In this document: positions 1-61,627 of the stretch, piece after piece | How positions within the stretch are numbered: position 1 is the first letter of the stretch | Layout: every line of letters begins with the position of its first letter | Assembly (NCBI GenBank): GCA_045112395.1 | Contig: JBGUHW010000218.1 | Coordinates: forward strand, 1-61,627 | DNA from: Bacteroidales bacterium | Lineage (GTDB): Bacteria; Bacteroidota; Bacteroidia; Bacteroidales; ML635J-15 | Reading direction: 5' to 3' | Length of the DNA stretch: 61,627 nucleotides | Translations under genes and position numbers: made by a program | Notes under the pieces: generated by a model | Seen by the model: only the letters and a program-made list of their open reading frames with translations | Databases searched by the model: none | What the model was told of the DNA's origin: nothing

Positions 1-292
1 CCGGTCGCGACGATGTTACCTGTATCTTGCCAGAATACTCATCGGAAGCGACTTCCTTTTCAACTGTTATGGAAATGTTGCATTCGATACGCTCATTCTT
101 GGAAAACACATTGTTAGTCCACTTCGTATTGTTGATGAACTCGTACAAGTCTTTGCGCATCTCCTGAAAAATCTTCTCGTAGTTGGTTCCCTGAAGCTGC
201 TGGTGCGAAATCTGAATCTGGCATTCAAACTCCTGAGACATAGCAGCCACAGCCAAGAGCATTGCGCCGATAATGGAAACAATCTTTTTCAT
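1..292 (-). CDS. DUF4835 family protein (PorD-like), 5' part, runs off window
   Basis: Manual translation MKKIVSIIGAMLLAVAAMSQEFECQIQI...FINNTKWT...ERIECN; signal peptide; usual position after coaBC in Bacteroidota. Confidence 0.75.
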   Translation of the reverse strand, partial: MKKIVSIIGAMLLAVAAMSQEFECQIQISHQQLQGTNYEKIFQEMRKDLYEFINNTKWTNNVFSKNERIECNISITVEKEVASDEYSGKIQVTSSRP

Positions 293-294
293 AA

Positions 295-1494
295 TCAAGG
301 CTTTAAAAGTTTTTCTATTTCATCAACAATATCCTTCGCAACCATAACTTTTGACTTCAGGTCGTAGTTTTTCACTTCCTTGCTACGGTTGATGATTGTA
401 ATCTTGTTTGTGTCGTGGTTGAATCCTGCTCCCTTGTCGTTCATCGAGTTGAGGACTATGAAATCGAAGTTCTTGCGTTCGAGCTTACCGATGGCGTTTT
501 CAAGTTCGTTTTCCTTCTCAAGGGCGAAACCGACCAAAACGCGGTCGCCCTTTTGCTTTCCAAGGCTTGCTGCAATATCGTCGGTAGGCTTGAGCGTGAT
601 TTCAAGGTTATTGTCCTTGCGCTTGATTTTGGTGTCCGAAACGTTCTGCGGAGTGAAGTCGGCCACAGCTGCCGAAAGCACGGCGGCATTGCATTGCGGA
701 AATTCGCTGTTGCAAGCCTCGTACATTTCGCGTGCTGAATTAACCTTAACCAACTTTATGTTGCCGTTGTGGACATTCAGCGATGTCGGTCCAGAAACCA
801 GAACAACCTCTGCCCCACGACTTGCACATTCCTCGGCTATGGCATAACCCATCTTTCCCGACGAATAGTTGCCGATAAAGCGCACGGCATCAATCTTTTC
901 GTAGGTAGGACCAGCCGTTACCATTACCGTCTTTCCCGTCAGCGACATCTGTCCGTTGAAAAAAGCATCAAGGCTTTCGACAATTTTCTCAGGTGCGGCC
1001 AGACGACCTTTACCAACAAGTCCGCTTGCCAGTTCGCCATCCTCGGCATCAATGAAATGCACGCCGTACGACTTCAGCGTCTCGATGTTTTTCTGCACCG
1101 CAGGATGAGCAAACATATCCAAATCCATTGCCGGAGCAACAAAAACCGGACATTTTGCCGAAAGGTAAGATGTGAGCAACAGATTGTCGGCTATTCCGTT
1201 TGCCATCTTTCCGATGGTGTTGGCGGTAGCGGGAGCAATCAGATAGGCATCTGCCCACATTCCAAGGCTCACGTGTGAATTCCATTTACCGTTTTCGGGA
1301 TTGAAGAAATCGACGTAAATCGGATTCTTCGCCAACGTTGCAAGCGTCAGCGGAGTAATAAACTGCTTTGCCAACGGAGTCATCACAATCTTTACTTCGG
1401 CGCCTTGTGTAACAAGCAAACGGACAATATTTGCGGCCTTGTAGGCGGCAATACTTCCTGTTACACCGAGCAATATGTGCTTTCCGTTGAGCAT
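295..1494 (-). CDS. coaBC: Phosphopantothenoylcysteine decarboxylase/ligase
   Basis: GVTGSIAAYK, APATAN, PAMD, TAGPT, RFIGNYSSGKMG motifs. Confidence 0.97.
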   Translation of the reverse strand: MLNGKHILLGVTGSIAAYKAANIVRLLVTQGAEVKIVMTPLAKQFITPLTLATLAKNPIYVDFFNPENGKWNSHVSLGMWADAYLIAPATANTIGKMANGIADNLLLTSYLSAKCPVFVAPAMDLDMFAHPAVQKNIETLKSYGVHFIDAEDGELASGLVGKGRLAAPEKIVESLDAFFNGQMSLTGKTVMVTAGPTYEKIDAVRFIGNYSSGKMGYAIAEECASRGAEVVLVSGPTSLNVHNGNIKLVKVNSAREMYEACNSEFPQCNAAVLSAAVADFTPQNVSDTKIKRKDNNLEITLKPTDDIAASLGKQKGDRVLVGFALEKENELENAIGKLERKNFDFIVLNSMNDKGAGFNHDTNKITIINRSKEVKNYDLKSKVMVAKDIVDEIEKLLKP

Positions 1495-1500
1495 ACAATG

Positions 1501-1893
1501 CTATTCTTGTGGTTCTGGTTGCTGAACTTCTGCAACTACAGGTTCCTGTTCTTCTTCAGCTTCAACCTTCTTGATGTTAATATCCTGGTTGGTGTAGTAA
1601 ACATTGTCAGCCATGAATTCCTCAATAGCAATATTTGTTGGCTTTGGCAACTTTTCGTAATATTTCGACACCTCAATCTGCTCGCGGTTCTCATGGATTT
1701 CCTCAAGATTGTCGTTAAAGGTCGAAAATTCTTCGAGTTTCTTGTAAAGTTCCTTTCTGATGTCAGAATTAACCTGATCGGCCATCTTTGAGCAGATGAC
1801 AACAGATTCGTAAACATTTCCTGTCTTTTCAGCCATTTCGACCACATCGCGTGTGATGCAGTTTGTTGGAGCACTAGTCTTTTTGTAGTCCAT
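1501..1893 (-). CDS. rpoZ: RNA polymerase subunit omega (Bacteroidota type)
   Basis: TGNVYES, ENREQIEVSKYYEKLPKP motif; located between bamD and coaBC. Confidence 0.9.
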   Translation of the reverse strand: MDYKKTSAPTNCITRDVVEMAEKTGNVYESVVICSKMADQVNSDIRKELYKKLEEFSTFNDNLEEIHENREQIEVSKYYEKLPKPTNIAIEEFMADNVYYTNQDINIKKVEAEEEQEPVVAEVQQPEPQE

Positions 1894-2695
1894 TTTGATT
1901 CTCTATATAATTTTGTGAATTTGTAAAATATTTTTCTGCTTCTTTAATCTTCTTTGAGTTAGGAAATTTATCCAAAAATGCATAGTAGGCCTGCACTGTA
2001 TTCTTGTAACGTTCCAACTTTTTACTTTCAACGCTTTTGGTTGCAAGCGTATACGATGCCTTAACCATTGTGAACATTATATCCTCGCGGTAGGTTGTCG
2101 CAGGATAGTCGTACAGCACATTCCTTAGCGCAACTATTGCCGCCTTGTAATCGCTTATCTTATAATAAAGCATGGCATTGTTGTATGCTTTTGTCTCAAG
2201 TTTGAAATTCAAGTCCTTTATATGCTCGTCAACCTTTTCGCCATACTTTGAATCCGGATACTTTTCCTTAAAAGCTTCAAGGTCCCTGAGCGCCATCTCA
2301 GTATATGTTTGCTCAAGCGAAACGCTAGGCGAAACTATATAATAGCAGTAGGCAGCCATATACTCGGCCTCCTCGGTGCGTTCTGTATTGGAATACATAC
2401 GAGCATATTCCTTAAACAGATATGCTGCCAAAGAATACTCTTTCTGCCTATAATTGCAATAAGCATTATAAAAGCAAAGTGTCTCGTACTTGTCGGTGCC
2501 CTTGTACACAGCCTTTATGTCCTCTATAAGACCAAGAGCCTTATAATAGTCTTCGGCTTCGTAATATTCGAACACCTTGCGATACTTCAGGTCACTGTCA
2601 CCGCTCTTCATTATCTTGGAATATTCGCCACAAGATACTGATAATAAAGCAATTACAGCGACAATTAGACAATATACACTTTTCCAATTAAACAT
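1874..2695 (-). CDS. bamD: Outer membrane protein assembly lipoprotein BamD
   Basis: Lipobox SVSC, TPR-like repeats, SPSVSLEQ, YKAAIVAL; conserved synteny. Confidence 0.92.
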   Translation of the reverse strand: MFNWKSVYCLIVAVIALLSVSCGEYSKIMKSGDSDLKYRKVFEYYEAEDYYKALGLIEDIKAVYKGTDKYETLCFYNAYCNYRQKEYSLAAYLFKEYARMYSNTERTEEAEYMAAYCYYIVSPSVSLEQTYTEMALRDLEAFKEKYPDSKYGEKVDEHIKDLNFKLETKAYNNAMLYYKISDYKAAIVALRNVLYDYPATTYREDIMFTMVKASYTLATKSVESKKLERYKNTVQAYYAFLDKFPNSKKIKEAEKYFTNSQNYIENQNGLQKD

Positions 2696-2699
2696 CTTG

Positions 2700-2707
2700 C
2701 AAAGATA
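2700..2707 (-). promoter_or_regulatory. Bacteroidota sigma-A -7 box (TATCTTTG) of bamD operon
   Basis: Matches TAnnTTTG, 4 nt before the bamD ATG. Confidence 0.65.
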
Positions 2708-2716
2708 TACAAATTA

Positions 2717-3741
2717 ACCTGTTGGTTGAATTAAAAAAAAAATAATTATGCACAAAAGTTGTACATATCGCTGATTTTTAGTAATTTAGTGGTGACAAAA
2801 AAACATTAAATACTATTCATTGTTATGCACAACTTCGTTGCAAAGTTCATAGAAATTCTTGAAATATGCAAACAATTTGCAGAGAATCATGTTAATGAAA
2901 AGGGAAATGTTGTTCGTTGCGGTGTTGTACCTAAATTCTCAGACATTGAAGTAGTCGCTCTTTCCATCACTGCAGAAGCATTTGGTATTGATAGTGAAAA
3001 TTATCTCTTCAATCGGTTGAACAATGAGTTTCCTAATGCCATACCTAATTTGATAACGCGCCGACAGTTTAATCAGAGGCGCAAGAAAACGATGCATCTC
3101 GGCGAGAAAATCCGTAAGTCAATAGCACGCAGGATTGATGGCGGAGAAAATGTATTCAGCATAGATTCAAAACCTGTTAAAGTTTGCCAGAATGCGCGAG
3201 CCAAAAGATGTACGCTGGGCAAGGACGATATGGGACGTGCTCCCGCATGGGGATATTGCGCCTCTCAGAACATGCATTACTATGGCTACAAACTTCATGC
3301 ATTGTGCGGAATTACAGGTGTGATACACTCCTATGATTTGACGGCAGCAAATGTACACGACCTACATTATCTGCAAGATGTAAAATGGGAATATCACGAT
3401 TGCATGATTTTTGGAGACAAGGGGTATCTCAGCGCACCTGTACAATTGAATCTTTTTGAGACGGCGAATATCACTCTGGAAGTGCCATACAGACTGAACC
3501 AGAAGACATGGGAACCTCCTTCATGGGCATACAAGCGATTTAGAAAAAGAATCGAAACGGTATTCTCCCAACTAAACGACCAGCTAATGATGATACGCAA
3601 CTATGCTAAAAAATCTAATGGACTTTTTACAAGAATGTCTGCCAAAGTTGCGGCTTTTACAATGTTACAATATTTCAACTTTTTGAATCATAAACCTATC
3701 GGTCAAGTCAAATATGCATTATTCTAATTCATCCAACGGGT
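2717..3741 (+). mobile_element. IS982-family insertion sequence, 1025 bp
   Basis: 17-bp terminal IRs ACCTGTTGGTTGAATTA / rc ACCCGTTGGATGAATTA (2 mismatches); 6-bp target duplication AAATTA at 2711-2716 and 3742-3747. Confidence 0.92.
2825..3727 (+). CDS. IS982-family DDE transposase
   Basis: IDSKP, YYGYKLH, GDKGY, RKRIETVFSQL motifs; 300 aa intact. Confidence 0.93.
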   Translation: MHNFVAKFIEILEICKQFAENHVNEKGNVVRCGVVPKFSDIEVVALSITAEAFGIDSENYLFNRLNNEFPNAIPNLITRRQFNQRRKKTMHLGEKIRKSIARRIDGGENVFSIDSKPVKVCQNARAKRCTLGKDDMGRAPAWGYCASQNMHYYGYKLHALCGITGVIHSYDLTAANVHDLHYLQDVKWEYHDCMIFGDKGYLSAPVQLNLFETANITLEVPYRLNQKTWEPPSWAYKRFRKRIETVFSQLNDQLMMIRNYAKKSNGLFTRMSAKVAAFTMLQYFNFLNHKPIGQVKYALF

Positions 3742-3774
3742 AAATTACTTATTCCACATATTTAATTTTTTCAT

Positions 3775-3803
3775 AAAAAATCCGCTTCAATAACGGAGTG
3801 GAT
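3775..3803 (-). terminator. Putative intrinsic terminator after rsmE
   Basis: Imperfect hairpin ATCCGCTTC...GAGTGGAT next to an A-run (U-tail on the minus strand). Confidence 0.5.
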
Positions 3804-3831
3804 AAAGCATTATTGTCTGCACGCTCAACTA

Positions 3832-4539
3832 TTATAACATCTGATTTTTTATCGACACGATATCACAAGCCACAAGTGCGGCCGTTTCTGTACGCAAACG
3901 ACTATTACCCAACGTCACAGGAACATAAGTTTGCAAAGCGAGTTCAATTTCATCGTGCGAAAAGTCACCTTCGGGACCAATAAGTACCGTAACAGATGTT
4001 TTCGGCTTTACAACATCTGCAAGATATATTCGCTTGCCATCATTTTCGCAGTGAGCAACAAACTTCTGCTCGGAACAATCATTCTTCACAAAATCCAAAA
4101 ACTTCACCGCTTCGTTAATCTGTGGATGATACGCCTTGTACGACTGTTTCATGGCAGCCTCCACAATGCGGTTCATTCGGTCAGTCTTCACAACTTTTCG
4201 CTCTGAATTGTGACAAATGATGGGAGTAATTTCCGAAATTCCTATCTCTGTGGCTTTTTCTAGAAACCATTCCAAGCGATCCATGTTTTTGGTTGGAGCA
4301 ATGGCTATGTGAAGACGATAAGGAAGCTTGTTGTACTCCGCAATAGTTTCTAACACATGTATCGTAGTATGTTTGTTATCAATTGTTTCTATTTCGGAAC
4401 GATGCAAATTTCCTTGTCCGTCTGCAATGAAAATTTCATCACCGACTTTCAGCCTAAGCACACGCGCACAATGGTTCGACTCCTCTTCGCTGAGGACATG
4501 GCGGTCACCCGAAATCGTATTGTCGTAGAAGAATCTCAT
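3832..4539 (-). CDS. rsmE: 16S rRNA m3U1498 methyltransferase
   Basis: [30 protein letters not shown]. Confidence 0.96.
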
Positions 4540-5189
4540 TGGTGTATTTCTCCGTCAGAAATGGTAAACATACGGTCGGTTAGACGGGCATGCTCCTCGT
4601 TGTGCGTTACAATTACAAATGTCTGCTTGAAATTCTCGCGCAGATCGAAGATAATCTTATATAGGTCGCGGGCATTATGCGAGTCAAGGTTTCCCGAAGG
4701 TTCATCGGCAAGCACTACCGATGGATTGTTTATCAAAGCACGGGCAATTGCAACACGCTGTTTTTCTCCGCCCGACAACTCCGATGGCTTGTGTTCGCTT
4801 CGCTCGCGGACATTCAATGCGTCAAGCAATTCGAGAGCCCGCATGCGCGTTTCCCTCTTACCGTCACCAGCAATGAAGGCAGGAATGCACACATTTTCCA
4901 ATGCGGTAAATTCGGGAAGAAGCTGATGAAACTGGAAAACAAAGCCTATATGCGAATTGCGAAACGCCGACAATTTCTTTTCGCCAAGCGAAAAGGTATC
5001 TATGCCATCGATTATGACCTTGCCGGAATCGGGCTTGAGCAAAGTTCCAATGATTTGCAACAAGGTCGTTTTGCCAGCTCCGCTTGCGCCCAAAATCGAC
5101 ACAATCTCCGATCTTTTTATATGCAAGTCTATACCTTTCAGCACCTTAAGGCTTCCATAAGACTTGATTATATTTTGTACATCAATCAT
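4536..5189 (-). CDS. lolD: LolD-like ABC transporter ATP-binding protein
   Basis: [37 protein letters not shown]. Confidence 0.8.
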
Positions 5190-5222
5190 CCGTGCAAAAA
5201 TTTGCCGTAAAGATATAACAAT

Positions 5223-5325
5223 ATTTACGATTTACGATTTTTGATTTACGATTTAATGGGTTTGAAGATTTGAAAGATTTGAAAAATTTGCTTGCGCGAA
5301 CTAAAGGTTGAAGATTTGAGGATTG
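5223..5325. repeat. Intergenic array: TTTACGA heptamers followed by TTTGAAGA-type octamers
   Basis: TTTACGA TTTACGA TTTTTGA TTTACGA ... TTTGAAGA TTTGAAAGA TTTGAAAAA. Confidence 0.85.
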
Positions 5326-5451
5326 CAGACACTAACTAATTTATGATGAAAATTATTAATACGGCAACTCCACCATTTAATTTTTCTTAATAAATTTTAT
5401 TCTCACTATTTTTTACTAATTTAGCACCCAAAATAAAAACCTGAAAAAATT

Positions 5452-6870
5452 ATGTTGAGCGAAAACGAAATAAAACGGCAGAAAAGCCTCCTCGAAAGCG
5501 AAGGAAACTTTGTTGACATTGCTGCACCTGCAACACCAGAAAACGGCATAACAATTATTGAAAACCAGCAGAAATACATCGAAACATACGATAATAAAAG
5601 CAAGAACTACAGCATAGAAAAGTTTGTGCCAGCATCGGGAGCGGCAACCAGGATGTTCAAGCGACTCATAGCATTCAACAACGAGCCGAACCTGAAAAAC
5701 CTCCACGACGGAGGCGACTACTCTGTAAAAGCGACAATAGATGCATTGCCCAAGTTCGCATTTTTCGACACGCTGAAAGGCAGCATTAAGGATGCCGAAA
5801 ATCTGGAGGAAGTTTCCGACCACATACTCCACCAACCACTGAATTATGCAGGTCTACCAAAAGGTCTTGTAGAATTTCACAAATACAATGGTTTTTCGCG
5901 CACCGCATTCGAGGAACAGATATTCGAAGGCGTGGCAATGAATAATTCCGAAGCTCCAGCAAAACTTGAATTCACTGTATCGGAAGAACATTACGAAATG
6001 TTCCGCACGTTGCTAGACAAGATTCTGCAAAAGAATAAACTAAATGTTGATGTAAAATTCTCGTTCCAGGAAAAATCCACCAACACAGTTGCAATTTACA
6101 ACGATGGCAGCCTTGTTATGACAGATTCGGGCGAACTTTTCACCCGTCCTGGCGGACATGGTTCGCTGTTGCAGAACCTTAATCAGATTGATGCCGATAT
6201 TATCTTCATCAAGAATATCGATAACATTGTTCATCAGGACTATATGCCAGAAACTCTTCCATACAAAAAACTTCTCGGTGGAGTACTGATAGAAACAGCA
6301 GAAAACATTAAGTCGTATATGCAGAGCCTCGAAAGCGACAAGTCGGCAGAAAATTGCAACCGCATAGCCAACAGCTTGGAAAAGACCTTCTGCACCACCA
6401 TAGAAAGAAACGAAAACCTCTACGACTCGCTCTGCAAATTCATGAATCGCCCAATTCGAGTATGCGGAATGGTGAAAAACACTGGAGAACCTGGCGGTGG
6501 TCCATTTCTTGTAAGAAAAGACGGAAATGTTTCGTTGCAGATAGTTGAAAAAGCCCAGATAAACCTTGCCGACGAACAGCAAAAGGATTATTTCAACAAA
6601 TCGACACACTTCAATCCTGTTGACCTCGTATGCTACACCAAGGATTACACTGGCAAGAAATTCGACTTGAACAAATTCGTTGACACATCAACATGCTTTG
6701 TATCTGAAAAGACATACAACGGCAAACCAATCAAGGTTTTGGAACACCCGGGACTATGGAACGGCTCAATGGCCGACTGGCTTACTATTTTTGTAGAAGT
6801 ACCGCTGATAACCTTCAATCCTGTCAAGGAACTCAACGACTTACTGCGCAAGGAACACCAAGCCAAATAG
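5452..6870 (+). CDS. DUF4301 family protein
   Basis: FVPASGAATRMFK, RPGGHG, GEPGGGPF, THFNPVD, PGLWNGSMA motifs. Confidence 0.9.
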   Translation: MLSENEIKRQKSLLESEGNFVDIAAPATPENGITIIENQQKYIETYDNKSKNYSIEKFVPASGAATRMFKRLIAFNNEPNLKNLHDGGDYSVKATIDALPKFAFFDTLKGSIKDAENLEEVSDHILHQPLNYAGLPKGLVEFHKYNGFSRTAFEEQIFEGVAMNNSEAPAKLEFTVSEEHYEMFRTLLDKILQKNKLNVDVKFSFQEKSTNTVAIYNDGSLVMTDSGELFTRPGGHGSLLQNLNQIDADIIFIKNIDNIVHQDYMPETLPYKKLLGGVLIETAENIKSYMQSLESDKSAENCNRIANSLEKTFCTTIERNENLYDSLCKFMNRPIRVCGMVKNTGEPGGGPFLVRKDGNVSLQIVEKAQINLADEQQKDYFNKSTHFNPVDLVCYTKDYTGKKFDLNKFVDTSTCFVSEKTYNGKPIKVLEHPGLWNGSMADWLTIFVEVPLITFNPVKELNDLLRKEHQAK

Positions 6871-6940
6871 GCGATTACAAACCATTAACTTGCTTGTAGA
6901 AAGCAAAAAATCTGTATTTTTGCAAAAAATAAATTAGAAT

Positions 6941-7552
6941 ATGTTTTCAGGAATAGTAGAAGAAACCGCAAGACTGGTCAGAATTGAAAAGGAACAGAGC
7001 AACATTCATTTTTATTTCACATGCTCTTTTGGCGACCAGCTTCGCATCGATCAAAGCGTTGCCCACAACGGCGTATGCCTCACAGTTGTAGAAATAGATA
7101 AGCCGACAAAGACCTACAAGGTTACGGCAATGAAGGAAACTCTTGACAAGTCGAACCTGGGGCTGCTGAACATTGGCGACGAAGTAAACATTGAGCGTAG
7201 CATGAGCATGGACAAACTCTTTGACGGACATTTGGTTCAAGGACATGTTGACCAAACAGCCAAGTGCATTGATGTTACCGAAAACGGCGGAAGCTGGTAC
7301 TACACTTTCGAATACGACAAGTCGAAAGGCAACATCACGGTAGAAAAAGGTTCTGTTTCGGTAAACGGCGTGAGCCTCACGGTAGTGAACTCGAAGGCAA
7401 ACACTTTTTCCGTATCCATAATTCCGTACACATATCAGGTGACCAACTTCCACTGCTTCAAGGTAGGCACTATAGTAAACCTTGAATTCGACATCATCGG
7501 AAAGTACATACAGAAGATTATGGCTGGCTACCTCGAAGGACTTGGCAAATAA
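6941..7552 (+). CDS. ribE: Riboflavin synthase (alpha chain)
   Basis: MFSGIVE start, NGVCLTV, GHLVQGHVD, VNLEFD. Confidence 0.95.
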   Translation: MFSGIVEETARLVRIEKEQSNIHFYFTCSFGDQLRIDQSVAHNGVCLTVVEIDKPTKTYKVTAMKETLDKSNLGLLNIGDEVNIERSMSMDKLFDGHLVQGHVDQTAKCIDVTENGGSWYYTFEYDKSKGNITVEKGSVSVNGVSLTVVNSKANTFSVSIIPYTYQVTNFHCFKVGTIVNLEFDIIGKYIQKIMAGYLEGLGK

Positions 7553-7555
7553 GAG

Positions 7556-8863
7556 GTGCAACTGATTTCCAAATACCTGAACAGCGTAAGAGCACTGCAA
7601 TTTTTGCAGTTGTTCCGTTTTGTTGCACTGCTTCTCATTGGCATTATCCTGTCGAAGACAAGCATAGGCATCAGTCAAATAGGAACATACGAGACTTTTC
7701 TGCTGATTTCGGGGGCTTCGTGCTTCTTCTGGACCGGCGGTATGTTGCAGACAATGCTTTCGTTGAAACGAGAAGGGAAACAAGAAAAAACTGAAACATA
7801 CTTCAACATATTCTTAATCTTCACAGCATTGTCGTTGATTACAGCCACGGCAATTTTCCTGCTACAATCGCAAATTGCAACATTAGTAGGATTCAGCGGA
7901 AACCGCATACCTTATTTAAAAATACTATTGGCATACATAGTACTATCGAGTCCTGCAAATCTTGTCGAGTACATATATCTTATTGAAAATAAGCCCAAAC
8001 ACATTGCCGCATACGGTGCGATAGTATTCACTTTGCAGATACTTGCCATCACAATCCCCGTAATAATAACCAACGACCTCGGCTACGGACTATACGGTCT
8101 TTTGCTTGCAACAATGGTAAAATTCGTTTGGCTCGTAATTATTATAATAAGGTATTCGCGACTGAGATTCTCAGGGAAATACATTGGACTTTTCCTGAAA
8201 TTATCTGCGCCTTTCATGCTTAGCGTACTGATAGTAAAAGGCATACAATACATCGACTGTCTAATTGTCGCATACAAGTTCGATGAAAGTACCTTCGCGC
8301 AATTCCGTTACGGAGCAAAAGAATTTCCACTTATTCTGTTGCCTGTCACTGCCTTGTCGGAAGCAATATCCTCACGAATAGCCAACAACGAAAGCACAAG
8401 GGATGCACTTGAAAGCATCAAGCGCGAAAACAAGCACATAATGCACATTTGCATTCCCATTGCAATGTTGGCCATAATTACAAGCAAATACCTGTACCCA
8501 CTGGTATTCAACGAAGATTTCTACGAAAGTGCGTTGGTTTTCAACATATTCTGCTTTACTGCCATGTTCAGGTTCATACTTCCCGAAAGCATACTTATTG
8601 GAAGAAGAGAGAGCCGTCCTATTTTGGCAGCAGCTACAATAAACTTAGTAGTTAATGTTGCATTGGGTTTTATACTTGTGAATTTCATTGGGATTGTAGG
8701 CGTTGCCATCGCTTTCCTTGTCGGAAACATAATGGAAAAGATAGCCCTCGTCTCTGTTGTAAAGTCACTCTATGGGATCCGACCGAAAGAATATCTTGAC
8801 ACAAGGATATTCGTGTACTATGCTGCACTTATGGCAGTGTGCATGGTGGTAAGCTTGATATAG
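7556..8863 (+). CDS. MOP/MATE-superfamily flippase-like membrane protein
   Basis: About 12 hydrophobic segments; GTG start; polysaccharide-flippase-like C-terminus. Confidence 0.65.
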   Translation: MQLISKYLNSVRALQFLQLFRFVALLLIGIILSKTSIGISQIGTYETFLLISGASCFFWTGGMLQTMLSLKREGKQEKTETYFNIFLIFTALSLITATAIFLLQSQIATLVGFSGNRIPYLKILLAYIVLSSPANLVEYIYLIENKPKHIAAYGAIVFTLQILAITIPVIITNDLGYGLYGLLLATMVKFVWLVIIIIRYSRLRFSGKYIGLFLKLSAPFMLSVLIVKGIQYIDCLIVAYKFDESTFAQFRYGAKEFPLILLPVTALSEAISSRIANNESTRDALESIKRENKHIMHICIPIAMLAIITSKYLYPLVFNEDFYESALVFNIFCFTAMFRFILPESILIGRRESRPILAAATINLVVNVALGFILVNFIGIVGVAIAFLVGNIMEKIALVSVVKSLYGIRPKEYLDTRIFVYYAALMAVCMVVSLI

Positions 8864-9404
8864 AGGCTGCGCCAGTTTGAATGTTTCAAGTTTCATGTTT
8901 CTGGTTTAAGGTTCAAAGTTCAAGGGTTTAAAAAGTTTGAGGGCTTCGCCGTTTCATGGGCTGACGCCCGTTTCTACACTGCACTGTTTCATGTATCAAG
9001 TTTAAATGGCTGATGCCCGTTTCTAAAAAAAGGAATGTCATGCTGAACTGGTTTCAGCATCTGATTCCTTTTTTTGTTTCTTAGTTTCAATGCCTGCGGC
9101 GTTTGAATGTTTCTTGTTTCATGTTTGAATGGCTGCGCCGTTTCATGGGCTGACGCCCGTTTCTACGCTACGCTGTTTCAAAGTTTAAATGGCTGATGCC
9201 GTTTCTATTTTTAACTTCGCTGAGGGCTTCACCGTTCTAAATTTTTAACAGTCTTGCGGTCTAACGGTCTGGCTGACTGTCAGACAGGTCTTCTGCTCGA
9301 CAGTTGGACTTTTAGCCTTTTCTTCTTCTAGCCTTTTAGCCCATAAAACTCTTTTGCATCTTGTCAGAGAAATCGTAAATCATACTTCCCTATTCGTAAA
9401 TATT
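8864..9404. repeat. Composite intergenic repeat region (GTTTC units with GGC-n-GCC mini-hairpins, REP in a hairpin, octamer element, AAATCGT heptamers)
   Basis: Seen directly; includes an ~80-bp duplication at 8942-9025 and 9131-9207. Confidence 0.85.
9025..9075. terminator. Bidirectional terminator-like hairpin with a REP in its loop
   Basis: AAAAAAAGGAAT [GTCATGCTGAACTGGTTTCAGCATCTG] ATTCCTTTTTTT. Confidence 0.65.
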
Positions 9405-9435
9405 ATTGTATCTTTGCGGACAAATTTTTCGGAAG

Positions 9436-10794
9436 ATGGCAGTCGAACTAAAAAAGGAATTCTTAGATGAACTTACCGAAGTCGTAAAGAACCGAGATTC
9501 GGCAAGGGCTACGGAGATGATTCAGGAAATGCATCCTGCCGACATCGCCGAATACTTCGAGGAAATAAACCTCGACGACTGCTCTTTCATCTTCATGCTT
9601 CTCGATGCAGAAACCAAGGCAGATGTTCTTGTAGAACTCGAGGACGACGAGCGTGAAAAACTTCTAGAAACCATACCTAGCGATGTCATTGGTGAACAGC
9701 TCATCGACAAGATGGAATCCGATGATGCTGCCGATATTCTTGGCGACTTGGACGATGATGTTCAGGAAGAAATCCTTTCGCACGTCAAGGATGTCGACCA
9801 AGCAGGCGATATTGTTGACCTGTTGAGCTATGATGAAGACACCGCCGGTGGTATCATGGCCAAGGAACTTGTTGCTATAAACGAAAATCTGACCGTTAAG
9901 CAAGCCCTTGGCGAAATGCGTGACCAAGCCGAACTGATAGACGAAATCTACTACCTATATGTAGTCGATGACAATAATATATTTAAAGGTACGGTATCTC
10001 TAAAGTCACTGCTGTTCAGTTCCACTAACCAGAAGATTGTCAACATTCTCGAAGAGGACACCGTATCGGTGAAAACCGATGACAAAGCCGAGGAAGTTGC
10101 AAAAATCATGGAAAAGTATGACTTGGTGGCAATTCCTGTTGTCGATAGCATAGGCAGACTGATGGGACGAATCACCATCGATGATGTTGTAGATGTCATC
10201 CGTGAAAATGCCGAAGAGGACTACCAGTTGAGCGCAGGTATTACCAAAGATGTCAACTTTTCGGACAGCGTATTCAAGCAGACAAAATCGCGCATACCCT
10301 GGTTGCTGATTGGTATGCTCGGTGGTGTATTGTCATCACAAATAATAGGTGTCTTCGACGAGGAAATGGCATCATACACCTCGCTTGCAATGTTTTTGCC
10401 GCTAATCGCAGCAATGGGCGGAAACGCAGGTGTACAATCATCGGCTATCGTGGTGCAAGGTCTCGCCAGTGGCGACCTCGACATACATTCAACAGGCAAA
10501 AAGTTGTTCAAGGAATTCCGTATAGGCGCATGCAACGGAATTATATGCGGCGGTTTGATTTTCGCATACAACTTCTTCTTCTCCGACAGTTTTGCACTCA
10601 CTTTGTCGGTAAGCGTTGCCTTGCTTTCGGTAATTGTGTTCGCAACCGTTCTTGGCACATTTATCCCATTGTTGCTAAAGAAAATGAAAGTTGACCCCGC
10701 CATAGCAACCGGACCATTCATTACCACATTCAACGATATAATGGGACTTATAATCTATTTGCTCATCGCAAAGCAGATGTTCGCAATATTCTAG
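9436..10794 (+). CDS. mgtE: Magnesium transporter MgtE
   Basis: HPADIA, CBS pair, GRITIDD, MGGNAGVQ, DPAIATGPFITT; start moved to ATG 9436, downstream of the -7 box. Confidence 0.96.
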   Translation: MAVELKKEFLDELTEVVKNRDSARATEMIQEMHPADIAEYFEEINLDDCSFIFMLLDAETKADVLVELEDDEREKLLETIPSDVIGEQLIDKMESDDAADILGDLDDDVQEEILSHVKDVDQAGDIVDLLSYDEDTAGGIMAKELVAINENLTVKQALGEMRDQAELIDEIYYLYVVDDNNIFKGTVSLKSLLFSSTNQKIVNILEEDTVSVKTDDKAEEVAKIMEKYDLVAIPVVDSIGRLMGRITIDDVVDVIRENAEEDYQLSAGITKDVNFSDSVFKQTKSRIPWLLIGMLGGVLSSQIIGVFDEEMASYTSLAMFLPLIAAMGGNAGVQSSAIVVQGLASGDLDIHSTGKKLFKEFRIGACNGIICGGLIFAYNFFFSDSFALTLSVSVALLSVIVFATVLGTFIPLLLKKMKVDPAIATGPFITTFNDIMGLIIYLLIAKQMFAIF

Positions 10795-11062
10795 GCTGGC
10801 GCCAGTTTGAATGTTTCACGTTTCAGGTTTCTGGTTTTAATGGCTACGCCGTTTCTGTGGCTGACGCTGTTTCTGTGGCTACGCCATTTCTAAGTTTCAA
10901 GTTTCATGGGCGAATGCCCGTTTCTAGGTTTCAGGTTTGGCTTACGCCGAGCTAAAGGTTAACTTAGTTGAGGACTTCGCCGCTCAATGGCTACCGCCGT
11001 TTGAATGTTTCAGGTATGCGTATAACCAGAAACTTGAAACCAGAAACCTTGAAACAAGAAAC
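10794..11062. repeat. Inverted GTTTC...GAAAC repeat array with mini-hairpins between convergent genes
   Basis: Left arm GTTTC units with GGCTACGCC, GGCTTACGCC and similar; right arm CAGAAAC TTGAAAC CAGAAAC. Confidence 0.85.
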
Positions 11063-11067
11063 TTTCC

Positions 11068-11610
11068 TCACTCAAACATTTTCAACATTCCGATTGCATC
11101 GGCGTTGCCCTGCGCTGCCGACTTATGCCAAAGCTCCATAGCCTTTTCAAAATTGCGCTCAACGCCATGCCCGTTGTAATAGCAGATTCCCAAATCATAC
11201 TGCGCCGACATATTTCCCTGATCGGCAGATAATTTCCACCATCGTGCAGCCTCATCGTAATTTTTTTTCACAGCCTCGCCCTCGTAATAGCAGGCTCCCA
11301 TCCTATTCTGCGCCTCTGCATGACCTTTTTCGGCACATTGAAGCCACAAATCGACAGCCGCACCCACATTCCGTTCTACGCCCTGACCATAATAATAGCA
11401 GTTTGCCAAGGCATACATCGCCAAAACATTTCCTGCATCAGCCGACTTGCGATAAAACGGAACCGCTTTCTTAAAGTTTTGTTCGGAATAAAATTGTTCA
11501 GCCTTGTCGAAATCTGCATCCCCAGACTGAGCATACGACACCACTGCAAACATGACAAAAATTGCCGTCAATACCAATCTTACAAAACTACTTGCCTTCA
11601 TATATTCCAT
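11068..11610 (-). CDS. Sel1-repeat (TPR-like) exported protein
   Basis: Repeats A-x-Y-x-LG-x-CYY-x-G-x-GV, KSADQG; signal peptide; start may be 11601. Confidence 0.9.
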   Translation of the reverse strand: MEYMKASSFVRLVLTAIFVMFAVVSYAQSGDADFDKAEQFYSEQNFKKAVPFYRKSADAGNVLAMYALANCYYYGQGVERNVGAAVDLWLQCAEKGHAEAQNRMGACYYEGEAVKKNYDEAARWWKLSADQGNMSAQYDLGICYYNGHGVERNFEKAMELWHKSAAQGNADAIGMLKMFE

Positions 11611-12673
11611 ACAATACTTTCTGTTCGTTTTCCCAATTCAAAACCTTTGAAGCCTCAATGCAATTATTATGATACTCAATTAATTTTGCATCATTAAACA
11701 GCATATTCTTAACTAATACAGCAAGATTTTCTGCATCGTGACCAGCAAAAATTTCGCCAACAGCATATCTTTCAACAACCGCACGCATCTCGGGAAAATC
11801 GGAGCAAACAACTGGAGTTCCCGCTTGGATATAGTCGAATATTTTATTCGGAAGAGCATACTTATAGTTTAGACTTTCGCCCTGCTCCACCGAAAAGCCG
11901 ATTTTTGCCTGAGATGTAAGTTTGTGCAACTCATCAAAGCGAAGATTTCCTGTAAAGACAACCCTATCTGTTAGATTCAAATTTGCAGTCAACTTTTTCA
12001 ACTCCGAATCCATATAGCCTTTGCCAGCAATATATAGCTTATAATCAGGAATATGCTTCATCATTTCTATCAGCAACTCAATACCACGCCCCATATTTAG
12101 CGCACCCTGATACAGAAGGATGTTTTCGCGTCCCTCGTAAGAATGCATTACCTTTGATGTCGGCAAATTGCGTACAACCTTCATGCCGAGACCATACTTT
12201 TCATTGTAATACTTTGCAATAGAATTACATACGGTATATGTTGCAATTGGACGATGAACGCAATGCCTTTCTATCCACAGCCACACCTTTTTCTTAAAGC
12301 CAGAATTCAGAAGTTCGGGAACTTCGGTAAAAAGTTCGTGAGTATCGTAATACAGATTCTTTCTTTTTAGTTTGGAAATCAGCGCATTTGCAAACAAAGT
12401 ATCAAGGTCGTTTGACAGAAGTGCATCGCAACGATGAAATAGCAGATATAAAAAGATCCTTAGATTGAAACACGCATAAAAAAGAAATCCCTTGTTTATC
12501 AGCAGACGGAAACGTATGACCATGTATCGGCGAGATTCCAATTCGGCAGAAGATTTCAGCCTTCTGCACAACACGACCACATCGAACCCCATGTCGCACA
12601 ATGTGTTGCAAACGCGATTCACGCGTTGATCGTTGGTCATGTCGTTTGTTACCGATACAAAAATTCGTTTCAC
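11588..12673 (-). CDS. Glycosyltransferase family 4
   Basis: YYDTHE, LYQGAL, LPNKIFDYIQAGTPVV; GTG start. Confidence 0.88.
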   Translation of the reverse strand: MKRIFVSVTNDMTNDQRVNRVCNTLCDMGFDVVVLCRRLKSSAELESRRYMVIRFRLLINKGFLFYACFNLRIFLYLLFHRCDALLSNDLDTLFANALISKLKRKNLYYDTHELFTEVPELLNSGFKKKVWLWIERHCVHRPIATYTVCNSIAKYYNEKYGLGMKVVRNLPTSKVMHSYEGRENILLYQGALNMGRGIELLIEMMKHIPDYKLYIAGKGYMDSELKKLTANLNLTDRVVFTGNLRFDELHKLTSQAKIGFSVEQGESLNYKYALPNKIFDYIQAGTPVVCSDFPEMRAVVERYAVGEIFAGHDAENLAVLVKNMLFNDAKLIEYHNNCIEASKVLNWENEQKVLYGIYEGK

Positions 12674-12728
12674 CGCCGTAAAAATTTACGACAAAGTTAA
12701 GAATTATTTTGCAACGATAAGCAGAAGT

Positions 12729-13343
12729 CTAATTCTTCGGCTTTTCCTCCAAAATATAATATCTTGAAATTTTAGGATTATTTAAAATATCCGATGGATA
12801 AATAACCTTTTCATCGGCTAACGGAAACTTGTGGCAACGACCTTGAGCCACATCGATGCCCTGACTTTCGAACGACAACTGAATAAGTTGTGAGCAGTAC
12901 AACTTCGTTGTGTCGGTAAGAAGATAATCGTTGTCGAACAGTATTTTCTTTTTCCACCACCTTATGGCTTCTTGCGCAACCTTTTCGAGGACTTCCGGTG
13001 TGGTGTCGTAACGCGCAAAGCAACCTGCGCAAGCCCTATCGGGAGCAAAGAACAAGTCCAAGTCATCCATCTTCAGGTACTGAATTCCACCAGTTTCATT
13101 TTCTTCACCGGGAACTGCATGAACAATCTTCCACTTGCCCTCATATTTCACGAGCATTCCGGAATGGGAATAAATTCCGTTCTTATCGGCAATTTCCACG
13201 ACATAACTCGACACACTCGTACCCCCACGAAAGGCAATGTCACCTTCCTGAAGTTTGGATTCGTCAATAAAAAATTCTGCACCGGATTGACATCCGATGC
13301 AGAAAATTAATTGTACTAAAATTACTATTACTGTTTTGTTCAT
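12729..13343 (-). CDS. Permuted NlpC/P60 (YiiX/YebB-like) papain-like lipoprotein
   Basis: GDIAFR, YSHSG (His), LYCSQL (Cys) in permuted order; lipobox IGC. Confidence 0.82.
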   Translation of the reverse strand: MNKTVIVILVQLIFCIGCQSGAEFFIDESKLQEGDIAFRGGTSVSSYVVEIADKNGIYSHSGMLVKYEGKWKIVHAVPGEENETGGIQYLKMDDLDLFFAPDRACAGCFARYDTTPEVLEKVAQEAIRWWKKKILFDNDYLLTDTTKLYCSQLIQLSFESQGIDVAQGRCHKFPLADEKVIYPSDILNNPKISRYYILEEKPKN

Positions 13344-13345
13344 CG

Positions 13346-13747
13346 TTATTTAACGAACCATACGTCACCAACCTTCTTCAAAGATTCGGTCTTTTCTTCA
13401 TTTTCACCGTTTCCGTAAGTAATAGTTACGTCTACTGTAGCTTCTTCACCTTCAATGCTTTCAGCACCAACTGTGAAATCCTTCATTCCACCCTTTTCAT
13501 TCATAGCTTCCTGAATCTTGCTTGCAGTCATATCAAGCATAGCGTCTACAGATTCCTTTTCTTCCTTTGACATTTCCTTGTTGTAGTCGTAAGTGCTCTG
13601 TACTGCGCCCTTGAAATCACCCTTCTTCAACAATTCATAATAAGCCTTTGTTGCTTCGGTTGGAGTTGCTGCGCCACCCTTCTTTGAACATGATGACATA
13701 CCAAATGCCATTGCAATAACTGCCAATACAATAACTAATTTCTTCAT
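13346..13747 (-). CDS. DUF4878-like lipoprotein (NTF2-like)
   Basis: Lipobox MSSC, PTEATKAYY, ATVDVTITYGNG, LKKVGDVW. Confidence 0.7.
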   Translation of the reverse strand: MKKLVIVLAVIAMAFGMSSCSKKGGAATPTEATKAYYELLKKGDFKGAVQSTYDYNKEMSKEEKESVDAMLDMTASKIQEAMNEKGGMKDFTVGAESIEGEEATVDVTITYGNGENEEKTESLKKVGDVWFVK

Positions 13748-13863
13748 ACTATTATGTTTTTTAAAAGTTAAAAATTATACTGCAAAATTAACACTTAGAT
13801 TTTACTAAGCCAAATAAATTCTAATGTTTTTTCAACAATAAAAGTTCACCAACAAAAACGACA

Positions 13864-13982
13864 CTAGAAATTCCGAAATATTAGAAACATAGAAAGCCAA
13901 AACCAACCATTTCAAATTTTCAAATCGTCAAATCTTTCAAATCAATTAAATCGTAAATCGTACTTCGTCAATCGTAAATAAT
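13864..13982. repeat. Right-arm repeat array (AGAAA, TTCAAAT, AAATCGT) abutting the sufB promoter
   Basis: Seen directly. Confidence 0.8.
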
Positions 13983-14019
13983 TTTGTATCTTTGCACTCC
14001 AATAAAACGAAACAATAAA

Positions 14020-15474
14020 ATGTCTGAAAACACACAGGACAAGGAACTTATAAAGGAAGTCACGCAATCGGAATACAAGTACGGATTCGTTTCCGACATC
14101 GAAGCCGACGAAATTCCCGTTGGTCTTAACGAAGAAACGGTACGACTGATATCCCAGAAGAAAGGTGAACCCGAATGGCTTCTCGAATTCCGACTCAACG
14201 CTTTTGAGAAGTGGAAAAACATGGAACAGCCCAACTGGGGACACCTCGACATTCCACCCATCGACTACCAGAGCATAATATACTACTCGGCACCTAAGCA
14301 GAAGAAAAAACTCAACTCGCTTGACGAAATCGATCCCGAAATCAAAAATACTTTCGACAGGCTCGGCATTCCGCTCGATGAACAGAAACGACTTTCGGGA
14401 GTTGCTTTCGATGCTGTTATGGACAGCGTTTCGGTAAAGACAACTTTCCAGGAACGTCTTGCCGAAGACGGTATCATCTTCTGCTCGTTCAGTGAGGCTG
14501 TGAAAAACCATCCCGACCTTGTGCGCAAATACATGGGCAAGGTTGTGCCATCGGGCGACAACTATTTTGCAGCCCTCAACTCGGCGGTGTTCAGCGACGG
14601 CTCATTCTGCTACATTCCCAAGGGAGTGCGCTGCCCTATCGAACTTTCGACCTATTTCCGCATAAACGCAAGCAACACTGGTCAGTTTGAACGCACACTG
14701 ATAGTAGCCGACGAAGGCGCGTATGTAAGCTACATGGAAGGCTGTACCGCACCACAGCGTGATGAAAATCAGTTGCACGCCGCAATAGTGGAAATTATTG
14801 CCGAAAACGATGCCGAAGTCAAGTACTCGACCGTACAGAACTGGTATCCAGGAAACAAGGAAGGCAAAGGCGGAATCTACAACTTTGTAACCAAGCGCGG
14901 ACTTTGCAACGGAAAGAACTCAAAAATCAGCTGGGCCCAGGTAGAAACCGGTTCGGCAATCACATGGAAATACCCGAGCACAGTGCTCAAAGGCGACAAC
15001 TCGGTATCGGAATTCTACTCGGTAGCCGTTACAAACAACTTCCAGCAGGCAGACACAGGCTCAAAGATGATTCACATCGGCAAGAATACCAGCAGTACAA
15101 TAGTATCTAAAGGTATCTCGGCAGGACGAAGCCAGAACTCGTACCGCGGTATGGTGATGATTGGCAAGAACGCCGACAATGCGCGTAATTTCTCGCAGTG
15201 CGACTCGTTGCTCATGGGCGACAAGTGTGGAGCTCACACCTTCCCCACCCTCGATGTGAACAACGAAACGGCAGTGGTCGAGCACGAAGCTACGACATCG
15301 AAAATCAGCGAAGACCAGATTTTCTACTGCAACCAGCGCGGCATCTCAACCGAAACGGCTATCGGACTGATAGTAAACGGCTACGCCAAGGAAGTCATCA
15401 GCCGTCTGCCGATGGAGTTCGCCGTCGAAGCTCAGAAACTGCTACAAATAAGCTTGGAGGGTAGTGTCGGATAA
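14020..15474 (+). CDS. sufB: Fe-S cluster assembly protein SufB
   Basis: [43 protein letters not shown]; start moved to ATG 14020. Confidence 0.98.
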
Positions 15475-15486
15475 TTACTTTAACCA

Positions 15487-15512
15487 GTCATGCTGAACTT
15501 GTTTCAGCATCT
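15487..15512 (+). repeat. GTCA-type REP palindrome
   Basis: GTCATGCTGAACTTGTTTCAGCATCT; relatives at 9037 and 61289. Confidence 0.8.
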
Positions 15513-15525
15513 GTAACGAACAATA

Positions 15526-16107
15526 ATGGAAAGACAAAACGACATACTACCACTTCTCACAGTCAAGTACTTCGATGTGAAGGCTACGACGAACTACCTG
15601 CTGGCAAACAGGCAGCTGATTGGTAGTTTTGTCGCCTTTTCTCTCGAAAACGAGCCTTTCTCGTGGCGGGCAAGCTGGGTTCTGTGCAAATATGCAGAAC
15701 GAAATGCCGCCGACATACAGCCATACGCACAAATGCTCATCGACAACCTACCCAACATCGCAAAGCCAGGACACCGTCGCGAAACTCTGAAAATACTCTC
15801 GCACCTGCAACTCGACGAAAGACAAAGCTGCGATGTAATGGATTTCTGCTTCAACAGCATAAAGGACAACAAGTTGCAGGCATCGGTCCGCTCTGCCGCC
15901 TACGACATGCTCATGAAAATCGGAGAGCAATACCCCGAAATCAGATCGGAAGCCATAGCAATCTTCGACGATACCAAGGACTACTATCCTCACGGAATCC
16001 GCAAATCGATAGAGGCAAGGACGATGCACGCATCGTCACAAGCAAAAGTAAAGATGTTGCGTGCAACATCTCATAGTAAAACCGAAAAAATCATATCACT
16101 ATGCTAA
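15526..16107 (+). CDS. Hypothetical helical (HEAT/ARM-like) protein between sufB and sufC
   Basis: 193-aa ORF with host-like codon use, WRASWVL motif; 3' end contains two REPs. Confidence 0.7.
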   Translation: MERQNDILPLLTVKYFDVKATTNYLLANRQLIGSFVAFSLENEPFSWRASWVLCKYAERNAADIQPYAQMLIDNLPNIAKPGHRRETLKILSHLQLDERQSCDVMDFCFNSIKDNKLQASVRSAAYDMLMKIGEQYPEIRSEAIAIFDDTKDYYPHGIRKSIEARTMHASSQAKVKMLRATSHSKTEKIISLC

Positions 16108-16853
16108 CTATAAAGAACCTACACGCCGAAATCAACGGCAAAGAAATACTCAAAGGCATAAACCTCGAAATAAAGGCCGGCGAAGTCCACGCCATAATGG
16201 GACCCAACGGCTCTGGAAAATCGACCTTGTCGGCTGTCCTCACAGGAAACGAGAACTACAAGGTTACCGAAGGCGAAGTTATCTTCAAAGGACGCAACCT
16301 ACTCGAAATGAGCGTAGAACAACGCGCAAAGGAAGGCATCTTCCTAAGTTTCCAGTACCCGGTTGAAATCCCAGGCGTAAGCATGATAAACTTCATAAAG
16401 ACCGCCATCAACGAGCAGCGCAAATACCGCGGTTTGCCCGAATTGACTGCATCGGAATTTCTGAAATACACCCGCGAGATGAAAGAGTTCGTAGAACTGA
16501 AGGACGACCTTGCAAACCGTCAGGTAAATGTTGGATTCTCGGGTGGTGAAAAGAAACGCAACGAAATCTTCCAGATGGCAATGCTCCGCCCATGCCTCTC
16601 TATTCTCGATGAAACAGACTCAGGTCTTGATATCGATGCTCTCAGAATAGTTGCTAACGGAGTAAACAAGCTCAAAACTCCCGAAACATCGTGCATAGTT
16701 ATCACCCACTACCAGAGGCTTCTAGACTTTATCGTACCCGATGTGGTTCATATCCTCTACAACGGACGCATCGTGAAGACTGCCGGCAAGGAACTGGCTC
16801 TCGAACTCGAGGAAAAGGGATATGGTTGGATTAAGGAACAGCTCGGAGAATAA
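16101..16853 (+). CDS. sufC: Fe-S cluster assembly ATPase SufC
   Basis: GPNGSGKST, FQYPVEIPGV, GFSGGEKKRNE, LDETDSGLD. Confidence 0.98.
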   Translation: MLTIKNLHAEINGKEILKGINLEIKAGEVHAIMGPNGSGKSTLSAVLTGNENYKVTEGEVIFKGRNLLEMSVEQRAKEGIFLSFQYPVEIPGVSMINFIKTAINEQRKYRGLPELTASEFLKYTREMKEFVELKDDLANRQVNVGFSGGEKKRNEIFQMAMLRPCLSILDETDSGLDIDALRIVANGVNKLKTPETSCIVITHYQRLLDFIVPDVVHILYNGRIVKTAGKELALELEEKGYGWIKEQLGE

Positions 16854-16857
16854 AATC

Positions 16858-18210
16858 ATGGACATCAAGAAAAAATACATAGACATTTTTGAAAGTTGCG
16901 CCGAACAGTTCCGCAAGTCCGACACCGATTTCGTGTTCGCGAAGCGCAACGAAGCTTTTAATGCGTTCAAAAGCTACGGACTTCCTACTGCCAAGACAGA
17001 AAACTACCGCAACCTCAATGTCAACGACATTTTCAGCACCGAGTTCGGAAGCATAATGCAGGCAAAGACCAACATCGACCTAAACGAATATTTCAAGTGC
17101 GAAGTCGAAAACATGGATGCTGATGTAATACTGCTGTCGAACGGCAAGTATTACGACAACAACAAGGCTGTGGACGGTAAAATTATTATCTGCAGCATGA
17201 AGGAGGCACAGCAGAAGCACCGCGACATTTTCGAGAAATACTACAACCGAAGCGCATCTACTTTCGGCGACGGATTCGTGAACCTCAGCACCATGCTTGC
17301 CGACGACGGACTTTTCGTATATGTTCCAAAGAACACCCACGCCGAAAAGACCTTGCAGATAATAAACCTCACACACGGCTTCGGCAACAAGAACATAATC
17401 AAGCGCAACCTGATTGTACTGGACGAAAATTCGTCGCTATCGGTAGTTGTCTGCGACCATACTCTCAACAGCAGCAGCAACTTCGTGATTGACACTACCG
17501 AATCGTTTGTCGGCAACGGATCGAAGCTTACGCACTACACTCTGCAGAACGAACCAGACAAGTCGAGCCTCGTCAGCAGCCACCTTGCCGAAATTGGCGA
17601 AAATGCAAATGTTGAGTCGTTTGTACTCACACTTCACGGCGGAATCGTACGCAACAACCTGCGCGTTCGTCTAAACGGCGAGCATTCCGATGCAAATTTG
17701 CTCGGGCTTTACCTCATCGACCGCCAGCAATATGTTGACAACTATACGCTTATCGAGCATCTTGTTCCAAATTGCAACAGCAACGAGCTTTACAAGGGCA
17801 TACTCGACGAGCAAGCACGCGGTTCTTTTATGGGAAAAATCATCGTCCACGAAGGCGCGCAGAAGACGGCTGCCTACCAGACCAACCGCAACCTCTGCCT
17901 CACTGGCGAAGCCCGCATGACCACCAAGCCGCAGTTGGAAATCTATGCCGACGATGTTCAGTGTAGCCACGGAGCAACCGTTGGTCAGCTCGATGAAGAA
18001 GCATTGTTCTACCTTCGTCAGCGCGGAATTAGCATCAAGGAAGCAAAGCTGATGCTTATGTTCGCCTTTGCCAACGACATTCTGTTGAACATGCACATCG
18101 AACCGCTCAAGGAACGCATTTCGGCTATGATAAACTCACGTCTGCGTGGTGAACTTACCGAATGCAGCAACTGTCTGCTCAACTGCGAAGGCGGCAACTG
18201 CAAAGCATAA
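16858..18210 (+). CDS. sufD: Fe-S cluster assembly protein SufD
   Basis: KPQLEIYADDVQCSHGATVG, LFYLRQRGI; start moved to ATG 16858. Confidence 0.95.
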   Translation: MDIKKKYIDIFESCAEQFRKSDTDFVFAKRNEAFNAFKSYGLPTAKTENYRNLNVNDIFSTEFGSIMQAKTNIDLNEYFKCEVENMDADVILLSNGKYYDNNKAVDGKIIICSMKEAQQKHRDIFEKYYNRSASTFGDGFVNLSTMLADDGLFVYVPKNTHAEKTLQIINLTHGFGNKNIIKRNLIVLDENSSLSVVVCDHTLNSSSNFVIDTTESFVGNGSKLTHYTLQNEPDKSSLVSSHLAEIGENANVESFVLTLHGGIVRNNLRVRLNGEHSDANLLGLYLIDRQQYVDNYTLIEHLVPNCNSNELYKGILDEQARGSFMGKIIVHEGAQKTAAYQTNRNLCLTGEARMTTKPQLEIYADDVQCSHGATVGQLDEEALFYLRQRGISIKEAKLMLMFAFANDILLNMHIEPLKERISAMINSRLRGELTECSNCLLNCEGGNCKA

Positions 18211-18222
18211 TACATTACAAAC

Positions 18223-18255
18223 AAAAAAACGCTTCGGAAACCCGAGGCGTTTTTT
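18223..18255. terminator. Bidirectional intrinsic terminator
   Basis: AAAAAAACGCTTCGG-AAAC-CCGAGGCGTTTTTT between convergent genes. Confidence 0.8.
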
Positions 18256-18259
18256 ATAG

Positions 18260-19354
18260 TTATTCACCCAATACCGCCACTCTCGGCCAAACATCTCCAT
18301 CAAGTCCCGACAGGAACTTCAACTGAATAGGAAGCAGTATGTTGCCTATGCGTTGTATTTTGGTAGGCTCTTCTGCTGGAACTTCGTATGATTTCAAGCA
18401 ATGCAAATCGTCGGCGGAAAGTGCATAATAGCAAAGTTTGTCGCCGGATGAAACGCTTACTGTCCAGTCGTGGAAGTTGCCAATTATCATCATTCCATCG
18501 GTTTCGGGATTAAAATCGGGAAGTTCTGCTTTCTGAAATCCATAATTCTTGGCATCGAGCATCCAGAAACGATTTTCAGTGTCGCTAATGAATGCCAAGG
18601 ATCGCTGATTGCGGAATTCGGTGACAAAAATGTGCTTGGGAACAATGCCCTCCGGCAACTCGATAGGTCGCAAATAAGGTCGACCGCGTTGCATTTTCAG
18701 GTGGAAAAGCTTGTCGTTTGAATCGGTGATAAGATAGCCATTGTCGTATTCCTTCTTTGTGGTCGGATTTCCCGAAATTATGTGCGCAGGAAAGGCAAAA
18801 CCTTTCTGCACAAACATTTTAGTGAACAAATCGGATTTTGCCTCGTTAACCGAATTTGTTGCCATATCGACAAATTCGATGGCATTTCCCGTAATGCGAA
18901 ACACATCTGTCGGCATTTCCAAATCAACACGCCCGGACATTGATTCCATCAGCGGATAAAGTGCAATTTCCCTCTTGTTCACAGCAGCAGGAACAGTCTT
19001 GAATGTAAAGTTCTCGTTCTGTATGAATTTCGCACTCACTGGTCGTCCATACAGGGTGTCGGGCAATTTCTCATTCACAATCAACTGCTTGCAGTAGAAA
19101 GTCGGCAGCATTTCGTAAAACTGCGCCTCGGTGTACTCGTTGGTGTGCGAATCGTAGTAATGTTTTCCTGTATCTTCGTTCTTGAACATTGCAAAGTCAT
19201 CAATGGTAGCGCTGTACAAGGTGAATGGAGGTTTCTCGGAAGTGTCGGATGCAAAATGGAAAGCCCAAGTAAGAATCCACACGACAAGAAAAGCGCATAC
19301 GCATACAAAAAATGTGCGTCCAACAATCACTAAAAGTTTCTCTATCTTGTTCAT
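18260..19354 (-). CDS. DUF4857 family protein
   Basis: PFTLYS, LYPLMESMSGRVDLEMP, GNPTTKKEYDNGY; N-terminal membrane anchor. Confidence 0.75.
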   Translation of the reverse strand: MNKIEKLLVIVGRTFFVCVCAFLVVWILTWAFHFASDTSEKPPFTLYSATIDDFAMFKNEDTGKHYYDSHTNEYTEAQFYEMLPTFYCKQLIVNEKLPDTLYGRPVSAKFIQNENFTFKTVPAAVNKREIALYPLMESMSGRVDLEMPTDVFRITGNAIEFVDMATNSVNEAKSDLFTKMFVQKGFAFPAHIISGNPTTKKEYDNGYLITDSNDKLFHLKMQRGRPYLRPIELPEGIVPKHIFVTEFRNQRSLAFISDTENRFWMLDAKNYGFQKAELPDFNPETDGMMIIGNFHDWTVSVSSGDKLCYYALSADDLHCLKSYEVPAEEPTKIQRIGNILLPIQLKFLSGLDGDVWPRVAVLGE

Positions 19355-19356
19355 AA

Positions 19357-20013
19357 CTATTCCTTTCCTTCCTTAAAACGAACAACCGACAAAAGTGGCA
19401 ATGCCAAACTCACTACGACAAGCACCGTCAGCCACGGCAACAGCCTATTGTATGCTTCGGGCGCTGGCGACATATAGAAAACTCGCAGGCAGGCAATGGA
19501 AATCAAGATGTTGAGAATCCGTCTGCGCCAAACCGGTTCAAGGCAAATCCAAGCCACCAGTATGTATGCCGACAAACCTGCCAGATACCACGGCAAGGCG
19601 GTCAAAACAATGTGCCAGACTATTTCATCGGCAAAAAAAGTCTGCAAGCCCAGCAGAAGCATAACCAGATTGCCGCAGAACAGTAATGCAAGGCATCCGA
19701 AGCCAAACAGAAGCATCTCCATCACCGAGCGCACATATCCGCGTGGCAAGTGCATTGTAAGTTTCAGCCGCTTATGAACCAGTTCAGGTACAAACTGAAC
19801 CACCGCAGCCACAATCCCTACCAAAAGCGGAACATACCGTAGCATATCAATGAAAATGGCATCGCGAAACATCGCAACCTCCCACAGATGGGCGGCACCT
19901 TTCAGCGACACCAGCCTATTGATGTTCAAAAGCACATATCCGCAAAGTGCAAAAGTTGTCAGCAATGCAACCGCATAAAACCAACGAGTTTTTATCCATT
20001 CCTTATAAAGCAT
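19357..20013 (-). CDS. ABC-2-type membrane protein
   Basis: MLYKEWIKTRW start, QFVPE..KRLKLTMHLP, about 6 TM segments; upstream ORF extension is repeat-derived. Confidence 0.75.
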   Translation of the reverse strand: MLYKEWIKTRWFYAVALLTTFALCGYVLLNINRLVSLKGAAHLWEVAMFRDAIFIDMLRYVPLLVGIVAAVVQFVPELVHKRLKLTMHLPRGYVRSVMEMLLFGFGCLALLFCGNLVMLLLGLQTFFADEIVWHIVLTALPWYLAGLSAYILVAWICLEPVWRRRILNILISIACLRVFYMSPAPEAYNRLLPWLTVLVVVSLALPLLSVVRFKEGKE

Positions 20014-20027
20014 AGCGAGATTTATTA

Positions 20028-20135
20028 TTTGATGATTTGAAAATTCGAAAATTTGATGATTAGATTTGTAGAGACGTGCCATGGCGCGTCGCCACAAATT
20101 ATCAATTGTACATTGTCAATTGTCCATTATCAATT
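20028..20135. repeat. Octamer arm + GTAG REP + TTRTCAA heptamer arm
   Basis: TTTGATGA TTTGAAAA TTCGAAAA TTTGATGA; GTAGAGACGTGCCATGGCGCGTCGCCAC; TTATCAA TTGTACA TTGTCAA TTGTCCA TTATCAA. Confidence 0.85.
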
Positions 20136-20137
20136 CT

Positions 20138-21013
20138 TTAATATTTCCCTGTCAACCCAATAAACGCATCCTCCAAATTTACCTTCTGTGATGAAAAATC
20201 CTCGAAAGCAACACCATTTGCCACCAACCGCGATTTCAGTTCGTCGGCATCCATGAACGAGCCAAGTTCGACATTGCCACGGATTACCGTAGGATGATAT
20301 ACATCCGCCATTGGGGGCAAGGTGCTATTTCCCGCCAACTTGAAGTTATACTGACGATATTTGCCAAGCAACTCGTCAACTGGCATCTGCAAGATAATCT
20401 TGCCATAGTCCATCATTATACAGTCGTCGATGAGACGCTCCATATCCTGTATGATGTGCGAAGTCAGGAAAACGGTCTTTCCAGACGATTTAACAAAGTC
20501 GCGAAGGTAGTCGATGAACAGACGGCGGTATCCGGGGTCAAGTCCGAGCGAAAAGTCGTCAAGTATCAGCAACTTGGGATTCTGCGCCATCAAAAGTCCG
20601 AGTGCCACCTGAGACCGCTGTCCGCACGACATTCGCGAAATGCGCTGGTTTGGTGCAACTTTCAGCATCGACATCAGGTCGTAATACACATTCTTGTCCC
20701 ATTGCGGATAGAATCGAGCATAAAAGCGTTCTATCTGGCGGATAGTCATGAAACTGTACTGAATATGTCCTTCGATGAGCAGACCGATGTCGCGACGAAG
20801 TTCGGGATTCATACCAATTATGTTCTGCCCGAAAATACGACATTCTCCGCTACGGGGCTTCAGAAAACCGCTTAGAATGTTGATGGTCGTGGTCTTGCCG
20901 GTTCCGTTCTTGCCCAAAAGTCCAAGTATGCGACCTTGTGGCACGGAAAAGCTAAGGTTTTCGTATATACACCTTTTGCCGTAGTAATGGGTTAGGTTAA
21001 TGCAATCAATCAT
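20138..21013 (-). CDS. ABC transporter ATP-binding protein (atypical motifs)
   Basis: GKNGTGKTT; signature MSCGQ; Walker B LILDDF. Confidence 0.9.
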   Translation of the reverse strand: MIDCINLTHYYGKRCIYENLSFSVPQGRILGLLGKNGTGKTTTINILSGFLKPRSGECRIFGQNIIGMNPELRRDIGLLIEGHIQYSFMTIRQIERFYARFYPQWDKNVYYDLMSMLKVAPNQRISRMSCGQRSQVALGLLMAQNPKLLILDDFSLGLDPGYRRLFIDYLRDFVKSSGKTVFLTSHIIQDMERLIDDCIMMDYGKIILQMPVDELLGKYRQYNFKLAGNSTLPPMADVYHPTVIRGNVELGSFMDADELKSRLVANGVAFEDFSSQKVNLEDAFIGLTGKY

Positions 21014-21017
21014 AAAA

Positions 21018-21159
21018 TGTTTCTGGTTTCTGTGGGCTACGCCCGTTTCAATGTTTCAGGTTTCTAGGTTTCAATGGCTTCGCCGTTTCTAGGTTCGGGG
21101 CTCACAGGCTTGCTGGCTTACAGACTTTTGGACTGTTAGCCCGTGAGCCTTTTAGCCTT
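21018..21159. repeat. GTTTC/mini-hairpin arm followed by octamer element
   Basis: GTTTCTG GTTTCTG GGGCTACGCCC ... ACAGGCTT GCTGGCTT ACAGACTT ... TGTTAGCC CGTGAGCC TTTTAGCC. Confidence 0.85.
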
Positions 21160-21732
21160 CTAGCCCTTTATCTCATATTCCACCGCATCTATATGATAGA
21201 ACGACAAATACGCCTTGCCTTCCTTTGCTTTGCGTTCGGCAATCTTTGTGCGGAAGTCGGCAATGCGAGCTTCGGGAGTATTGGCAGTTTCCTGTCGCGA
21301 CTGCTTTTCAGCTCCACAGCCCTCGGCACCTTCGCCATGCTGCTCCATTCCTGCGAGTTCCTTTTCCCATTCGTTCAGGTAGTCCTCGTCAATGCGCTCC
21401 TCCCTGACAATGCCCTTTACATAAACAATATGCTCAAGACATTCCTGCTTGAAAGGCTCGCCAAGTTCCACACTTTCAACACGCAAAATCTGTGTATCAT
21501 CGCTGCCCATAAGGAACATTTTGCGTCCGCTGTGACGGCACAAATGCATACATACGCCCTCGATCTCCACAGTATCGCCGACCATTGCATCAAGTTTTGC
21601 AAGCGCATCGTCAACCTGCATTACCTTTGCTTCGGGAGCTTCTTGTTCAACCTCGGCATTTTTCTTTCCATTGCAGGAAAAAAGAGCAAATGCTACTATT
21701 ATTACCGCTAAAAATCCGAAAAATCTCTTCAT
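21160..21732 (-). CDS. Conserved hypothetical lipoprotein with CxHxCxH motif (OB-fold-like)
   Basis: Lipobox LFSC; VEIEGVCMHLCRHSG. Confidence 0.75.
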   Translation of the reverse strand: MKRFFGFLAVIIVAFALFSCNGKKNAEVEQEAPEAKVMQVDDALAKLDAMVGDTVEIEGVCMHLCRHSGRKMFLMGSDDTQILRVESVELGEPFKQECLEHIVYVKGIVREERIDEDYLNEWEKELAGMEQHGEGAEGCGAEKQSRQETANTPEARIADFRTKIAERKAKEGKAYLSFYHIDAVEYEIKG

Positions 21733-21755
21733 ATTAATAAATATTTACGTTCAAC

Positions 21756-21808
21756 AAAAAAAGCGTCGGGGCACGAAACATAAGAATATGAACAACATCT
21801 GCCCCGAC
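21756..21808 (-). terminator. Large-loop hairpin with U-tail
   Basis: GTCGGGGCA (21765-21773) / TGCCCCGAC (21800-21808), then a T-run on the minus strand. Confidence 0.55.
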
Positions 21809-21830
21809 ATAGGAAATTTAACAAAAAATC

Positions 21831-24146
21831 TTAACGAACGAGTATCTTTTCTGTATCATTATCACCAACTTTCACGATGTACATTCCTTGCGGCAAATTG
21901 TGTCTTTCTACATCGCTTACAACGGCAAACGACTCCACAACCTGACCTAACATATTATATACCATTACATTCAAGCCTTCTGCACCAGAAATCACCAATT
22001 CGTTATCGTATGAATAGATTTCGATGTTCCTTGCTTCGTCTGACAAAATGGAAGTAACAAGTTTGAATGAAACATCAACTGTAGCATCAGCCGTAACGGT
22101 AAGCGTATAGGTGTTGTTTTCAACTGTAACTGCTTCGCCGTCAACCTTGAATTCATCAAGCTCGTAGCCTTCCGCTGGAGAAATTGTGAAAACAACTTCT
22201 GTGTCGGCAAGCAAGTCTGTCAAAGATTCTGGTTCGGTAGTAACAGTGCCGTTTTCACCGACATTCAAGGTAATGGTGTAGGTTTCAGGTTCTACAGGTA
22301 TCAACTTGAAAGTTACATCGACAGTAGCATCAGCCGTAACGGTAAGCGTATATGTATTGTTTTCAACTGTAACTGCTTCGCCGTCAACCTTGAATTCGTC
22401 AAGTTCGTAGCCTTCCGTTGGAGAAATTGTGAAAACGACTTCCGTGTCGGCAAGCAAGTCGGTCAAAGATTCTGGTTCGGTAGTAACCGTGCCGTTTTCA
22501 CCAACATTAAGCGTAATAGTGTAGGTTTGCGGTGCTGGAGCAGTAAATTCATATCCCGGGAAAGTGTATTTTGCAACAACGCCCTGCCACGAATATGTTG
22601 AGGTGTAAGAAGTTGCGGTTTCGGCAAAAGCAAAATCCAATGCCTTGGTTGCCTGCACGCGAGTTGCAATCAAGAGAGAATCGCCTTTTACTGCGCACGA
22701 ATTTGCAGTTATCGAACCTGTTGATTCGCCCAGAATGTACGATGCAGAAGTTTCAAGATTGTGGTTGAACGAATCGAAGTAGAGCGATTTTGGCGAAGTT
22801 GCCCAGTTGTAGCCGTAAACGAAAACGCTGTCAGCATTCACGGCAAGTCCGAAACTATTTGAAATTCCGCTTGTCTGCTTTACAAAGCCCTTGTCGGCAA
22901 CACCTGTAGTGGCATTGCAGCGGAAAACGAAGCCTGCGTACATAGCTGCCTGTGCCGAAAGTTCATCATCGCCAACATTGAAACCTCCCTGAACGCCACC
23001 AGCGACAAAGAAACTTGAATTGTCGGGAGCGATTTCAAGTGCATTTATCTGCATAAAGTTCTTGTTATTAACCAAAGCACCCTGCACCAGCGACAAATAA
23101 TCAACCGACAAGTCGGAAGCATTTACCCTTGCAGTCCAGAAACTGTACTTGTCGTCGGGTGTAATCTGCGAATTACCAAGCGAAACAACAGCATTTGCAC
23201 CTTTCAGATAACCAACGACATACAATTTTCCGTCCCTGTACTTCATCATCTTGGCAGTTTCACCAACCGACGAGCCGCCAGTAACAATATGACTATTATA
23301 GGTAAGGTCGCTGTTGAGTTTCAGCACAAATGCTGAGCCTGCAAACGCAGAACCACCGTCCCAGTCGGCAACATTGTGTGCCAAAATCTCATTCTCGCCA
23401 ATGTGCATCGTGCGTCTAAGGTTGCCCGTAACGAAGAAATTTCCGTTGGCATCCTGTGCTGCTCCGTAAAGTGAAAATCCATCCGATGTTCCCCAAGCGC
23501 TGCTTGTTGTCGGATTGTCAACTGGATTCCAATCGACTGTTGCACGGACTGCACTGCTAATGTTTCCATCGGCATCTACCTTTACAAAAACTGGCTGATA
23601 CACATTGTGATAGTCGGCATCGGGGAACGAAAACGAAATTGTTGTCTCGGTACCATTGTTGCCCACTAGCTGCAACAAAATGTCTGTTCCGTAGAAATTG
23701 GCGCTTGTGTGACGGGCTTTCAATGCCAGAAATGCACCGCCGTCGGCAGTTGGCGTGTAGTCGCTCGATGCCACATCAACATCACCGTTCTTCGAATAAA
23801 CCTTCCACAAGGCATTTCCGCTGAAATCGTGCTTTACCAACATAATGTTATTGTTGTAGCTCGTTCCGGAGTATGGAGCGCCCGTCATATCCTCACCCAG
23901 CAAATGTCCCTGCGTAGCAGCCACATCGCCAGTTGTGTCGGCATCGGAGCCCATACTTGCCAAAGTATATACATACCCAGCATCGTCCACCTTAGTGCCA
24001 TAAATGGTGGTCTGGGCCTTGTTCTGCGCGTTTGCCTCGGCAATAGCAGCCGAATACCAGTCAAAACTTATTTCCTGCGTCTGCGCACCAACGGCAAACG
24101 ACAAGCCAATAAAAAACAAAAACAATGATAAAACTTTACAATTCAT
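21831..24146 (-). CDS. T9SS-secreted surface protein: beta-rich N domain, two tandem B-repeat-like domains, type A CTD
   Basis: Signal peptide; two near-identical repeats (81-aa period); C-terminal VYNMLGQ...LPQGMYIVKV...KILVR. Confidence 0.85.
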   Translation of the reverse strand: MNCKVLSLFLFFIGLSFAVGAQTQEISFDWYSAAIAEANAQNKAQTTIYGTKVDDAGYVYTLASMGSDADTTGDVAATQGHLLGEDMTGAPYSGTSYNNNIMLVKHDFSGNALWKVYSKNGDVDVASSDYTPTADGGAFLALKARHTSANFYGTDILLQLVGNNGTETTISFSFPDADYHNVYQPVFVKVDADGNISSAVRATVDWNPVDNPTTSSAWGTSDGFSLYGAAQDANGNFFVTGNLRRTMHIGENEILAHNVADWDGGSAFAGSAFVLKLNSDLTYNSHIVTGGSSVGETAKMMKYRDGKLYVVGYLKGANAVVSLGNSQITPDDKYSFWTARVNASDLSVDYLSLVQGALVNNKNFMQINALEIAPDNSSFFVAGGVQGGFNVGDDELSAQAAMYAGFVFRCNATTGVADKGFVKQTSGISNSFGLAVNADSVFVYGYNWATSPKSLYFDSFNHNLETSASYILGESTGSITANSCAVKGDSLLIATRVQATKALDFAFAETATSYTSTYSWQGVVAKYTFPGYEFTAPAPQTYTITLNVGENGTVTTEPESLTDLLADTEVVFTISPTEGYELDEFKVDGEAVTVENNTYTLTVTADATVDVTFKLIPVEPETYTITLNVGENGTVTTEPESLTDLLADTEVVFTISPAEGYELDEFKVDGEAVTVENNTYTLTVTADATVDVSFKLVTSILSDEARNIEIYSYDNELVISGAEGLNVMVYNMLGQVVESFAVVSDVERHNLPQGMYIVKVGDNDTEKILVR

Positions 24147-24238
24147 ATTCTTAACTTTTTAATTATTAATCAAATCCATAAAATTTTCTCCGTTTTGAAA
24201 CGACAATGCAAATCTACCGTGACGCCACATACGCTCCT

Positions 24239-24285
24239 ATCCCCATTTGTCGTAGTTTTTGCCACCCCAAATCCCTATTTGTTGT
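24239..24285. promoter_or_regulatory. Direct-repeat pair in divergent promoter region (putative regulator sites)
   Basis: ATCCCCATTTGTCGT and ATCCCTATTTGTTGT, 32-bp period, between opposing -7 boxes (TAGATTTG on minus ~24209-24216, TACCTTTG 24312-24319). Confidence 0.5.
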
Positions 24286-24325
24286 GATTGACTGACAGCA
24301 TCGCGGCATTGTACCTTTGCAAACG

Positions 24326-27097
24326 ATGAAAATTATTTTTATCATTTTGTGCTTTTGTGTGTTGCCTGCGAGTGTACTTGCGGGCAACACCTTGACAATA
24401 AAGCTACTGGACAAGGCAAACAATTCACCAGTAGCTGATGCATACATATATGCTTCGGACAGCAACGGCAAATCGACTGGCGCGGTAAGCGACGACAACG
24501 GCACGGCAAAACTGATACTCGGCAACGGTGAATACACAATATACATTTCGCACATACAATACGAAACGCAGCAAACAAGCATAAAGCTTGAAAAAGACCT
24601 CTCCTTGACATTCTACCTACAAAAAAAGAACTATCAGCTCGGCGAAGTCGTTGTAACGGCCTCCGAATCGAAGAAAATCGGTTCGGTATCGACCATCGGG
24701 CGCGACGCAATGAGCCACTTGCAACCAACAAGCATCGGCGACCTTATGGAACTTCTGCCAGGTGGTGTTTCGCAGACGCCATCGCTCACCCAGGGCAACT
24801 CCATATCGCTGCGTGAAACTGGTTCGCTCGGCTCCAGCGGACAGAAAACGAACAGTTCACAATACTCTACCAATTCGCTCGGCACTTTGTTCGTAGTCGA
24901 TGGCGCACCAATAAACACCGATGCAAATATGCAGTATATGCAGAACGGTGGCTTCGACGGTATGGATATGACCAACCGCGGTGTCGATATGCGAACCATC
25001 AGCACCGACGACATCGAAAGCATAGAAGTTATGCGCGGAATACCATCGGTAGAATACGGCAACCTGACAAGCGGAGTGGTGAACATCAAGAAAATACGAA
25101 AACCGACAAAACTAAACGCCCGCTTCAAGGCCGACGACAAGAGCCAGCTTCTGTCGCTGGGAAAAGGTTTTGCTCTCGATTCAAGCAAATCGCACATCCT
25201 GAACATTGACGGTGGTCTGCTGAACGCCTACGCCGACATTCGCAATCCGCTCGAAGAATACAAGCGGGCAAACCTCTCGGCACGACTGACAAGCACTCTA
25301 AATAAAGAAAAGGTAACGTTGAAAATTACACCATCGGCGGAATATACAGGTTCATTCGACAACTACAAAACCGACGAAAACCTCAGCTATTCGGGCATAA
25401 ACACCTTCAAATCGACCTACCACAAACTAGCCGTAGGAAATGGAATCAGCATTTTGCCCAATGCGAATGGCCATTACCAGAAAACTATCGTCAATATGCA
25501 GTTAACTCAGGAGTTCGACAACCTTGAACGCCGAGTGCTTGTGGCACCGTCGCGGGCAGGCATAGCGCCAAGCAGCAACGACCCCGACGAATACGACGCA
25601 TATCTGCTTTTCAGCGAATATGTTGCCAACTACAAGGTCGATGGCAAGCCGTTCACCGCGTTTGCAAAAACAACCACCGACTTTGAGTTCAACAGCCAGC
25701 ACATAGTGAACGCTCTGAAATTCGGTGCGGAATGGAATATGTCGAAGAATTTCGGCAAAGGGCAGATATACGACCTTTCGCATCCGCTATCGACCAAGGG
25801 CTGGGGCAGCCGTCCGCGCCAATACAACGAAATTCCCGCTTCGCACACACTGTCGCTTTATGTTCAGGACTACATAACCGCCAGAATCGGCAAACATCTT
25901 CTCGAAGCACGGATAGGTGCGCGTTCAACCTCAATTCTCGGATTGTCAAAGGAATACGCAATGCATGGAAAATTCTACCTTGACCCTCGCATAAATCTGC
26001 AATGGACACTGCCTCACTTCGGCGAAAAGCAATGGAGCATATCGTTTTCGGGCGGAATCGGACACACAACCAAAATGCCTACAATGAACTATCTTTACCC
26101 CGATGCCAACTACATAGACATCATACAGTTAGCTTACTACAACCAGAGCAACCCTGCGGAGTTCAGCCGATACAACATATTGAGCTACAAGGAAGATGCT
26201 ACCAACTTTGCGCTTCAACCGGCACGAAACCTAAAAGGCGAGTTCCGCGTTGACTTCGAGATTGAAGGCTATCGGCTTTGGGTGTGCGTTTTCGACGAGA
26301 AAATGTCGTCGGGATTCCGCTATTCAAGCACCTACACGGCATTCGACTACAAGGACTACGACGAAACCACCATAGATGCCAACCTTGCTGCCCGTCCCGA
26401 ACTTGCCGACATCACTTATGAAGCACGAAGGATACTTGGCGGGTACAGTTTTGTCGAAAATGGTAGCCGACAAGACAAGATTGGTATTGAATGGGAATTT
26501 TCATCGGCAAGAATAAAACCGCTATGCACGGCCATAAAGTTCAGCGGAGCGTGGTTCCGTAGCATTTATGTCAACAGTCGTCCGATGTTCTACCCCGTCA
26601 GCAGTGTGGTGGATAATGTGGTGATTTCCAACAATTACATCGGTCTTTACGACTGGAACGACGGACGCATAAACGAGCAATTAAGCACCAATTTGTTCCT
26701 TGATACGCAAATCCCGAAACTGAAACTTATTTTCTCGACATCGGTGCAGGCAATGTGGTTCGTCTCGACAAAGCGTATGGAACAGAACTGCATTCCAGTG
26801 CAATATCTTTCGGTAACCGACGGTCAGTTGCACGACTACACCGACGAAGCCGTTGCCGAAAATCCACTGTTGCGCCACCTCGTCTATAACCTCAGCGAAT
26901 CGGCCTACGAGAAATACACAATTCCACCTGCGATATACATAAACCTGAAAGTCACGAAGAACATTGGCAAATGGCTTAGCATGTCGCTTTTTGTAAACAA
27001 ACTGCTCGACTATACCTCCGACTTCAGACGCAACGATGTGCTTATCAGGCGCAATGCAACGCCTTATTTCGGAATGGAAATAAATATGAAAATTTAA
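24326..27097 (+). CDS. TonB-dependent receptor
   Basis: CarboxypepD-like N domain, LGEVVVTA, plug GVDMRTISTDDIESIEVMRGIPSVEYG, C-terminal YFGMEINMKI; start moved to ATG 24326. Confidence 0.93.
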   Translation: MKIIFIILCFCVLPASVLAGNTLTIKLLDKANNSPVADAYIYASDSNGKSTGAVSDDNGTAKLILGNGEYTIYISHIQYETQQTSIKLEKDLSLTFYLQKKNYQLGEVVVTASESKKIGSVSTIGRDAMSHLQPTSIGDLMELLPGGVSQTPSLTQGNSISLRETGSLGSSGQKTNSSQYSTNSLGTLFVVDGAPINTDANMQYMQNGGFDGMDMTNRGVDMRTISTDDIESIEVMRGIPSVEYGNLTSGVVNIKKIRKPTKLNARFKADDKSQLLSLGKGFALDSSKSHILNIDGGLLNAYADIRNPLEEYKRANLSARLTSTLNKEKVTLKITPSAEYTGSFDNYKTDENLSYSGINTFKSTYHKLAVGNGISILPNANGHYQKTIVNMQLTQEFDNLERRVLVAPSRAGIAPSSNDPDEYDAYLLFSEYVANYKVDGKPFTAFAKTTTDFEFNSQHIVNALKFGAEWNMSKNFGKGQIYDLSHPLSTKGWGSRPRQYNEIPASHTLSLYVQDYITARIGKHLLEARIGARSTSILGLSKEYAMHGKFYLDPRINLQWTLPHFGEKQWSISFSGGIGHTTKMPTMNYLYPDANYIDIIQLAYYNQSNPAEFSRYNILSYKEDATNFALQPARNLKGEFRVDFEIEGYRLWVCVFDEKMSSGFRYSSTYTAFDYKDYDETTIDANLAARPELADITYEARRILGGYSFVENGSRQDKIGIEWEFSSARIKPLCTAIKFSGAWFRSIYVNSRPMFYPVSSVVDNVVISNNYIGLYDWNDGRINEQLSTNLFLDTQIPKLKLIFSTSVQAMWFVSTKRMEQNCIPVQYLSVTDGQLHDYTDEAVAENPLLRHLVYNLSESAYEKYTIPPAIYINLKVTKNIGKWLSMSLFVNKLLDYTSDFRRNDVLIRRNATPYFGMEINMKI

Positions 27098-27148
27098 AAT
27101 TCGTAAAATATGAAAACAGAAAATTATCAATTCCCTATAAAAGAGACG

Positions 27149-27339
27149 GTCATTCCGCAAGTCAGAACATACACGCGATACGGAACGGAGAGCGTTGTAA
27201 TGTTCGATTGTGCGGTACGCTACAGCCTCGTGAAGCGAAGCGAACAATCTCCTACTGAACCAATATTAGAAGGAGATTCCGTACAGACAGGTTCACAAGG
27301 CTCGTTCCTGCGCCTGTTCGCTTTGTCTTACGGAATGAC
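27149..27339. repeat. REPIN/MITE-like nested inverted-repeat element
   Basis: Ends GTCATTCCG...CGGAATGAC; inner pairs AGCCTCGTGAA/TTCACAAGGCT and AATCTCCT/AGGAGATT. Confidence 0.7.
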
Positions 27340-27409
27340 TGCGTGGGGGTAACAAAAATGTGATAATCTCAATTTTATGTCATAATTAGCCAATTTTAAA
27401 ATTACAGAT

Positions 27410-28693
27410 ATGAAGAAACAGATATTATTTTTAATGATTTTTGCGACAATCCTCGCATTCACATCCTGCAAGAAGGACAATGTAAACTTTGTTTTCCCGA
27501 CAAGCAACATAAGGATTATCCTTCCCGAAAATGCCAACATAACCGCACGGAACAACCAGACCGTAAAGTTCACCAACCGCACCACAGGCGAAGTGAAAAC
27601 CGTAAGTTACGGCAACGAAGTGGAACTTACCAAAGGTCTGTACGACTGCGACTATACCGCCGAAGTGGAATACATTGTCGATGGTGTAACCTGCAACGCG
27701 ATGCTGAGCGGCAGTGTAAGTTCGGTAAATATTATCGACGAAACAGGCTTTCCAATCACCACCTACCTTATGGTTTCGTGCAACGACTTCATAATCGAAG
27801 AAATCTTTTTCACTGGCACACTGCGTTCGTCGGGCACAACCTACAACGGCGACAGCTATATAAAACTGTACAACAATACCGACAAGGTGCTGTATGCCGA
27901 TGGCGTTGCAATTCTGGAATCGGAATTCACCTCGACTACAAAATACGACTACTCGCCCGACATTCAAGCCACTACGATGACTGTCGAAGCCATTTATGTA
28001 ATCCCTGGCAGCGGAACCGAACATCCCGTGCAACCAGGCGAAAGTATCGTAATTTGTGATGTCGGCATCGACCACCGCGACGCAAATCCAAACTCGTTCG
28101 ACCTTAGTCACGCCGACTTCGAATGGTACGACGAATCATCGTCGCCATCGAATATGGACATCGACGGAGCCACCGTGCCAAACTTGGACAAGTGGTACTG
28201 CTACACGGCAAGCTACTGGATTTTGCACAACCGCGGTTTCAGATCGTACGCCATAGCAAGGATTCCAATCGCCAAGGATGCATACCTGCAAAGCTATTCG
28301 TACACCTACAACTACACGATGCATCTTGTTGCCGGCGACTTCGATATGCAACGCACCGCCTACCAGATTCCTAACGAATGGATTATCGACGGCGTGAATT
28401 GTAGCGTGGAAGCAGAACGCAAATGGAACATCCTGCCGCCAAACATCGATGCAGGCTGGACTCACTGCGGAACAATCGACCACGACCAGACACGCTTTTT
28501 CAAGAGCGTTCGCCGCAAAATGCTGTCGCTAACGTCCGACGGACGAAGAGTGCTGAAGGACACCAACAATTCCACCGACGACTTCAATACCGAATGCGTC
28601 CCTTCGCTCATCGAGCAGCAAGGAACTGCTACCGATGCCAACGGTACACCAGCAAATGGAGTAACATACGATGGGGTAACACCAATGAATTGA
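27410..28693 (+). CDS. DUF4876 family lipoprotein
   Basis: Lipobox FTSC; IEEIFFTG, YIKLYNNTD, DLSHADFEWY, LKDTNNSTDDF. Confidence 0.85.
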   Translation: MKKQILFLMIFATILAFTSCKKDNVNFVFPTSNIRIILPENANITARNNQTVKFTNRTTGEVKTVSYGNEVELTKGLYDCDYTAEVEYIVDGVTCNAMLSGSVSSVNIIDETGFPITTYLMVSCNDFIIEEIFFTGTLRSSGTTYNGDSYIKLYNNTDKVLYADGVAILESEFTSTTKYDYSPDIQATTMTVEAIYVIPGSGTEHPVQPGESIVICDVGIDHRDANPNSFDLSHADFEWYDESSSPSNMDIDGATVPNLDKWYCYTASYWILHNRGFRSYAIARIPIAKDAYLQSYSYTYNYTMHLVAGDFDMQRTAYQIPNEWIIDGVNCSVEAERKWNILPPNIDAGWTHCGTIDHDQTRFFKSVRRKMLSLTSDGRRVLKDTNNSTDDFNTECVPSLIEQQGTATDANGTPANGVTYDGVTPMN

Positions 28694-28810
28694 TTTACGA
28701 TTTTAGATTGACGATTTACGATTGAAACGGACGATGCGTGCATCGTCCCAAACATAGAAACACAGAAACATTCAAACATAGAAACGGCGAAGCCATAGAA
28801 ACCTAGAAAC
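28693..28810. repeat. TTTACGA arm + REP + GAAAC arm
   Basis: TTTACGA TTTTAGA TTGACGA TTTACGA; GGACGATGCGTGCATCGTCC; ATAGAAAC ACAGAAAC ATTCAAAC ATAGAAAC GGCGAAGCC. Confidence 0.85.
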
Positions 28811-28819
28811 AACCCACGC

Positions 28820-30313
28820 ATGCGCACATTTTTTACCAGCATATTAATTCTTCTATCTGCCATCGCCAATGCCACCAACGACACCATTCCCGTTGCTAAA
28901 AGAATAAACGACGGCACGGAAAAATACGGCAATTTCATATCGTATGTAAAACCATCCGTCAAGGTTTTGAAACGCAAATATTCACTGACAAGCGTTTCTG
29001 TCGGAGCATCATTAAGAAACGAAAGCCGAGCCGTAATTCCTCAGCTGGGCAAAGGAGAGATTTCTGGTAATTTCACTGCCAACACATTCATAACCTACAA
29101 GAAGGGCGCTACTTGGGGAAATGCCTTGTACACCAACGGCAAGATTGCCGATGTGCAGTTCAACGAGACAAGCGACTACGCTATGCTTTATCCATACACG
29201 CTCGGCGACTCGGTTGGCGGTGACCTGCGCTTCCAGAACTACCGTTTCGGCGGCGGTGTGAACACAGCGCTCGACAACAACTGGAAATTAGGTGTCGAAG
29301 CCCAGTACCGCGCCGACCTTGCCTATCGCCAGATAGACCCACGCCCCAAAAACCTGGTCACCGACATCGACGCAACTGTCGGAGCATCGCGCAGGATTGC
29401 TGGAAAATACCTTGTCGGACTTGACCTCAACGCAGGAAAGTACAAGCAAACCAACAGCCTAAGGTTTTTCAGTGAACTTGGTGTTCCGAATGTCGTGCAT
29501 TTCACAGGATTGGGCACTCACTACTACCGTTTCCAAGGAAGCAACTACAACACTTACTACAAGGGCTACCGCGTGGGCAGTTCGCTTGGCATTGTTCCCG
29601 ATGGAAGCGGATGGCATGGCAACATTGCCTACAACTACTTCGCGTTCATCAAGATAATATCTTCGCTCAACGAACTGCCGATGGCTCGGGCTGGCGAACA
29701 CCAGACGTCAGGCGAAATCGCATACTTGCACGAAGAATCTACCGCGTGGGGCATAAAACTCAATGCAGATTACAGCCGAAAATTGGGAACAGAAAACATT
29801 TTTGGTGATGCCGCCGACAATGTCTATCCGCAGATAATGAGCCTTGAGCAGTTCTCTGCCGAAAACCTGAATCTGCAACTTTCTGCATTATACGGACAAA
29901 CCGTAGAAATCCACGACTGGAACATTACCGCCCAAGCATGTTACTTGTCGCATAGCGAGAAATACAATTCACCGGCACAGCAACTGTCATTAGCCCACGT
30001 AGGCGGAAAAATCGGCGGACAATACGGCTACAAAGGCAAATCTCTACTCATTGGTCTTTATACTGACCTCGGTTTCTATGCCAGCGCCCGCCACGATCTG
30101 CTTCTTTACGGGAACACCATCTGGCAAAGCCCCATACGACAAACCTACGAAATTCTTTCGGGACATTCTTTGCAAAGCAACACAAGTTTCCGCATATCAT
30201 ACGCCTTCGGCAACGACATTGCAATATTCCTTGATTTAAGATACTCGTATTCGCATTTTTTCAGCGGTAGCGACATTCATCAGGGAAGGATATCGGTGGG
30301 GATGATGTTGTAG
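28820..30313 (+). CDS. DUF6850-like outer membrane beta-barrel protein
   Basis: Signal peptide; YPYTLGDSVGGD, YRQIDPRP; follows DUF4876. Confidence 0.75.
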   Translation: MRTFFTSILILLSAIANATNDTIPVAKRINDGTEKYGNFISYVKPSVKVLKRKYSLTSVSVGASLRNESRAVIPQLGKGEISGNFTANTFITYKKGATWGNALYTNGKIADVQFNETSDYAMLYPYTLGDSVGGDLRFQNYRFGGGVNTALDNNWKLGVEAQYRADLAYRQIDPRPKNLVTDIDATVGASRRIAGKYLVGLDLNAGKYKQTNSLRFFSELGVPNVVHFTGLGTHYYRFQGSNYNTYYKGYRVGSSLGIVPDGSGWHGNIAYNYFAFIKIISSLNELPMARAGEHQTSGEIAYLHEESTAWGIKLNADYSRKLGTENIFGDAADNVYPQIMSLEQFSAENLNLQLSALYGQTVEIHDWNITAQACYLSHSEKYNSPAQQLSLAHVGGKIGGQYGYKGKSLLIGLYTDLGFYASARHDLLLYGNTIWQSPIRQTYEILSGHSLQSNTSFRISYAFGNDIAIFLDLRYSYSHFFSGSDIHQGRISVGMML

Positions 30314-30316
30314 AAT

Positions 30317-30358
30317 GGGCTAAAAAGCTAAAAGGCGAAAAGGCTGGAAGGCTGGAAG
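30317..30358. repeat. AAAGGCTA-type octamer arm
   Basis: GGGCTAAA AAGCTAAA AGGCGAAA AGGCTGGA AGGCTGGA. Confidence 0.8.
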
Positions 30359-30395
30359 AAAAAAAGGACGGCATTGAACCATCCTTGATTGTTGT
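30359..30395 (-). repeat. 37-bp direct repeat, copy 1 (terminator-like)
   Basis: AAAAAAAGGACGGCATTGAACCATCCTTGATTGTTGT; 33/37 identical to 31901-31937. Confidence 0.85.
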
Positions 30396-30407
30396 ATTAT
30401 AAAAGTT

Positions 30408-31766
30408 TCATTTTAGTTTAAGACTTGCAAAATCGTTTTTGTATATTGTGTTACTGCTCATAACATTACGTTTAATAAACATAAGCATATATATCGGTGC
30501 ATAAATTATATTTCCACTGACACGCAAATTGCTGTTGCACAATACGTATGCCTTCTTTATATTATATGCTGACGAATCCAATACATTCTTCAGCGCATTG
30601 TGCCTTTCATAGTCCTTGCCCGACTTGACCTCAACTGGAATTATCTCCGCATCGTTTTCTATCACAAAGTCAAGTTCTCCCTGCTTCTTGCTATTGAAAA
30701 AATACAAATCATAACCGTGTATTTTTAGTTCCTGAGCGACAAGATTCTCATAAATTGCGCCATAATTTATGTTCACATCGCCACTTAAAACGCGAAGTGC
30801 AGTTCCGTCTGCATACTGTGATGCCAAAAGCCCTACATCGTTAAGAAACAACTTGAACAAATTGCGTTGTGCATTAAGTTTCAAAGGAAACATAGGCTCT
30901 TCTGCATTGTATGTAGGCAGTGCGACTCCAGCATCCTTAAGCCACAAGAAACTGTCCTCGTAGCGCGTAAAACGAGCGTGCTCGTTAAGATTCTTCAGAA
31001 TAAAACGCTTGTTCTTGGCATTCAGTTCCGATGGAATCAAGTCAAAAATCTCTTTTATGTAAAGTTTTCTGTTCAAATCATACTGAGATATGTCCCACCT
31101 GTACATAGTCATAATTTCCTTCTGCTTCTGTTGAACCGCATACATATCGTTGGTGTCAATATAGCATTGAACAGCGGCAGGCATTCCGCCAACCATCAAA
31201 TACAACAGGGTGAGTTTCAGCATCGAATTATGCACGACTTCATCCACAGATGTTTGGTTTTTCCAAGCTTCTGCAATGTGCAGTATTATTTCATCGCTTA
31301 TGCCCACAGCCTTTGCAAACTCGCACAAATCGAGAGGAAAAACTTCCTTCACATTTAGATAGCCAACTGGAACGCTACGCACATCGTTCAACTCTACACC
31401 CAACAAACTGCCACTCAACGCATATATGAAACTTCCCTCCTCGACAAGGAATTTAATCATTGTTACCACTTCGGGGCATTTCTGCACCTCGTCAAAGAAA
31501 ATAAGCGTCTTGCCAGAAACTAGTTGTCTCTTTGCATACGCCGACAGACGCAACAAAATCTCCGACACATCGCGTACATCCTTAAAAATGAGGGGGGCAT
31601 CAGCATTTTCCAGAAAGTTTATTTCTACCAAATCCAAGCCCTTTGCTTCGGCATACTTGCGTATAGCAAAAGTTTTACCCGTCTGCCTTGCTCCTGTAAG
31701 CATAAGTGCAGATTTGTTTGTATTATAATGATTATCAATGTATTTATCTAGATCTCGTTCTATCAT
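30408..31766 (-). CDS. AAA-family ATPase with DUF4143 / PD-(D/E)XK-like C-terminus
   Basis: GARQTGKT, IFFDEVQ, SGS, VGGMP, DVGLL, ELDFV...IPVEVKSG. Confidence 0.9.
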   Translation of the reverse strand: MIERDLDKYIDNHYNTNKSALMLTGARQTGKTFAIRKYAEAKGLDLVEINFLENADAPLIFKDVRDVSEILLRLSAYAKRQLVSGKTLIFFDEVQKCPEVVTMIKFLVEEGSFIYALSGSLLGVELNDVRSVPVGYLNVKEVFPLDLCEFAKAVGISDEIILHIAEAWKNQTSVDEVVHNSMLKLTLLYLMVGGMPAAVQCYIDTNDMYAVQQKQKEIMTMYRWDISQYDLNRKLYIKEIFDLIPSELNAKNKRFILKNLNEHARFTRYEDSFLWLKDAGVALPTYNAEEPMFPLKLNAQRNLFKLFLNDVGLLASQYADGTALRVLSGDVNINYGAIYENLVAQELKIHGYDLYFFNSKKQGELDFVIENDAEIIPVEVKSGKDYERHNALKNVLDSSAYNIKKAYVLCNSNLRVSGNIIYAPIYMLMFIKRNVMSSNTIYKNDFASLKLK

Positions 31767-31900
31767 ATTACACTTTTCTAAGTATTTTTACATATATTTT
31801 TGACACTTTTCCAAGATTATTTATGCCAATATTTGACATTTTTCCAATCTTTTTTCTTGGCAAAAATACAATTATTTCGTGACGCACAAAAATTTTTAAC

Positions 31901-31937
31901 AAAAAAAGGACGGCAGAGAACCGTCTTTGATTGTTGT
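31901..31937 (-). repeat. 37-bp direct repeat, copy 2 (terminator-like)
   Basis: AAAAAAAGGACGGCAGAGAACCGTCTTTGATTGTTGT. Confidence 0.85.
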
Positions 31938-32031
31938 TTTCCAGTCGATACTCGAGAACGACATACTTCGACTGCCCTTCGACTCCGCTCAGGGAGTAGT
32001 TCTGCGCAAGTAGTCCTCAACGAAGTTAAAC

Positions 32032-32058
32032 AAAAAAAGGCGGATTTCTCCGCCTTTT
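32032..32058 (-). terminator. Intrinsic terminator of pepD
   Basis: AAAAAAAGGCGGA-TTTC-TCCGCCTTTT. Confidence 0.8.
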
Positions 32059-32077
32059 ATATTCAAAATTACAATTC

Positions 32078-33535
32078 TTACTTTACAGGAACATTCTTCA
32101 AGGTTTCAACCAAGAACTTCCAGAATTTCTCAACCGAAGCAACATTTACTCTCTCAACTGGTGAGTGCGGATGTTCGATGGTCGGACCAAACGAAATCAT
32201 ATCCCAGTTTGGATAAACGAAGCCCAACAGACCGCATTCCAGACCAGCGTGGATAGCCATAACCTTTGCTTCCTCGTTGAACAGACGCTTGTAGCAGTCC
32301 TTCATTGTGTTGAGGATTGGCGAATTCATGTTAGGATTCCATCCCGGGTATGAGCCAGAGAATTCAACATTTGCACCAATCAGGTCGAAAACTGTACCAA
32401 TCTTGTACATTGTTCCCTTCTTAGCCGACTCTACCGAGCTACGGGTCAAGCACTTAACTGAGAAGTTGCCGTCCTTGCACTCAACTATTGCCAAGTTGTT
32501 CGAAGTTTCAACCAAACCAGGCATCGAGTCGCTCATTCTTACTACGCCGTGAGGGCATACGAATGTAGCCTTGATTATCTTTTCGCCGATTTCCTTTTCT
32601 GCAACCTTTGCAGGCATAGCAACCTTTGCAGCGCAGAGAGCAATACCCTTTTCGGTAGCTGCAAATTCGCTCTTGTAGTAGCCATCAAATCTTGCGACTT
32701 CTGCTTCGAAGTTAGCGCAGTCGGCATTAGCGATGAGAACTATTGCGTAAGCCTCGCGTGGGATAGCGTTGCGCATGTCACCGCCCTTAATTTCAGCAAG
32801 ACGCATATCGGTCTTGTAGAGGCAGTGGTTGAGGAATCTAACGAGGAGCTTGTTGGCATTTGCACGACCGATGTTGATGTCCATACCGCTGTGACCGCCG
32901 TTCAAGCCCTTAACGTCGATGCGATAAGCTGTATAACCAGCAGGAGCAGCACATTCGTCGTACTTCATGGTGACATTTACATCAACGCCACCAGCGCAAC
33001 CAACGTAAAGTTCGCCTTCTGTCTCGGAATCGAGGTTCATGAGGATGTCGCCCTTGAGCATACCAGCTTTCAGGTGGTTAGCACCAGTCATACCGGTTTC
33101 CTCGTCGATTGTAAAGAGGGCTTCGATTGGTCCGTGAACGAGATCCTTCGATTCGAGGACTGCCATTGCAGCAGCACAACCCATACCGTTGTCGGCACCG
33201 AGAGTGGTCTGGTTTGCGCGTACCCATTCGCCATCGATGATGGTTTCAATCGGGTCCTTGGTAAAGTCGTGAACCTTCTCGTTGTTCTTCTGCGGAACCA
33301 TGTCGAGGTGACCCTGGAGGATAACACCCTTGCGGTTTTCCATACCTGGAGTTGCAGGCTTGCGGATTATTACGTTGCCGATTTCATCGACTACAGTTTC
33401 GAGACCTAACTTTTCGCCAAATTCCTTAACAAAAGCCACAACCTTTGCTTCATGCTTCGATGGACGCGGAATCTGTGTCAGTGAATAGAAATTCTTCCAT
33501 ACACCCTGTGGATTCAATTTTGTGATTTCACTCAT
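32078..33535 (-). CDS. pepD: Aminoacyl-histidine dipeptidase (M20)
   Basis: LQGHLDMV, TTLGADNG, DEETGM, GGHSG, IHAGLECG, HSPVER. Confidence 0.96.
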   Translation of the reverse strand: MSEITKLNPQGVWKNFYSLTQIPRPSKHEAKVVAFVKEFGEKLGLETVVDEIGNVIIRKPATPGMENRKGVILQGHLDMVPQKNNEKVHDFTKDPIETIIDGEWVRANQTTLGADNGMGCAAAMAVLESKDLVHGPIEALFTIDEETGMTGANHLKAGMLKGDILMNLDSETEGELYVGCAGGVDVNVTMKYDECAAPAGYTAYRIDVKGLNGGHSGMDINIGRANANKLLVRFLNHCLYKTDMRLAEIKGGDMRNAIPREAYAIVLIANADCANFEAEVARFDGYYKSEFAATEKGIALCAAKVAMPAKVAEKEIGEKIIKATFVCPHGVVRMSDSMPGLVETSNNLAIVECKDGNFSVKCLTRSSVESAKKGTMYKIGTVFDLIGANVEFSGSYPGWNPNMNSPILNTMKDCYKRLFNEEAKVMAIHAGLECGLLGFVYPNWDMISFGPTIEHPHSPVERVNVASVEKFWKFLVETLKNVPVK

Positions 33536-33702
33536 AATTTTATTTGTTTTTTAATTTGTTTGAAATTTTATTTAGTGATGGCAAATGTAAGAAATATTTC
33601 TGAATCGCAAACCTAAAATAATGATAATTTGTATCGCACATCAAACCATCATAAACCAGAATCATGTACAATCGCTGTGCGCCAAAACGCAACAAGATTT
33701 GT

Positions 33703-33842
33703 GGGCTAAAAGGCTAAAAGAAGAGAAGGCTAAAAGTCTAGCAGAAGGCCGGCCAATCTGTCTGCAAGTCTGTCAGCCTGTGAGACTGCAAGACTGTCAG
33801 ACTGTGAGCCTGTTAGCCTGTGAGACTGTTAGACAGCAAGCC
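33703..33842. repeat. Octamer element (AAAGGCTA arm, core, TGTNAGMC arm)
   Basis: Left part is the near reverse complement of 9306-9345; right part has about 8 tandem octamers. Confidence 0.85.
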
Positions 33843-33964
33843 TTCAAGCACCATTTCGGCATGCACATTGCAATATAAAATACCTGTTGTTAAAATAATT
33901 TTAAGGTTACAATACCGTTTATAAACGGATAGTTTCGTATATTTGCAGTTTAAATTTTTATGAG

Positions 33965-35032
33965 ATGAAAAAGGTCTTGTTCATTATTATAGCGGTTATC
34001 TGTGGTGCACAAGTCGTTAACGCACAGATAAAATGGATGGGCATAGAAGAAGCCATGCGCAAGCAGGACTCGATGCCCAAGACGGTAATGATTGACATGT
34101 ACACCGACTGGTGCGGATGGTGCAAGAAGATGGATGCCGAAACCTTCAGCAACCCCGAACTGGCAGCATACATAAACGCCAACTTCTACCCTGTGAAGTT
34201 CAATGCCGAAACCACCGACACCATAATGTTCCCCGTAAAGCACACCGACGAGAAAACTGGCGAAAAAGTCACAGAACTCAAGCCCTTCATAAATCCGCAG
34301 ATTGGCAACCGCTCATCGCACATGCTTGCACAAATGCTACTAAGCGGACGTATGTCGTATCCGTCAACAGTTTTCATCGACTTCGAAGGCAACATAGCTC
34401 CTGTGCCCGGGTTTATGACAGTAGAAAACTTTGAACCTTTATTAATATATTTTGCCGAAAGAATCAACAAATACAGCGCATGGGACGAATACATGCAATG
34501 CTTCAACGCCGCCTTCCGTCCAGAACTCGACACAATAGAAATGTTCAACGGCACTATCGACTGGATGGACTTCAACAAGGCAGTGGAAAAAATGAAAACT
34601 CAGCCTAAGAAACTCCTGCTCTACATTTATTCCGACTGGAACTCAAGCAGTAAGATAATGCTCGGCGGTTCGTTCAAGGAGAAAGTCATTGCCGACTATA
34701 TAAACAAAAACTTCTACGCAGCTAAAATACCTTACGATATTGCCGATACGCTGACAATTGCAGGCAAGGCATTCGTAAACGAAACCAAGCAAGTGCAGTT
34801 CCCTCACCAGCTTGTGCTGTCGTTGCTTCACCCCGACTACAGGATTCCCGCTTTCGTGATTTTTGATGAAAACGCAACCCATCCTTTGTTCGTGCAACGC
34901 GGATTCTCATCATACACAACCATCGAGAAACTGCTGACATATTTCGGTGATGACCTGCTAAACAAAAATGTTGACCTGCAAAAATACTACGACGAATACA
35001 AATCAAAATTAAGAGACAAGAAAGATAAATAA
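33965..35032 (+). CDS. Exported thioredoxin-family protein (DUF255-like), two domains
   Basis: YTDWCGWCKKMD in domain 1; domain 2 YSDWNSSSK lacks cysteines. Confidence 0.85.
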   Translation: MKKVLFIIIAVICGAQVVNAQIKWMGIEEAMRKQDSMPKTVMIDMYTDWCGWCKKMDAETFSNPELAAYINANFYPVKFNAETTDTIMFPVKHTDEKTGEKVTELKPFINPQIGNRSSHMLAQMLLSGRMSYPSTVFIDFEGNIAPVPGFMTVENFEPLLIYFAERINKYSAWDEYMQCFNAAFRPELDTIEMFNGTIDWMDFNKAVEKMKTQPKKLLLYIYSDWNSSSKIMLGGSFKEKVIADYINKNFYAAKIPYDIADTLTIAGKAFVNETKQVQFPHQLVLSLLHPDYRIPAFVIFDENATHPLFVQRGFSSYTTIEKLLTYFGDDLLNKNVDLQKYYDEYKSKLRDKKDK

Positions 35033-35040
35033 CAATCGAG

Positions 35041-36978
35041 ATGCTTAAACGAATCATAATACTCCTCATTCCTGCAATTTTTGCCGTTTGCGGTGCAACG
35101 GCACAAGTAAACATTGAAATTTCACAGGAAAAAGTCCTCGAAAACGGACAAAAGTTCTATTTGCACACAGTTCAGCAAGGACAAACATTGTACTCAATAT
35201 GCAAGGCGTATTCTGTAAAGGAAAAGGATGTCCTTAATGTCAACCCTGAATTGCAGACCGGAACACTATCAATAGGTCAGATTATAAAGATTCCGATTGA
35301 AAACGAAATATCAAAGGACGGCAAGTACATTGTTTACATGGTAAAGAAAGGCGAAACTCTATATTCGCTACTCAAACGCTTCAATACCACCGAAAAGGAA
35401 TTCTACGAAGCCAATCCTAAGCTGAGCCGTAACGAAAGCATAAAGGCCGGAGATGAAATATACTTCCCCATAAAGGAAAAAACAGAAGAAAATACGGCGA
35501 CAGTAAAACCCGAAGAAGAAACAAAGCCTACACCAATCGTAAGACCTCGCGACGAAACCAAATACATTTACCACACAGTAGAAAAAGGCGAAACCCTATA
35601 CAAAATTACCAAGAAGTACGAAACCAGCCTTGACGAACTTGTCGCCGAAAACCCAAATCTAGCCGACCGTCCTCTGTCAATAGGCGAAACAATACGCATA
35701 CCTCGCAAACAGACGGCAAGCGAAACTAACACTCCTACAGTTCGTCCAGTTGCAAACACCGACAATGACGACACTGAAAACGAACAAACAAATAATGTCC
35801 GCCCCGTGAAAAACAACGATTTGGAAACCGAAGAGCCTGATTCTGCATCCATCTACACCGACAAGAAAAATTTCACAGTGGCATTGCTGATGTCGTTCGA
35901 GACTAGCGCCAACCTTCGTGACCTTGCCAACCAGGAAAAACGTAAAGTCCCACAAAAGATACGCACCGCAACCGAAAGAGCTGTAGATTTCTATTCGGGA
36001 TGCCTTGTCGCTCTCGAAAATTTCAGGCACGAGGACATACACATAACTTTCAAGACATACGATATCGGAAAGGACAACACAATACTTACCGAAATGGTTG
36101 ACGGCGGAAAACTCGACAACATTGACATGATAATAGGTCCTGCATACAAGAGCCAAGTCGATTACTTGAATTCACTCAACCTCGGCATACCGATGCTTCT
36201 GCCGTTCATAACCGACGAAAGCGTACTAAAAAACTACCCCAACAACATCATGCTTAACCCAAGCAAACAAGACATCCGCAACGAAGTCGCCAAGTATGCC
36301 GCACAGATTGGCAACTGCAACGCACTGATCATAAAGGGAACTTCCGATGAATCAAAATCATCTTCGGCAAAATACCTCGAAGCCATGCAGAATGCAGGTG
36401 TAGAAGCCACAGAATTGAATTTCAACGGCAGTAGCATCGAAGCCATTGGAAGCGCATTGCAGAAAGGAAAAGAAAACCTGATTGTAGTGACATTCGAAAA
36501 CGAAATGGCAATTACAAGGGTGCTCACGCAAGTTTTCAAACTCTGCGAGGACAACAAGATAATCCTCATCGCCGACCCAAAGATTATGAACTACGAAAGC
36601 ATAGATCCTAACTATTATGCAGAAGTAAGATTCGCTTACTATTCCAACATCAGCATAAACTACAAGAACCTGGATGTCAAGTCGTTCATAAGCAAATTCC
36701 ACAGTGCATTTCTCTGCGAGCCCAACACCGACGCATACATCGCTGCCGATGCAATCAACTATTTCATTCCTCAGCTACAGAAGGCTGGGAAAAATTTCAC
36801 AAGCATTTTAGACCAGAACTATGTACAGGAAGGACTTGGCGGAAAAAGACAATATGTAAGCGCAAGCGGATACAATCCGAAATCGTACAGCAACAAGGAT
36901 GTTTACATCTACTCCATACAAAAGGACTATTCTTTCTCCATCGTATATCCGACAACCGAAAATTCAAACAACAAATAA
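35041..36978 (+). CDS. LysM-repeat protein with C-terminal periplasmic-binding-protein-like domain
   Basis: Three HTV/MV-x-x-G-[EQ]TLY repeats; DFYSG, IIGP motifs. Confidence 0.88.
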   Translation: MLKRIIILLIPAIFAVCGATAQVNIEISQEKVLENGQKFYLHTVQQGQTLYSICKAYSVKEKDVLNVNPELQTGTLSIGQIIKIPIENEISKDGKYIVYMVKKGETLYSLLKRFNTTEKEFYEANPKLSRNESIKAGDEIYFPIKEKTEENTATVKPEEETKPTPIVRPRDETKYIYHTVEKGETLYKITKKYETSLDELVAENPNLADRPLSIGETIRIPRKQTASETNTPTVRPVANTDNDDTENEQTNNVRPVKNNDLETEEPDSASIYTDKKNFTVALLMSFETSANLRDLANQEKRKVPQKIRTATERAVDFYSGCLVALENFRHEDIHITFKTYDIGKDNTILTEMVDGGKLDNIDMIIGPAYKSQVDYLNSLNLGIPMLLPFITDESVLKNYPNNIMLNPSKQDIRNEVAKYAAQIGNCNALIIKGTSDESKSSSAKYLEAMQNAGVEATELNFNGSSIEAIGSALQKGKENLIVVTFENEMAITRVLTQVFKLCEDNKIILIADPKIMNYESIDPNYYAEVRFAYYSNISINYKNLDVKSFISKFHSAFLCEPNTDAYIAADAINYFIPQLQKAGKNFTSILDQNYVQEGLGGKRQYVSASGYNPKSYSNKDVYIYSIQKDYSFSIVYPTTENSNNK

Positions 36979-36990
36979 AACGGAAGGACA

Positions 36991-38379
36991 ATGGGCGCAC
37001 TTACAATGACCGTACAATTGCTTTTGGCGCTTTCGCTATTGGTTGTCATACATGAGTTTGGACATTACCTTGCAGCAAAGGCTTTTGGCGTAAGAGTAAA
37101 GAAGTTCTATCTATTTTTCGACTTTCCAATGTTCTTCACAGCACCGACTTTTGCATTGTTCCGTGCAAAAAAGGTAAACGGCAAGTGGATATTCAGTTGG
37201 TTTAGCCGCAATGCTCCAAAGGAATACGAAGAAGACGAAACATCAACCGAATGGGGCATCGGATACTTCCCGCTTGGTGGCTACTGTGCAATCGACGGAA
37301 TGGTCGACGAAACCACATCGTCAGACCAGCTGCCAGCAGAACCGAAACCATGGGAATTCCGCACCAAACCAGCATGGCAGCGACTGATAATAATGATTGG
37401 CGGAGTGACCATGAATGTAATTGCCGCTGTGCTGATTCTTGGATTTTCGCATCTCGCATTTACCAAGGCATATCTCCCTGTCGAGAATGTTACCGAAGGC
37501 ATTTATCCTTCCGAATATGGTCGCTTCCTTGGATTTGAGACTGGCGACAAGATTGTTGCAATAAACGGCAACGATGTGGAACGCTACGAAGATGTCTTTT
37601 CTGCAAAATTGTTCTTTGCCAACTCAATAACAGTTGACCGCAATGGCTACCGCAAGGAAATTGAAATTCCTGATACGCTGTACTCGTACATGAAAAGCGG
37701 CGGAATGTTGTTCGACCTGTCGAACCACGAAGTGTTCATCGACAGCGTAGTAAGTGGAATGTCGGCAGACAAGGCTGGCATCAAGGCGAATTCGCGGTTG
37801 CTGAAAATTGACAATGTGGAAGTCCAAAGTTTCGGACAGATGCGCGACCTGCTCAATCACAACAAAGGCCGCCAGCTCGACTTTGTACTTTCCTCCAATG
37901 GTAGCGAATACACCGCGCCTGTGGAAATCGACAGCACAGGCAAAATAGGCGTTTTTGTAAAACAACCGCAGTACGAGACAAGAAACTACACGCTTGCAAG
38001 CGCAATGAAGTACGGCTGGCGCGATGCTATGGAAACACTTTACGCCAATATAAAAGGCTTCGGTCTGATTTTCAGCGGAAAGGAAAGCGCACGCGAAAGT
38101 CTGCAAGGACCTATAGGCATAGCAAAAGTGTACGGACCAATATGGGATTGGGCAAGATTCTGGAAACTGACAGGAATAATTTCCATTATCCTTGCATTCA
38201 TGAACATCCTGCCTATTCCAGCTTTAGACGGCGGACATGTACTGCTTCTGGCAATCGAGGCAATTACACGTCGCAAACTCCCAAACAAGGCTCTCGACAT
38301 AATACAAAGAATCGGACTGATTATTTTGCTAATACTCATGGTATTCATAATCTTTAACGACATACTAAACCTTTTCTAA
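36991..38379 (+). CDS. rseP: RIP metalloprotease RseP
   Basis: HEFGH, PLGGY, PDZ domains, NILPIPALDGG. Confidence 0.96.
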   Translation: MGALTMTVQLLLALSLLVVIHEFGHYLAAKAFGVRVKKFYLFFDFPMFFTAPTFALFRAKKVNGKWIFSWFSRNAPKEYEEDETSTEWGIGYFPLGGYCAIDGMVDETTSSDQLPAEPKPWEFRTKPAWQRLIIMIGGVTMNVIAAVLILGFSHLAFTKAYLPVENVTEGIYPSEYGRFLGFETGDKIVAINGNDVERYEDVFSAKLFFANSITVDRNGYRKEIEIPDTLYSYMKSGGMLFDLSNHEVFIDSVVSGMSADKAGIKANSRLLKIDNVEVQSFGQMRDLLNHNKGRQLDFVLSSNGSEYTAPVEIDSTGKIGVFVKQPQYETRNYTLASAMKYGWRDAMETLYANIKGFGLIFSGKESARESLQGPIGIAKVYGPIWDWARFWKLTGIISIILAFMNILPIPALDGGHVLLLAIEAITRRKLPNKALDIIQRIGLIILLILMVFIIFNDILNLF

Positions 38380-38380
38380 A

Positions 38381-39202
38381 ATGAAACGTATTATTTTCAT
38401 AATGCTTGCTGTAATTTCTTCCGTAACAATAACATACGGACAGGAATACCTTGATTTCAACAGCAGGTACAACAGGCAGAAAAGAGTGCTGTTAGTCCCA
38501 TTCGACGAAAGGATATACTTCAACGATGCCACAGCCGACATCGCAAGACGCGACAGACTTACACACGACGAGATTATGGAATATTTCCGCTACCAGCTAA
38601 ATTTGCAACTGACCAATGCGCTAAACGATTCGTGTGAAGTTGTTGACCTGCTAAAAAATAATACCCGCGAAGATGAAGCCGATATTTCGGGACTATATAC
38701 CACAATGTCGTACGAATTGCGACTTGCCGAATTAGAACTCGACACTGAGAACATGGGGGCTCTTGCGAAAAAAAGAGCTGAAAAATTGGAAGAAGCAAGA
38801 CGCAAGCAACGCGAAGAGGAAATGCGAAACGCCCGCCCCGGAATGCAAAATGGTGAACTCGTTGGTCGCAAGCAACAAACCGACGACATGTACTTGCATA
38901 TAATAATCGGTCAACCCGAAGTGCTGAAAGAAATAGCTAGCCGTAGAAACATTGATTACTTCCTGTTCATCAACCAGTTCGACATAAAGACCGACTACCG
39001 CGACCCGTACATAAGCGGACAAAGGAATGTACAACGGCTTATGCGCGTGCACTTCAGCATATACAACACCAACGGAGAATTTATTTCTGGAAACTACGCC
39101 AGCACCAAAGTGCCAATTTACGAAGACGACAAGGAACGTATTGTAAACCAGTACTTCCCCGATATTATGCGTCAAATCTTAAAGAAAATAAAATTCAATT
39201 GA
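38381..39202 (+). CDS. Hypothetical exported protein
   Basis: 273-aa ORF in operon; signal peptide. Confidence 0.75.
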
Positions 39203-39203
39203 T

Positions 39204-39785
39204 ATGAAACTCGTTCTTGCAAGCAACAACAAGCATAAACTCGAAGAAATGAGAGGAATTCTTGGCAACGACATTGAAATACTGTCGCTTGCAGACATCA
39301 ACTGCCACGACGAAATCCCCGAAGAACAGGACACTATAGAAGGCAATGCTCTGCAAAAGGCAAGATATATACACGATAAGTATGGACTCAACTGCTTTGC
39401 CGACGATACTGGACTAGAAGTGGAATGCCTCAACGGAGAACCAGGAGTTTATTCGGCTCGATATGCTGGCGAACACCCAACTTTCGACGACAACATTGCA
39501 AAACTGCTCGCCAATATGAAAGGACACGAAAACCGCAAGGCAAGGTTCAGAACTGCAATCGCACTGATACTAAACAACAAGGAACATATATTTGAAGGTG
39601 AGGTAAAAGGTCGTATCATCGAAGAATATCGCGGATACAACGGCTTTGGCTACGACCCTGTATTTCTTCCCGACGGATACTCCGAAACCTTTGCCGAACT
39701 CCCAGCCGAAATTAAAAACAAAATCAGCCACAGAGGCAATGCAGCAAAAAAAATGGCAGCATTTCTAAAAGAACACCAAGAATGA
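39204..39785 (+). CDS. rdgB: Non-canonical purine NTP pyrophosphatase
   Basis: [36 protein letters not shown]. Confidence 0.96.
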
Positions 39786-42133
39786 TGAATAAAATCGAAT
39801 ACATAAGCGCTACACTTTTTTTCCTGATAACATCCATTATTACATCGGCACAGGTCGCTGTCGGACAATGGCAGGACCATTTCTCATATAATAACGGCAA
39901 AAAAGTAATAGTTGTTGACGAAACCGCATACCTGATTTCGGAATGTGGAATCATAAAATACGATAGCAAGTCTGAAGAAATTGAACGGCTCAACAGATTC
40001 AATGTACTATCAGATATAACTCCAAGAGGAATCGAATACGACAAAAAAACTCAAAGCGTGATTATCGGTTATTCAAATGGAAATATTGACATTCTACGCG
40101 GAAACGAAATAATAAACATCAACGACATAAAGAAAAAGTCAATAAATAGCAGCAAATCAATAAATTCAATAATAACCATCGACGGCATCGCTTATCTTGG
40201 CTGCGATTTCGGAATAGTAAAGCTTAACCTTGAACGAATGGAAATCAGCGAAACCTGGTTTATTGGCAACAATGGCTCATACGTTCAGGTGAATGATATG
40301 ACCAACCACGACGACGACATATATGTAGCCAGCACAACTGGCATATTCCATGGTAATCTTTCCGACAACCTGGTAAATTTCTCCAACTGGCAGGTTCTCA
40401 CCGACATAGATAGCACATCACCAAACATTTGGATGAAAGGGAAAAACTACAATTGTGTAAAATGGTTTGCAGGAAAACTGCTTGCTAACTACAATAGCAC
40501 AGAGAGTAACTGCGATACCATAATGGCATACGATGGAAATTCGTGGAACCATGTAATGAATGAGATGAATTCTACCACCTCAATGTCATGCAACGATGAA
40601 ATATTGCTCTGCTCAACCGACGGTCCAATATACACATACAACACAAACCTTGAACAAATAAATGAAAATAGGGAATACAGAACTCAGGACAATTGGATTC
40701 CTATATATGCTAACAACACAGCAATAGCTGGAACAAAAATATGGATAGCCGACCGCATCAATGGACTTGGCTGGCTTGTAAATGCAGAAGGTGGCGGTGA
40801 TCTTTTAAAAATCAACTCGCCAAGCCTAAATAATGTATTCTACTTATCATCCTCGAAATCGAAAACAATAGCGGTAAGAGGAGCATACAATGCTTCATAT
40901 ACACCGACATGGACATTCCCTACAATGTATGAATACAAAAACTATGAATGGACTACACATTCTGCAAAAGATATCCCTGAACTATTGGGTGCAAGTGATC
41001 TTGTAAATGTAACCATAGACCCCAAAGACGACTCACACTTCTTTTTAAGTTCCTGGGTTAAAGGTCTAATAGAATTTCGTAATAACCAGTTCTACAAAAT
41101 ACACAACACCGAAAACAGTTCCTTTATATTTATTGACGATACTGACTGGATAAGAGCAGGAAGCGCCGTATACGATGCAGATGGTAATCTATGGGTAACT
41201 AATTCCCTATCAGCAAAATGCCTTCATCGAATGACCCCCGATGGAAAATGGACTGGATTCACGTTCCCAGACATGGACCGCAACATAAAATCAATGATTA
41301 TCACAAGTTCCGGACAAAAATGGCTAGTTATAGGACAGTACGGAGGATTGTTCGTTTTTGACGACAACGGAACACCAGAAAATACATCCGACGACCACTA
41401 TAAACACTTAAGCGTAATGAACGAGGAAGGAGAACTTGTAAGCAACGACATATACTCCATTGCCGAAGATAAAAACGGATACATTTGGGTAGGAACGGCA
41501 AAGGGCGTTGTGGTTTACTACAATCCCGACAAGGTGTTCGAAAGCGGAACATTTCGTGGCAGACAGATAAAAGTACCCCGCAACGACGGCACTGACAATG
41601 CCGACATACTGCTGTCGGCAGATGTTGTAACATCAATAAGTGTCGATGGTGCCAACTGCAAATGGTTTGGCACGCAAAACGGAGGTGTATACTATACAAG
41701 TGCCGACGGAATAGAAACAATACACCATTTCAATACGCAGAATAGTCCAATTCCAAGTGACAACATCTTATGCATAAGCATAGTTCCAGAAACTGGCGAT
41801 GTATTCTTCGCCACTCCCCAAGGCATAATTTCGTATCGTGGATCCGCCACCGAAGGATTCGAAACATACGATGAAATATACGCATTCCCAAATCCTGTAA
41901 AGTCCGACTACGATGGTCCCGTTACAATCAGAGGTCTTGTCGCTGGCTCCATTGTTAAGATTGCCGACATATCGGGCAACATCGTATACGAGGCACGAGC
42001 AACAGGCGGGCAACTAGTATGGGACGGACGAAACCTAAACGGAAACCGCGTTGCATCAGGCGTATATGTTGTATTCGCATCTACCGAAATAGGAGAACAG
42101 AAATCAACGACTAAAATCATTTTCCTGAAATAA
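39782..42133 (+). CDS. porZ: T9SS component PorZ-like beta-propeller protein
   Basis: GQWQDHFSY, propeller repeats, [21 protein letters not shown]; upstream of recO as usual. Confidence 0.85.
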
Positions 42134-42270
42134 ATGACAATTCTCAATTGACAATGGATAATTAACAATTTATAATTCCATACAAATCATCAACCTTTAG
42201 CACAACGAAGTTAAATTTTCAAACCACGAGAAACCCAGAAACTTAGAAACGGGCGTTAGCTCATTGAAAC
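42134..42270. repeat. TGACAAT arm and GAAAC arm
   Basis: TGACAAT TCTCAAT TGACAAT GGATAAT TAACAAT ... GAGAAAC CCAGAAAC TTAGAAAC GGGCGTTAGCTC. Confidence 0.75.
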
Positions 42271-42284
42271 ACATAAACCTTCCC

Positions 42285-43010
42285 ATGCTCATCCCTACCG
42301 AAGCCATAATCCTCAACCGCATAAAATACACCGACAACTCGTATGTAGTAAACATGTTCAGCGAAGCATGCGGAAAAATTTCGGTACTGGCTAGGACATC
42401 TACCCGCAAAGCAGGACAAAAGGCAAACATTTTTGCACCACTGAATATTGTCCGCACCGAACTTCGGCTAAAGGACACACGCTCTGTACAAGGTATGTCC
42501 TACTGCGAACTTATAAAAAGTCCAACCGCCATCGACAGCGATGTGGTACGAATCTGCATATCGCAGTTCATCGCCGAAGTAATTATGAAAATGGTAAAGG
42601 AAGAGGAACAAAATACAGCACTTTATCAATTCTTCAGAAACACAATCGAGGCAATAGAAACCTCTGACAACAACATAGTAAACCTGCACATAATTTTCCT
42701 AAAGGAATTTGCACGGCTTCTCGGCTTCGAGATAACAAACAACTACTGCACCGAAACACCATATTTCAACTCACGCGAAGGAATGTTCCTGCCGTTTTTT
42801 ACCTCCGAGGAAGAATCGTTTGACAGACAGCTAAGCCTCGCCTTTTCTACAATCCTTAGCGCATCATACGAAACTGGCAACATGACAATCCCATACGCAT
42901 ACCGAAAGGAAATCATTCGGCAGATGCTTGAATACTACAAGATTCACACAGGTAACCTATCGGAAATAAAGTCGCTTAAAGTGCTGAACGAAGTGTTTGG
43001 CAACGATTAG
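42285..43010 (+). CDS. recO: DNA repair protein RecO
   Basis: TEAIILNRIKY.DNS, FAPL, YYKIH...IKSLKVLNEVF; start moved to ATG 42285. Confidence 0.88.
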   Translation: MLIPTEAIILNRIKYTDNSYVVNMFSEACGKISVLARTSTRKAGQKANIFAPLNIVRTELRLKDTRSVQGMSYCELIKSPTAIDSDVVRICISQFIAEVIMKMVKEEEQNTALYQFFRNTIEAIETSDNNIVNLHIIFLKEFARLLGFEITNNYCTETPYFNSREGMFLPFFTSEEESFDRQLSLAFSTILSASYETGNMTIPYAYRKEIIRQMLEYYKIHTGNLSEIKSLKVLNEVFGND

Positions 43011-43147
43011 GCGCTAGCCCATGGTACAATCGCGCCATGCGCGATTCAACAATTCAACATATTAACAACAAATAATGAACAAATAATTTTCAAGACGTGA
43101 AAATAAATAATAAAATTGTGCGTTATTTGCATTATATATTGCCGTAT

Positions 43148-43801
43148 ATGACAAAACGAAGTTTATTTTATACTGCACTGATTGTCATAGTCTTAGCAAC
43201 TATGCTTACCCCAAGCAGATTGTCGGGGCAGACAACCTTGCAGCTAAAAATTTCGCCTCTCGGCTTCCATTTCTTCAACGAGCCAAACAAAAATCTTTAC
43301 GAAAACAAGATTGATGCAAACGCAACCTTCGTTCTTGAACCCTGCGTAATCCTTGGCGTTGAAACCTATCTTGTAAGCGACATCCTTTGCTTCAGGGCCA
43401 ACTTCGGCGGACTTAGCGATGCAATTTCCAAACCCGGACTTTTCCTACAGGCAGGACTGAAAGTCAGGATGTTTCAGGTTTATCGTAATTCTCTAAGCTT
43501 TGGCGCAGGACTTATGGGCTACGGACACGAATGCTGGAATACCGTACCTAACTATCAAGAAGAACGCGGATGGAAACAAAATGGAAGCTGGGAATATTCA
43601 GTGGGATTCCTGGCCGACCTCGAGTACGCCATCTTCCTCAACGACAAGAGCGACCTTATGTTCAACATAACATACGGATATCAGAAAAAAACATTTAACT
43701 TTACAATAGGATACAGATATTGGCTGTCTTCCATAATAAAGCACCCGATAAAGTGCGGAAGCTGCCCGTTCACAAAAACAAATAATTCATGGAAAAAGTA
43801 G
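43148..43801 (+). CDS. Hypothetical exported, possibly beta-barrel protein
   Basis: Signal peptide after ATG 43148; alternating hydrophobic strands; C-terminal CGSC. Confidence 0.6.
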   Translation: MTKRSLFYTALIVIVLATMLTPSRLSGQTTLQLKISPLGFHFFNEPNKNLYENKIDANATFVLEPCVILGVETYLVSDILCFRANFGGLSDAISKPGLFLQAGLKVRMFQVYRNSLSFGAGLMGYGHECWNTVPNYQEERGWKQNGSWEYSVGFLADLEYAIFLNDKSDLMFNITYGYQKKTFNFTIGYRYWLSSIIKHPIKCGSCPFTKTNNSWKK

Positions 43802-45684
43802 AAGAGACAAAAGCAACAAGGGTTTTCGACATCCTAGACATATATAAAAACGAACATGCCGACCTTGATGTCGCATTTGCACACAAGGACAAGGGCGAAT
43901 GGATAAAATACACGCCAGCCGACTACAGAAGGTATTCGTACATGTGCGCTTGTTCGCTAATAGATGCCGGAATGCAGAAGGGCGACAAGATAATAAGCAT
44001 ATCGCAGAACTTGCCACACTGGAATATCCTCGACATGGCAATAGCTATGGCCGGCCTGGTACACGTGCCTATTTATCCGACACTTAATAACAATGAACTA
44101 GAGTTCATTATGCGCGACTGCGGGGCTAAAATGGTCTTCGTGTCGAATGCTAAGCTTTTTGCAAAAGTTAAGCAAGTTGTCGAAAACCTTGAAGATAAAC
44201 CGCGCATCTTTACATTTACCGATGTCCCCGATGCCGACAACTGGACAACCTTAATGATTGACAGCCGAAGCAGGGAGGCTGAGCTCAGGAAACTCATTGA
44301 AGAGAGAAAGAAGGAAATCAGCGAGGACGATGTATTTTCGCTCGTTTACACATCTGGAACCACAGGCAATCCCAAGGGCGTAATGCTTTCGCATAAGAAT
44401 ATCCTTTCAAATTCATACGGTGTAAGGCCTGTTATTCCTGCAGTTTACAAGCAGAGAGCCGTAAGTTTCCTGCCTTTGTGCCACATCTACGAACGAATGA
44501 TGAACTACGCATTCCAGATAAAGGGTATTTCGATTTACTACGCCGAAAGCCTAGGAACTATCATGCGTGATGTTCAGGATGTCAAGCCACACATTTTCAA
44601 TATGGTGCCACGTGTTGCCGAAAAATTCTACGACAAGATTGTGTCGATGGGAAAGGATATGACACCTTTCAAGAAGCACATCTTCAACTGGTCGCTTAAG
44701 GTTGGCGGCAAGTTCGATGTCCGCAACAACAACTCGGCTTTCTACAAGTTGAGACTCAGCATTGCACGCAAACTTGTTTTCAAGAAATGGCAGGAAGCAT
44801 TTGGTGGTAACATAATTGTAATCGTGGCTGGTGGTTCATCTCTTAGTCTGCACATTTCCAAGTTGTTTGCCGCAGCAGGACTTAAGATTTGCGAAGGTTA
44901 TGGTCTTACCGAGACATCGCCTGTAATCGCAGTAAACTGGCCGGCTTGGGACAAGTCGATGCTTGGAACTGTAGGTCCTGTCCTCGAAGGAGTTACCGTA
45001 AAAATTGACGACGACGGTGAAATTCTTGCCAAAGGTCCTAACATCATGAAGGGCTACTACAACAACGAGGAAGCTACCCGTCAGGTAATCGACGAAGATG
45101 GATGGTTCCATACTGGCGACATTGGAGAACTTGTTGATGGCAAGTTCTTGAAGATCACCGACCGCAAGAAAGAAATCTTCAAGATGTCGAACGGAAAGTA
45201 CATTGCTCCACAGGTCATCGAAAACAAGCTCAAGAACTCCAACTTCGTGGAACAGGTAATGATTATTGGTGAGAACGAAAAGTTTGCAAGCGCACTCATT
45301 TCGCCCGACTTCAACTACCTGCACTTCTATGCTTCGAAGCACAAGATTCACTACCGCGACAATGTTGCGCTTATAAACGACCCAGAGGTTATCAAGAAAT
45401 ATCAGGGAGAAATCGACAAGCTGAACGCTACACTGAGCGAATACGAGTGCATCAAGCGTTTCCGTCTTGTTTGCGAGGAATGGTCGCAGGAAACAGGAGA
45501 ACTCTCACCCACCCTGAAGCTCAAACGAAATGTGATAAAGAAGAAATATGCATCAGTAATTGATGAAATCTATATGCATCAGGAAGAGCAGCAACAGCAA
45601 GGACCTGTAAACCCCAATGCAATCATAGGAAAGATTACCGACGGCATGAAGAAACTTGTGAACATCGGTAGCTCGAAGCACTAA
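43789..45684 (+). CDS. Long-chain fatty acid-CoA ligase (AMP-binding)
   Basis: YTSGTTGNPKG, EGYGLTE, WFHTGDIG, ITDRKK. Confidence 0.95.
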   Translation: MEKVEETKATRVFDILDIYKNEHADLDVAFAHKDKGEWIKYTPADYRRYSYMCACSLIDAGMQKGDKIISISQNLPHWNILDMAIAMAGLVHVPIYPTLNNNELEFIMRDCGAKMVFVSNAKLFAKVKQVVENLEDKPRIFTFTDVPDADNWTTLMIDSRSREAELRKLIEERKKEISEDDVFSLVYTSGTTGNPKGVMLSHKNILSNSYGVRPVIPAVYKQRAVSFLPLCHIYERMMNYAFQIKGISIYYAESLGTIMRDVQDVKPHIFNMVPRVAEKFYDKIVSMGKDMTPFKKHIFNWSLKVGGKFDVRNNNSAFYKLRLSIARKLVFKKWQEAFGGNIIVIVAGGSSLSLHISKLFAAAGLKICEGYGLTETSPVIAVNWPAWDKSMLGTVGPVLEGVTVKIDDDGEILAKGPNIMKGYYNNEEATRQVIDEDGWFHTGDIGELVDGKFLKITDRKKEIFKMSNGKYIAPQVIENKLKNSNFVEQVMIIGENEKFASALISPDFNYLHFYASKHKIHYRDNVALINDPEVIKKYQGEIDKLNATLSEYECIKRFRLVCEEWSQETGELSPTLKLKRNVIKKKYASVIDEIYMHQEEQQQQGPVNPNAIIGKITDGMKKLVNIGSSKH

Positions 45685-45699
45685 TACAGGTAATGCCTC

Positions 45700-46866
45700 A
45701 TGGAAGAATTTATCAGCCTGATTAGCAAAAGCCTCGAAGCGAATACATTCGTCAAGATTACATTGTCGTCGCCAATGCGCAAGGACATTGATGTACGCAA
45801 TATCTACATCAAGCAGGTGGAAATAAAGGGCGAACGCAAACTCAGTTTCACCTACCGCTACCAGAAACGCGACATCGTGAAAAACTATGCTTTCGATGAA
45901 GCGATTAGCAACCTGCGCAAGCACATCGGCGAAGAATATAGGTTCGCAACGCTTTTCACTACTGCTGGCGACTTCGTATTGCAACACAACGGCAACCACT
46001 TCAAGATGAAGCAACAGGAAGCCAGCATTACCGAATTGCCTTCACTTAGCCACGACCGTAACAAGAACCGCAAACTTGAGGCTTCCGATGGCAAGAAATA
46101 CCTTCATCTGCTCGGAATAACCGATGCAAATGGCAATGTAAATCCTAAGTCGCAGGACAAGTTCAGACAGATAACCCACTACATCGAAATCCTTAGCAGC
46201 CACATCGATACGCTTCCTACAGACCGCCCAATAACAGTCGCCGACATGGGAAGCGGCAAGGGCTACCTTACATTCGCACTATACGACTACCTTGTCAATA
46301 CGCTCAAATGCAAGGCTGATGTCACCGGCGTTGAAATTCGCCACGACATGGTGGAACTCTGCAATAAATTTGCCTCCGAATCGGGATTTGAAGGCTTGCA
46401 CTTCGCCGAGAGCGCAATCGACAGCTACAATGCCGACAAACTCGACATGCTAATTGCACTCCATGCATGCAACACCGCTACCGATGATGCACTTGCAAAA
46501 GGCATTTCCGCAGGAGCACAAGACATTGTAGCCGCACCGTGTTGCCAGCACCAGATTCGCAACGAAATGGAAAGCGGAACACCAAACGAAATTCTGTCGC
46601 CGATACTACGCCACGGAATTTTTATGGAACGCCAGGCCGAACTCGTCACCGACAGCATAAGGGTGCTTTACTTGCAGTATCACGGCTACAAGACAAAGAT
46701 AGTTGAGTTCATTTCGGATGCACACACCCACAAGAATGTCATGATTATCGCGACAAAATCAACAGTTTCTGAAGAACAAAAGCAGAAAATACTAGCTCAA
46801 CTGGAAGCACTCAAGACATTCTTTGGAATAAAGCAACACTACATCGAAACAAAATGGCAGAAATAA
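45700..46866 (+). CDS. SAM-dependent methyltransferase
   Basis: DMGSGKGYLTF, ALHACNTATD, APCC, HTHKN. Confidence 0.88.
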   Translation: MEEFISLISKSLEANTFVKITLSSPMRKDIDVRNIYIKQVEIKGERKLSFTYRYQKRDIVKNYAFDEAISNLRKHIGEEYRFATLFTTAGDFVLQHNGNHFKMKQQEASITELPSLSHDRNKNRKLEASDGKKYLHLLGITDANGNVNPKSQDKFRQITHYIEILSSHIDTLPTDRPITVADMGSGKGYLTFALYDYLVNTLKCKADVTGVEIRHDMVELCNKFASESGFEGLHFAESAIDSYNADKLDMLIALHACNTATDDALAKGISAGAQDIVAAPCCQHQIRNEMESGTPNEILSPILRHGIFMERQAELVTDSIRVLYLQYHGYKTKIVEFISDAHTHKNVMIIATKSTVSEEQKQKILAQLEALKTFFGIKQHYIETKWQK

Positions 46867-47387
46867 AGGCAATAGTATACGAATCTAACACAGGCTTCAC
46901 TAAGGAGTATGCCGAACTTTTGTCCGAAATTATCGGTATTCCAGCCATTCCCACCATTGACAACTCGATGTTTCATGGCGAGCGAGAACCTGTGATTTTC
47001 CTCGGCTGGGTATGTGCCGGCAAGATAAACGGCATACGCATGGCACGACTGAAATTCAATCCTATAATCATTGCTGGCGTAGGAATGACACCGCAAAGCG
47101 ACAAATATGCTTTTGCCCTGGCACAACAAAACAACATTGATGTGCCGTTTTACTACCTGCAAGGCGGAATGCACCGCGAGAGGCTGAAAGGATTCTACAA
47201 GATTATGTTCAATATGGTAGCCCGTCCAATATTGCGCAAAGCCGAAAAGGGCAAGTCGCAACTCACGGAACAAGAGCAATACATGGTGGACTTGATAAAA
47301 AATGGCGGTTCGTTCGTCTGTCGCGAAAATCTTGAAGAATTAATAAAGAAGTACGAGGAAATAAATAGTGTGCTGAGAATGTCGTAA
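46854..47387 (+). CDS. Flavodoxin-like protein
   Basis: IVYESNTGFTKEYA, FYYLQGG. Confidence 0.7.
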   Translation: MAEIKAIVYESNTGFTKEYAELLSEIIGIPAIPTIDNSMFHGEREPVIFLGWVCAGKINGIRMARLKFNPIIIAGVGMTPQSDKYAFALAQQNNIDVPFYYLQGGMHRERLKGFYKIMFNMVARPILRKAEKGKSQLTEQEQYMVDLIKNGGSFVCRENLEELIKKYEEINSVLRMS

Positions 47388-47391
47388 CGAA

Positions 47392-47557
47392 TGTTTCTCG
47401 TTTTCGGCTTGCAGGCACAAAGGCTAAAAGACCGACAGGCTTGCAGGCTAACAGTCTGGCGTACAGTCAGACAGGTCTTCAGCTAGACAGTTAGACTTTA
47501 AGCCAAATAATCTTCAATAAATCAATCGTAAATCGTACTTCGTAAATCGTAAATATT
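47392..47557. repeat. Octamer element plus AAATCGT heptamers abutting promoter
   Basis: 47441-47504 closely matches 9254-9317. Confidence 0.85.
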
Positions 47558-47629
47558 ATTGTATTTTTGCACCTGCAAATTTTCAACGGAATTACAGATT
47601 TAAATTACTGATTAATAAAACTTTATAAT

Positions 47630-48574
47630 ATGACAAAGGAAAAAATATTCTCAAAACAGTGGTTCTTTTCCTACTTTTTGGTTTTCATCGGCAGCCTGCT
47701 ATTTGCCGTAGGCGATGTGATGTTCGTCAACCCCTACCACATGGCTCCTGGCGGAACTTACGGTCTGTCGAATGTTCTCAACGCCATCTGGCCTTGGAAA
47801 GTGAGTTTGTACGCAATATGCATGGATGTTCCACTACTTATAATTGGAACGATAATTCTCGGTCCAAAATTCGGCATAAAGACAATTGTGTCAACCATTC
47901 TGATATTTTGCTTTACATTCATACTTGAAATGTTCTGGGGCTATATTCCTGTAATCCACGATGGTGCTATAATGCAAACCCCGATTGAAGGTGTAAGCAT
48001 GGTGGAAATTCCAAACAACGGCGGATGGTTCATCCCTGACTACTTCCTCAACACTGTGGTTTCGGGTATAATCTACGGTCTTGCTATCGGTTTAGTATTC
48101 AAGTCGGGGGCTACATCCGGTGGTAGCGATATCATCTCGATGATACTGCATAAGTACACCAAGATTTCGCTCGGAACACTAGTCCTGATTGTTGACAGCA
48201 TAATAACTCTTACTTCGTTGGCTCTAGGCGACTTCCGTTTGCCAATCTACTCCATAATCCTAATCTTCATCGAGAGCAAGGTAATAGACATTGTTGTGGA
48301 AGGTGTAAAGAGCTACAAGACAATCTTCATCGTCAGCGACAAGTACGAGGAAGTACGCCAGATGATTATCAACGACCTTGAACGCGGTGGAACCTGTATG
48401 AAAGGTATCGGAATGTACAACGGCAAGGAGCGCAACTTCATCTACACAACTGTTTCGCGTCGTGAGTTTACCCACCTCAAGGAACAAATTTACGACATCG
48501 ATCCCGAAGCATTCATCAATGTAATCGACAGCAACGAGATTCTTGGAAATGGTTTCAAGGCTATAAAGGAATAA
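47630..48574 (+). CDS. YitT family membrane protein
   Basis: APGGTYG, GATSGGSDI, GMYNG, IDPEAFI...GNGF. Confidence 0.92.
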   Translation: MTKEKIFSKQWFFSYFLVFIGSLLFAVGDVMFVNPYHMAPGGTYGLSNVLNAIWPWKVSLYAICMDVPLLIIGTIILGPKFGIKTIVSTILIFCFTFILEMFWGYIPVIHDGAIMQTPIEGVSMVEIPNNGGWFIPDYFLNTVVSGIIYGLAIGLVFKSGATSGGSDIISMILHKYTKISLGTLVLIVDSIITLTSLALGDFRLPIYSIILIFIESKVIDIVVEGVKSYKTIFIVSDKYEEVRQMIINDLERGGTCMKGIGMYNGKERNFIYTTVSRREFTHLKEQIYDIDPEAFINVIDSNEILGNGFKAIKE

Positions 48575-48597
48575 GGTTTTTATTTTCATAATCTATC

Positions 48598-48633
48598 AAA
48601 TGCGGAGAAAACTCGTTTTCTCCGCATTTTTTT
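48598..48633 (+). terminator. Intrinsic terminator
   Basis: AAATGCGGAGAAAA-CTCG-TTTTCTCCGCATTT plus T-run. Confidence 0.8.
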
Positions 48634-48691
48634 GTTGCTTGGATTCCAATTGTAGTTACCAGCTGTACTACCTGTGAATTTTTCCGCAAAC

Positions 48692-48725
48692 AAAAAAGGA
48701 AACTTCCAATGGAAATTTCCTTTTT
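48692..48725 (-). terminator. Intrinsic terminator of atpDC
   Basis: AAAAAAGGAAACTTCC-AAT-GGAAATTTCCTTTTT. Confidence 0.7.
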
Positions 48726-48746
48726 ACGAATTATTTTTCAGTTGTA

Positions 48747-48986
48747 CTATTCTTCTACGAGAATAACAATCTTATTGTTCTTGCATTCAACGAGTCCTCC
48801 ATTGACGCTGAACTTTAGTTCGTTACCGCTCATCTCGCGGATAACGACCTCGCCCTTTTCCAAAGTGGAAACTATAGGAGCGTGCATGTTCAGCATCTGG
48901 AACGAACCCTTTGAACCTGGCACCTTCACCATTGAGGTTTCGCCTTCGAACAACTTCTTTTCAGGTGTGATGATTTCTACTGTCAT
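48747..48986 (-). CDS. atpC: ATP synthase F1 epsilon subunit
   Basis: EIITPE, VPG..GSFQML.MHAPIVS.L, GGLVE. Confidence 0.92.
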   Translation of the reverse strand: MTVEIITPEKKLFEGETSMVKVPGSKGSFQMLNMHAPIVSTLEKGEVVIREMSGNELKFSVNGGLVECKNNKIVILVEE

Positions 48987-48994
48987 AGCAACTA

Positions 48995-50515
<1,521 letters not shown>

Positions 50516-50706
50516 TTAACTGATAAAATTTTTGCTAACAAAGGTAAATAAACAAATCCAAACTGACAAGAAAAATATTCTAATATTTTAAAATATTTAC
50601 TTATCCTTTGAATTTCAACATATTGCATAACAGAAGACACTGCTACGCGACTTTTCATTTTGCGCAAAGCATTGCGCAACTACTCTCAAATCTAAACAAT
50701 CGCCTT

Positions 50707-53700
50707 CTATTTGTTTCCATCCAACATTATAAATGCTGCCCAATATCTTGGATTCTCGAATCCTTGTGTCGTCTTTACCTTGCTCTGTGCCGCTAGGAAA
50801 GCTTCGCGCTTGGTCATCCCCTTGGTGAGATTTGCGTAGAATTCTGTCATCATCAGCAGGGTGGCATTGTCATCTACTGGCCAGAGGCTCATGATTATAG
50901 TACGCACACCTGCCTTCTTGAAGCCTCTCTGCAGACCGAACACACCTTCGCTGGAGATTTCACCCAAGGCTGTCTGGCAGGCCGAAAGTACAACCAAATC
51001 GGTGTTGCGCAAGTCCATCTGACTGATTTCCTTGGCTGTAAGGATGCCATCCTCAACGCCATCAGGGATTGGCAGGTTTTGCCATGCATAGTTTGCTCCC
51101 GAAAGCATAAGTCCCGACTGTATAAGCGAGAAGTCGCCCTGCAATTTTTCATCGGTAGGCAGGAAGAATCCATGAGTTGCAATGTGAATTGTAGAAATGT
51201 CTTTCCCCGACAGAGCCTTGAACGATTCCTCGTTTGCCTGCGAGCCTTCGTATAGCGTTGTTGATATTTTCCCTTTCGACTTTAATGTACTCACAATGTC
51301 TTCGACCTCCGTCTTAGTGCCAGGCAAATAATTTACACTTCCATGATCCTCATCCTTGTTGAATGCGGCAAATGATGTATAGGTCGCACTGCGGGTTGAA
51401 TATCGGTTACTCTCACGCTTCATGGTAGTGGTGTCGCTATCGTAGTATATGCCTCCGTAAAGTGTCGAACTGCTCATCGGCTTTACAATGTAGTCCATGG
51501 CAAGAAAACGAGTGGAGGATATTCTATAAATCTCGTACTTGTCAGATATAAGTTTCCCGTTACCTATTGGAGCATACTCGATGGCCACCTGATGCAGCAT
51601 TCCAGATGGAGCAAAATATATGCGCGGATTCTCGGGGAAATATTTTTCCATAGGTTTCCAAAGTGTCCTGTATAATTCAGTCGATTCATAAATTCCCTGC
51701 CGTTTTGACGAAACCGACACTGCCCCACGGTTTTCGTCTTCGGTTGGTGTCTCGGTTCTTGCCGGAGCTACACCGCGAATCATCTTCTGCAGTTCGTACT
51801 GATTGAAAAGCGGCACGCATACAGGCGCTTCAATGCCCTTTGTAAGCACAAGTGCAACATACCATGTTGTATCTTTCTTGATGTAATTGGAAAATTCAAT
51901 TGCAACATCGTTGTTTTTCAGCGACTTTTGCACTTCCTTCCAATCAATTTTTATGAAATGCGTTACATCGCCAAACTCCTTGCAGTTTTCCATAACGAGC
52001 CTTTCCTTTTTCCTTATCTCGTTTTCAAGCGAATCGCAGTTGTATTCACGATTATCTATAGGTTTTTCGAAATCCTTGTTAAGTTGCATCTGCATGGTTT
52101 TCAATGCCTCGTAATCGGAAATCAGTGAATTATTGCCGCTTTCCAAAATTATGTTTGTCACACTGATTTCAGAGGCGAGCAACAAACCTTTGGTGATTAG
52201 TTCTACATCATACGATGTTTTTGTCGCCATGGTGTCGTTAGGCAATTGTGACATATATATAATGTTGCATTGGATAAATTGCCTGTTGGCATTCCAGTAT
52301 GCTTCGCGTTCATGGGCAGTCATAAATGAAAAGTTGCTACACAAATGGCTTTTGCGCTTGTCGATGGCAAGTTTATTGTACATTATGGCTTTCTTGTAGT
52401 CGCCCATTTTGTAATATGTGTTGCCGAGATTAGTTAGCAACATTTCATATCTGGGATGATTCTCACCCAAAGTTCTTTTTGTTATTTCCAGTGCTTGCGT
52501 ATAATATTTCAATGAATTTTGGTAATCTTTCAGTTCATTATATACAATTCCAATATTATTAAGCGACAATATATAGTCGGGATGTTCTTCGCCGAAAACC
52601 TTTTTTCTAACTTTCATCGCTTGCTCATGATATTCCAACGCATCTTGATATTCTTTCATATCAACAAACAAATTGGCTATACCAGACAACGAACTAGCAT
52701 AGTCAGGATGATTCTCGCCATAAATCTTTAGCTCTATTTCCAATGCTTTTATAAGATAATCCACGGCGTTCCGATTGTCTCCCAAATCATGATATAGCAA
52801 TCCAACATTATGAAGCGATGCAGCATAGTCGGGATGTTCTTCGCCAAGTGTCTTTTTTCGTATTTCCATCGCCTGTAAATTGTATTTCAAGGCATTCTGG
52901 TAGTCATCCATATTCATATAAACAACGCCAATGTTATTAAGAGCATCTGCATATTCGGGATTATTCTCGCCATACAACCCCCTATTGAAATCCAATACTT
53001 GCGTATAATATTTCAGGGCAGTCTGATAGTCGCACAGATTATCATATACCATTGCAATATTATTAAGCGCAGATATGTATTCGGGATGATTCTCACCATA
53101 AAACTTTCTCAAAATTTCAATCGACTGCGTATAATACATTAAGGCATTCTTATAGTTTCCCATATCCATATATGCAAGACCCATATTGTTAAGCGGGATA
53201 GCACAATTTACATGTTCGTCTCCATAAATCTTTTTGTCTATTTCCAGTGCCTGCATAAAATATTTCAGTGCGGTTATGTAGTCGCATTTATGATAATAAA
53301 CAAGACCGATCTTATTAAGTTCTTTTGCATAGTAAGGATGCTCCTTCCCTTTTGCTTTCCTTATTATTTCCAATGCAAGTTTATGATACTCCAAAGCTTT
53401 ACGATGATCTTCCTTGTCTAGGTATAAATTACCTATATCGCTCAATGCTTTTGCATATTCGGAATTGCTTTCTCCCCAAAACTTCTTTTTGATTTCCATT
53501 GCTTGGGTATAACATTTTATAGCCTCCTGATAGTTTGCCATGCTTTTATATAGAGCACCTATACTTGTAAGCGATATGGCATAAATGGGATGTTCTTCGC
53601 CTAGTGTCTGCTTGCGAATATCGGCGGCCTGCATGTAACATTTCAAAGCGTTCTGATAGTCTGCCATTTTCAAATAGGCATCACCAATATTGTTTAGGCT

Positions 53701-55404
53701 TTTAGCATATTCGGGATGATTCTCCCCATATACCTTTTTACATATTTCCAATGATTGAGCAAGATATTTCCTAGCAGTCTGGTACTCGCCCATATTTTCA
53801 TAAGTAACACCTATATTATTAAGCAAGTTTGAAATGTCAATAGAATTTTCAGGACATACTTTGCTTTTTATATCCAACGACTTCTGGTAATATTTTAATG
53901 CATTGGAGTTATCCTCTTTCGATATATATATATTACCTATATTGCTAAGCACAGTTGCATATTCGAGCGAATTTTCACCATTATTTTTCCTATCGTATTC
54001 TAGCACCTGCTGATAATATTCCATTGCCGTTTTATAATCTTCCAGTTTTTCATAAACGGCACCGAGATGGTGCAATGATTCAATGTAATCGGGAGAATTC
54101 ACACCGGGAGTTTTTTCCCTTATTTCCAATGCCTGCTGATGATATTTCAACGAGGTTGTGTAGTCGCCAATATTATAATATCCAACGCCTATGGCACTGA
54201 GCGCTTTTGCATAATCTCCAGGGGTATCTTCGGATCCTTTTGGTGTTTTTAGATAATATTTCAAAGAGTTATAGTAGTCGCCCTTGTCGTAATACAGTTT
54301 TCCGATTTTGTAGACTGTTTTCGAATAGTCAACACTCATATTTCCATTTTTCTCTAGCATTTCTTCAAGCTGAGTTAAATAGTTCATTGCGTTTGGAATG
54401 TCCTTAGTGGCATAATATGCATTGGACACCAAGGTAAGAAGATATATGTATCCGTCATTTTCCTCGCCATATAGCATTTTCCATGTTTCCATTGCCGGAA
54501 CATTATATTTCAATGAGCTTCGATAATCCTCAAGATAATAATATGAATATCCGATCATGGCAAGCAGATTCACATATTTGGAAGATGTCTTGTCGTAAGT
54601 GTCTACTATTGTTAGAGCATATTTCAAGGTGTTTGGGTAGTCATCCATTTTGTAATACATTAAACTGATGTTGAAAACAGTCTGTATATACTCTGGATCA
54701 TTCTCTCCAAGGGTGTTTTTTTGTACATCTCCCAGTTTTATGTAATATTTCAATGCGTTCTGATTGTCTTTTATAGTATAATATGTAGATGCTATGTTGT
54801 CCAATGTTAATGCGTAGCTGGAATGGTTTGTTCCGAGTGTCTTCTCCTTGATTTCCAGAATCTCCATATAATATTTGATAACATTTTGATAGTCTTCCAG
54901 TTCATTGCAGATGGAGATAATGCTATTTAGTGTTCTCATGTAATCGGTGTGTTCTATTCCTACGACTTTTTTTCGAACGTCCAACGCTTGAACTAAGTAA
55001 TTAAAAGCATTCTGGTGCTCATTCATCTTTTCATATTCAAGACCAACCTGACTGAGCAGTGCCGCATATTTAATATTTTCAGTTCCATTGAGGCCTCCAT
55101 AGACGTCCTTTGCAATGATGTAACAATTCACGGATTTCTGATGTTCACCGTTTTTTGAATATGCATACGCCATATTGTAAATTGCCATGGCATAATATGA
55201 GTTTTTACCATTATCAACCTTCTTGGCAAGTTCAGCGGCTTCACCATACTTAGCAATTGCTTCTTTGTATTTTTGAGCATTACAATAGCTGTCTCCCACT
55301 TTTTTTATGGAGTCCACCCTGTTGTATATTGCGGTAGCATCGGTTTGAGAGAACAACAGGTTGCACAAAAGTGCGAGAATTATGAGTGATAATATTTTCT
55401 TCAT
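50707..55404 (-). CDS. TPR-repeat CHAT-domain (caspase-like) protease with signal peptide
   Basis: Many 42-aa TPRs (GEEHPDYA..LNNIG); HIATHG and LSACQT catalytic motifs. Confidence 0.93.
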   Translation of the reverse strand: MKKILSLIILALLCNLLFSQTDATAIYNRVDSIKKVGDSYCNAQKYKEAIAKYGEAAELAKKVDNGKNSYYAMAIYNMAYAYSKNGEHQKSVNCYIIAKDVYGGLNGTENIKYAALLSQVGLEYEKMNEHQNAFNYLVQALDVRKKVVGIEHTDYMRTLNSIISICNELEDYQNVIKYYMEILEIKEKTLGTNHSSYALTLDNIASTYYTIKDNQNALKYYIKLGDVQKNTLGENDPEYIQTVFNISLMYYKMDDYPNTLKYALTIVDTYDKTSSKYVNLLAMIGYSYYYLEDYRSSLKYNVPAMETWKMLYGEENDGYIYLLTLVSNAYYATKDIPNAMNYLTQLEEMLEKNGNMSVDYSKTVYKIGKLYYDKGDYYNSLKYYLKTPKGSEDTPGDYAKALSAIGVGYYNIGDYTTSLKYHQQALEIREKTPGVNSPDYIESLHHLGAVYEKLEDYKTAMEYYQQVLEYDRKNNGENSLEYATVLSNIGNIYISKEDNSNALKYYQKSLDIKSKVCPENSIDISNLLNNIGVTYENMGEYQTARKYLAQSLEICKKVYGENHPEYAKSLNNIGDAYLKMADYQNALKCYMQAADIRKQTLGEEHPIYAISLTSIGALYKSMANYQEAIKCYTQAMEIKKKFWGESNSEYAKALSDIGNLYLDKEDHRKALEYHKLALEIIRKAKGKEHPYYAKELNKIGLVYYHKCDYITALKYFMQALEIDKKIYGDEHVNCAIPLNNMGLAYMDMGNYKNALMYYTQSIEILRKFYGENHPEYISALNNIAMVYDNLCDYQTALKYYTQVLDFNRGLYGENNPEYADALNNIGVVYMNMDDYQNALKYNLQAMEIRKKTLGEEHPDYAASLHNVGLLYHDLGDNRNAVDYLIKALEIELKIYGENHPDYASSLSGIANLFVDMKEYQDALEYHEQAMKVRKKVFGEEHPDYILSLNNIGIVYNELKDYQNSLKYYTQALEITKRTLGENHPRYEMLLTNLGNTYYKMGDYKKAIMYNKLAIDKRKSHLCSNFSFMTAHEREAYWNANRQFIQCNIIYMSQLPNDTMATKTSYDVELITKGLLLASEISVTNIILESGNNSLISDYEALKTMQMQLNKDFEKPIDNREYNCDSLENEIRKKERLVMENCKEFGDVTHFIKIDWKEVQKSLKNNDVAIEFSNYIKKDTTWYVALVLTKGIEAPVCVPLFNQYELQKMIRGVAPARTETPTEDENRGAVSVSSKRQGIYESTELYRTLWKPMEKYFPENPRIYFAPSGMLHQVAIEYAPIGNGKLISDKYEIYRISSTRFLAMDYIVKPMSSSTLYGGIYYDSDTTTMKRESNRYSTRSATYTSFAAFNKDEDHGSVNYLPGTKTEVEDIVSTLKSKGKISTTLYEGSQANEESFKALSGKDISTIHIATHGFFLPTDEKLQGDFSLIQSGLMLSGANYAWQNLPIPDGVEDGILTAKEISQMDLRNTDLVVLSACQTALGEISSEGVFGLQRGFKKAGVRTIIMSLWPVDDNATLLMMTEFYANLTKGMTKREAFLAAQSKVKTTQGFENPRYWAAFIMLDGNK

Positions 55405-55407
55405 TGC

Positions 55408-55552
55408 GTTTAAGTTTCTTGGTTTTCTGGGCTTGAAGGCTCAAAGGCTAACAGACTGATAGCCAATCGACTTTTAGCCTTTTTGCCCAATAAAGCAAAT
55501 CCCATTGCATCTTGTCGCCCAATCTAAAATCGTAATTCGTAAATCGTAAATC
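55408..55552. repeat. Composite repeat array between the CHAT genes
   Basis: GTTTC, GAAGGCTC AAAGGCTA ACAGACTG, TTTTAGCC, AAATCGT AATTCGT AAATCGT. Confidence 0.8.
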
Positions 55553-55553
55553 A

Positions 55554-58500
55554 TTATTTGTTTCCGTCCAACATTATAAACGCTGCCCAGAATCTCGGAT
55601 TTTCGAAGCCTTTTGTCTCTTTCAATGTGCGCTGAGCCTTCAGGAAAGCTTCACGCTTCGACATTCCTGCCATCAGATTTGAGTAGAACTCGGTCATCAT
55701 CAACTGCGTGGCATTGTCATCAACCGACCAGAGGCTCATTATGAGCGTATGCACACCTGCTTTCTTGAATCCGCGCTGAAGTCCGAAAACACCTTCATCG
55801 GTAATTTCGCCAAGTCCTGTCTGGCAAGCGGAAAGAACCACCATATCAGCATCACGCAAGTCCATATTGCTTATCTCCTTTGCAGTGAGCACACCATCCT
55901 CAACGCCTTCGGGAACTGGCCGGTTTGTCCAGATGTTGTTGGCACCTGCAAGCAAAAGTCCCGACAAGTTGAGCGACTGCTCTGAATTGAGAATAGTATC
56001 GGCAGGCATAAAGAATCCGTGTGTGGCAATATGCAAAAGCGACACATTCTTTCCCGACAAGTTCTTGAACGATTCTTCGTTGGCAGCCTCGCCTATATGC
56101 ATGTCAACCTTGATTTTTCCTGCTTTCAGTTTGGCATTAATGGTTTCCACCTCGGTTTTGGTGCCTGGCAAATAGCTCAAACTAGTCCTTTCCTCATCCC
56201 TACTGATGTCGGCAAATGAATTATAGGATGCGGATCTCGTTCCAAAGCGTTCGCTTTCTCGCTTCATGGATGCAGGATCGGAATCGTAGCTTATGCCACC
56301 ATACAGCACGGCCTCGTCAAATGGACGCGGCGAATAGTCCATAGCAAGAAAACGAGTGGATGATACGCGGTAAATTTCGTAGATGTCCGAAATTGACTTT
56401 GTGGAATTAACCATTGCATACTCTATCGCTACTTGATGCAGTAAGCCTGTCGGTGCGAAATATATGCGTGCGTTTGGCGTGAAATATTTTTCCAAAGGCT
56501 TCCAAATTGCATTGTACAAGTCGGTGGATGTATATACGCCCATGCGTCTGTCGCGCAAAACGGTTGCACCGCGGTCATCTGATGGCTTTTCGGGCATAAC
56601 GCCTGTGCGCAAAAGTCTTTGCAAGTCCTTTTCGGAACAAAGCGGAACAAACATCGGCGATTTCATAAACTTGTTAACCAAAAGTGCAGCGTAGCGGGTC
56701 TCGGAGGAATCGACCTCAAATCTTGTAAATTCGACAGCCACATCGCCCTTGCGCATTGCCGACTGCACATCTTTCCATGTAAGTCCGATTGATGCATTGA
56801 AGCCTCCATATTTCTCGACCCTAGCAACAAGGTCACGCTCTGCGGCGTTTATTTCCTCCTTAAGTTTGCGGCAGTCGATGTATCTGTCCTCAACAGGCAT
56901 TTCGTAAGCTTTACCCAGCTTGTCCTTCATGGAAATAAGTTCCGCATAGTCGGAAATAAGAGCAGAATCGCCACTTTCGTAAACAGAACGTGTAAACTCG
57001 ATATCGGATGTCAGCAACAAGCCCTTGGTAATCAACTCGGCATTGTAGGCTCCGCTCGAAATCACACCATTATTCGACAATTTGCTTCCGCAACGAAGTA
57101 TATGCTGACTCATATCCTTGTTTTTCTCCCAGTACATTTCGCGTTCGGCAGATGTAAGGAACGAAAAGTCGTTTGCGAGATGCTTCCTGTTTATCTCCAT
57201 TGCTTCGGAGAAGCTTTCTGCAGCCTTGTTGTAGTCGCCCATCGCAAAATATACATCGCCTATGCCATTGAGAGTTCCGGCATAAGTCGGATGCTTGTCA
57301 TCGTAGATACTATGGAAAATGGCTAGAGCATCACTGTAATTATTCAAAGCCTTGTCATATTCTCCTTTTGCCTTGTATGCCAGTGCGATATTGCAAAGGG
57401 TTGTAGCATAATTCGAACTGTTTTCTCCGTATGTTTCCTGATTTATCGCAAGGCATTTCTCAAAAAGCGACATTGCTTCATCGTACATCCCAAGCATAGT
57501 ATATGAAGTGCCTTTGTTTTCGTATAGCATAGCATATTGGGCTGGGTCGTTGCTATGTATTCTATCCAACATTTCAAGAGCATCATCGAAATAGTCGATT
57601 GCTTCCCTGTGTTTTCCTGACTTCTTGCAGAAATTTCCAAGATTGTTGAGCGTCTGAACTTCTGCTTTGGTATCAGCTCCCTGATAAACTCTTATCGACT
57701 CCTGCGCCAAAATGTAGCACTTGTATGCGCGGTCGTAATTTCCAACGGCCACATACGCATTGCCAAGCAAGTTGCATATTCCAGCACAAACATCGCTATC
57801 AACATAAGTATATTCAAAGCGCTTGAATTCGGGTTCAAGGCAACCGATTACCGAAACATATTCACCCATTTCGGCGTAGGTGGATGCCATTGCATATTTC
57901 GTGGCGAAATAATTATCGCTTATCTCATTTTCATCGAATTGCGACATCAAATATTCGTAATACCCAAATGCCTTGTCGTAGTCGTGAAGCGTAGCATATA
58001 AATAAGCACCATAAAGCATCATTGTATAATCAATCGCATAATATTCGTTTCTGGATTCCAAAAGTTTGTAATAATCCAGTATAAGGTCAAAATTTTTCAG
58101 CGCTTCCCGTTTTTCTTCCTTTCCTACTAACGCAAGAGCCTTGTAAAGCAAGTAATAATAATGTATTTCTGCATATCCATTACCCGAAATGCTATTGCTT
58201 TGTGGCAGGAACCTATCAAGTTCCGACATGTAACCCAAAGTGGAATCGTATTTTTCGGCTATATATTCGATATAGCCCATGTGTAGCAACGAATACTCGT
58301 AAAATATACTGTCGTTACTTGTATTGAAGCCATCACGCGCAAACAGATCCTTTATCTTTACAAAAGTTTCAATAGCATACGGTCTGCAATCGTTGACATT
58401 GTTAGATCTTACGCTAGTGTTTAACATATATAGGTGTTGGTACAATTGCTCCAGTTCGCTCTGCTCCTCCATGCCATAAATATCTGTGCCGTCATCATCG

Positions 58501-60917
58501 CCAGCCCAAAATTCGCCCTCATCGATTTCTTCCTTCTTGAATTTCTTCGACAGTTTTTCGTACTGCTTGGCGTATTTCTTGGCATCGTCGTAGTTGTGGT
58601 TCCAGCGACTAATATCTGCAAGCTTGTGGATAGTTTCGCAATAAGTATATGTTTTTTTCATTCCCGCATTGTCCATCAGCGAAATGGCATTCTTGTAGCA
58701 AAGTATAGATGAATCGTATTTGAAAAGTTTATAATATAATTCTGCTTTTCGTATGGTGATTTGTATTTTTAAGGTTTCCAGTTCTTCCTTCTCTATATAA
58801 TCGGGATGCTGTTCGAGATACGATTCTAATTCTTCGAAGATTTTGAGAGAGAACTCGTTATTGTAGCTTTTTTCTCCATAATCCAACAGTTCACCAAAGA
58901 TTTTCATGCAACGATTATTGATGAAGATATTGGTTGGCAATGTTTTATACACACCATACGCATCTATGTAATACTCAACGGATTCGTCTTTCACTAAGGC
59001 TAGTTCGTAAAGCGTGTTGGCATAGTTTCTTGTATTTGTAAGAGACAAGGCTTCGAACATTTCCTTTGCTTTCAACAACATTTGCATACCCTTGAAGCCT
59101 TTGGATGCATCGCTAATGTACTTTCCTACATTGTAAAGCGAATAAGCATAGTAGATGCTGTCGGTATGGGTGGCATTTCCCTTTGCAAAATAATCCTCGA
59201 AGGCAATCATTATCGAACGAGTACTGTTTATGCGCTCGCTCGGATTTGTCGAACTGCGTTTCATAATGGCACACACGGCATCGTAGCGCAACGAATCGCA
59301 ATGTGTTCCCTTGGTAGGACGGAAAGAGCCATCGTAAAACAATTCAACCTCGTCATCGTCAACAGCTACCGTCAGGAAGTCGGCAATTGACATATAGGAA
59401 GTTGGAATGTAATAGTCATCATCAATTGGCATTTCGTTAGCAAGAGCATCCTCGTACATCTTGCGGTATTTTTCTTCCGATTTGCTGTCTCCAAGGTTCT
59501 TGTATGTGTCGGCAAGTTTCAGTAGAATCTCAGCATCGCCACCGTTGGGGTTGTCGTTGTTTTCGTAGGCTTGCATATAGTATTCAAGAGCCTTGTTATA
59601 GTTTCTTATTTTGAAGTAATTGTTTCCAGTTCGAATCAGCGCATAAATGTACCAGTCGTTTTCGGCGTTGCGACATATTTCCACCATCTGTTCGTTGTAG
59701 CGGATAGCCTTTTCGCAGTCGCGCATTTCGTCACCGCAATAATAACTGTCAAGCGCATCCATTATGTTCGTACAACTTGATAAATTATATTCGTTGAATG
59801 GAAGTTTCGTGAAAATTTCGAATGATGCTTCGGCATATTTTATTGCAGTTTCCCTGTCGTTTCGCCCATTGTTATAAAATATAGCTAGTTCATACAATAT
59901 GTTGGCGTGAATATCGGAGATTGCATCTTTGGAAGAAGCATATAGTTCGTCTGCCTGCTTCATGTAGCGGATAGCACGAGCTGCCATAAGTGCTGTGGTT
60001 TCATCGTCTTCACTGCTTTGTGATGCATCCCAGCAACGTATTGCTATATGATATAACGACTTGGCATAAAGTAGGCTGTCATCAGAGTTTTTCATTCCGT
60101 CTTTTTCGAACGAGCCTTGCAATTCCTCGAACAACGGCATAGCTTCATCGACATCGAATCTGACCTCTAGAAGCATGTTGTAAAGCGAATCACGGCGGTT
60201 GGCTGGATTCTCTATCGGCAGATAGGCAGTCATTGTATACGTTGCAATTGGATACTCCTTTTCTGATACAATAAGATCCTTGTATTGTTCAAGGCTGAAA
60301 TAATGTTCCGAATCTTTGCCTCCTGCTTTTTCTTCGGCTTTTAATGCTTCATTTATAGCTTCTTCTGCCTTATCGTATTCGTTTATGTTCATATATGCGA
60401 AAGCAACTTCCTCCATAGCAGAAGAAAGTTCGTAATACTGCTTTTTGAGATATTTCTTCGTGAAATCGGCATTCAGCAAAGCATACCGCAAGTTTTTTTC
60501 ATAGTCTACCAGATCGTATGAATAGTACGCTTTCAACACATCAAGCATTTCGAAGCAGCGCCATACATCGTTGTTGTCGAGTTTGTCTGCTTTTGCATAC
60601 AAAGTCATTGCCGTGTCGTAGTAAGGGATGCCCTCTTTAAAATAAAAGTTCAGCTGTCTGTAATATCCCACATGAAACATCATGCGTGCGTATGGCAGTT
60701 CGCCAATTTCTGCTGCCGACATGGCTTTCGAAACAAATTCATTATATGCCGAAAAATACATTTCGTTGGCTTCGCCAAGGCATTCGGCATATATGTCGGC
60801 ATTGCTTGAAAGGCAAGCATTAGCAAGTGCATCGGCTTTCTGCAACTTAGTTTCTACCTGCGAGAACGAATGCAGACAGAATGGTATTATCGCTAAAATT
60901 AAGGCAAGTCTCTTCAT
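55554..60917 (-). CDS. TPR-repeat CHAT-domain (caspase-like) protease with signal peptide
   Basis: MKRLALILAII signal peptide (start moved to 60917); TPRs; HIATHG, LSACQT. Confidence 0.93.
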   Translation of the reverse strand: MKRLALILAIIPFCLHSFSQVETKLQKADALANACLSSNADIYAECLGEANEMYFSAYNEFVSKAMSAAEIGELPYARMMFHVGYYRQLNFYFKEGIPYYDTAMTLYAKADKLDNNDVWRCFEMLDVLKAYYSYDLVDYEKNLRYALLNADFTKKYLKKQYYELSSAMEEVAFAYMNINEYDKAEEAINEALKAEEKAGGKDSEHYFSLEQYKDLIVSEKEYPIATYTMTAYLPIENPANRRDSLYNMLLEVRFDVDEAMPLFEELQGSFEKDGMKNSDDSLLYAKSLYHIAIRCWDASQSSEDDETTALMAARAIRYMKQADELYASSKDAISDIHANILYELAIFYNNGRNDRETAIKYAEASFEIFTKLPFNEYNLSSCTNIMDALDSYYCGDEMRDCEKAIRYNEQMVEICRNAENDWYIYALIRTGNNYFKIRNYNKALEYYMQAYENNDNPNGGDAEILLKLADTYKNLGDSKSEEKYRKMYEDALANEMPIDDDYYIPTSYMSIADFLTVAVDDDEVELFYDGSFRPTKGTHCDSLRYDAVCAIMKRSSTNPSERINSTRSIMIAFEDYFAKGNATHTDSIYYAYSLYNVGKYISDASKGFKGMQMLLKAKEMFEALSLTNTRNYANTLYELALVKDESVEYYIDAYGVYKTLPTNIFINNRCMKIFGELLDYGEKSYNNEFSLKIFEELESYLEQHPDYIEKEELETLKIQITIRKAELYYKLFKYDSSILCYKNAISLMDNAGMKKTYTYCETIHKLADISRWNHNYDDAKKYAKQYEKLSKKFKKEEIDEGEFWAGDDDGTDIYGMEEQSELEQLYQHLYMLNTSVRSNNVNDCRPYAIETFVKIKDLFARDGFNTSNDSIFYEYSLLHMGYIEYIAEKYDSTLGYMSELDRFLPQSNSISGNGYAEIHYYYLLYKALALVGKEEKREALKNFDLILDYYKLLESRNEYYAIDYTMMLYGAYLYATLHDYDKAFGYYEYLMSQFDENEISDNYFATKYAMASTYAEMGEYVSVIGCLEPEFKRFEYTYVDSDVCAGICNLLGNAYVAVGNYDRAYKCYILAQESIRVYQGADTKAEVQTLNNLGNFCKKSGKHREAIDYFDDALEMLDRIHSNDPAQYAMLYENKGTSYTMLGMYDEAMSLFEKCLAINQETYGENSSNYATTLCNIALAYKAKGEYDKALNNYSDALAIFHSIYDDKHPTYAGTLNGIGDVYFAMGDYNKAAESFSEAMEINRKHLANDFSFLTSAEREMYWEKNKDMSQHILRCGSKLSNNGVISSGAYNAELITKGLLLTSDIEFTRSVYESGDSALISDYAELISMKDKLGKAYEMPVEDRYIDCRKLKEEINAAERDLVARVEKYGGFNASIGLTWKDVQSAMRKGDVAVEFTRFEVDSSETRYAALLVNKFMKSPMFVPLCSEKDLQRLLRTGVMPEKPSDDRGATVLRDRRMGVYTSTDLYNAIWKPLEKYFTPNARIYFAPTGLLHQVAIEYAMVNSTKSISDIYEIYRVSSTRFLAMDYSPRPFDEAVLYGGISYDSDPASMKRESERFGTRSASYNSFADISRDEERTSLSYLPGTKTEVETINAKLKAGKIKVDMHIGEAANEESFKNLSGKNVSLLHIATHGFFMPADTILNSEQSLNLSGLLLAGANNIWTNRPVPEGVEDGVLTAKEISNMDLRDADMVVLSACQTGLGEITDEGVFGLQRGFKKAGVHTLIMSLWSVDDNATQLMMTEFYSNLMAGMSKREAFLKAQRTLKETKGFENPRFWAAFIMLDGNK

Positions 60918-61008
60918 ATTACTTTTTTTTGCAAAGTTATGTATATGCGCCAAATAAGCAAAGAGACATCAGCATTTTTCGATAGAAAAAAATTGGAGCG
61001 TGTAACAA

Positions 61009-61038
61009 AAAAAGAGACTGCTGTTGCAATCTCTTTTT
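61009..61038 (-). terminator. Terminator after tRNA-Leu
   Basis: AAAAAGAGA CTGC TGTT GCAA TCTCTTTTT. Confidence 0.65.
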
Positions 61039-61039
61039 G

Positions 61040-61123
61040 TACCCGGGGCCGGGGTCGAACCGGCACTCCAGTGAAGGAACTGGTGTTTGAGACCAGCGCG
61101 TCTACCGATTCCGCCACCCGGGC
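61040..61123 (-). tRNA. tRNA-Leu(CAA)
   Basis: GCCCGGG acceptor, GGCGGAATCGGTAGACGC D arm, CTGGT-CTCAAAC-ACCAG anticodon arm, long variable arm, GGTTCGACCCC; CCA not encoded. Confidence 0.96.
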
Positions 61124-61277
61124 ATTCGGTATGCCTTTTGGGATTGCAAAAGTACTACATTTTTTTGAAATCAAAGCATTTTTTTTGATTTAATAATAAA
61201 AATCAAATAAACCACTAAAAACCAAGGATTTAAATAAGAACATTAATTTCTAGTTGTTGATTAATGAACACACAAGG

Positions 61278-61324
61278 TCTCCTTTTTCAGATCTTGAAAC
61301 AAGTTCAAGATGACAAAAAGGAGA
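61278..61324. repeat. GTCA-type REP nested in a 10-bp inverted repeat
   Basis: TCTCCTTTTT CAGATCTTGAAACAAGTTCAAGATGAC AAAAAGGAGA. Confidence 0.75.
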
Positions 61325-61334
61325 AAGGAAACGA

Positions 61335-61627
61335 TTACAAATTCAGGTAAATAATCTTTTTTGTCTCAAAGAATTCCTCATCAAAAAAGTCGGAAATATT
61401 CGTAACAGAATAGTTTTTCATACCTTTCAACTCATTGTCGAAATCACCGCCCTTGAGATAGATAATCGAATGCTCTGTAGACTTTGGATTCAGCACATTG
61501 CGTGTCATTTTTACGAAATCGGGGAAGGCAGTGACGGCACGGCTAACTATGCAATCGTACTTTGGCGGCAATAGTTCGGCACGAATCTTCATGGCTTCCA
61601 CATTTGCAAGTCCTAGGCTTTCCGATA
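61335..61627 (-). CDS. rsmG: 16S rRNA m7G527 methyltransferase, 3' part
   Basis: RAE...YDCIVSRAV, YLKGGD, FFETKKI. Confidence 0.9.
   Translation of the reverse strand, partial: SESLGLANVEAMKIRAELLPPKYDCIVSRAVTAFPDFVKMTRNVLNPKSTEHSIIYLKGGDFDNELKGMKNYSVTNISDFFDEEFFETKKIIYLNL

Follow-up and report, generated by a model that had tools for sequence, protein, structure and literature searches.

A tandem heptamer module as a candidate portable promoter core in a clade of Bacteroidales

Four genes in a 61,627-nucleotide stretch of a Bacteroidales genome (contig JBGUHW010000218.1 of assembly GCA_045112395.1, hereafter the window) are preceded by closely similar 47-bp sequences in which AAATCGT-like heptamers lead into a -7 box, raising the question of whether a tandem repeat supplies part of a promoter, forms the site of a shared regulator or marks an element that inserts beside promoters. 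A preliminary description had placed these modules upstream of mgtE, sufB, yitT and, on the minus strand, lolD; a check of the sequence found all four at those positions with identical spacing (Table 1), and Pfam upheld the gene identities (MgtE, SufBD, YitT and ABC_tran, the last being lolD-like). Each module had been described as four copies of AAATCGT; four heptads are indeed present, but they are degenerate rather than exact copies. The third unit begins ACTT in three of the four (mgtE, sufB and yitT) and TTCG lies 19 nt 5′ of the -7 box at sufB and yitT, both as previously reported. All four carry a TAnnTTTG box, the lolD copy ending in A. The heptad arrays of the window are not a product of chance: a search with two heptad units, allowing at most two mismatches, returned 16 matches against 1.06 expected, with a maximum of 4 in 100 shuffles.

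Table 1. Heptamer modules, box-less arrays and pseudo-box motifs of the window (P-type, promoter-type; C-type, box-less).
Feature	Position	Strand	Parts	Units in order	Gene or context
mgtE P-type module	9370..9416	+	heptads 9370-9397; spacer 9398-9408; -7 box 9409-9416	AAATCGT AAATCAT ACTTCCC TATTCGT AAATATT ATTG TATCTTTG	ATG 9436
sufB P-type module	13948..13994	+	variant heptad ACTTCGT 13962-13968; box 13987-13994	AAATCGT AAATCGT ACTTCGT CAATCGT AAATAAT TTTG TATCTTTG	ATG 14020
yitT-family P-type module	47523..47569	+	variant heptad ACTTCGT 47537-47543; box 47562-47569	CAATCGT AAATCGT ACTTCGT AAATCGT AAATATT ATTG TATTTTTG	ATG 47630
lolD-like ABC-transporter ATPase P-type module	5254-5208	-	box 5215-5208	AAATCGT AAATCAA AAATCGT AAATCGT AAATATT GTTA TATCTTTA	gene 4536-5189 (-)
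C-type array	28690..28724	-		CAATCGT AAATCGT CAATCTA AAATCGT AAATCAA	
C-type array	55527..55554	+		AAATCGT AATTCGT AAATCGT AAATCAT	
Pseudo-box motif	9353..9367	+		TTTGCATCTTGTCAG	recurrent module, before or after arrays
Pseudo-box motif, second copy	55504..55516	+		ATTGCATCTTGTC	immediately 5′ of the array at 55527

Across the genome, 94 AAATCGT arrays were counted, only one of them within an ORF, and the most frequent 11-mer is AAATCGTAAAT (117 copies). The genome-wide search that the preliminary description had proposed, for arrays fused to TAnnTTTG, yielded 43 copies by strict criteria. The spacing that is fixed at the four window loci proved to vary slightly across these 43 modules, array and box being separated by 10 nt (23 copies), 11 nt (16) or 9 nt (4). 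Every strict module contains exactly four heptads: units u-5 to u-2 match AAATCGT, and the sequence at u-6 is random. The third heptad from the box (u-3) reads A[C/A]TTCGT, its third position being other than A in 28 of 43 copies compared with 3-6 of 43 in the other units, and u-3 differs from AAATCGT in 41 of the 43 sister-species copies listed. The resulting -33-like word is TTCG or CTCG, 18 nt (spacing of 10) or 19 nt (spacing of 11) before the box, and the last letter of the box is G in 41 strict copies and A in two. A co-oriented ORF lies downstream of 42 of 46 box-linked arrays, with no more than 34 nt from the end of the box to the ATG in 33 of the 41 copies for which an ORF was found; the box and a further 8-34 nt separate array from start codon in this genome. 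There is no regulon among the downstream genes: the 20 proteins examined with Pfam, together with the four in the window, are diverse housekeeping proteins without a common function, among them a TrxB-like protein, two class I tRNA synthetases, PheT, SSB, HolA, PdxA, Lpd, a DEAD-box helicase, MgtE and SufB.

The modules were compared with a generic set of 331 promoters of the same genome that lack heptamer words. In the generic set TTG is commonest at 19-20 nt upstream of the box (37 and 33 cases, versus approximately 7-24 at other gaps), T-rich sequence occupies positions -26 to -21, and A-rich sequence is found at -41 to -38, -32 to -30 and -11 to -6. The variant heptad and the A-tracts of the module coincide with these T-rich and A-rich stretches, the variant heptad sitting in the -33 region where generic promoters are T-rich and carry TTG or TTTG. 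TTG directly precedes the box in 15 of 43 modules versus 20 of 331 generic promoters (p = 5e-7), and the box reads TAYYTTTG in 40 of 43 modules versus 151 of 331. Similarity between loci reaches 70-83% over 72-130 nt, as between lolD and sufB (82.7% over 81 nt), yitT and a locus on contig C163 (83.3% over 78 nt) and sufB and a locus on contig C36 (82.5% over 80 nt). Together with the TTG before the box and the bias towards TAYYTTTG, this similarity is a sign that the copies are related by descent.

From what was observed of the module (its anatomy, copy number and spacing, the genes it precedes, its conservation and its presence or absence in sister species), we infer, with a probability of about 0.6, that the 47 bp form a reusable cassette, the core part of a sigma-A-type promoter of Bacteroidota. 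The TAYYTTTG box would be the -7 element, with transcription predicted to start just after it, and the third heptad from the box, altered from AAATCGT to A[C/A]TTCGT, would serve as the -33 element. The spacer, AAATAWT(N)TTG, would correspond to the A/T-rich stretch also found in ordinary promoters of the genome, and the two distal heptads would give A-tracts like those that ordinary promoters carry about 30 and 40 nt upstream of the box. On this reading the heptads stem from a short tandem repeat family that forms much of the intergenic DNA of the clade, DNA that turns over rapidly through block replacement up to the borders of selected sequence. The four-heptad block now stands before the -7 box of at least 43 housekeeping genes that are unrelated to one another, having probably spread by recombination or template switching between repeats and not by transposition, and purifying selection would then have retained it at some loci while it was swapped out at others. 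A repeat-derived portable promoter is the best supported of the three readings in the preliminary description, given the fixed four heptads, the variant at the T-rich site, the conservation at two loci (ileS and one on contig C89) and the presence or absence of modules before the same box; the caveat is that 23 of the 43 copies have TTCG 18 nt from the box, outside the 19-21 nt range and one nucleotide short of the generic peak. That some forty unrelated housekeeping genes share one 47-base front end suggests that a short repeat can be used as an interchangeable promoter part.

The module is nearly invariant between species at two loci. At ileS an alignment of five species has 32 invariant columns out of 39 in the module and 8 out of 8 in the box; at the C89 locus, with four species, the counts are 36 of 39 and 7 of 8. 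Just upstream of the module each of the two loci retains a single invariant column out of 38, the DNA immediately 5′ being unrelated between species. The number of units is unchanged across the four to five species at these loci, and the mgtE module likewise keeps four heptads and the spacer unit in genomes G000 (that of the window), G020, G009 and G010. A phase-variable repeat, of the kind represented by ctxAB heptads or simple sequence repeats, was considered and rejected, since copy number is invariant at orthologous promoters (mgtE, ileS and C89).

The near-total base conservation at ileS and C89 exceeds the usual contact demands of RNA polymerase, and this speaks against the cassette reading. 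It would fit the shared regulator site of the preliminary description, the heptads then being operators bound unit by unit, in contiguous 7-bp steps, by a protein that might be a global regulator or be nucleoid-associated; on the model of ribbon-helix-helix repressors, one dimer would occupy each heptad and the fixed register of the box would reflect the geometry of activation or repression. We regard this as unlikely, although several observations point towards it: every base of the four heptads is conserved in four to five species at the two loci, arrays keep a constant length of four units whether box-linked or box-less, arrays of similar size occur in distant phyla, including high-GC genomes, and in other Bacteroidia arrays are oriented towards genes, divergent pairs included. 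The heptad of the omega repressor is WATCACW, with which the rotated heptad AATCGTA agrees at five of seven letters; no candidate binding protein emerged, a search for the Pfam family Omega_Repress (PF07764) giving no match in G000 but likewise none in 14 control genomes, so that this negative carries little weight. However, the downstream genes have no function in common, the array is missing from orthologous promoters in sister species, and the change in the third heptad fits the preferences of RNA polymerase seen at promoters free of arrays.

At the four window loci the module is present in some species and absent from others. Among the sister genomes compared, the mgtE module is absent from G024, G007, G018 and G002, where the box and 5′UTR of mgtE are retained. 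The sufB module is found only in G000 and G020, and in four sister species an AGAAACN heptamer array is fused to the same box. The yitT module is present in G000, G020, G002, G007 and G024 and absent from G018, G009, G010 and G011, and the lolD module is present in G000, G020, G002 and G007 and absent from five other sister species. At all four loci the -7 box and 5′UTR are the same in sister species with or without the module; the same genes run without it, showing that it is dispensable there, which counts against the cassette reading.

This presence/absence polymorphism, together with the many dispersed, sharp-edged copies and a similarity that at times reaches 80-130 nt upstream into other repeat modules, could also mean that the module is one end of a small mobile element, comparable to MITEs or Correia elements, which either inserts at a set distance from sigma-A promoters or carries an outward-facing promoter. 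Such an element is highly improbable. No terminal inverted repeats were found around the four window modules, where three short inverted pairs occur and none frames a module, and alignments of orthologous loci contained neither an empty site with both flanks conserved nor a target-site duplication. The proposal of insertion at a fixed distance, made in the preliminary description, is not supported. At orthologous loci the entire region upstream of the box has been replaced between species, with no discrete insertion; each species has different DNA 5′ of the module, and the upstream part is a composite of variable make-up.

The window contains two further arrays, absent from the preliminary description, that lack a -7 box. 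The minus-strand array overlaps by 4 nt the stop codon (28691-28693) of a convergent DUF4876 gene, and the other abuts the stop of a convergent TPR-CHAT gene identified with Pfam (55554-60953, minus strand) and in G020 has one unit swapped (AATTCGT versus AAATCTA). The pseudo-box motif TTTGCATCTTGTCAG resembles the spacer and box (ATTGTATCTTTGCAC) but lacks the TA..TTTG letters; genome-wide it follows 5 of 30 C-type arrays, and tandem units of about 53 bp are found on contigs C130, C83 and C90. The variant third heptad is also present in 10 of the 30 C-type copies, which indicates, against the cassette reading, that the variant was partly inherited with the block and not selected promoter by promoter.

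On another reading the heptads form an intergenic satellite that propagates itself neutrally and takes no part in transcription, extending until selected sequence is met and hence appearing fused to -7 boxes and stop codons alike. Intergenic regions are mosaics of many 7- to 8-nt repeat families, and block indels and unit swaps distinguish close species; between G000 and G020 the mgtE array has five substitutions within 21 nt while its flanks are nearly identical. Moreover, 13 of 23 arrays facing convergent genes end between -4 and +3 nt from the stop codon, versus 1.5 expected, and at two stop-flush loci homology between species ceases at the stop codon, with other repeat families taking over in other species. 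We nevertheless consider a purely neutral satellite improbable, because the module is nearly invariant at ileS and C89 beside unrelated upstream DNA, and because constant four-unit length, a position-specific variant heptad and a conserved spacer are unexpected of neutral filler.

Fusion of array to promoter is nearly confined to this clade: the strict pattern was counted 14 times in G000 and between 7 and 11 times per genome in five sister species, and among 400 other genomes of the class it turned up in only 3, one to three times each. The heptads themselves range further. Within the genus, 13 of 39 species have at least 10 two-unit matches and 23 of 39 have none; AAATCGT arrays were matched in 56 of 401 sampled Bacteroidota genomes, and arrays of 3-6 units occur in other phyla, including high-GC genomes, often flush to start or stop codons. 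Their presence in phyla with different types of promoter indicates an origin or function of the heptad independent of Bacteroidota promoters, a further point against the cassette reading. It is conceivable, if doubtful, that arrays of about four AAATCGT units are a cross-phylum cis-element, read or made at gene boundaries by a putative conserved factor and co-opted here. Those boundaries may include the approaches to start codons and promoters as well as sites just past stop codons, and in the gut Bacteroidales clade the element may have become the standard upstream half of housekeeping promoters.

An action in RNA appears very unlikely, whether the array were to serve as an unstructured A-rich leader for translation that needs no Shine-Dalgarno sequence, to place stops in all three frames or to load Rho. 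Arrays do lie 0-5 nt before start codons in other lineages (about 11 of 87, by crude ORF calls), the array sequence offers a TAA in every forward frame and a UC every 7 nt, and post-transcriptional action has been proposed for the TAACTGA heptamer repeats (PMC4679880). However, the account of Rho drawn on here describes no 7-nt rule (PMC9499579), and in the clade studied here the array precedes the -7 box and so would be absent from the transcripts of that promoter.

We compared the module with known systems on the features that their published accounts, as drawn on here, describe. Promoters of the primary sigma factor of Bacteroidota (sigma-ABfr) carry TAnnTTTG at -7 and TTTG near -33 (PMC7366714). 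The module resembles them in its TAnnTTTG box, 8-34 nt before start codons, and in a T-rich word about 18-19 nt 5′ of that box, a layout shared by ordinary promoters of this genome; unlike them, it has TTCG or CTCG instead of TTTG as its -33 word, and the stretch from about -51 to -13 is one repeat-built sequence at some 43 genes and not locus-specific.

Putative mobile promoters, for which the criterion is 80% identity or more across 50 nt or more upstream of non-paralogous genes, occur mostly as pairs in their survey (Nijveen, Matus-Garcia and van Passel 2012, PMC3575422). Here, too, highly similar sequence stands upstream of unrelated genes, several pairs sharing at least 80% over 72-81 nt before different Pfam families. 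In contrast to those pairs, the modules number about 43 per genome across about 13 species and are built of tandem heptads, and their position, about -20 to -70 from the ATG, fits only partly the survey's window of -150 to -50.

Among repeats, the STRR of cyanobacteria are heptamers. Heptamer direct repeats of TAACTGA are intergenic in Beggiatoaceae, cyanobacteria and five Bacteroidetes (PMC4679880). AAATCGT arrays share the defining features of such repeats (at least two tandem units, intergenic position, many copies per genome and patchy spread): both are short tandem sets pointing towards the downstream gene, spread patchily across phyla alongside other heptamer families, with some sets reversed just past stop codons. 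They differ in the heptad, in the fixed four units with one position-specific variant, and in standing before a -7 box here instead of beside the start codon, as AAATCGT arrays do in other lineages. If the cross-phylum cis-element were real, it would tie the puzzle of the TAACTGA and STRR heptamers to a general mechanism.

Promoters are carried by BrickBuilt, a MITE of Porphyromonas gingivalis with a 23-nt unit (PMC4596501), and by Correia elements (cited in PMC3575422). Like these, the module is dispersed, strictly intergenic, built of tandem repeats and a potential supplier of promoters to its neighbours; unlike them, it has a 7-nt unit, spans about 47 bp ending at the -7 box and had no leader, tail or inverted ends that we could find. 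Omega-repressor heptads lie upstream of promoters on inc18 plasmids and are bound by protein. At the cholera toxin promoter, protein-bound TTTTGAT heptads likewise lie upstream (10.1101/2021.05.14.444153). As in both, the module's contiguous 7-bp direct repeats abut or overlap the upstream promoter element, but its four copies are fixed and not strain-variable, and it stands before about 43 housekeeping promoters and not those of a single operon or plasmid.

All four modules lie at the positions that the preliminary description had given them, upstream of mgtE, sufB, yitT and a lolD-like gene, and the gene names are borne out by Pfam (MgtE, SufB/D, YitT-family and ABC ATPase, respectively). 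The anatomy was likewise recovered in each copy, namely four AAATCGT-like heptads, the unit AAATAWT, 4 nt and an 8-nt -7 box, and the reported ACTT start of the third unit is seen at mgtE, sufB and yitT. Matches to two heptads with at most two mismatches number 16 in the window, against 1.06 expected from shuffled sequence, and include two arrays that had not been listed, both lacking a box. No Rfam family was matched at the modules, the sole match in the window being one tRNA, and a scan for sigma-70 promoters and terminators gave counts no higher than those of shuffles, the sigma-70 model not being relevant to Bacteroidota promoters.

Features of the window referred to in the text
Feature	Coordinates	Strand	-7 box	Remark
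mgtE module	9370-9416	+	TATCTTTG (9409-9416)	
sufB module	13948-13994	+	TATCTTTG (13987-13994)	
yitT module	47523-47569	+	TATTTTTG	
lolD-like module	5254-5208	-	TATCTTTA	
Box-less array	28690-28724	-		overlaps stop codon of DUF4876 gene
Box-less array	55527-55554	+		flush to stop of TPR-CHAT gene
Intergenic region, other tandem families	8864-9436			
Intergenic region, other tandem families	10813-11064			
Intergenic region, other tandem families	28750-28811			
Intergenic region, other tandem families	30318-30358			
Intergenic region, other tandem families	33676-33843			
Intergenic region, other tandem families	42135-42250			
Hairpin and T-run	9025-9075			3' of gene ending at 8863; two-way terminator look
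243-bp tandem repeat	22072-22528			1.9 copies, 93% match; inside 771-aa ORF 21831-24146 (-)
Adjacent large paralogues	50707-55404, 55554-60953	-		many TPR repeats; C-terminal CHAT protease-like domain
tRNA	61040-61123			Rfam match

The genome holding the window (G000; 3.14 Mb in 223 contigs, 42% G+C) carries 94 arrays of at least three units, and its commonest 11-mer is AAATCGTAAAT, with 117 copies. When the gap from the end of an exact AAATCGT to the box was tabulated for all 3587 TAnnTTTG words, it was 10 nt in 19 cases, 11 nt in 13, 9 nt in four and 12 nt in two, with extra peaks at +7 and +14 and no case at 5-8 nt; no such pile-up was seen before control words such as TAnnTTTC. Strict modules linked to a box number 43 in this genome. 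Among them the heptad-to-box spacing, which had been described as fixed and is indeed the same in the four window copies, takes three values: 10 nt (23 modules), 11 nt (16) and 9 nt (four). The final base of the box is G in 41 of the 43. The four units 5′ of the spacer fit AAATCGT and the next unit outward is random, indicating a module of defined length rather than an open-ended microsatellite. Counting the spacer unit first, the third unit from the box departs from the others: C stands at its position 2 in 17 of the 43 modules, while at its position 3 T is seen in 23 and some base other than A in 28, whereas A occupies that position in 37-40 copies of the other units. A co-oriented ORF lies downstream of 42 of 46 box-linked arrays, and for the 41 boxes with an ORF behind them, box end and ATG are no more than 34 nt apart in 33; gene calling in G000 was crude, taking the longest ATG-initiated ORF from 120 aa upward, an error carried by all start and stop distances in this genome.

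For comparison with ordinary promoters, a generic set of 331 promoter-like sites was used, comprising TAnnTTTG words within 60 nt of an ORF start and devoid of any heptamer word, chance matches to TAnnTTTG included. Here TTG peaks at 19 nt (37 cases) and 20 nt (33 cases) before the box, against approximately 7-24 cases at other gaps, and the base profile counted from the box start is T-rich from -26 to -21 and A-rich from -41 to -38, -32 to -30 and -11 to -6. The A-tracts of the module and its T-containing variant heptad (A(C/A)TTCGT-like) coincide with these A-rich and T-rich stretches. This correspondence is our main argument that the module constitutes a complete upstream promoter half, with the variant heptad in the -33 role. 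The earlier proposal that the repeat supplies the -33 element is partly supported: the variant heptad falls within the generic T-rich zone, but in the 23 copies of spacing 10 its TTCG lies 18 nt from the box. We regard a repeat-built, reusable promoter half as the best explanation of the module, with a probability of about 0.6. According to this model, a 39-nt block would replace the locus-specific region from -50 to -13 at dozens of housekeeping genes.

The main rival, which we consider unlikely, holds that the modules are read by a heptad-binding protein. A search of G000 for the Pfam family Omega_Repress gave no match, and the control genomes likewise had none, so that this negative carries no weight. 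The genes behind the modules were checked with Pfam for 20 downstream proteins in addition to the four window genes. The 20 include a thioredoxin-reductase-like protein, two class I tRNA synthetases, PheT, lysine aminomutase, an SDR, serine dehydratase, HolA, EtfB, PdxA, a B12-binding mutase subunit, a Na/Ca exchanger, two glycosyltransferases, Lpd, TsaB, a chromate transporter, a DEAD-box helicase, MoxR and SSB; together with the window genes they form a housekeeping cross-section and no regulon.

Conservation between species bears on the promoter-half reading. Of the 39 species of the genus, 13 have 10-44 occurrences of two exact heptads, three have 1-3 and 23 have none, the array-rich species being the nearest relatives (MgtE identity 94-99%). 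G000 has 14 instances of the strict fusion pattern and five sister species have 7-11 apiece, and the variant heptad differs from AAATCGT in 41 of the 43 sister-species copies listed. At the ileS locus, aligned from five species, 32 of 39 columns in the module and 8 of 8 in the box are invariant, and at a locus on contig C89 of G000, compared across four species, 36 of 39 module columns and 7 of 8 box columns are. At both loci a stretch of 38 nt directly 5′ of the module holds a single invariant column. Selection therefore begins at the 5′ edge of the module, about 50 nt from the downstream end of the box.

At the four window loci the picture is the reverse: the sister species keep the -7 box and 5′UTR, but share no related DNA 5′ of the box, and the module is scored as present or absent, gains and losses counting alike. 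At mgtE it is found in G000, G020, G009 and G010 and not in G024, G007, G018 or G002; at yitT in G000, G020, G002, G007 and G024 and not in G018, G009, G010 or G011; at lolD in G000, G020, G002 and G007 and not in G010, G009, G011, G024 or G018; and at sufB in G000 and G020 and not in the other six. An array of a different heptamer, AGAAACN, is joined to the same sufB box in G010, G011, G002 and G009 (loci L030-L034), so that promoter fronts built from repeats are not confined to AAATCGT.

Two features mark out the module: TTG abuts the 5′ side of the box in 15 of the 43 modules, compared with 20 of the 331 generic sites, and boxes of the form TAYYTTTG number 40 among the modules and 151 in the generic set. 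Together with the 70-83% similarity between module regions of different loci, over 72-130 nt, these sequence features argue that the copies share descent rather than having converged. Of the interpretations first offered, the promoter half is favoured by the match to generic promoters, whereas an element inserting itself is not supported: a transposon is very unlikely, as neither inverted ends nor clean empty sites were found at the loci examined. For the same reason, the block may instead have spread by recombination or template switching among repeats.

Box-less modules form a second class. The 30 strict examples have the same four units and end in AAATCCC, AAATCAA or AAATCCA; 14 end between -4 and +2 nt from the stop of a convergent gene, five are followed by TTTGCATCTTGTCAG in tandem units of about 53 bp, and the remaining 11 lie in other contexts. 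Among 23 arrays facing a convergent gene, 13 are flush to its stop, against 1.5 expected under uniform placement. At two stop-flush loci the homology between species ends at the stop codon, and other repeat families lie flush there in other species, indicating that the flush position marks where selection begins and is not specific to AAATCGT. A minor alternative would make the arrays loading sites for Rho; the available portions of the Rho literature give no spacing rule that singles out 7 nt. On contig C40, a TPR-CHAT paralogue is similar at its 3′ end, behind which an array of the same type lies, and on contig C221, near 2636, a box-less array ends 3 nt from a sequence (…GGTTCGATTCCCGGCAGCTCCACCCA) that looks like the 3′ terminus of a gene for tRNA or tmRNA.

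The intergenic DNA of G000 is pieced together from short modules, among them tandem families with units of 7-8 nt, and in array-bearing intergenic regions nearly every 10-nt bin matches 10-70 other loci of the genome. The window holds the families GTTTCAN, CTTTTAGC, AACCAGA, AAACATAG, GGCTAAAA and TGACAAT, as well as a 24-nt tandem unit, CTGCAAGCCTGTCAGACTGTGAGA. The palindrome AGACGCAAAATTTTGCGTCT (for example on contig C43 near 25530) and the words GCCCTCAACGAAGTTAA and AACGGCGAAGCC, at approximately 45-90 copies each among the commonest 11-mers, represent further intergenic families. Across the window G000 and G020 are 90-97% identical, and their intergenic differences consist of block indels, whole-unit swaps within arrays and replacement of a putative terminator hairpin by repeats; at locus L040 of G020, tandem TTCAAAG/TTCAATAG-type repeats stand in place of the hairpin at 9025-9075.

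Parts of 5001-15000 in the window are matched at 90-99% by contigs of RNA-labelled assemblies, whose records are gut, sheep gut and bovine metagenome; four such assemblies were compared, and each assembly available covers a small share of the window. Downstream of the mgtE box one contig ends at 9431 (assembly X6) and another starts at 9438 (X3), and downstream of the sufB box an X6 contig starts at 14009, but ends of assembled contigs do not mark transcription starts, and missing coverage over the arrays carries no weight. Some RNA-labelled contigs attach the module to different flanks, the pattern to be expected if related organisms carry a dispersed repeat.

Beyond the clade, three heptads with at most two mismatches were found in 56 of 401 sampled Bacteroidota genomes (43 of 180 genera), chiefly from different orders within the same class; the reversed control word gave 0-2 matches per strand in all but one genome. 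Fusion to a promoter at 10-11 nt is rare there: of 400 further genomes from the class, three have it, with 1-3 copies each. A scan of all prokaryotes, one genome per species, returned at least 120 array stretches. The matches listed include Cyclobacteriaceae, Saprospiraceae, Chitinophagales, Draconibacterium, Akkermansia, Verrucomicrobia, Acidobacteriota, Chloroflexota, one cyanobacterium, Planctomycetota and Actinomycetota; their arrays are mostly of 3-6 units, high-GC DNA included. Among these listed matches, approximately 11 of 87 array ends lie within 5 nt of a start codon and approximately 15 of 87 between -4 and +5 nt from a convergent stop, judged by crude ORFs (longest ATG ORFs, at least 90 aa). 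In other Bacteroidia, arrays end at the ATG at loci L172, L175 and L178 (genomes G301, G229 and G401) and at L058 of a rumen Bacteroidales MAG, whose protein, judged by its first residues, is a putative MurG. Loci L182 (G185) and L073 hold tandem units of about 55 bp, in which three or four AAATCGT-type heptads are combined with GTTGTCAGTTGTCGG-type repeats, resembling the 53-bp units of G000. That AAATCGT recurs in unrelated phyla, in many cases directly abutting a gene boundary, raises anew the old question of why bacteria keep heptamer repeats.

If correct, the promoter-half reading would reveal a natural modular promoter construction in Bacteroidota, with a block swapped in and out between sister species, and a worked case of promoter reuse free of transposons. 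It would also offer a direct handle on the required content of the poorly defined -33/upstream region of sigma-A promoters, and would supply the gut and rumen Bacteroidales, a group difficult to engineer, with a ready-made portable promoter part.

In the main texts of the literature searched, no description of the AAATCGT module was found, and two or more array units, sought in six rotations and strands, appeared there only in an unrelated cancer-cell paper. In the portions of the papers available, the -7 and -33 consensus of Bacteroidota promoters is established (PMC7366714), promoter reuse before unrelated genes has been surveyed (PMC3575422), and a repeat-bearing MITE with promoter activity is known from P. 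gingivalis (PMC4596501). The intergenic TAACTGA heptamer repeats, as far as they are treated in the accessible part of their description (PMC4679880), have a positional habit very similar to that of the AAATCGT arrays.

Follow-up and report, generated by a model that had tools for sequence, protein, structure and literature searches.

The genome studied is that of a gut Bacteroidales bacterium (GCA_045112395.1; 3.14 Mb in 223 contigs, completeness score 99.9%). The window, by which we mean the whole stretch analysed (JBGUHW010000218.1 positions 1-61,627; 61,627 nucleotides), carries short tandem arrays in its intergenic spacers between 5223 and 55552. An earlier note on this DNA had listed 12 such spacers, and both the raw sequence and Tandem Repeats Finder place arrays in 12/12 of them, in the orientations given there. 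The five repeat families that it had named were all recovered, although the number of families proves far greater than five. Their left-hand forms are TTTACGA (F1), GTTTCNN (F2), RCAGKCTW (F3), TTTGAARA (F4) and TGACAAT (F5); the right-hand forms are the reverse complements (rc): AAATCGT (F1), GAAAC (F2), TTCAAAT (F4) and TTRTCAA (F5). The forward form lies at the left of a spacer and the reverse complement at the right, both pointing to the spacer middle, an arrangement that we call the mirror rule. The arrays and associated features of the window are as follows.

5224-5254, plus strand: left-hand F1 array (TTTACGA), adjoining the 5' end of the minus-strand gene 4536-5189
5261-5320, plus strand: left-hand F4 array (TTTGAARA); the orthologous spacer in the relative G009 is 102 bp long and has no array
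8864-9215, plus strand: long F2 array (GTTTCNN), mixed with GGC-loop-GCC mini-hairpins and one copy of a dispersed module of about 28 bp
9247-9341, no strand: F3 and F3rc arrays forming a long imperfect hairpin
9369-9400, minus strand: right-hand F1 array directly upstream of a TAnnTTTG-type box
10806-10940, plus strand: left-hand F2 array with mini-hairpins
11024-11064, minus strand: right-hand F2 array (GAAAC)
13866-13980, minus strand: F2, F4 and F1 arrays in succession, all right-hand, then a promoter-like box
20019-20066, plus strand: left-hand F4 array
20068-20095, no strand: 28-nt GTAG-headed palindrome, a REP-like core; arrays at other places in the genome contain similar palindromes
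20098-20137, minus strand: right-hand F5 array
21018-21093, plus strand: left-hand F2 array; G011 and G018 instead carry an F4-palindrome-F5rc unit
21097-21170, no strand: long F3/F3rc hairpin, extending into the last codons of gene 21160-21732
28694-28724, plus strand: left-hand F1 array, beginning directly after a stop codon
28729-28748, no strand: GC-rich hairpin core, 20 nt
28750-28811, minus strand: right-hand F2 array, ending 8 nt upstream of the next gene's ATG
30317-30358, plus strand: left-hand F3 array
33703-33740, plus strand: left-hand F3 array
33762-33843, minus strand: right-hand F3 array of about 8-10 units
42134-42177, plus strand: left-hand F5 array, directly after a stop codon
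42213-42250, minus strand: short F4 array then F2 array, both right-hand
47392-47505, no strand: short F2 array, then F3/F3rc arrays; the orthologous G009 spacer has no array
47524-47554, minus strand: right-hand F1 array, then a TAnnTTTG-type box
55407-55487, no strand: F2 array, then F3/F3rc arrays
55527-55552, minus strand: right-hand F1 array, directly against the stop codon of minus-strand gene 55554-60953

For counting, a strict array was defined as at least three cores at 6-10 bp spacing. Genes were called by a longest-ORF heuristic, and some cases of an array abutting a start are therefore artefacts. The arrays also disrupt the assembly of metagenomes and skew the placement of starts and stops where genes end.

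Polarity, period and folding of the arrays

The mirror rule is kept by 10/10 strict arrays of the window and, in the genome-wide scan of motif strand against spacer position that the earlier note had proposed, by 146/176 (binomial p 1.7e-19). By family the genome-wide counts are 24/25 for F1, 69/81 for F2, 37/44 for F3 and 12/17 for F5, but only 4/9 for F4. The 30 violators lie mostly close to the middle of long spacers. As had been claimed, the rule is independent of gene context, being seen in ++, --, +- and -+ spacers. Array strand equals gene strand in 47/108 tandem contexts, so that transcription does not set orientation in general; the exception is F1 at 5' ends, where 12/15 adjacent arrays lie directly upstream of a TAnnTTTG box aimed at the gene. 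Replication strand is excluded as the cause because in spacers with both orientations the forward form stands left of the reverse in 15/16. Single-orientation spacers make up 118/134 of those bearing strict arrays, and 117/139 of their arrays still obey the mirror rule, which a simple model of whole-unit insertion does not predict.

The same asymmetry appears when families are ignored. Across the genome, GC skew is positive in 158 and negative in 80 left-edge arrays, and positive in 70 and negative in 154 right-edge arrays; the G-rich strand thus reads 5'->3' inward. This split is absent from the 794 array-free spacers. Intergenic arrays keep almost wholly to two periods, 7 bp (179 arrays) and 8 bp (116), with 5 more at 6 bp and 12 at 9 bp. 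Intergenic DNA carries roughly one array per kb; in coding DNA the figure is 17 per Mb, and 2.84 Mb hold only 49 arrays of 7-8 bp.

A rival reading is functional. Cold-shock proteins have a 7-nt footprint, and the arrays might be RNA or single-stranded DNA sites whose 7-8 nt units bind a protein of that footprint (cold-shock-domain, S1-type or a pentameric TIGR02436 protein) and so prevent the sequence on either side of intercistronic hairpins from folding; an A-rich, G-poor form ahead of starts would suit translation initiation in Bacteroidota. The strict period, which is odd for plain slippage, fits this idea, as do the weak folding of edge arrays beside strongly folding cores (z -0.9 to -2.6) and the excess of F2 (53/81) and F1 (15/25) next to 5' ends, where they take the A-rich form; binding by S1, Csp or CsrA has been proposed for TAACTGA repeats (MacGregor, 2015, PMC4679880). 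However, polarity is as strong beside gene 3' ends (74/90) as beside 5' ends (72/86), convergent spacers included, unit sequences vary widely across species, even in orthologous cassettes whose proteins are 73-74% identical, and whole spacers are exchanged for unrelated families at no visible cost. We regard a protein-site function as unlikely.

The earlier note had described the arrays as inverted arms. In 80 two-sided spacers of this genome, left and right arrays of cargo-less spacers show no greater complementarity within a spacer than across spacers (0.069 vs 0.070, permutation p 0.5), so that they do not qualify as inverted arms as commonly understood. This result bears on the proposal that the arrays are paired arms of foldback or IVS-like stem-loops, which would pair in RNA or single-stranded DNA and enclose a cargo, in the manner of 23S rRNA intervening sequences with a gene of the TIGR02436 family inside. 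Long hairpins do form between F3 and F3rc arrays, and the arms of TIGR02436 cassettes (below) are matched and change jointly between orthologous loci (GGTTCAA/TTGAAC vs GATTTGAA/TCAAAT). Yet the F1, F2, F4 and F5 edge arrays show no pairing in predicted folds, and some cassettes have direct arrays. For the edge arrays of the window the stem-loop reading is already largely refuted, and as a general account we consider it very improbable. Miniature inverted-repeat elements (MITEs) were rejected as a class: the spacer-end arrays are not matching inverted repeats by the same comparison (80 spacers, p 0.5), and neither a target-site duplication nor a clean empty site was found.

Turnover of spacers among relatives

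Alignment of orthologous spacers in relatives, which the earlier note had called for, revealed replacement and presence/absence polymorphism but no clean empty site of arms only. Orthologous spacers are replaced wholesale, to the very start and stop codons: between flanks 88-97% identical, similarity vanishes precisely at the start or stop codon, and no flank is duplicated where similarity stops. The compared sites thus show replacement instead of clean insertion. Where relatives share a design, what separates them is whole units and small inserted modules, and the orthologues of spacers 20098, 21014 and 10795 differ by whole units; arrays gain and lose whole 7-8 bp units. The unit composed of an F4 array, a GTAG palindrome and an F5rc array, found at 20019-20137 in the window, is seen again in the relatives G011 and G018, at their counterpart of spacer 21014, and in flipped form in G007 and G010, at the counterparts of 28694 and 42134; two designs are stacked within one G010 spacer. 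Entire units are exchanged from one spacer to another, stacked or substituted, as far as selection on the neighbouring genes permits. GTAG-headed 28-nt palindromes occur within arrays at many sites (58 regular-expression hits, uncurated), arm families combine freely, and most spacers are not explained by any one unit type.

These comparisons also weigh on a simpler account, in which polymerase slippage has produced ordinary heptamer microsatellites on the spot, their polarity reflecting local mutation or selection bias and nothing moving. Differences of whole units between relatives do occur, and at 5190 the spacer of G009 has one F1-like unit where G000 has an array; an excess of heptamer simple sequence repeats in bacterial intergenic DNA, a slippage account of it and convergent pairs in Xanthomonas have been published (Rehm et al., 2015, PMC4692102). 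Slippage cannot, however, exchange family sets across an entire spacer between genomes with 92-96% identical flanks or put one three-part unit at different sites in both orientations, and it offers no reason for a mirror polarity common to many families. Slippage by itself is accordingly a doubtful explanation.

We tentatively favour, with a little less than even confidence, the reading that the spacers hold modular units without cargo, of array-hairpin-array form, which slippage and the exchange of modules rebuild. A unit would consist of an array, a palindromic core or long F3 hairpin, and a second array; every family keeps one orientation relative to the core, its G-rich strand reading 5'->3' inward from both sides. 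A flipped unit would look unchanged in polarity, so that mirror polarity would stem from the build of the unit and not from host transcription or replication. The arrays may be selfish or near-neutral DNA, maintained through polymerase slippage and recombination between dispersed arrays, and could offer soft sites for small genes and REP-like hairpins to settle in. The modular-unit model leaves the inward reading of the G-rich strand and the 7-8 bp period unaccounted for.

TIGR02436 cassettes and candidate enzymes

The earlier note had suggested that similar arms flank TIGR02436 or GxxExxY genes in Bacteroidota. The first association is borne out: 3/3 strong TIGR02436 genes of this genome are flanked by 7-8 bp arrays (2 inverted, 1 direct), including cassettes on contigs C161 and C195 in which a PF05635 ORF is bounded by inverted repeats. 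In the genus, arrays flank both sides at 20/30 TIGR02436 loci, with direct arrays in 11/30 cassettes; across Bacteroidota they are two-sided at 54/80 (39/80 inverted, 9/80 direct), against a background, scored in the same way, of 9/400 random genes. The second association failed, as both GxxExxY genes are without heptamer flanks and lie within a different, 104-bp module. In phylum-wide cassettes the upstream arm is G-rich in 62/76 and the downstream arm C-rich in 54/73, and shared reverse-complement 6-mers average 16.8 within one cassette vs 7.2 between different loci. Polarised arrays thus bracket the small, selfish-looking PF05635/TIGR02436 gene across Bacteroidota, and there the arms tend to be complementary. 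Arms of tandem subrepeats of the foldback type are found in many TIGR02436 cassettes (the 39/80 inverted ones), but not in the cargo-less spacers of this genome.

The window itself, as had been noted, has no such gene; it holds neither a cargo ORF nor a TIGR02436 relic. At one site G009 has F2-TIGR02436-F2rc where G000 has an F2 array and another ORF of 402 aa, and at the sole clean filled-versus-empty TIGR02436 site the empty state is without arrays. Of the proposed non-autonomous mobile system with absent cargo, then, the TIGR02436 link and the spacer polymorphism stand, whereas complementary arms and an arms-only empty site do not. Array density and TIGR02436 copy number are not significantly correlated across 16 genomes of the genus (rho 0.36, p 0.17).

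The protein is, we assume, a pentameric ring. It is conceivable, though in our judgement quite unlikely, that the 7-8 nt arrays belong to a single system with the PF05635/TIGR02436 four-helix-bundle protein, in which the ring would bind tandem heptamers (in RNA or single-stranded DNA) by analogy with TRAP and its triplets, and the arrays would spread with or because of the protein. The family is presumably present in cyanobacteria and Xanthomonas as well, and such a system, if true, would give a cross-phylum account of heptamer repeats in Bacteroidota, cyanobacteria and Xanthomonas.

No dedicated enzyme for the arrays was found. The earlier note had also raised a repeat-adding system, and a telomerase-like enzyme that adds G/T-rich 7-8 nt units to the 3' ends of a break, followed by rejoining, would yield head-to-head arrays. 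The head-to-head polarity with the G-rich strand toward the centre, the mixed families on the two sides and the 7-8 nt unit would all fit. A reverse transcriptase in this role is unlikely because no RVT_1 match occurs anywhere in the near-complete genome, and some cargo genes have direct-orientation arrays on both sides; we give repeat addition very little credence indeed. A diversity-generating retroelement (Avd plus reverse transcriptase) was likewise rejected, there being no reverse transcriptase beside the Avd-like gene. The genome has three Y1_Tnp matches, the best of which, on contig C49, is flanked by another hairpin family; 0/3 lie beside GTAG palindromes or arrays.

Significance and known systems

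Ever since the cyanobacterial STRRs, intergenic heptamer repeats of bacteria have been a puzzle in both function and origin, and the very common PF05635 "IVS protein" family is just as puzzling. The genome studied here links the two. It brings together a strict 7-8 bp period, a strand rule common to many unrelated units, wholesale spacer turnover between close species and a strong phylum-wide TIGR02436 tendency, and it turns two vague puzzles into testable ones: protein-array binding, arm processing in RNA, and an enzyme that sets period and polarity. The practical import, for assembly breaks and gene-end calls, is smaller.

REP/BIME elements with their RAYT genes are intergenic mosaics around GTAG-headed palindromes. 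The spacers here similarly have GTAG-headed palindromic cores, and the genome has Y1 transposase-like genes, one flanked by its own palindromes; unlike in REP/BIME, the 7-8 bp arrays are not themselves palindromic, and no RAYT-like gene was found beside the GTAG palindromes or arrays. Intervening sequences of 23S rRNA sit within the rRNA gene and are excised by RNase III. Those carrying a PF05635 ORF were reportedly described by Ralph and McClelland in 1993. The cassettes here share that gene family between inverted repeats, but cassettes and arrays are situated between protein genes and not in rRNA (Rfam finds one tRNA only in the window), the arms are tandem arrays, and the window has arms without the gene.

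Cyanobacterial STRRs comprise several tandem heptamer families in intergenic DNA, a multiplicity that the spacers here share; to our knowledge, neither mirror polarity nor a link to cargo has been reported for them. TAACTGA direct repeats occur in Beggiatoaceae, cyanobacteria and five Bacteroidetes, where other heptamers are noted beside them; they are intergenic and often end just before start codons (MacGregor, 2015, PMC4679880). Their orientation is described there relative to the downstream start codon, whereas the rule here also applies at 3' ends and in all four contexts. The Xanthomonas GGGAATC heptamers are intergenic and vary in unit number between close species; in 70-75 cases two arrays on opposite strands converge, and the repeats are not tied to any known mobile element (Rehm et al., 2015, PMC4692102, which also cites a heptamer-repeat case in Calothrix). 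The arrays here resemble them in these respects, with convergent pairs in 15/16 spacers that have both orientations. They differ in that Xanthomonas has, as described there, a single G-quadruplex-prone family and the present genome many freely combining non-G4 families with both 7 and 8 bp periods, and in having REP-like palindromic cores and a tested PF05635 link, a link that the passages of that paper cited here do not mention. Among published systems, the Xanthomonas heptamers with their convergent pairs and the cyanobacterial STRRs come closest.

Orientation of the arrays across the genome

The five families of 7-8 bp tandem repeats (F1, TTTACGA; F2, GTTTCNN; F3; F4, TTTGAARA; F5, TGACAAT) had been proposed to obey a mirror rule, with the forward form near the left edge of an intergenic spacer and the reverse complement (rc) near its right edge, irrespective of transcription. 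We scanned the source genome (G000; 3.14 Mb in 223 contigs, 42% G+C, the window being its contig C218) for strict arrays, defined as at least three cores at 6-10 bp spacing. Genes were called by a longest-ORF heuristic, which gave 2452 genes and 1314 spacers of at least 30 bp, with spacer edges at gene 5' ends being approximate. Orientation was non-random genome-wide, with 146 of 176 strict intergenic arrays obeying the rule (p 1.7e-19). The polarity claimed in the earlier note thus holds for the set of families, and for F1 (24/25), F2 (69/81), F3 (37/44) and F5 (12/17), but F4 taken alone is unsupported (4/9). Five is also too small a number, as the family count in the genome is far above it. 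Most of the 30 rule-breakers are located centrally in long spacers, so that their assignment to a left or right side is ambiguous.

As had been claimed, orientation is independent of transcription: the rule was kept in all four gene contexts, at 3' ends (74/90) as at 5' ends (72/86). Of 108 arrays in tandem contexts, only 47 were on the strand of the gene. Replication strand was likewise correctly dismissed. Of 16 spacers that contain both orientations, 15 have the forward form to the left, and because these mirror images sit within about 100 bp of each other, replication strand is excluded as the cause.

Scored without reference to family, GC skew was positive in 158 and negative in 80 left-side arrays, and positive in 70 and negative in 154 right-side arrays; no comparable split was present in 794 array-free spacers. 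AT skew was rejected as the basis of the mirror rule because it tracks transcription direction instead. Nor could polarity be traced to stop-codon or ATG content, since by eye no one rule fits all families: stops fall on the outward-reading strand in F1 and F2 and on the inward-reading strand in F4 and F5. In 0.30 Mb of intergenic DNA, arrays had periods of 7 bp (179) or 8 bp (116), with 5, 12 and 6 arrays at 6, 9 and 10 bp, respectively. Genes with arrays on both flanks (n=32; 8 with host-like polarity, 5 cargo-like, 19 mixed) were too noisy for use.

At gene 5' ends, F1 arrays are tied to promoters. A TAnnTTTG box, a consensus known from the Bacteroides promoter literature, occurs outward of 12 of 25 F1 arrays, as against 430 of 5000 control windows, and on the inward side of none. 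The box is rare at the other families (F2, 2/81; F3, 0/44; F4, 0/9; F5, 1/17), so the promoter link is peculiar to F1. For 12 of the 15 F1 arrays that adjoin a gene's 5' end, the box lies within 35 nt and points at the gene; for F1 at 5' ends, the claim of transcription-blind orientation fails. At 3' ends F1 retains its edge polarity and lacks the box (10/10). F1 is often part of a ~53 bp repeat that includes a box-like stretch. The promoter link implies that some calls of arrays abutting gene starts are artefacts of the ORF heuristic.

Content and folding of the array spacers

Read directly, all 12 window spacers for which arrays had been reported contain tandem 7-8 bp units in the orientations described, and Tandem Repeats Finder gave periods of 7, 8, 14-18 and 24 bp for the window arrays. 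These spacers hold no ORF of at least 25 codons other than translated repeat, and tblastn detected no relic in the window of TIGR02436/PF05635, the small four-helix-bundle gene family suggested as cargo (best match in C218, E 4.7). The window is therefore free of such cargo, as the earlier note had stated.

An Rfam scan of the window returned a single match at gathering score, a tRNA at 61040-61123, and no other known RNA family. Other window spacers carry ordinary terminators composed of an A-tract, a hairpin and a T-tract (for example, 18211-18259); with standard terminators in use in the genome, the arrays must be something else. A role for the arrays as protein-binding RNA is one candidate, which we judge unlikely. 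In folds of six window spacers we observed strong central hairpins and F3/F3rc stems, and the F1, F2, F4 and F5 edges were mostly unpaired (z -0.9 to -2.6). Across 80 two-sided spacers, complementarity between left and right arrays was 0.069 within a spacer and 0.070 between spacers (permutation p 0.5). Matched arms within a spacer were thus rejected, and with them the earlier description of the arrays as inverted arms in the usual sense; paired stems are a quite improbable explanation for the window.

Short contigs from four DNA sequencing runs of mixed organisms, compared over window positions 26000-34200, break at arrays. A ~28-bp module (core AACTTCGTTGAGGGCTTCGCCGTTC) is present at window positions 9196-9225, 10953-10985 and 32000-32030 and at many other loci, and is dispersed within F2 arrays and beside other repeats in G000 and in four other genomes of the genus (G007, G009, G010, G011). 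Separately, a 243-bp tandem duplication (1.9 copies, 93% match) occupies 22072-22528, within a 771-aa gene at 21831-24146.

Genes carried between arrays

The source genome encodes three strong TIGR02436/PF05635 genes and two GxxExxY genes. The earlier note had named both families as flanked by heptamer arms, and for TIGR02436 this was borne out. All three genes lie between 7-8 bp arrays; in the cassettes on contigs C161 and C195 the arms are inverted and share the polarity of the window arrays, and the cassette on C111 has one array type in direct orientation on both sides. Within the genus, TIGR02436 is found in 36 of 39 genomes (E 1e-15 or better), and the 30 loci fetched have arrays on both sides (20), one side (7) or neither (3); a 6-mer test scored their arms as direct in 11, inverted in 8 and unclear in 11. 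A broad scan using six close proteins as queries and one genome per species yielded 80 loci, which span many Bacteroidota families and a small number of records labelled with other phyla. Here arrays were present on both sides in 54, one side in 20 and neither in 6, with arms inverted in 39, direct in 9 and unclear in 32. Identical scoring of 400 random genes, all drawn from G000 rather than from the 80 source genomes, gave 9, 74 and 317 for both sides, one side and neither.

G-rich upstream arms were scored in 62 of 76 cassettes, and C-rich downstream arms in 54 of 73. The two arms of a cassette have on average 16.8 reverse-complement 6-mers in common, versus 7.2 for arms of different cassettes (78 of the 80 loci compared, with two left out for short flanks). 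At one of the 80, L114, no ORF was obtained. Both arms change in concert between orthologous cassette loci, and the cargo stop codon often falls inside the first downstream repeat unit. Over 16 genus genomes, which are related and were sampled at 50-400 kb each, the correlation of TIGR02436 copy number with array density was not significant (rho 0.36, p 0.17). Density was lowest (0.05 and 0.10 per kb) in the two genomes without a strong match, but G014, with four matches, is also at 0.10.

The proposed link does not extend to GxxExxY (PD-(D/E)XK) genes, both of which lie within a 104-bp non-heptamer module. This module also occurs gene-free at several G000 sites and in two G010 spacers, and is a cargo-carrying versus empty pair.

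Sites of the 104-bp GxxExxY module
C216:3180-4068, source genome (G000)
C43:28940-31656, source genome (G000)
C118:2726-2828, source genome (G000)
L023:1935-2038, fetched locus of G010

Spacer turnover and comparison with known systems

Orthologous spacers were found in five genus genomes, with flanks 74-97% identical. The spacers at 20098 and 10795, and that at 21014 in G007, retain their design and vary in the number of whole units or through insertion of small modules. Elsewhere the entire design has been exchanged. Spacer 28694 reads F1 - hairpin - F2rc in G000 and G011; G007 and G010 have F5 - GTAG palindrome - F4rc there. At 21014, G000 has F2 - F3/F3rc, G011 and G018 have F4 - palindrome - F5rc (the design of window 20019-20137), and G010 has both stacked. 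The start or stop codon marks the precise limit of similarity, and the final few codons of a flanking gene are even array sequence.

G009 is array-free at the 5190 and 47388 sites. At a site on C136 where two genes of G000 almost touch and no array is present, G010 has a TIGR02436 cassette. The C219 site of G000 holds an F2 array and an opposite-strand ORF of 402 aa, and its counterpart in G009 reads F2 - TIGR02436 - F2rc. The anticipated presence/absence differences between relatives were thus found, together with replacement, but neither of the two inverted G000 cassettes had a clean empty counterpart: in G007 these sites reflect deletion or replacement, with ~15 codons of the gene left at one and other modules at the other.

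Unit slippage, stacking and module exchange are thereby demonstrated at the level of sequence comparison; the exchange may proceed by recombination between dispersed arrays or through some enzyme. Slippage in place combined with a local bias could be offered for the arrays, and we rate it as improbable; repeat addition at breaks is barely credible. The best-supported reading, which we hold tentatively, is that spacers are made of polarised arrays around palindromic cores. Such a unit would read alike when flipped, and would thus yield the mirror rule without reference to host genes. The polarised-unit model does not account for one-sided arrays that obey the rule, the G-rich-inward strand across unrelated units, or the 7/8 bp limit.

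The spacer at 27098-27409 is filled by a ~250-bp dispersed element. In G007 and G011 the orthologous spacer measures 12 bp, compared with 255 bp in G010. Copies of the element at 71-88% identity were found elsewhere in G009, G011 and G018, on other contigs, and summed contig depth in rumen-type runs is highest at the window spacer. A 1565-aa gene at 50707-55404, between two array- or repeat-bearing spacers, has no syntenic counterpart in G009; there the matched flanks are ~390 bp apart, versus ~4.8 kb in the window. In G011 (C134, locus L022, 1830-5890), the start of the gene downstream of spacer 28694 is succeeded by ~4 kb that G000 lacks at this place. The stretch contains ORFs of 79, 172 and 1047 aa, of which the 1047-aa one encodes a subtilase bearing a type IX secretion sorting domain.

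The source genome has no reverse transcriptase domain and three Y1 transposase-like genes, one flanked by its own palindromes, unlike the GTAG palindromes within arrays. This gene, at C49:8570-9049, encodes a 159-aa Y1 (HUH) transposase-like protein and has copies of an 18-nt palindrome on both sides in opposite orientations, a layout as in classic RAYT-with-REPs; a second Y1-like gene, on C2, goes with another palindrome family.

Xanthomonas GGGAATC heptamers are described as forming 70-75 convergent pairs per genome, varying in length between species and being unlinked to mobile elements; the same paper cites a bacterial excess of heptamer SSRs and a polymerase-slippage idea to account for it (Rehm 2015, PMC4692102). 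TAACTGA heptamers are described in Beggiatoaceae, cyanobacteria and five Bacteroidetes, with other heptamers alongside, in a second survey (MacGregor 2015, PMC4679880). A 23S_rRNA_IVP/PF05635 gene is reported in cas loci, in a paper whose accessible parts do not mention repeats (PMC3936711). The main texts of the open literature searched yielded neither a link of such arrays to PF05635/TIGR02436 nor a statement of a multi-family mirror rule; neighbouring genes relevant to the cargo link may be named in the tables supplementary to MacGregor 2015 and Rehm 2015. Within that literature, the PF05635 link and the multi-family mirror rule are without precedent, and intergenic heptamer arrays and their convergent pairs were already known.
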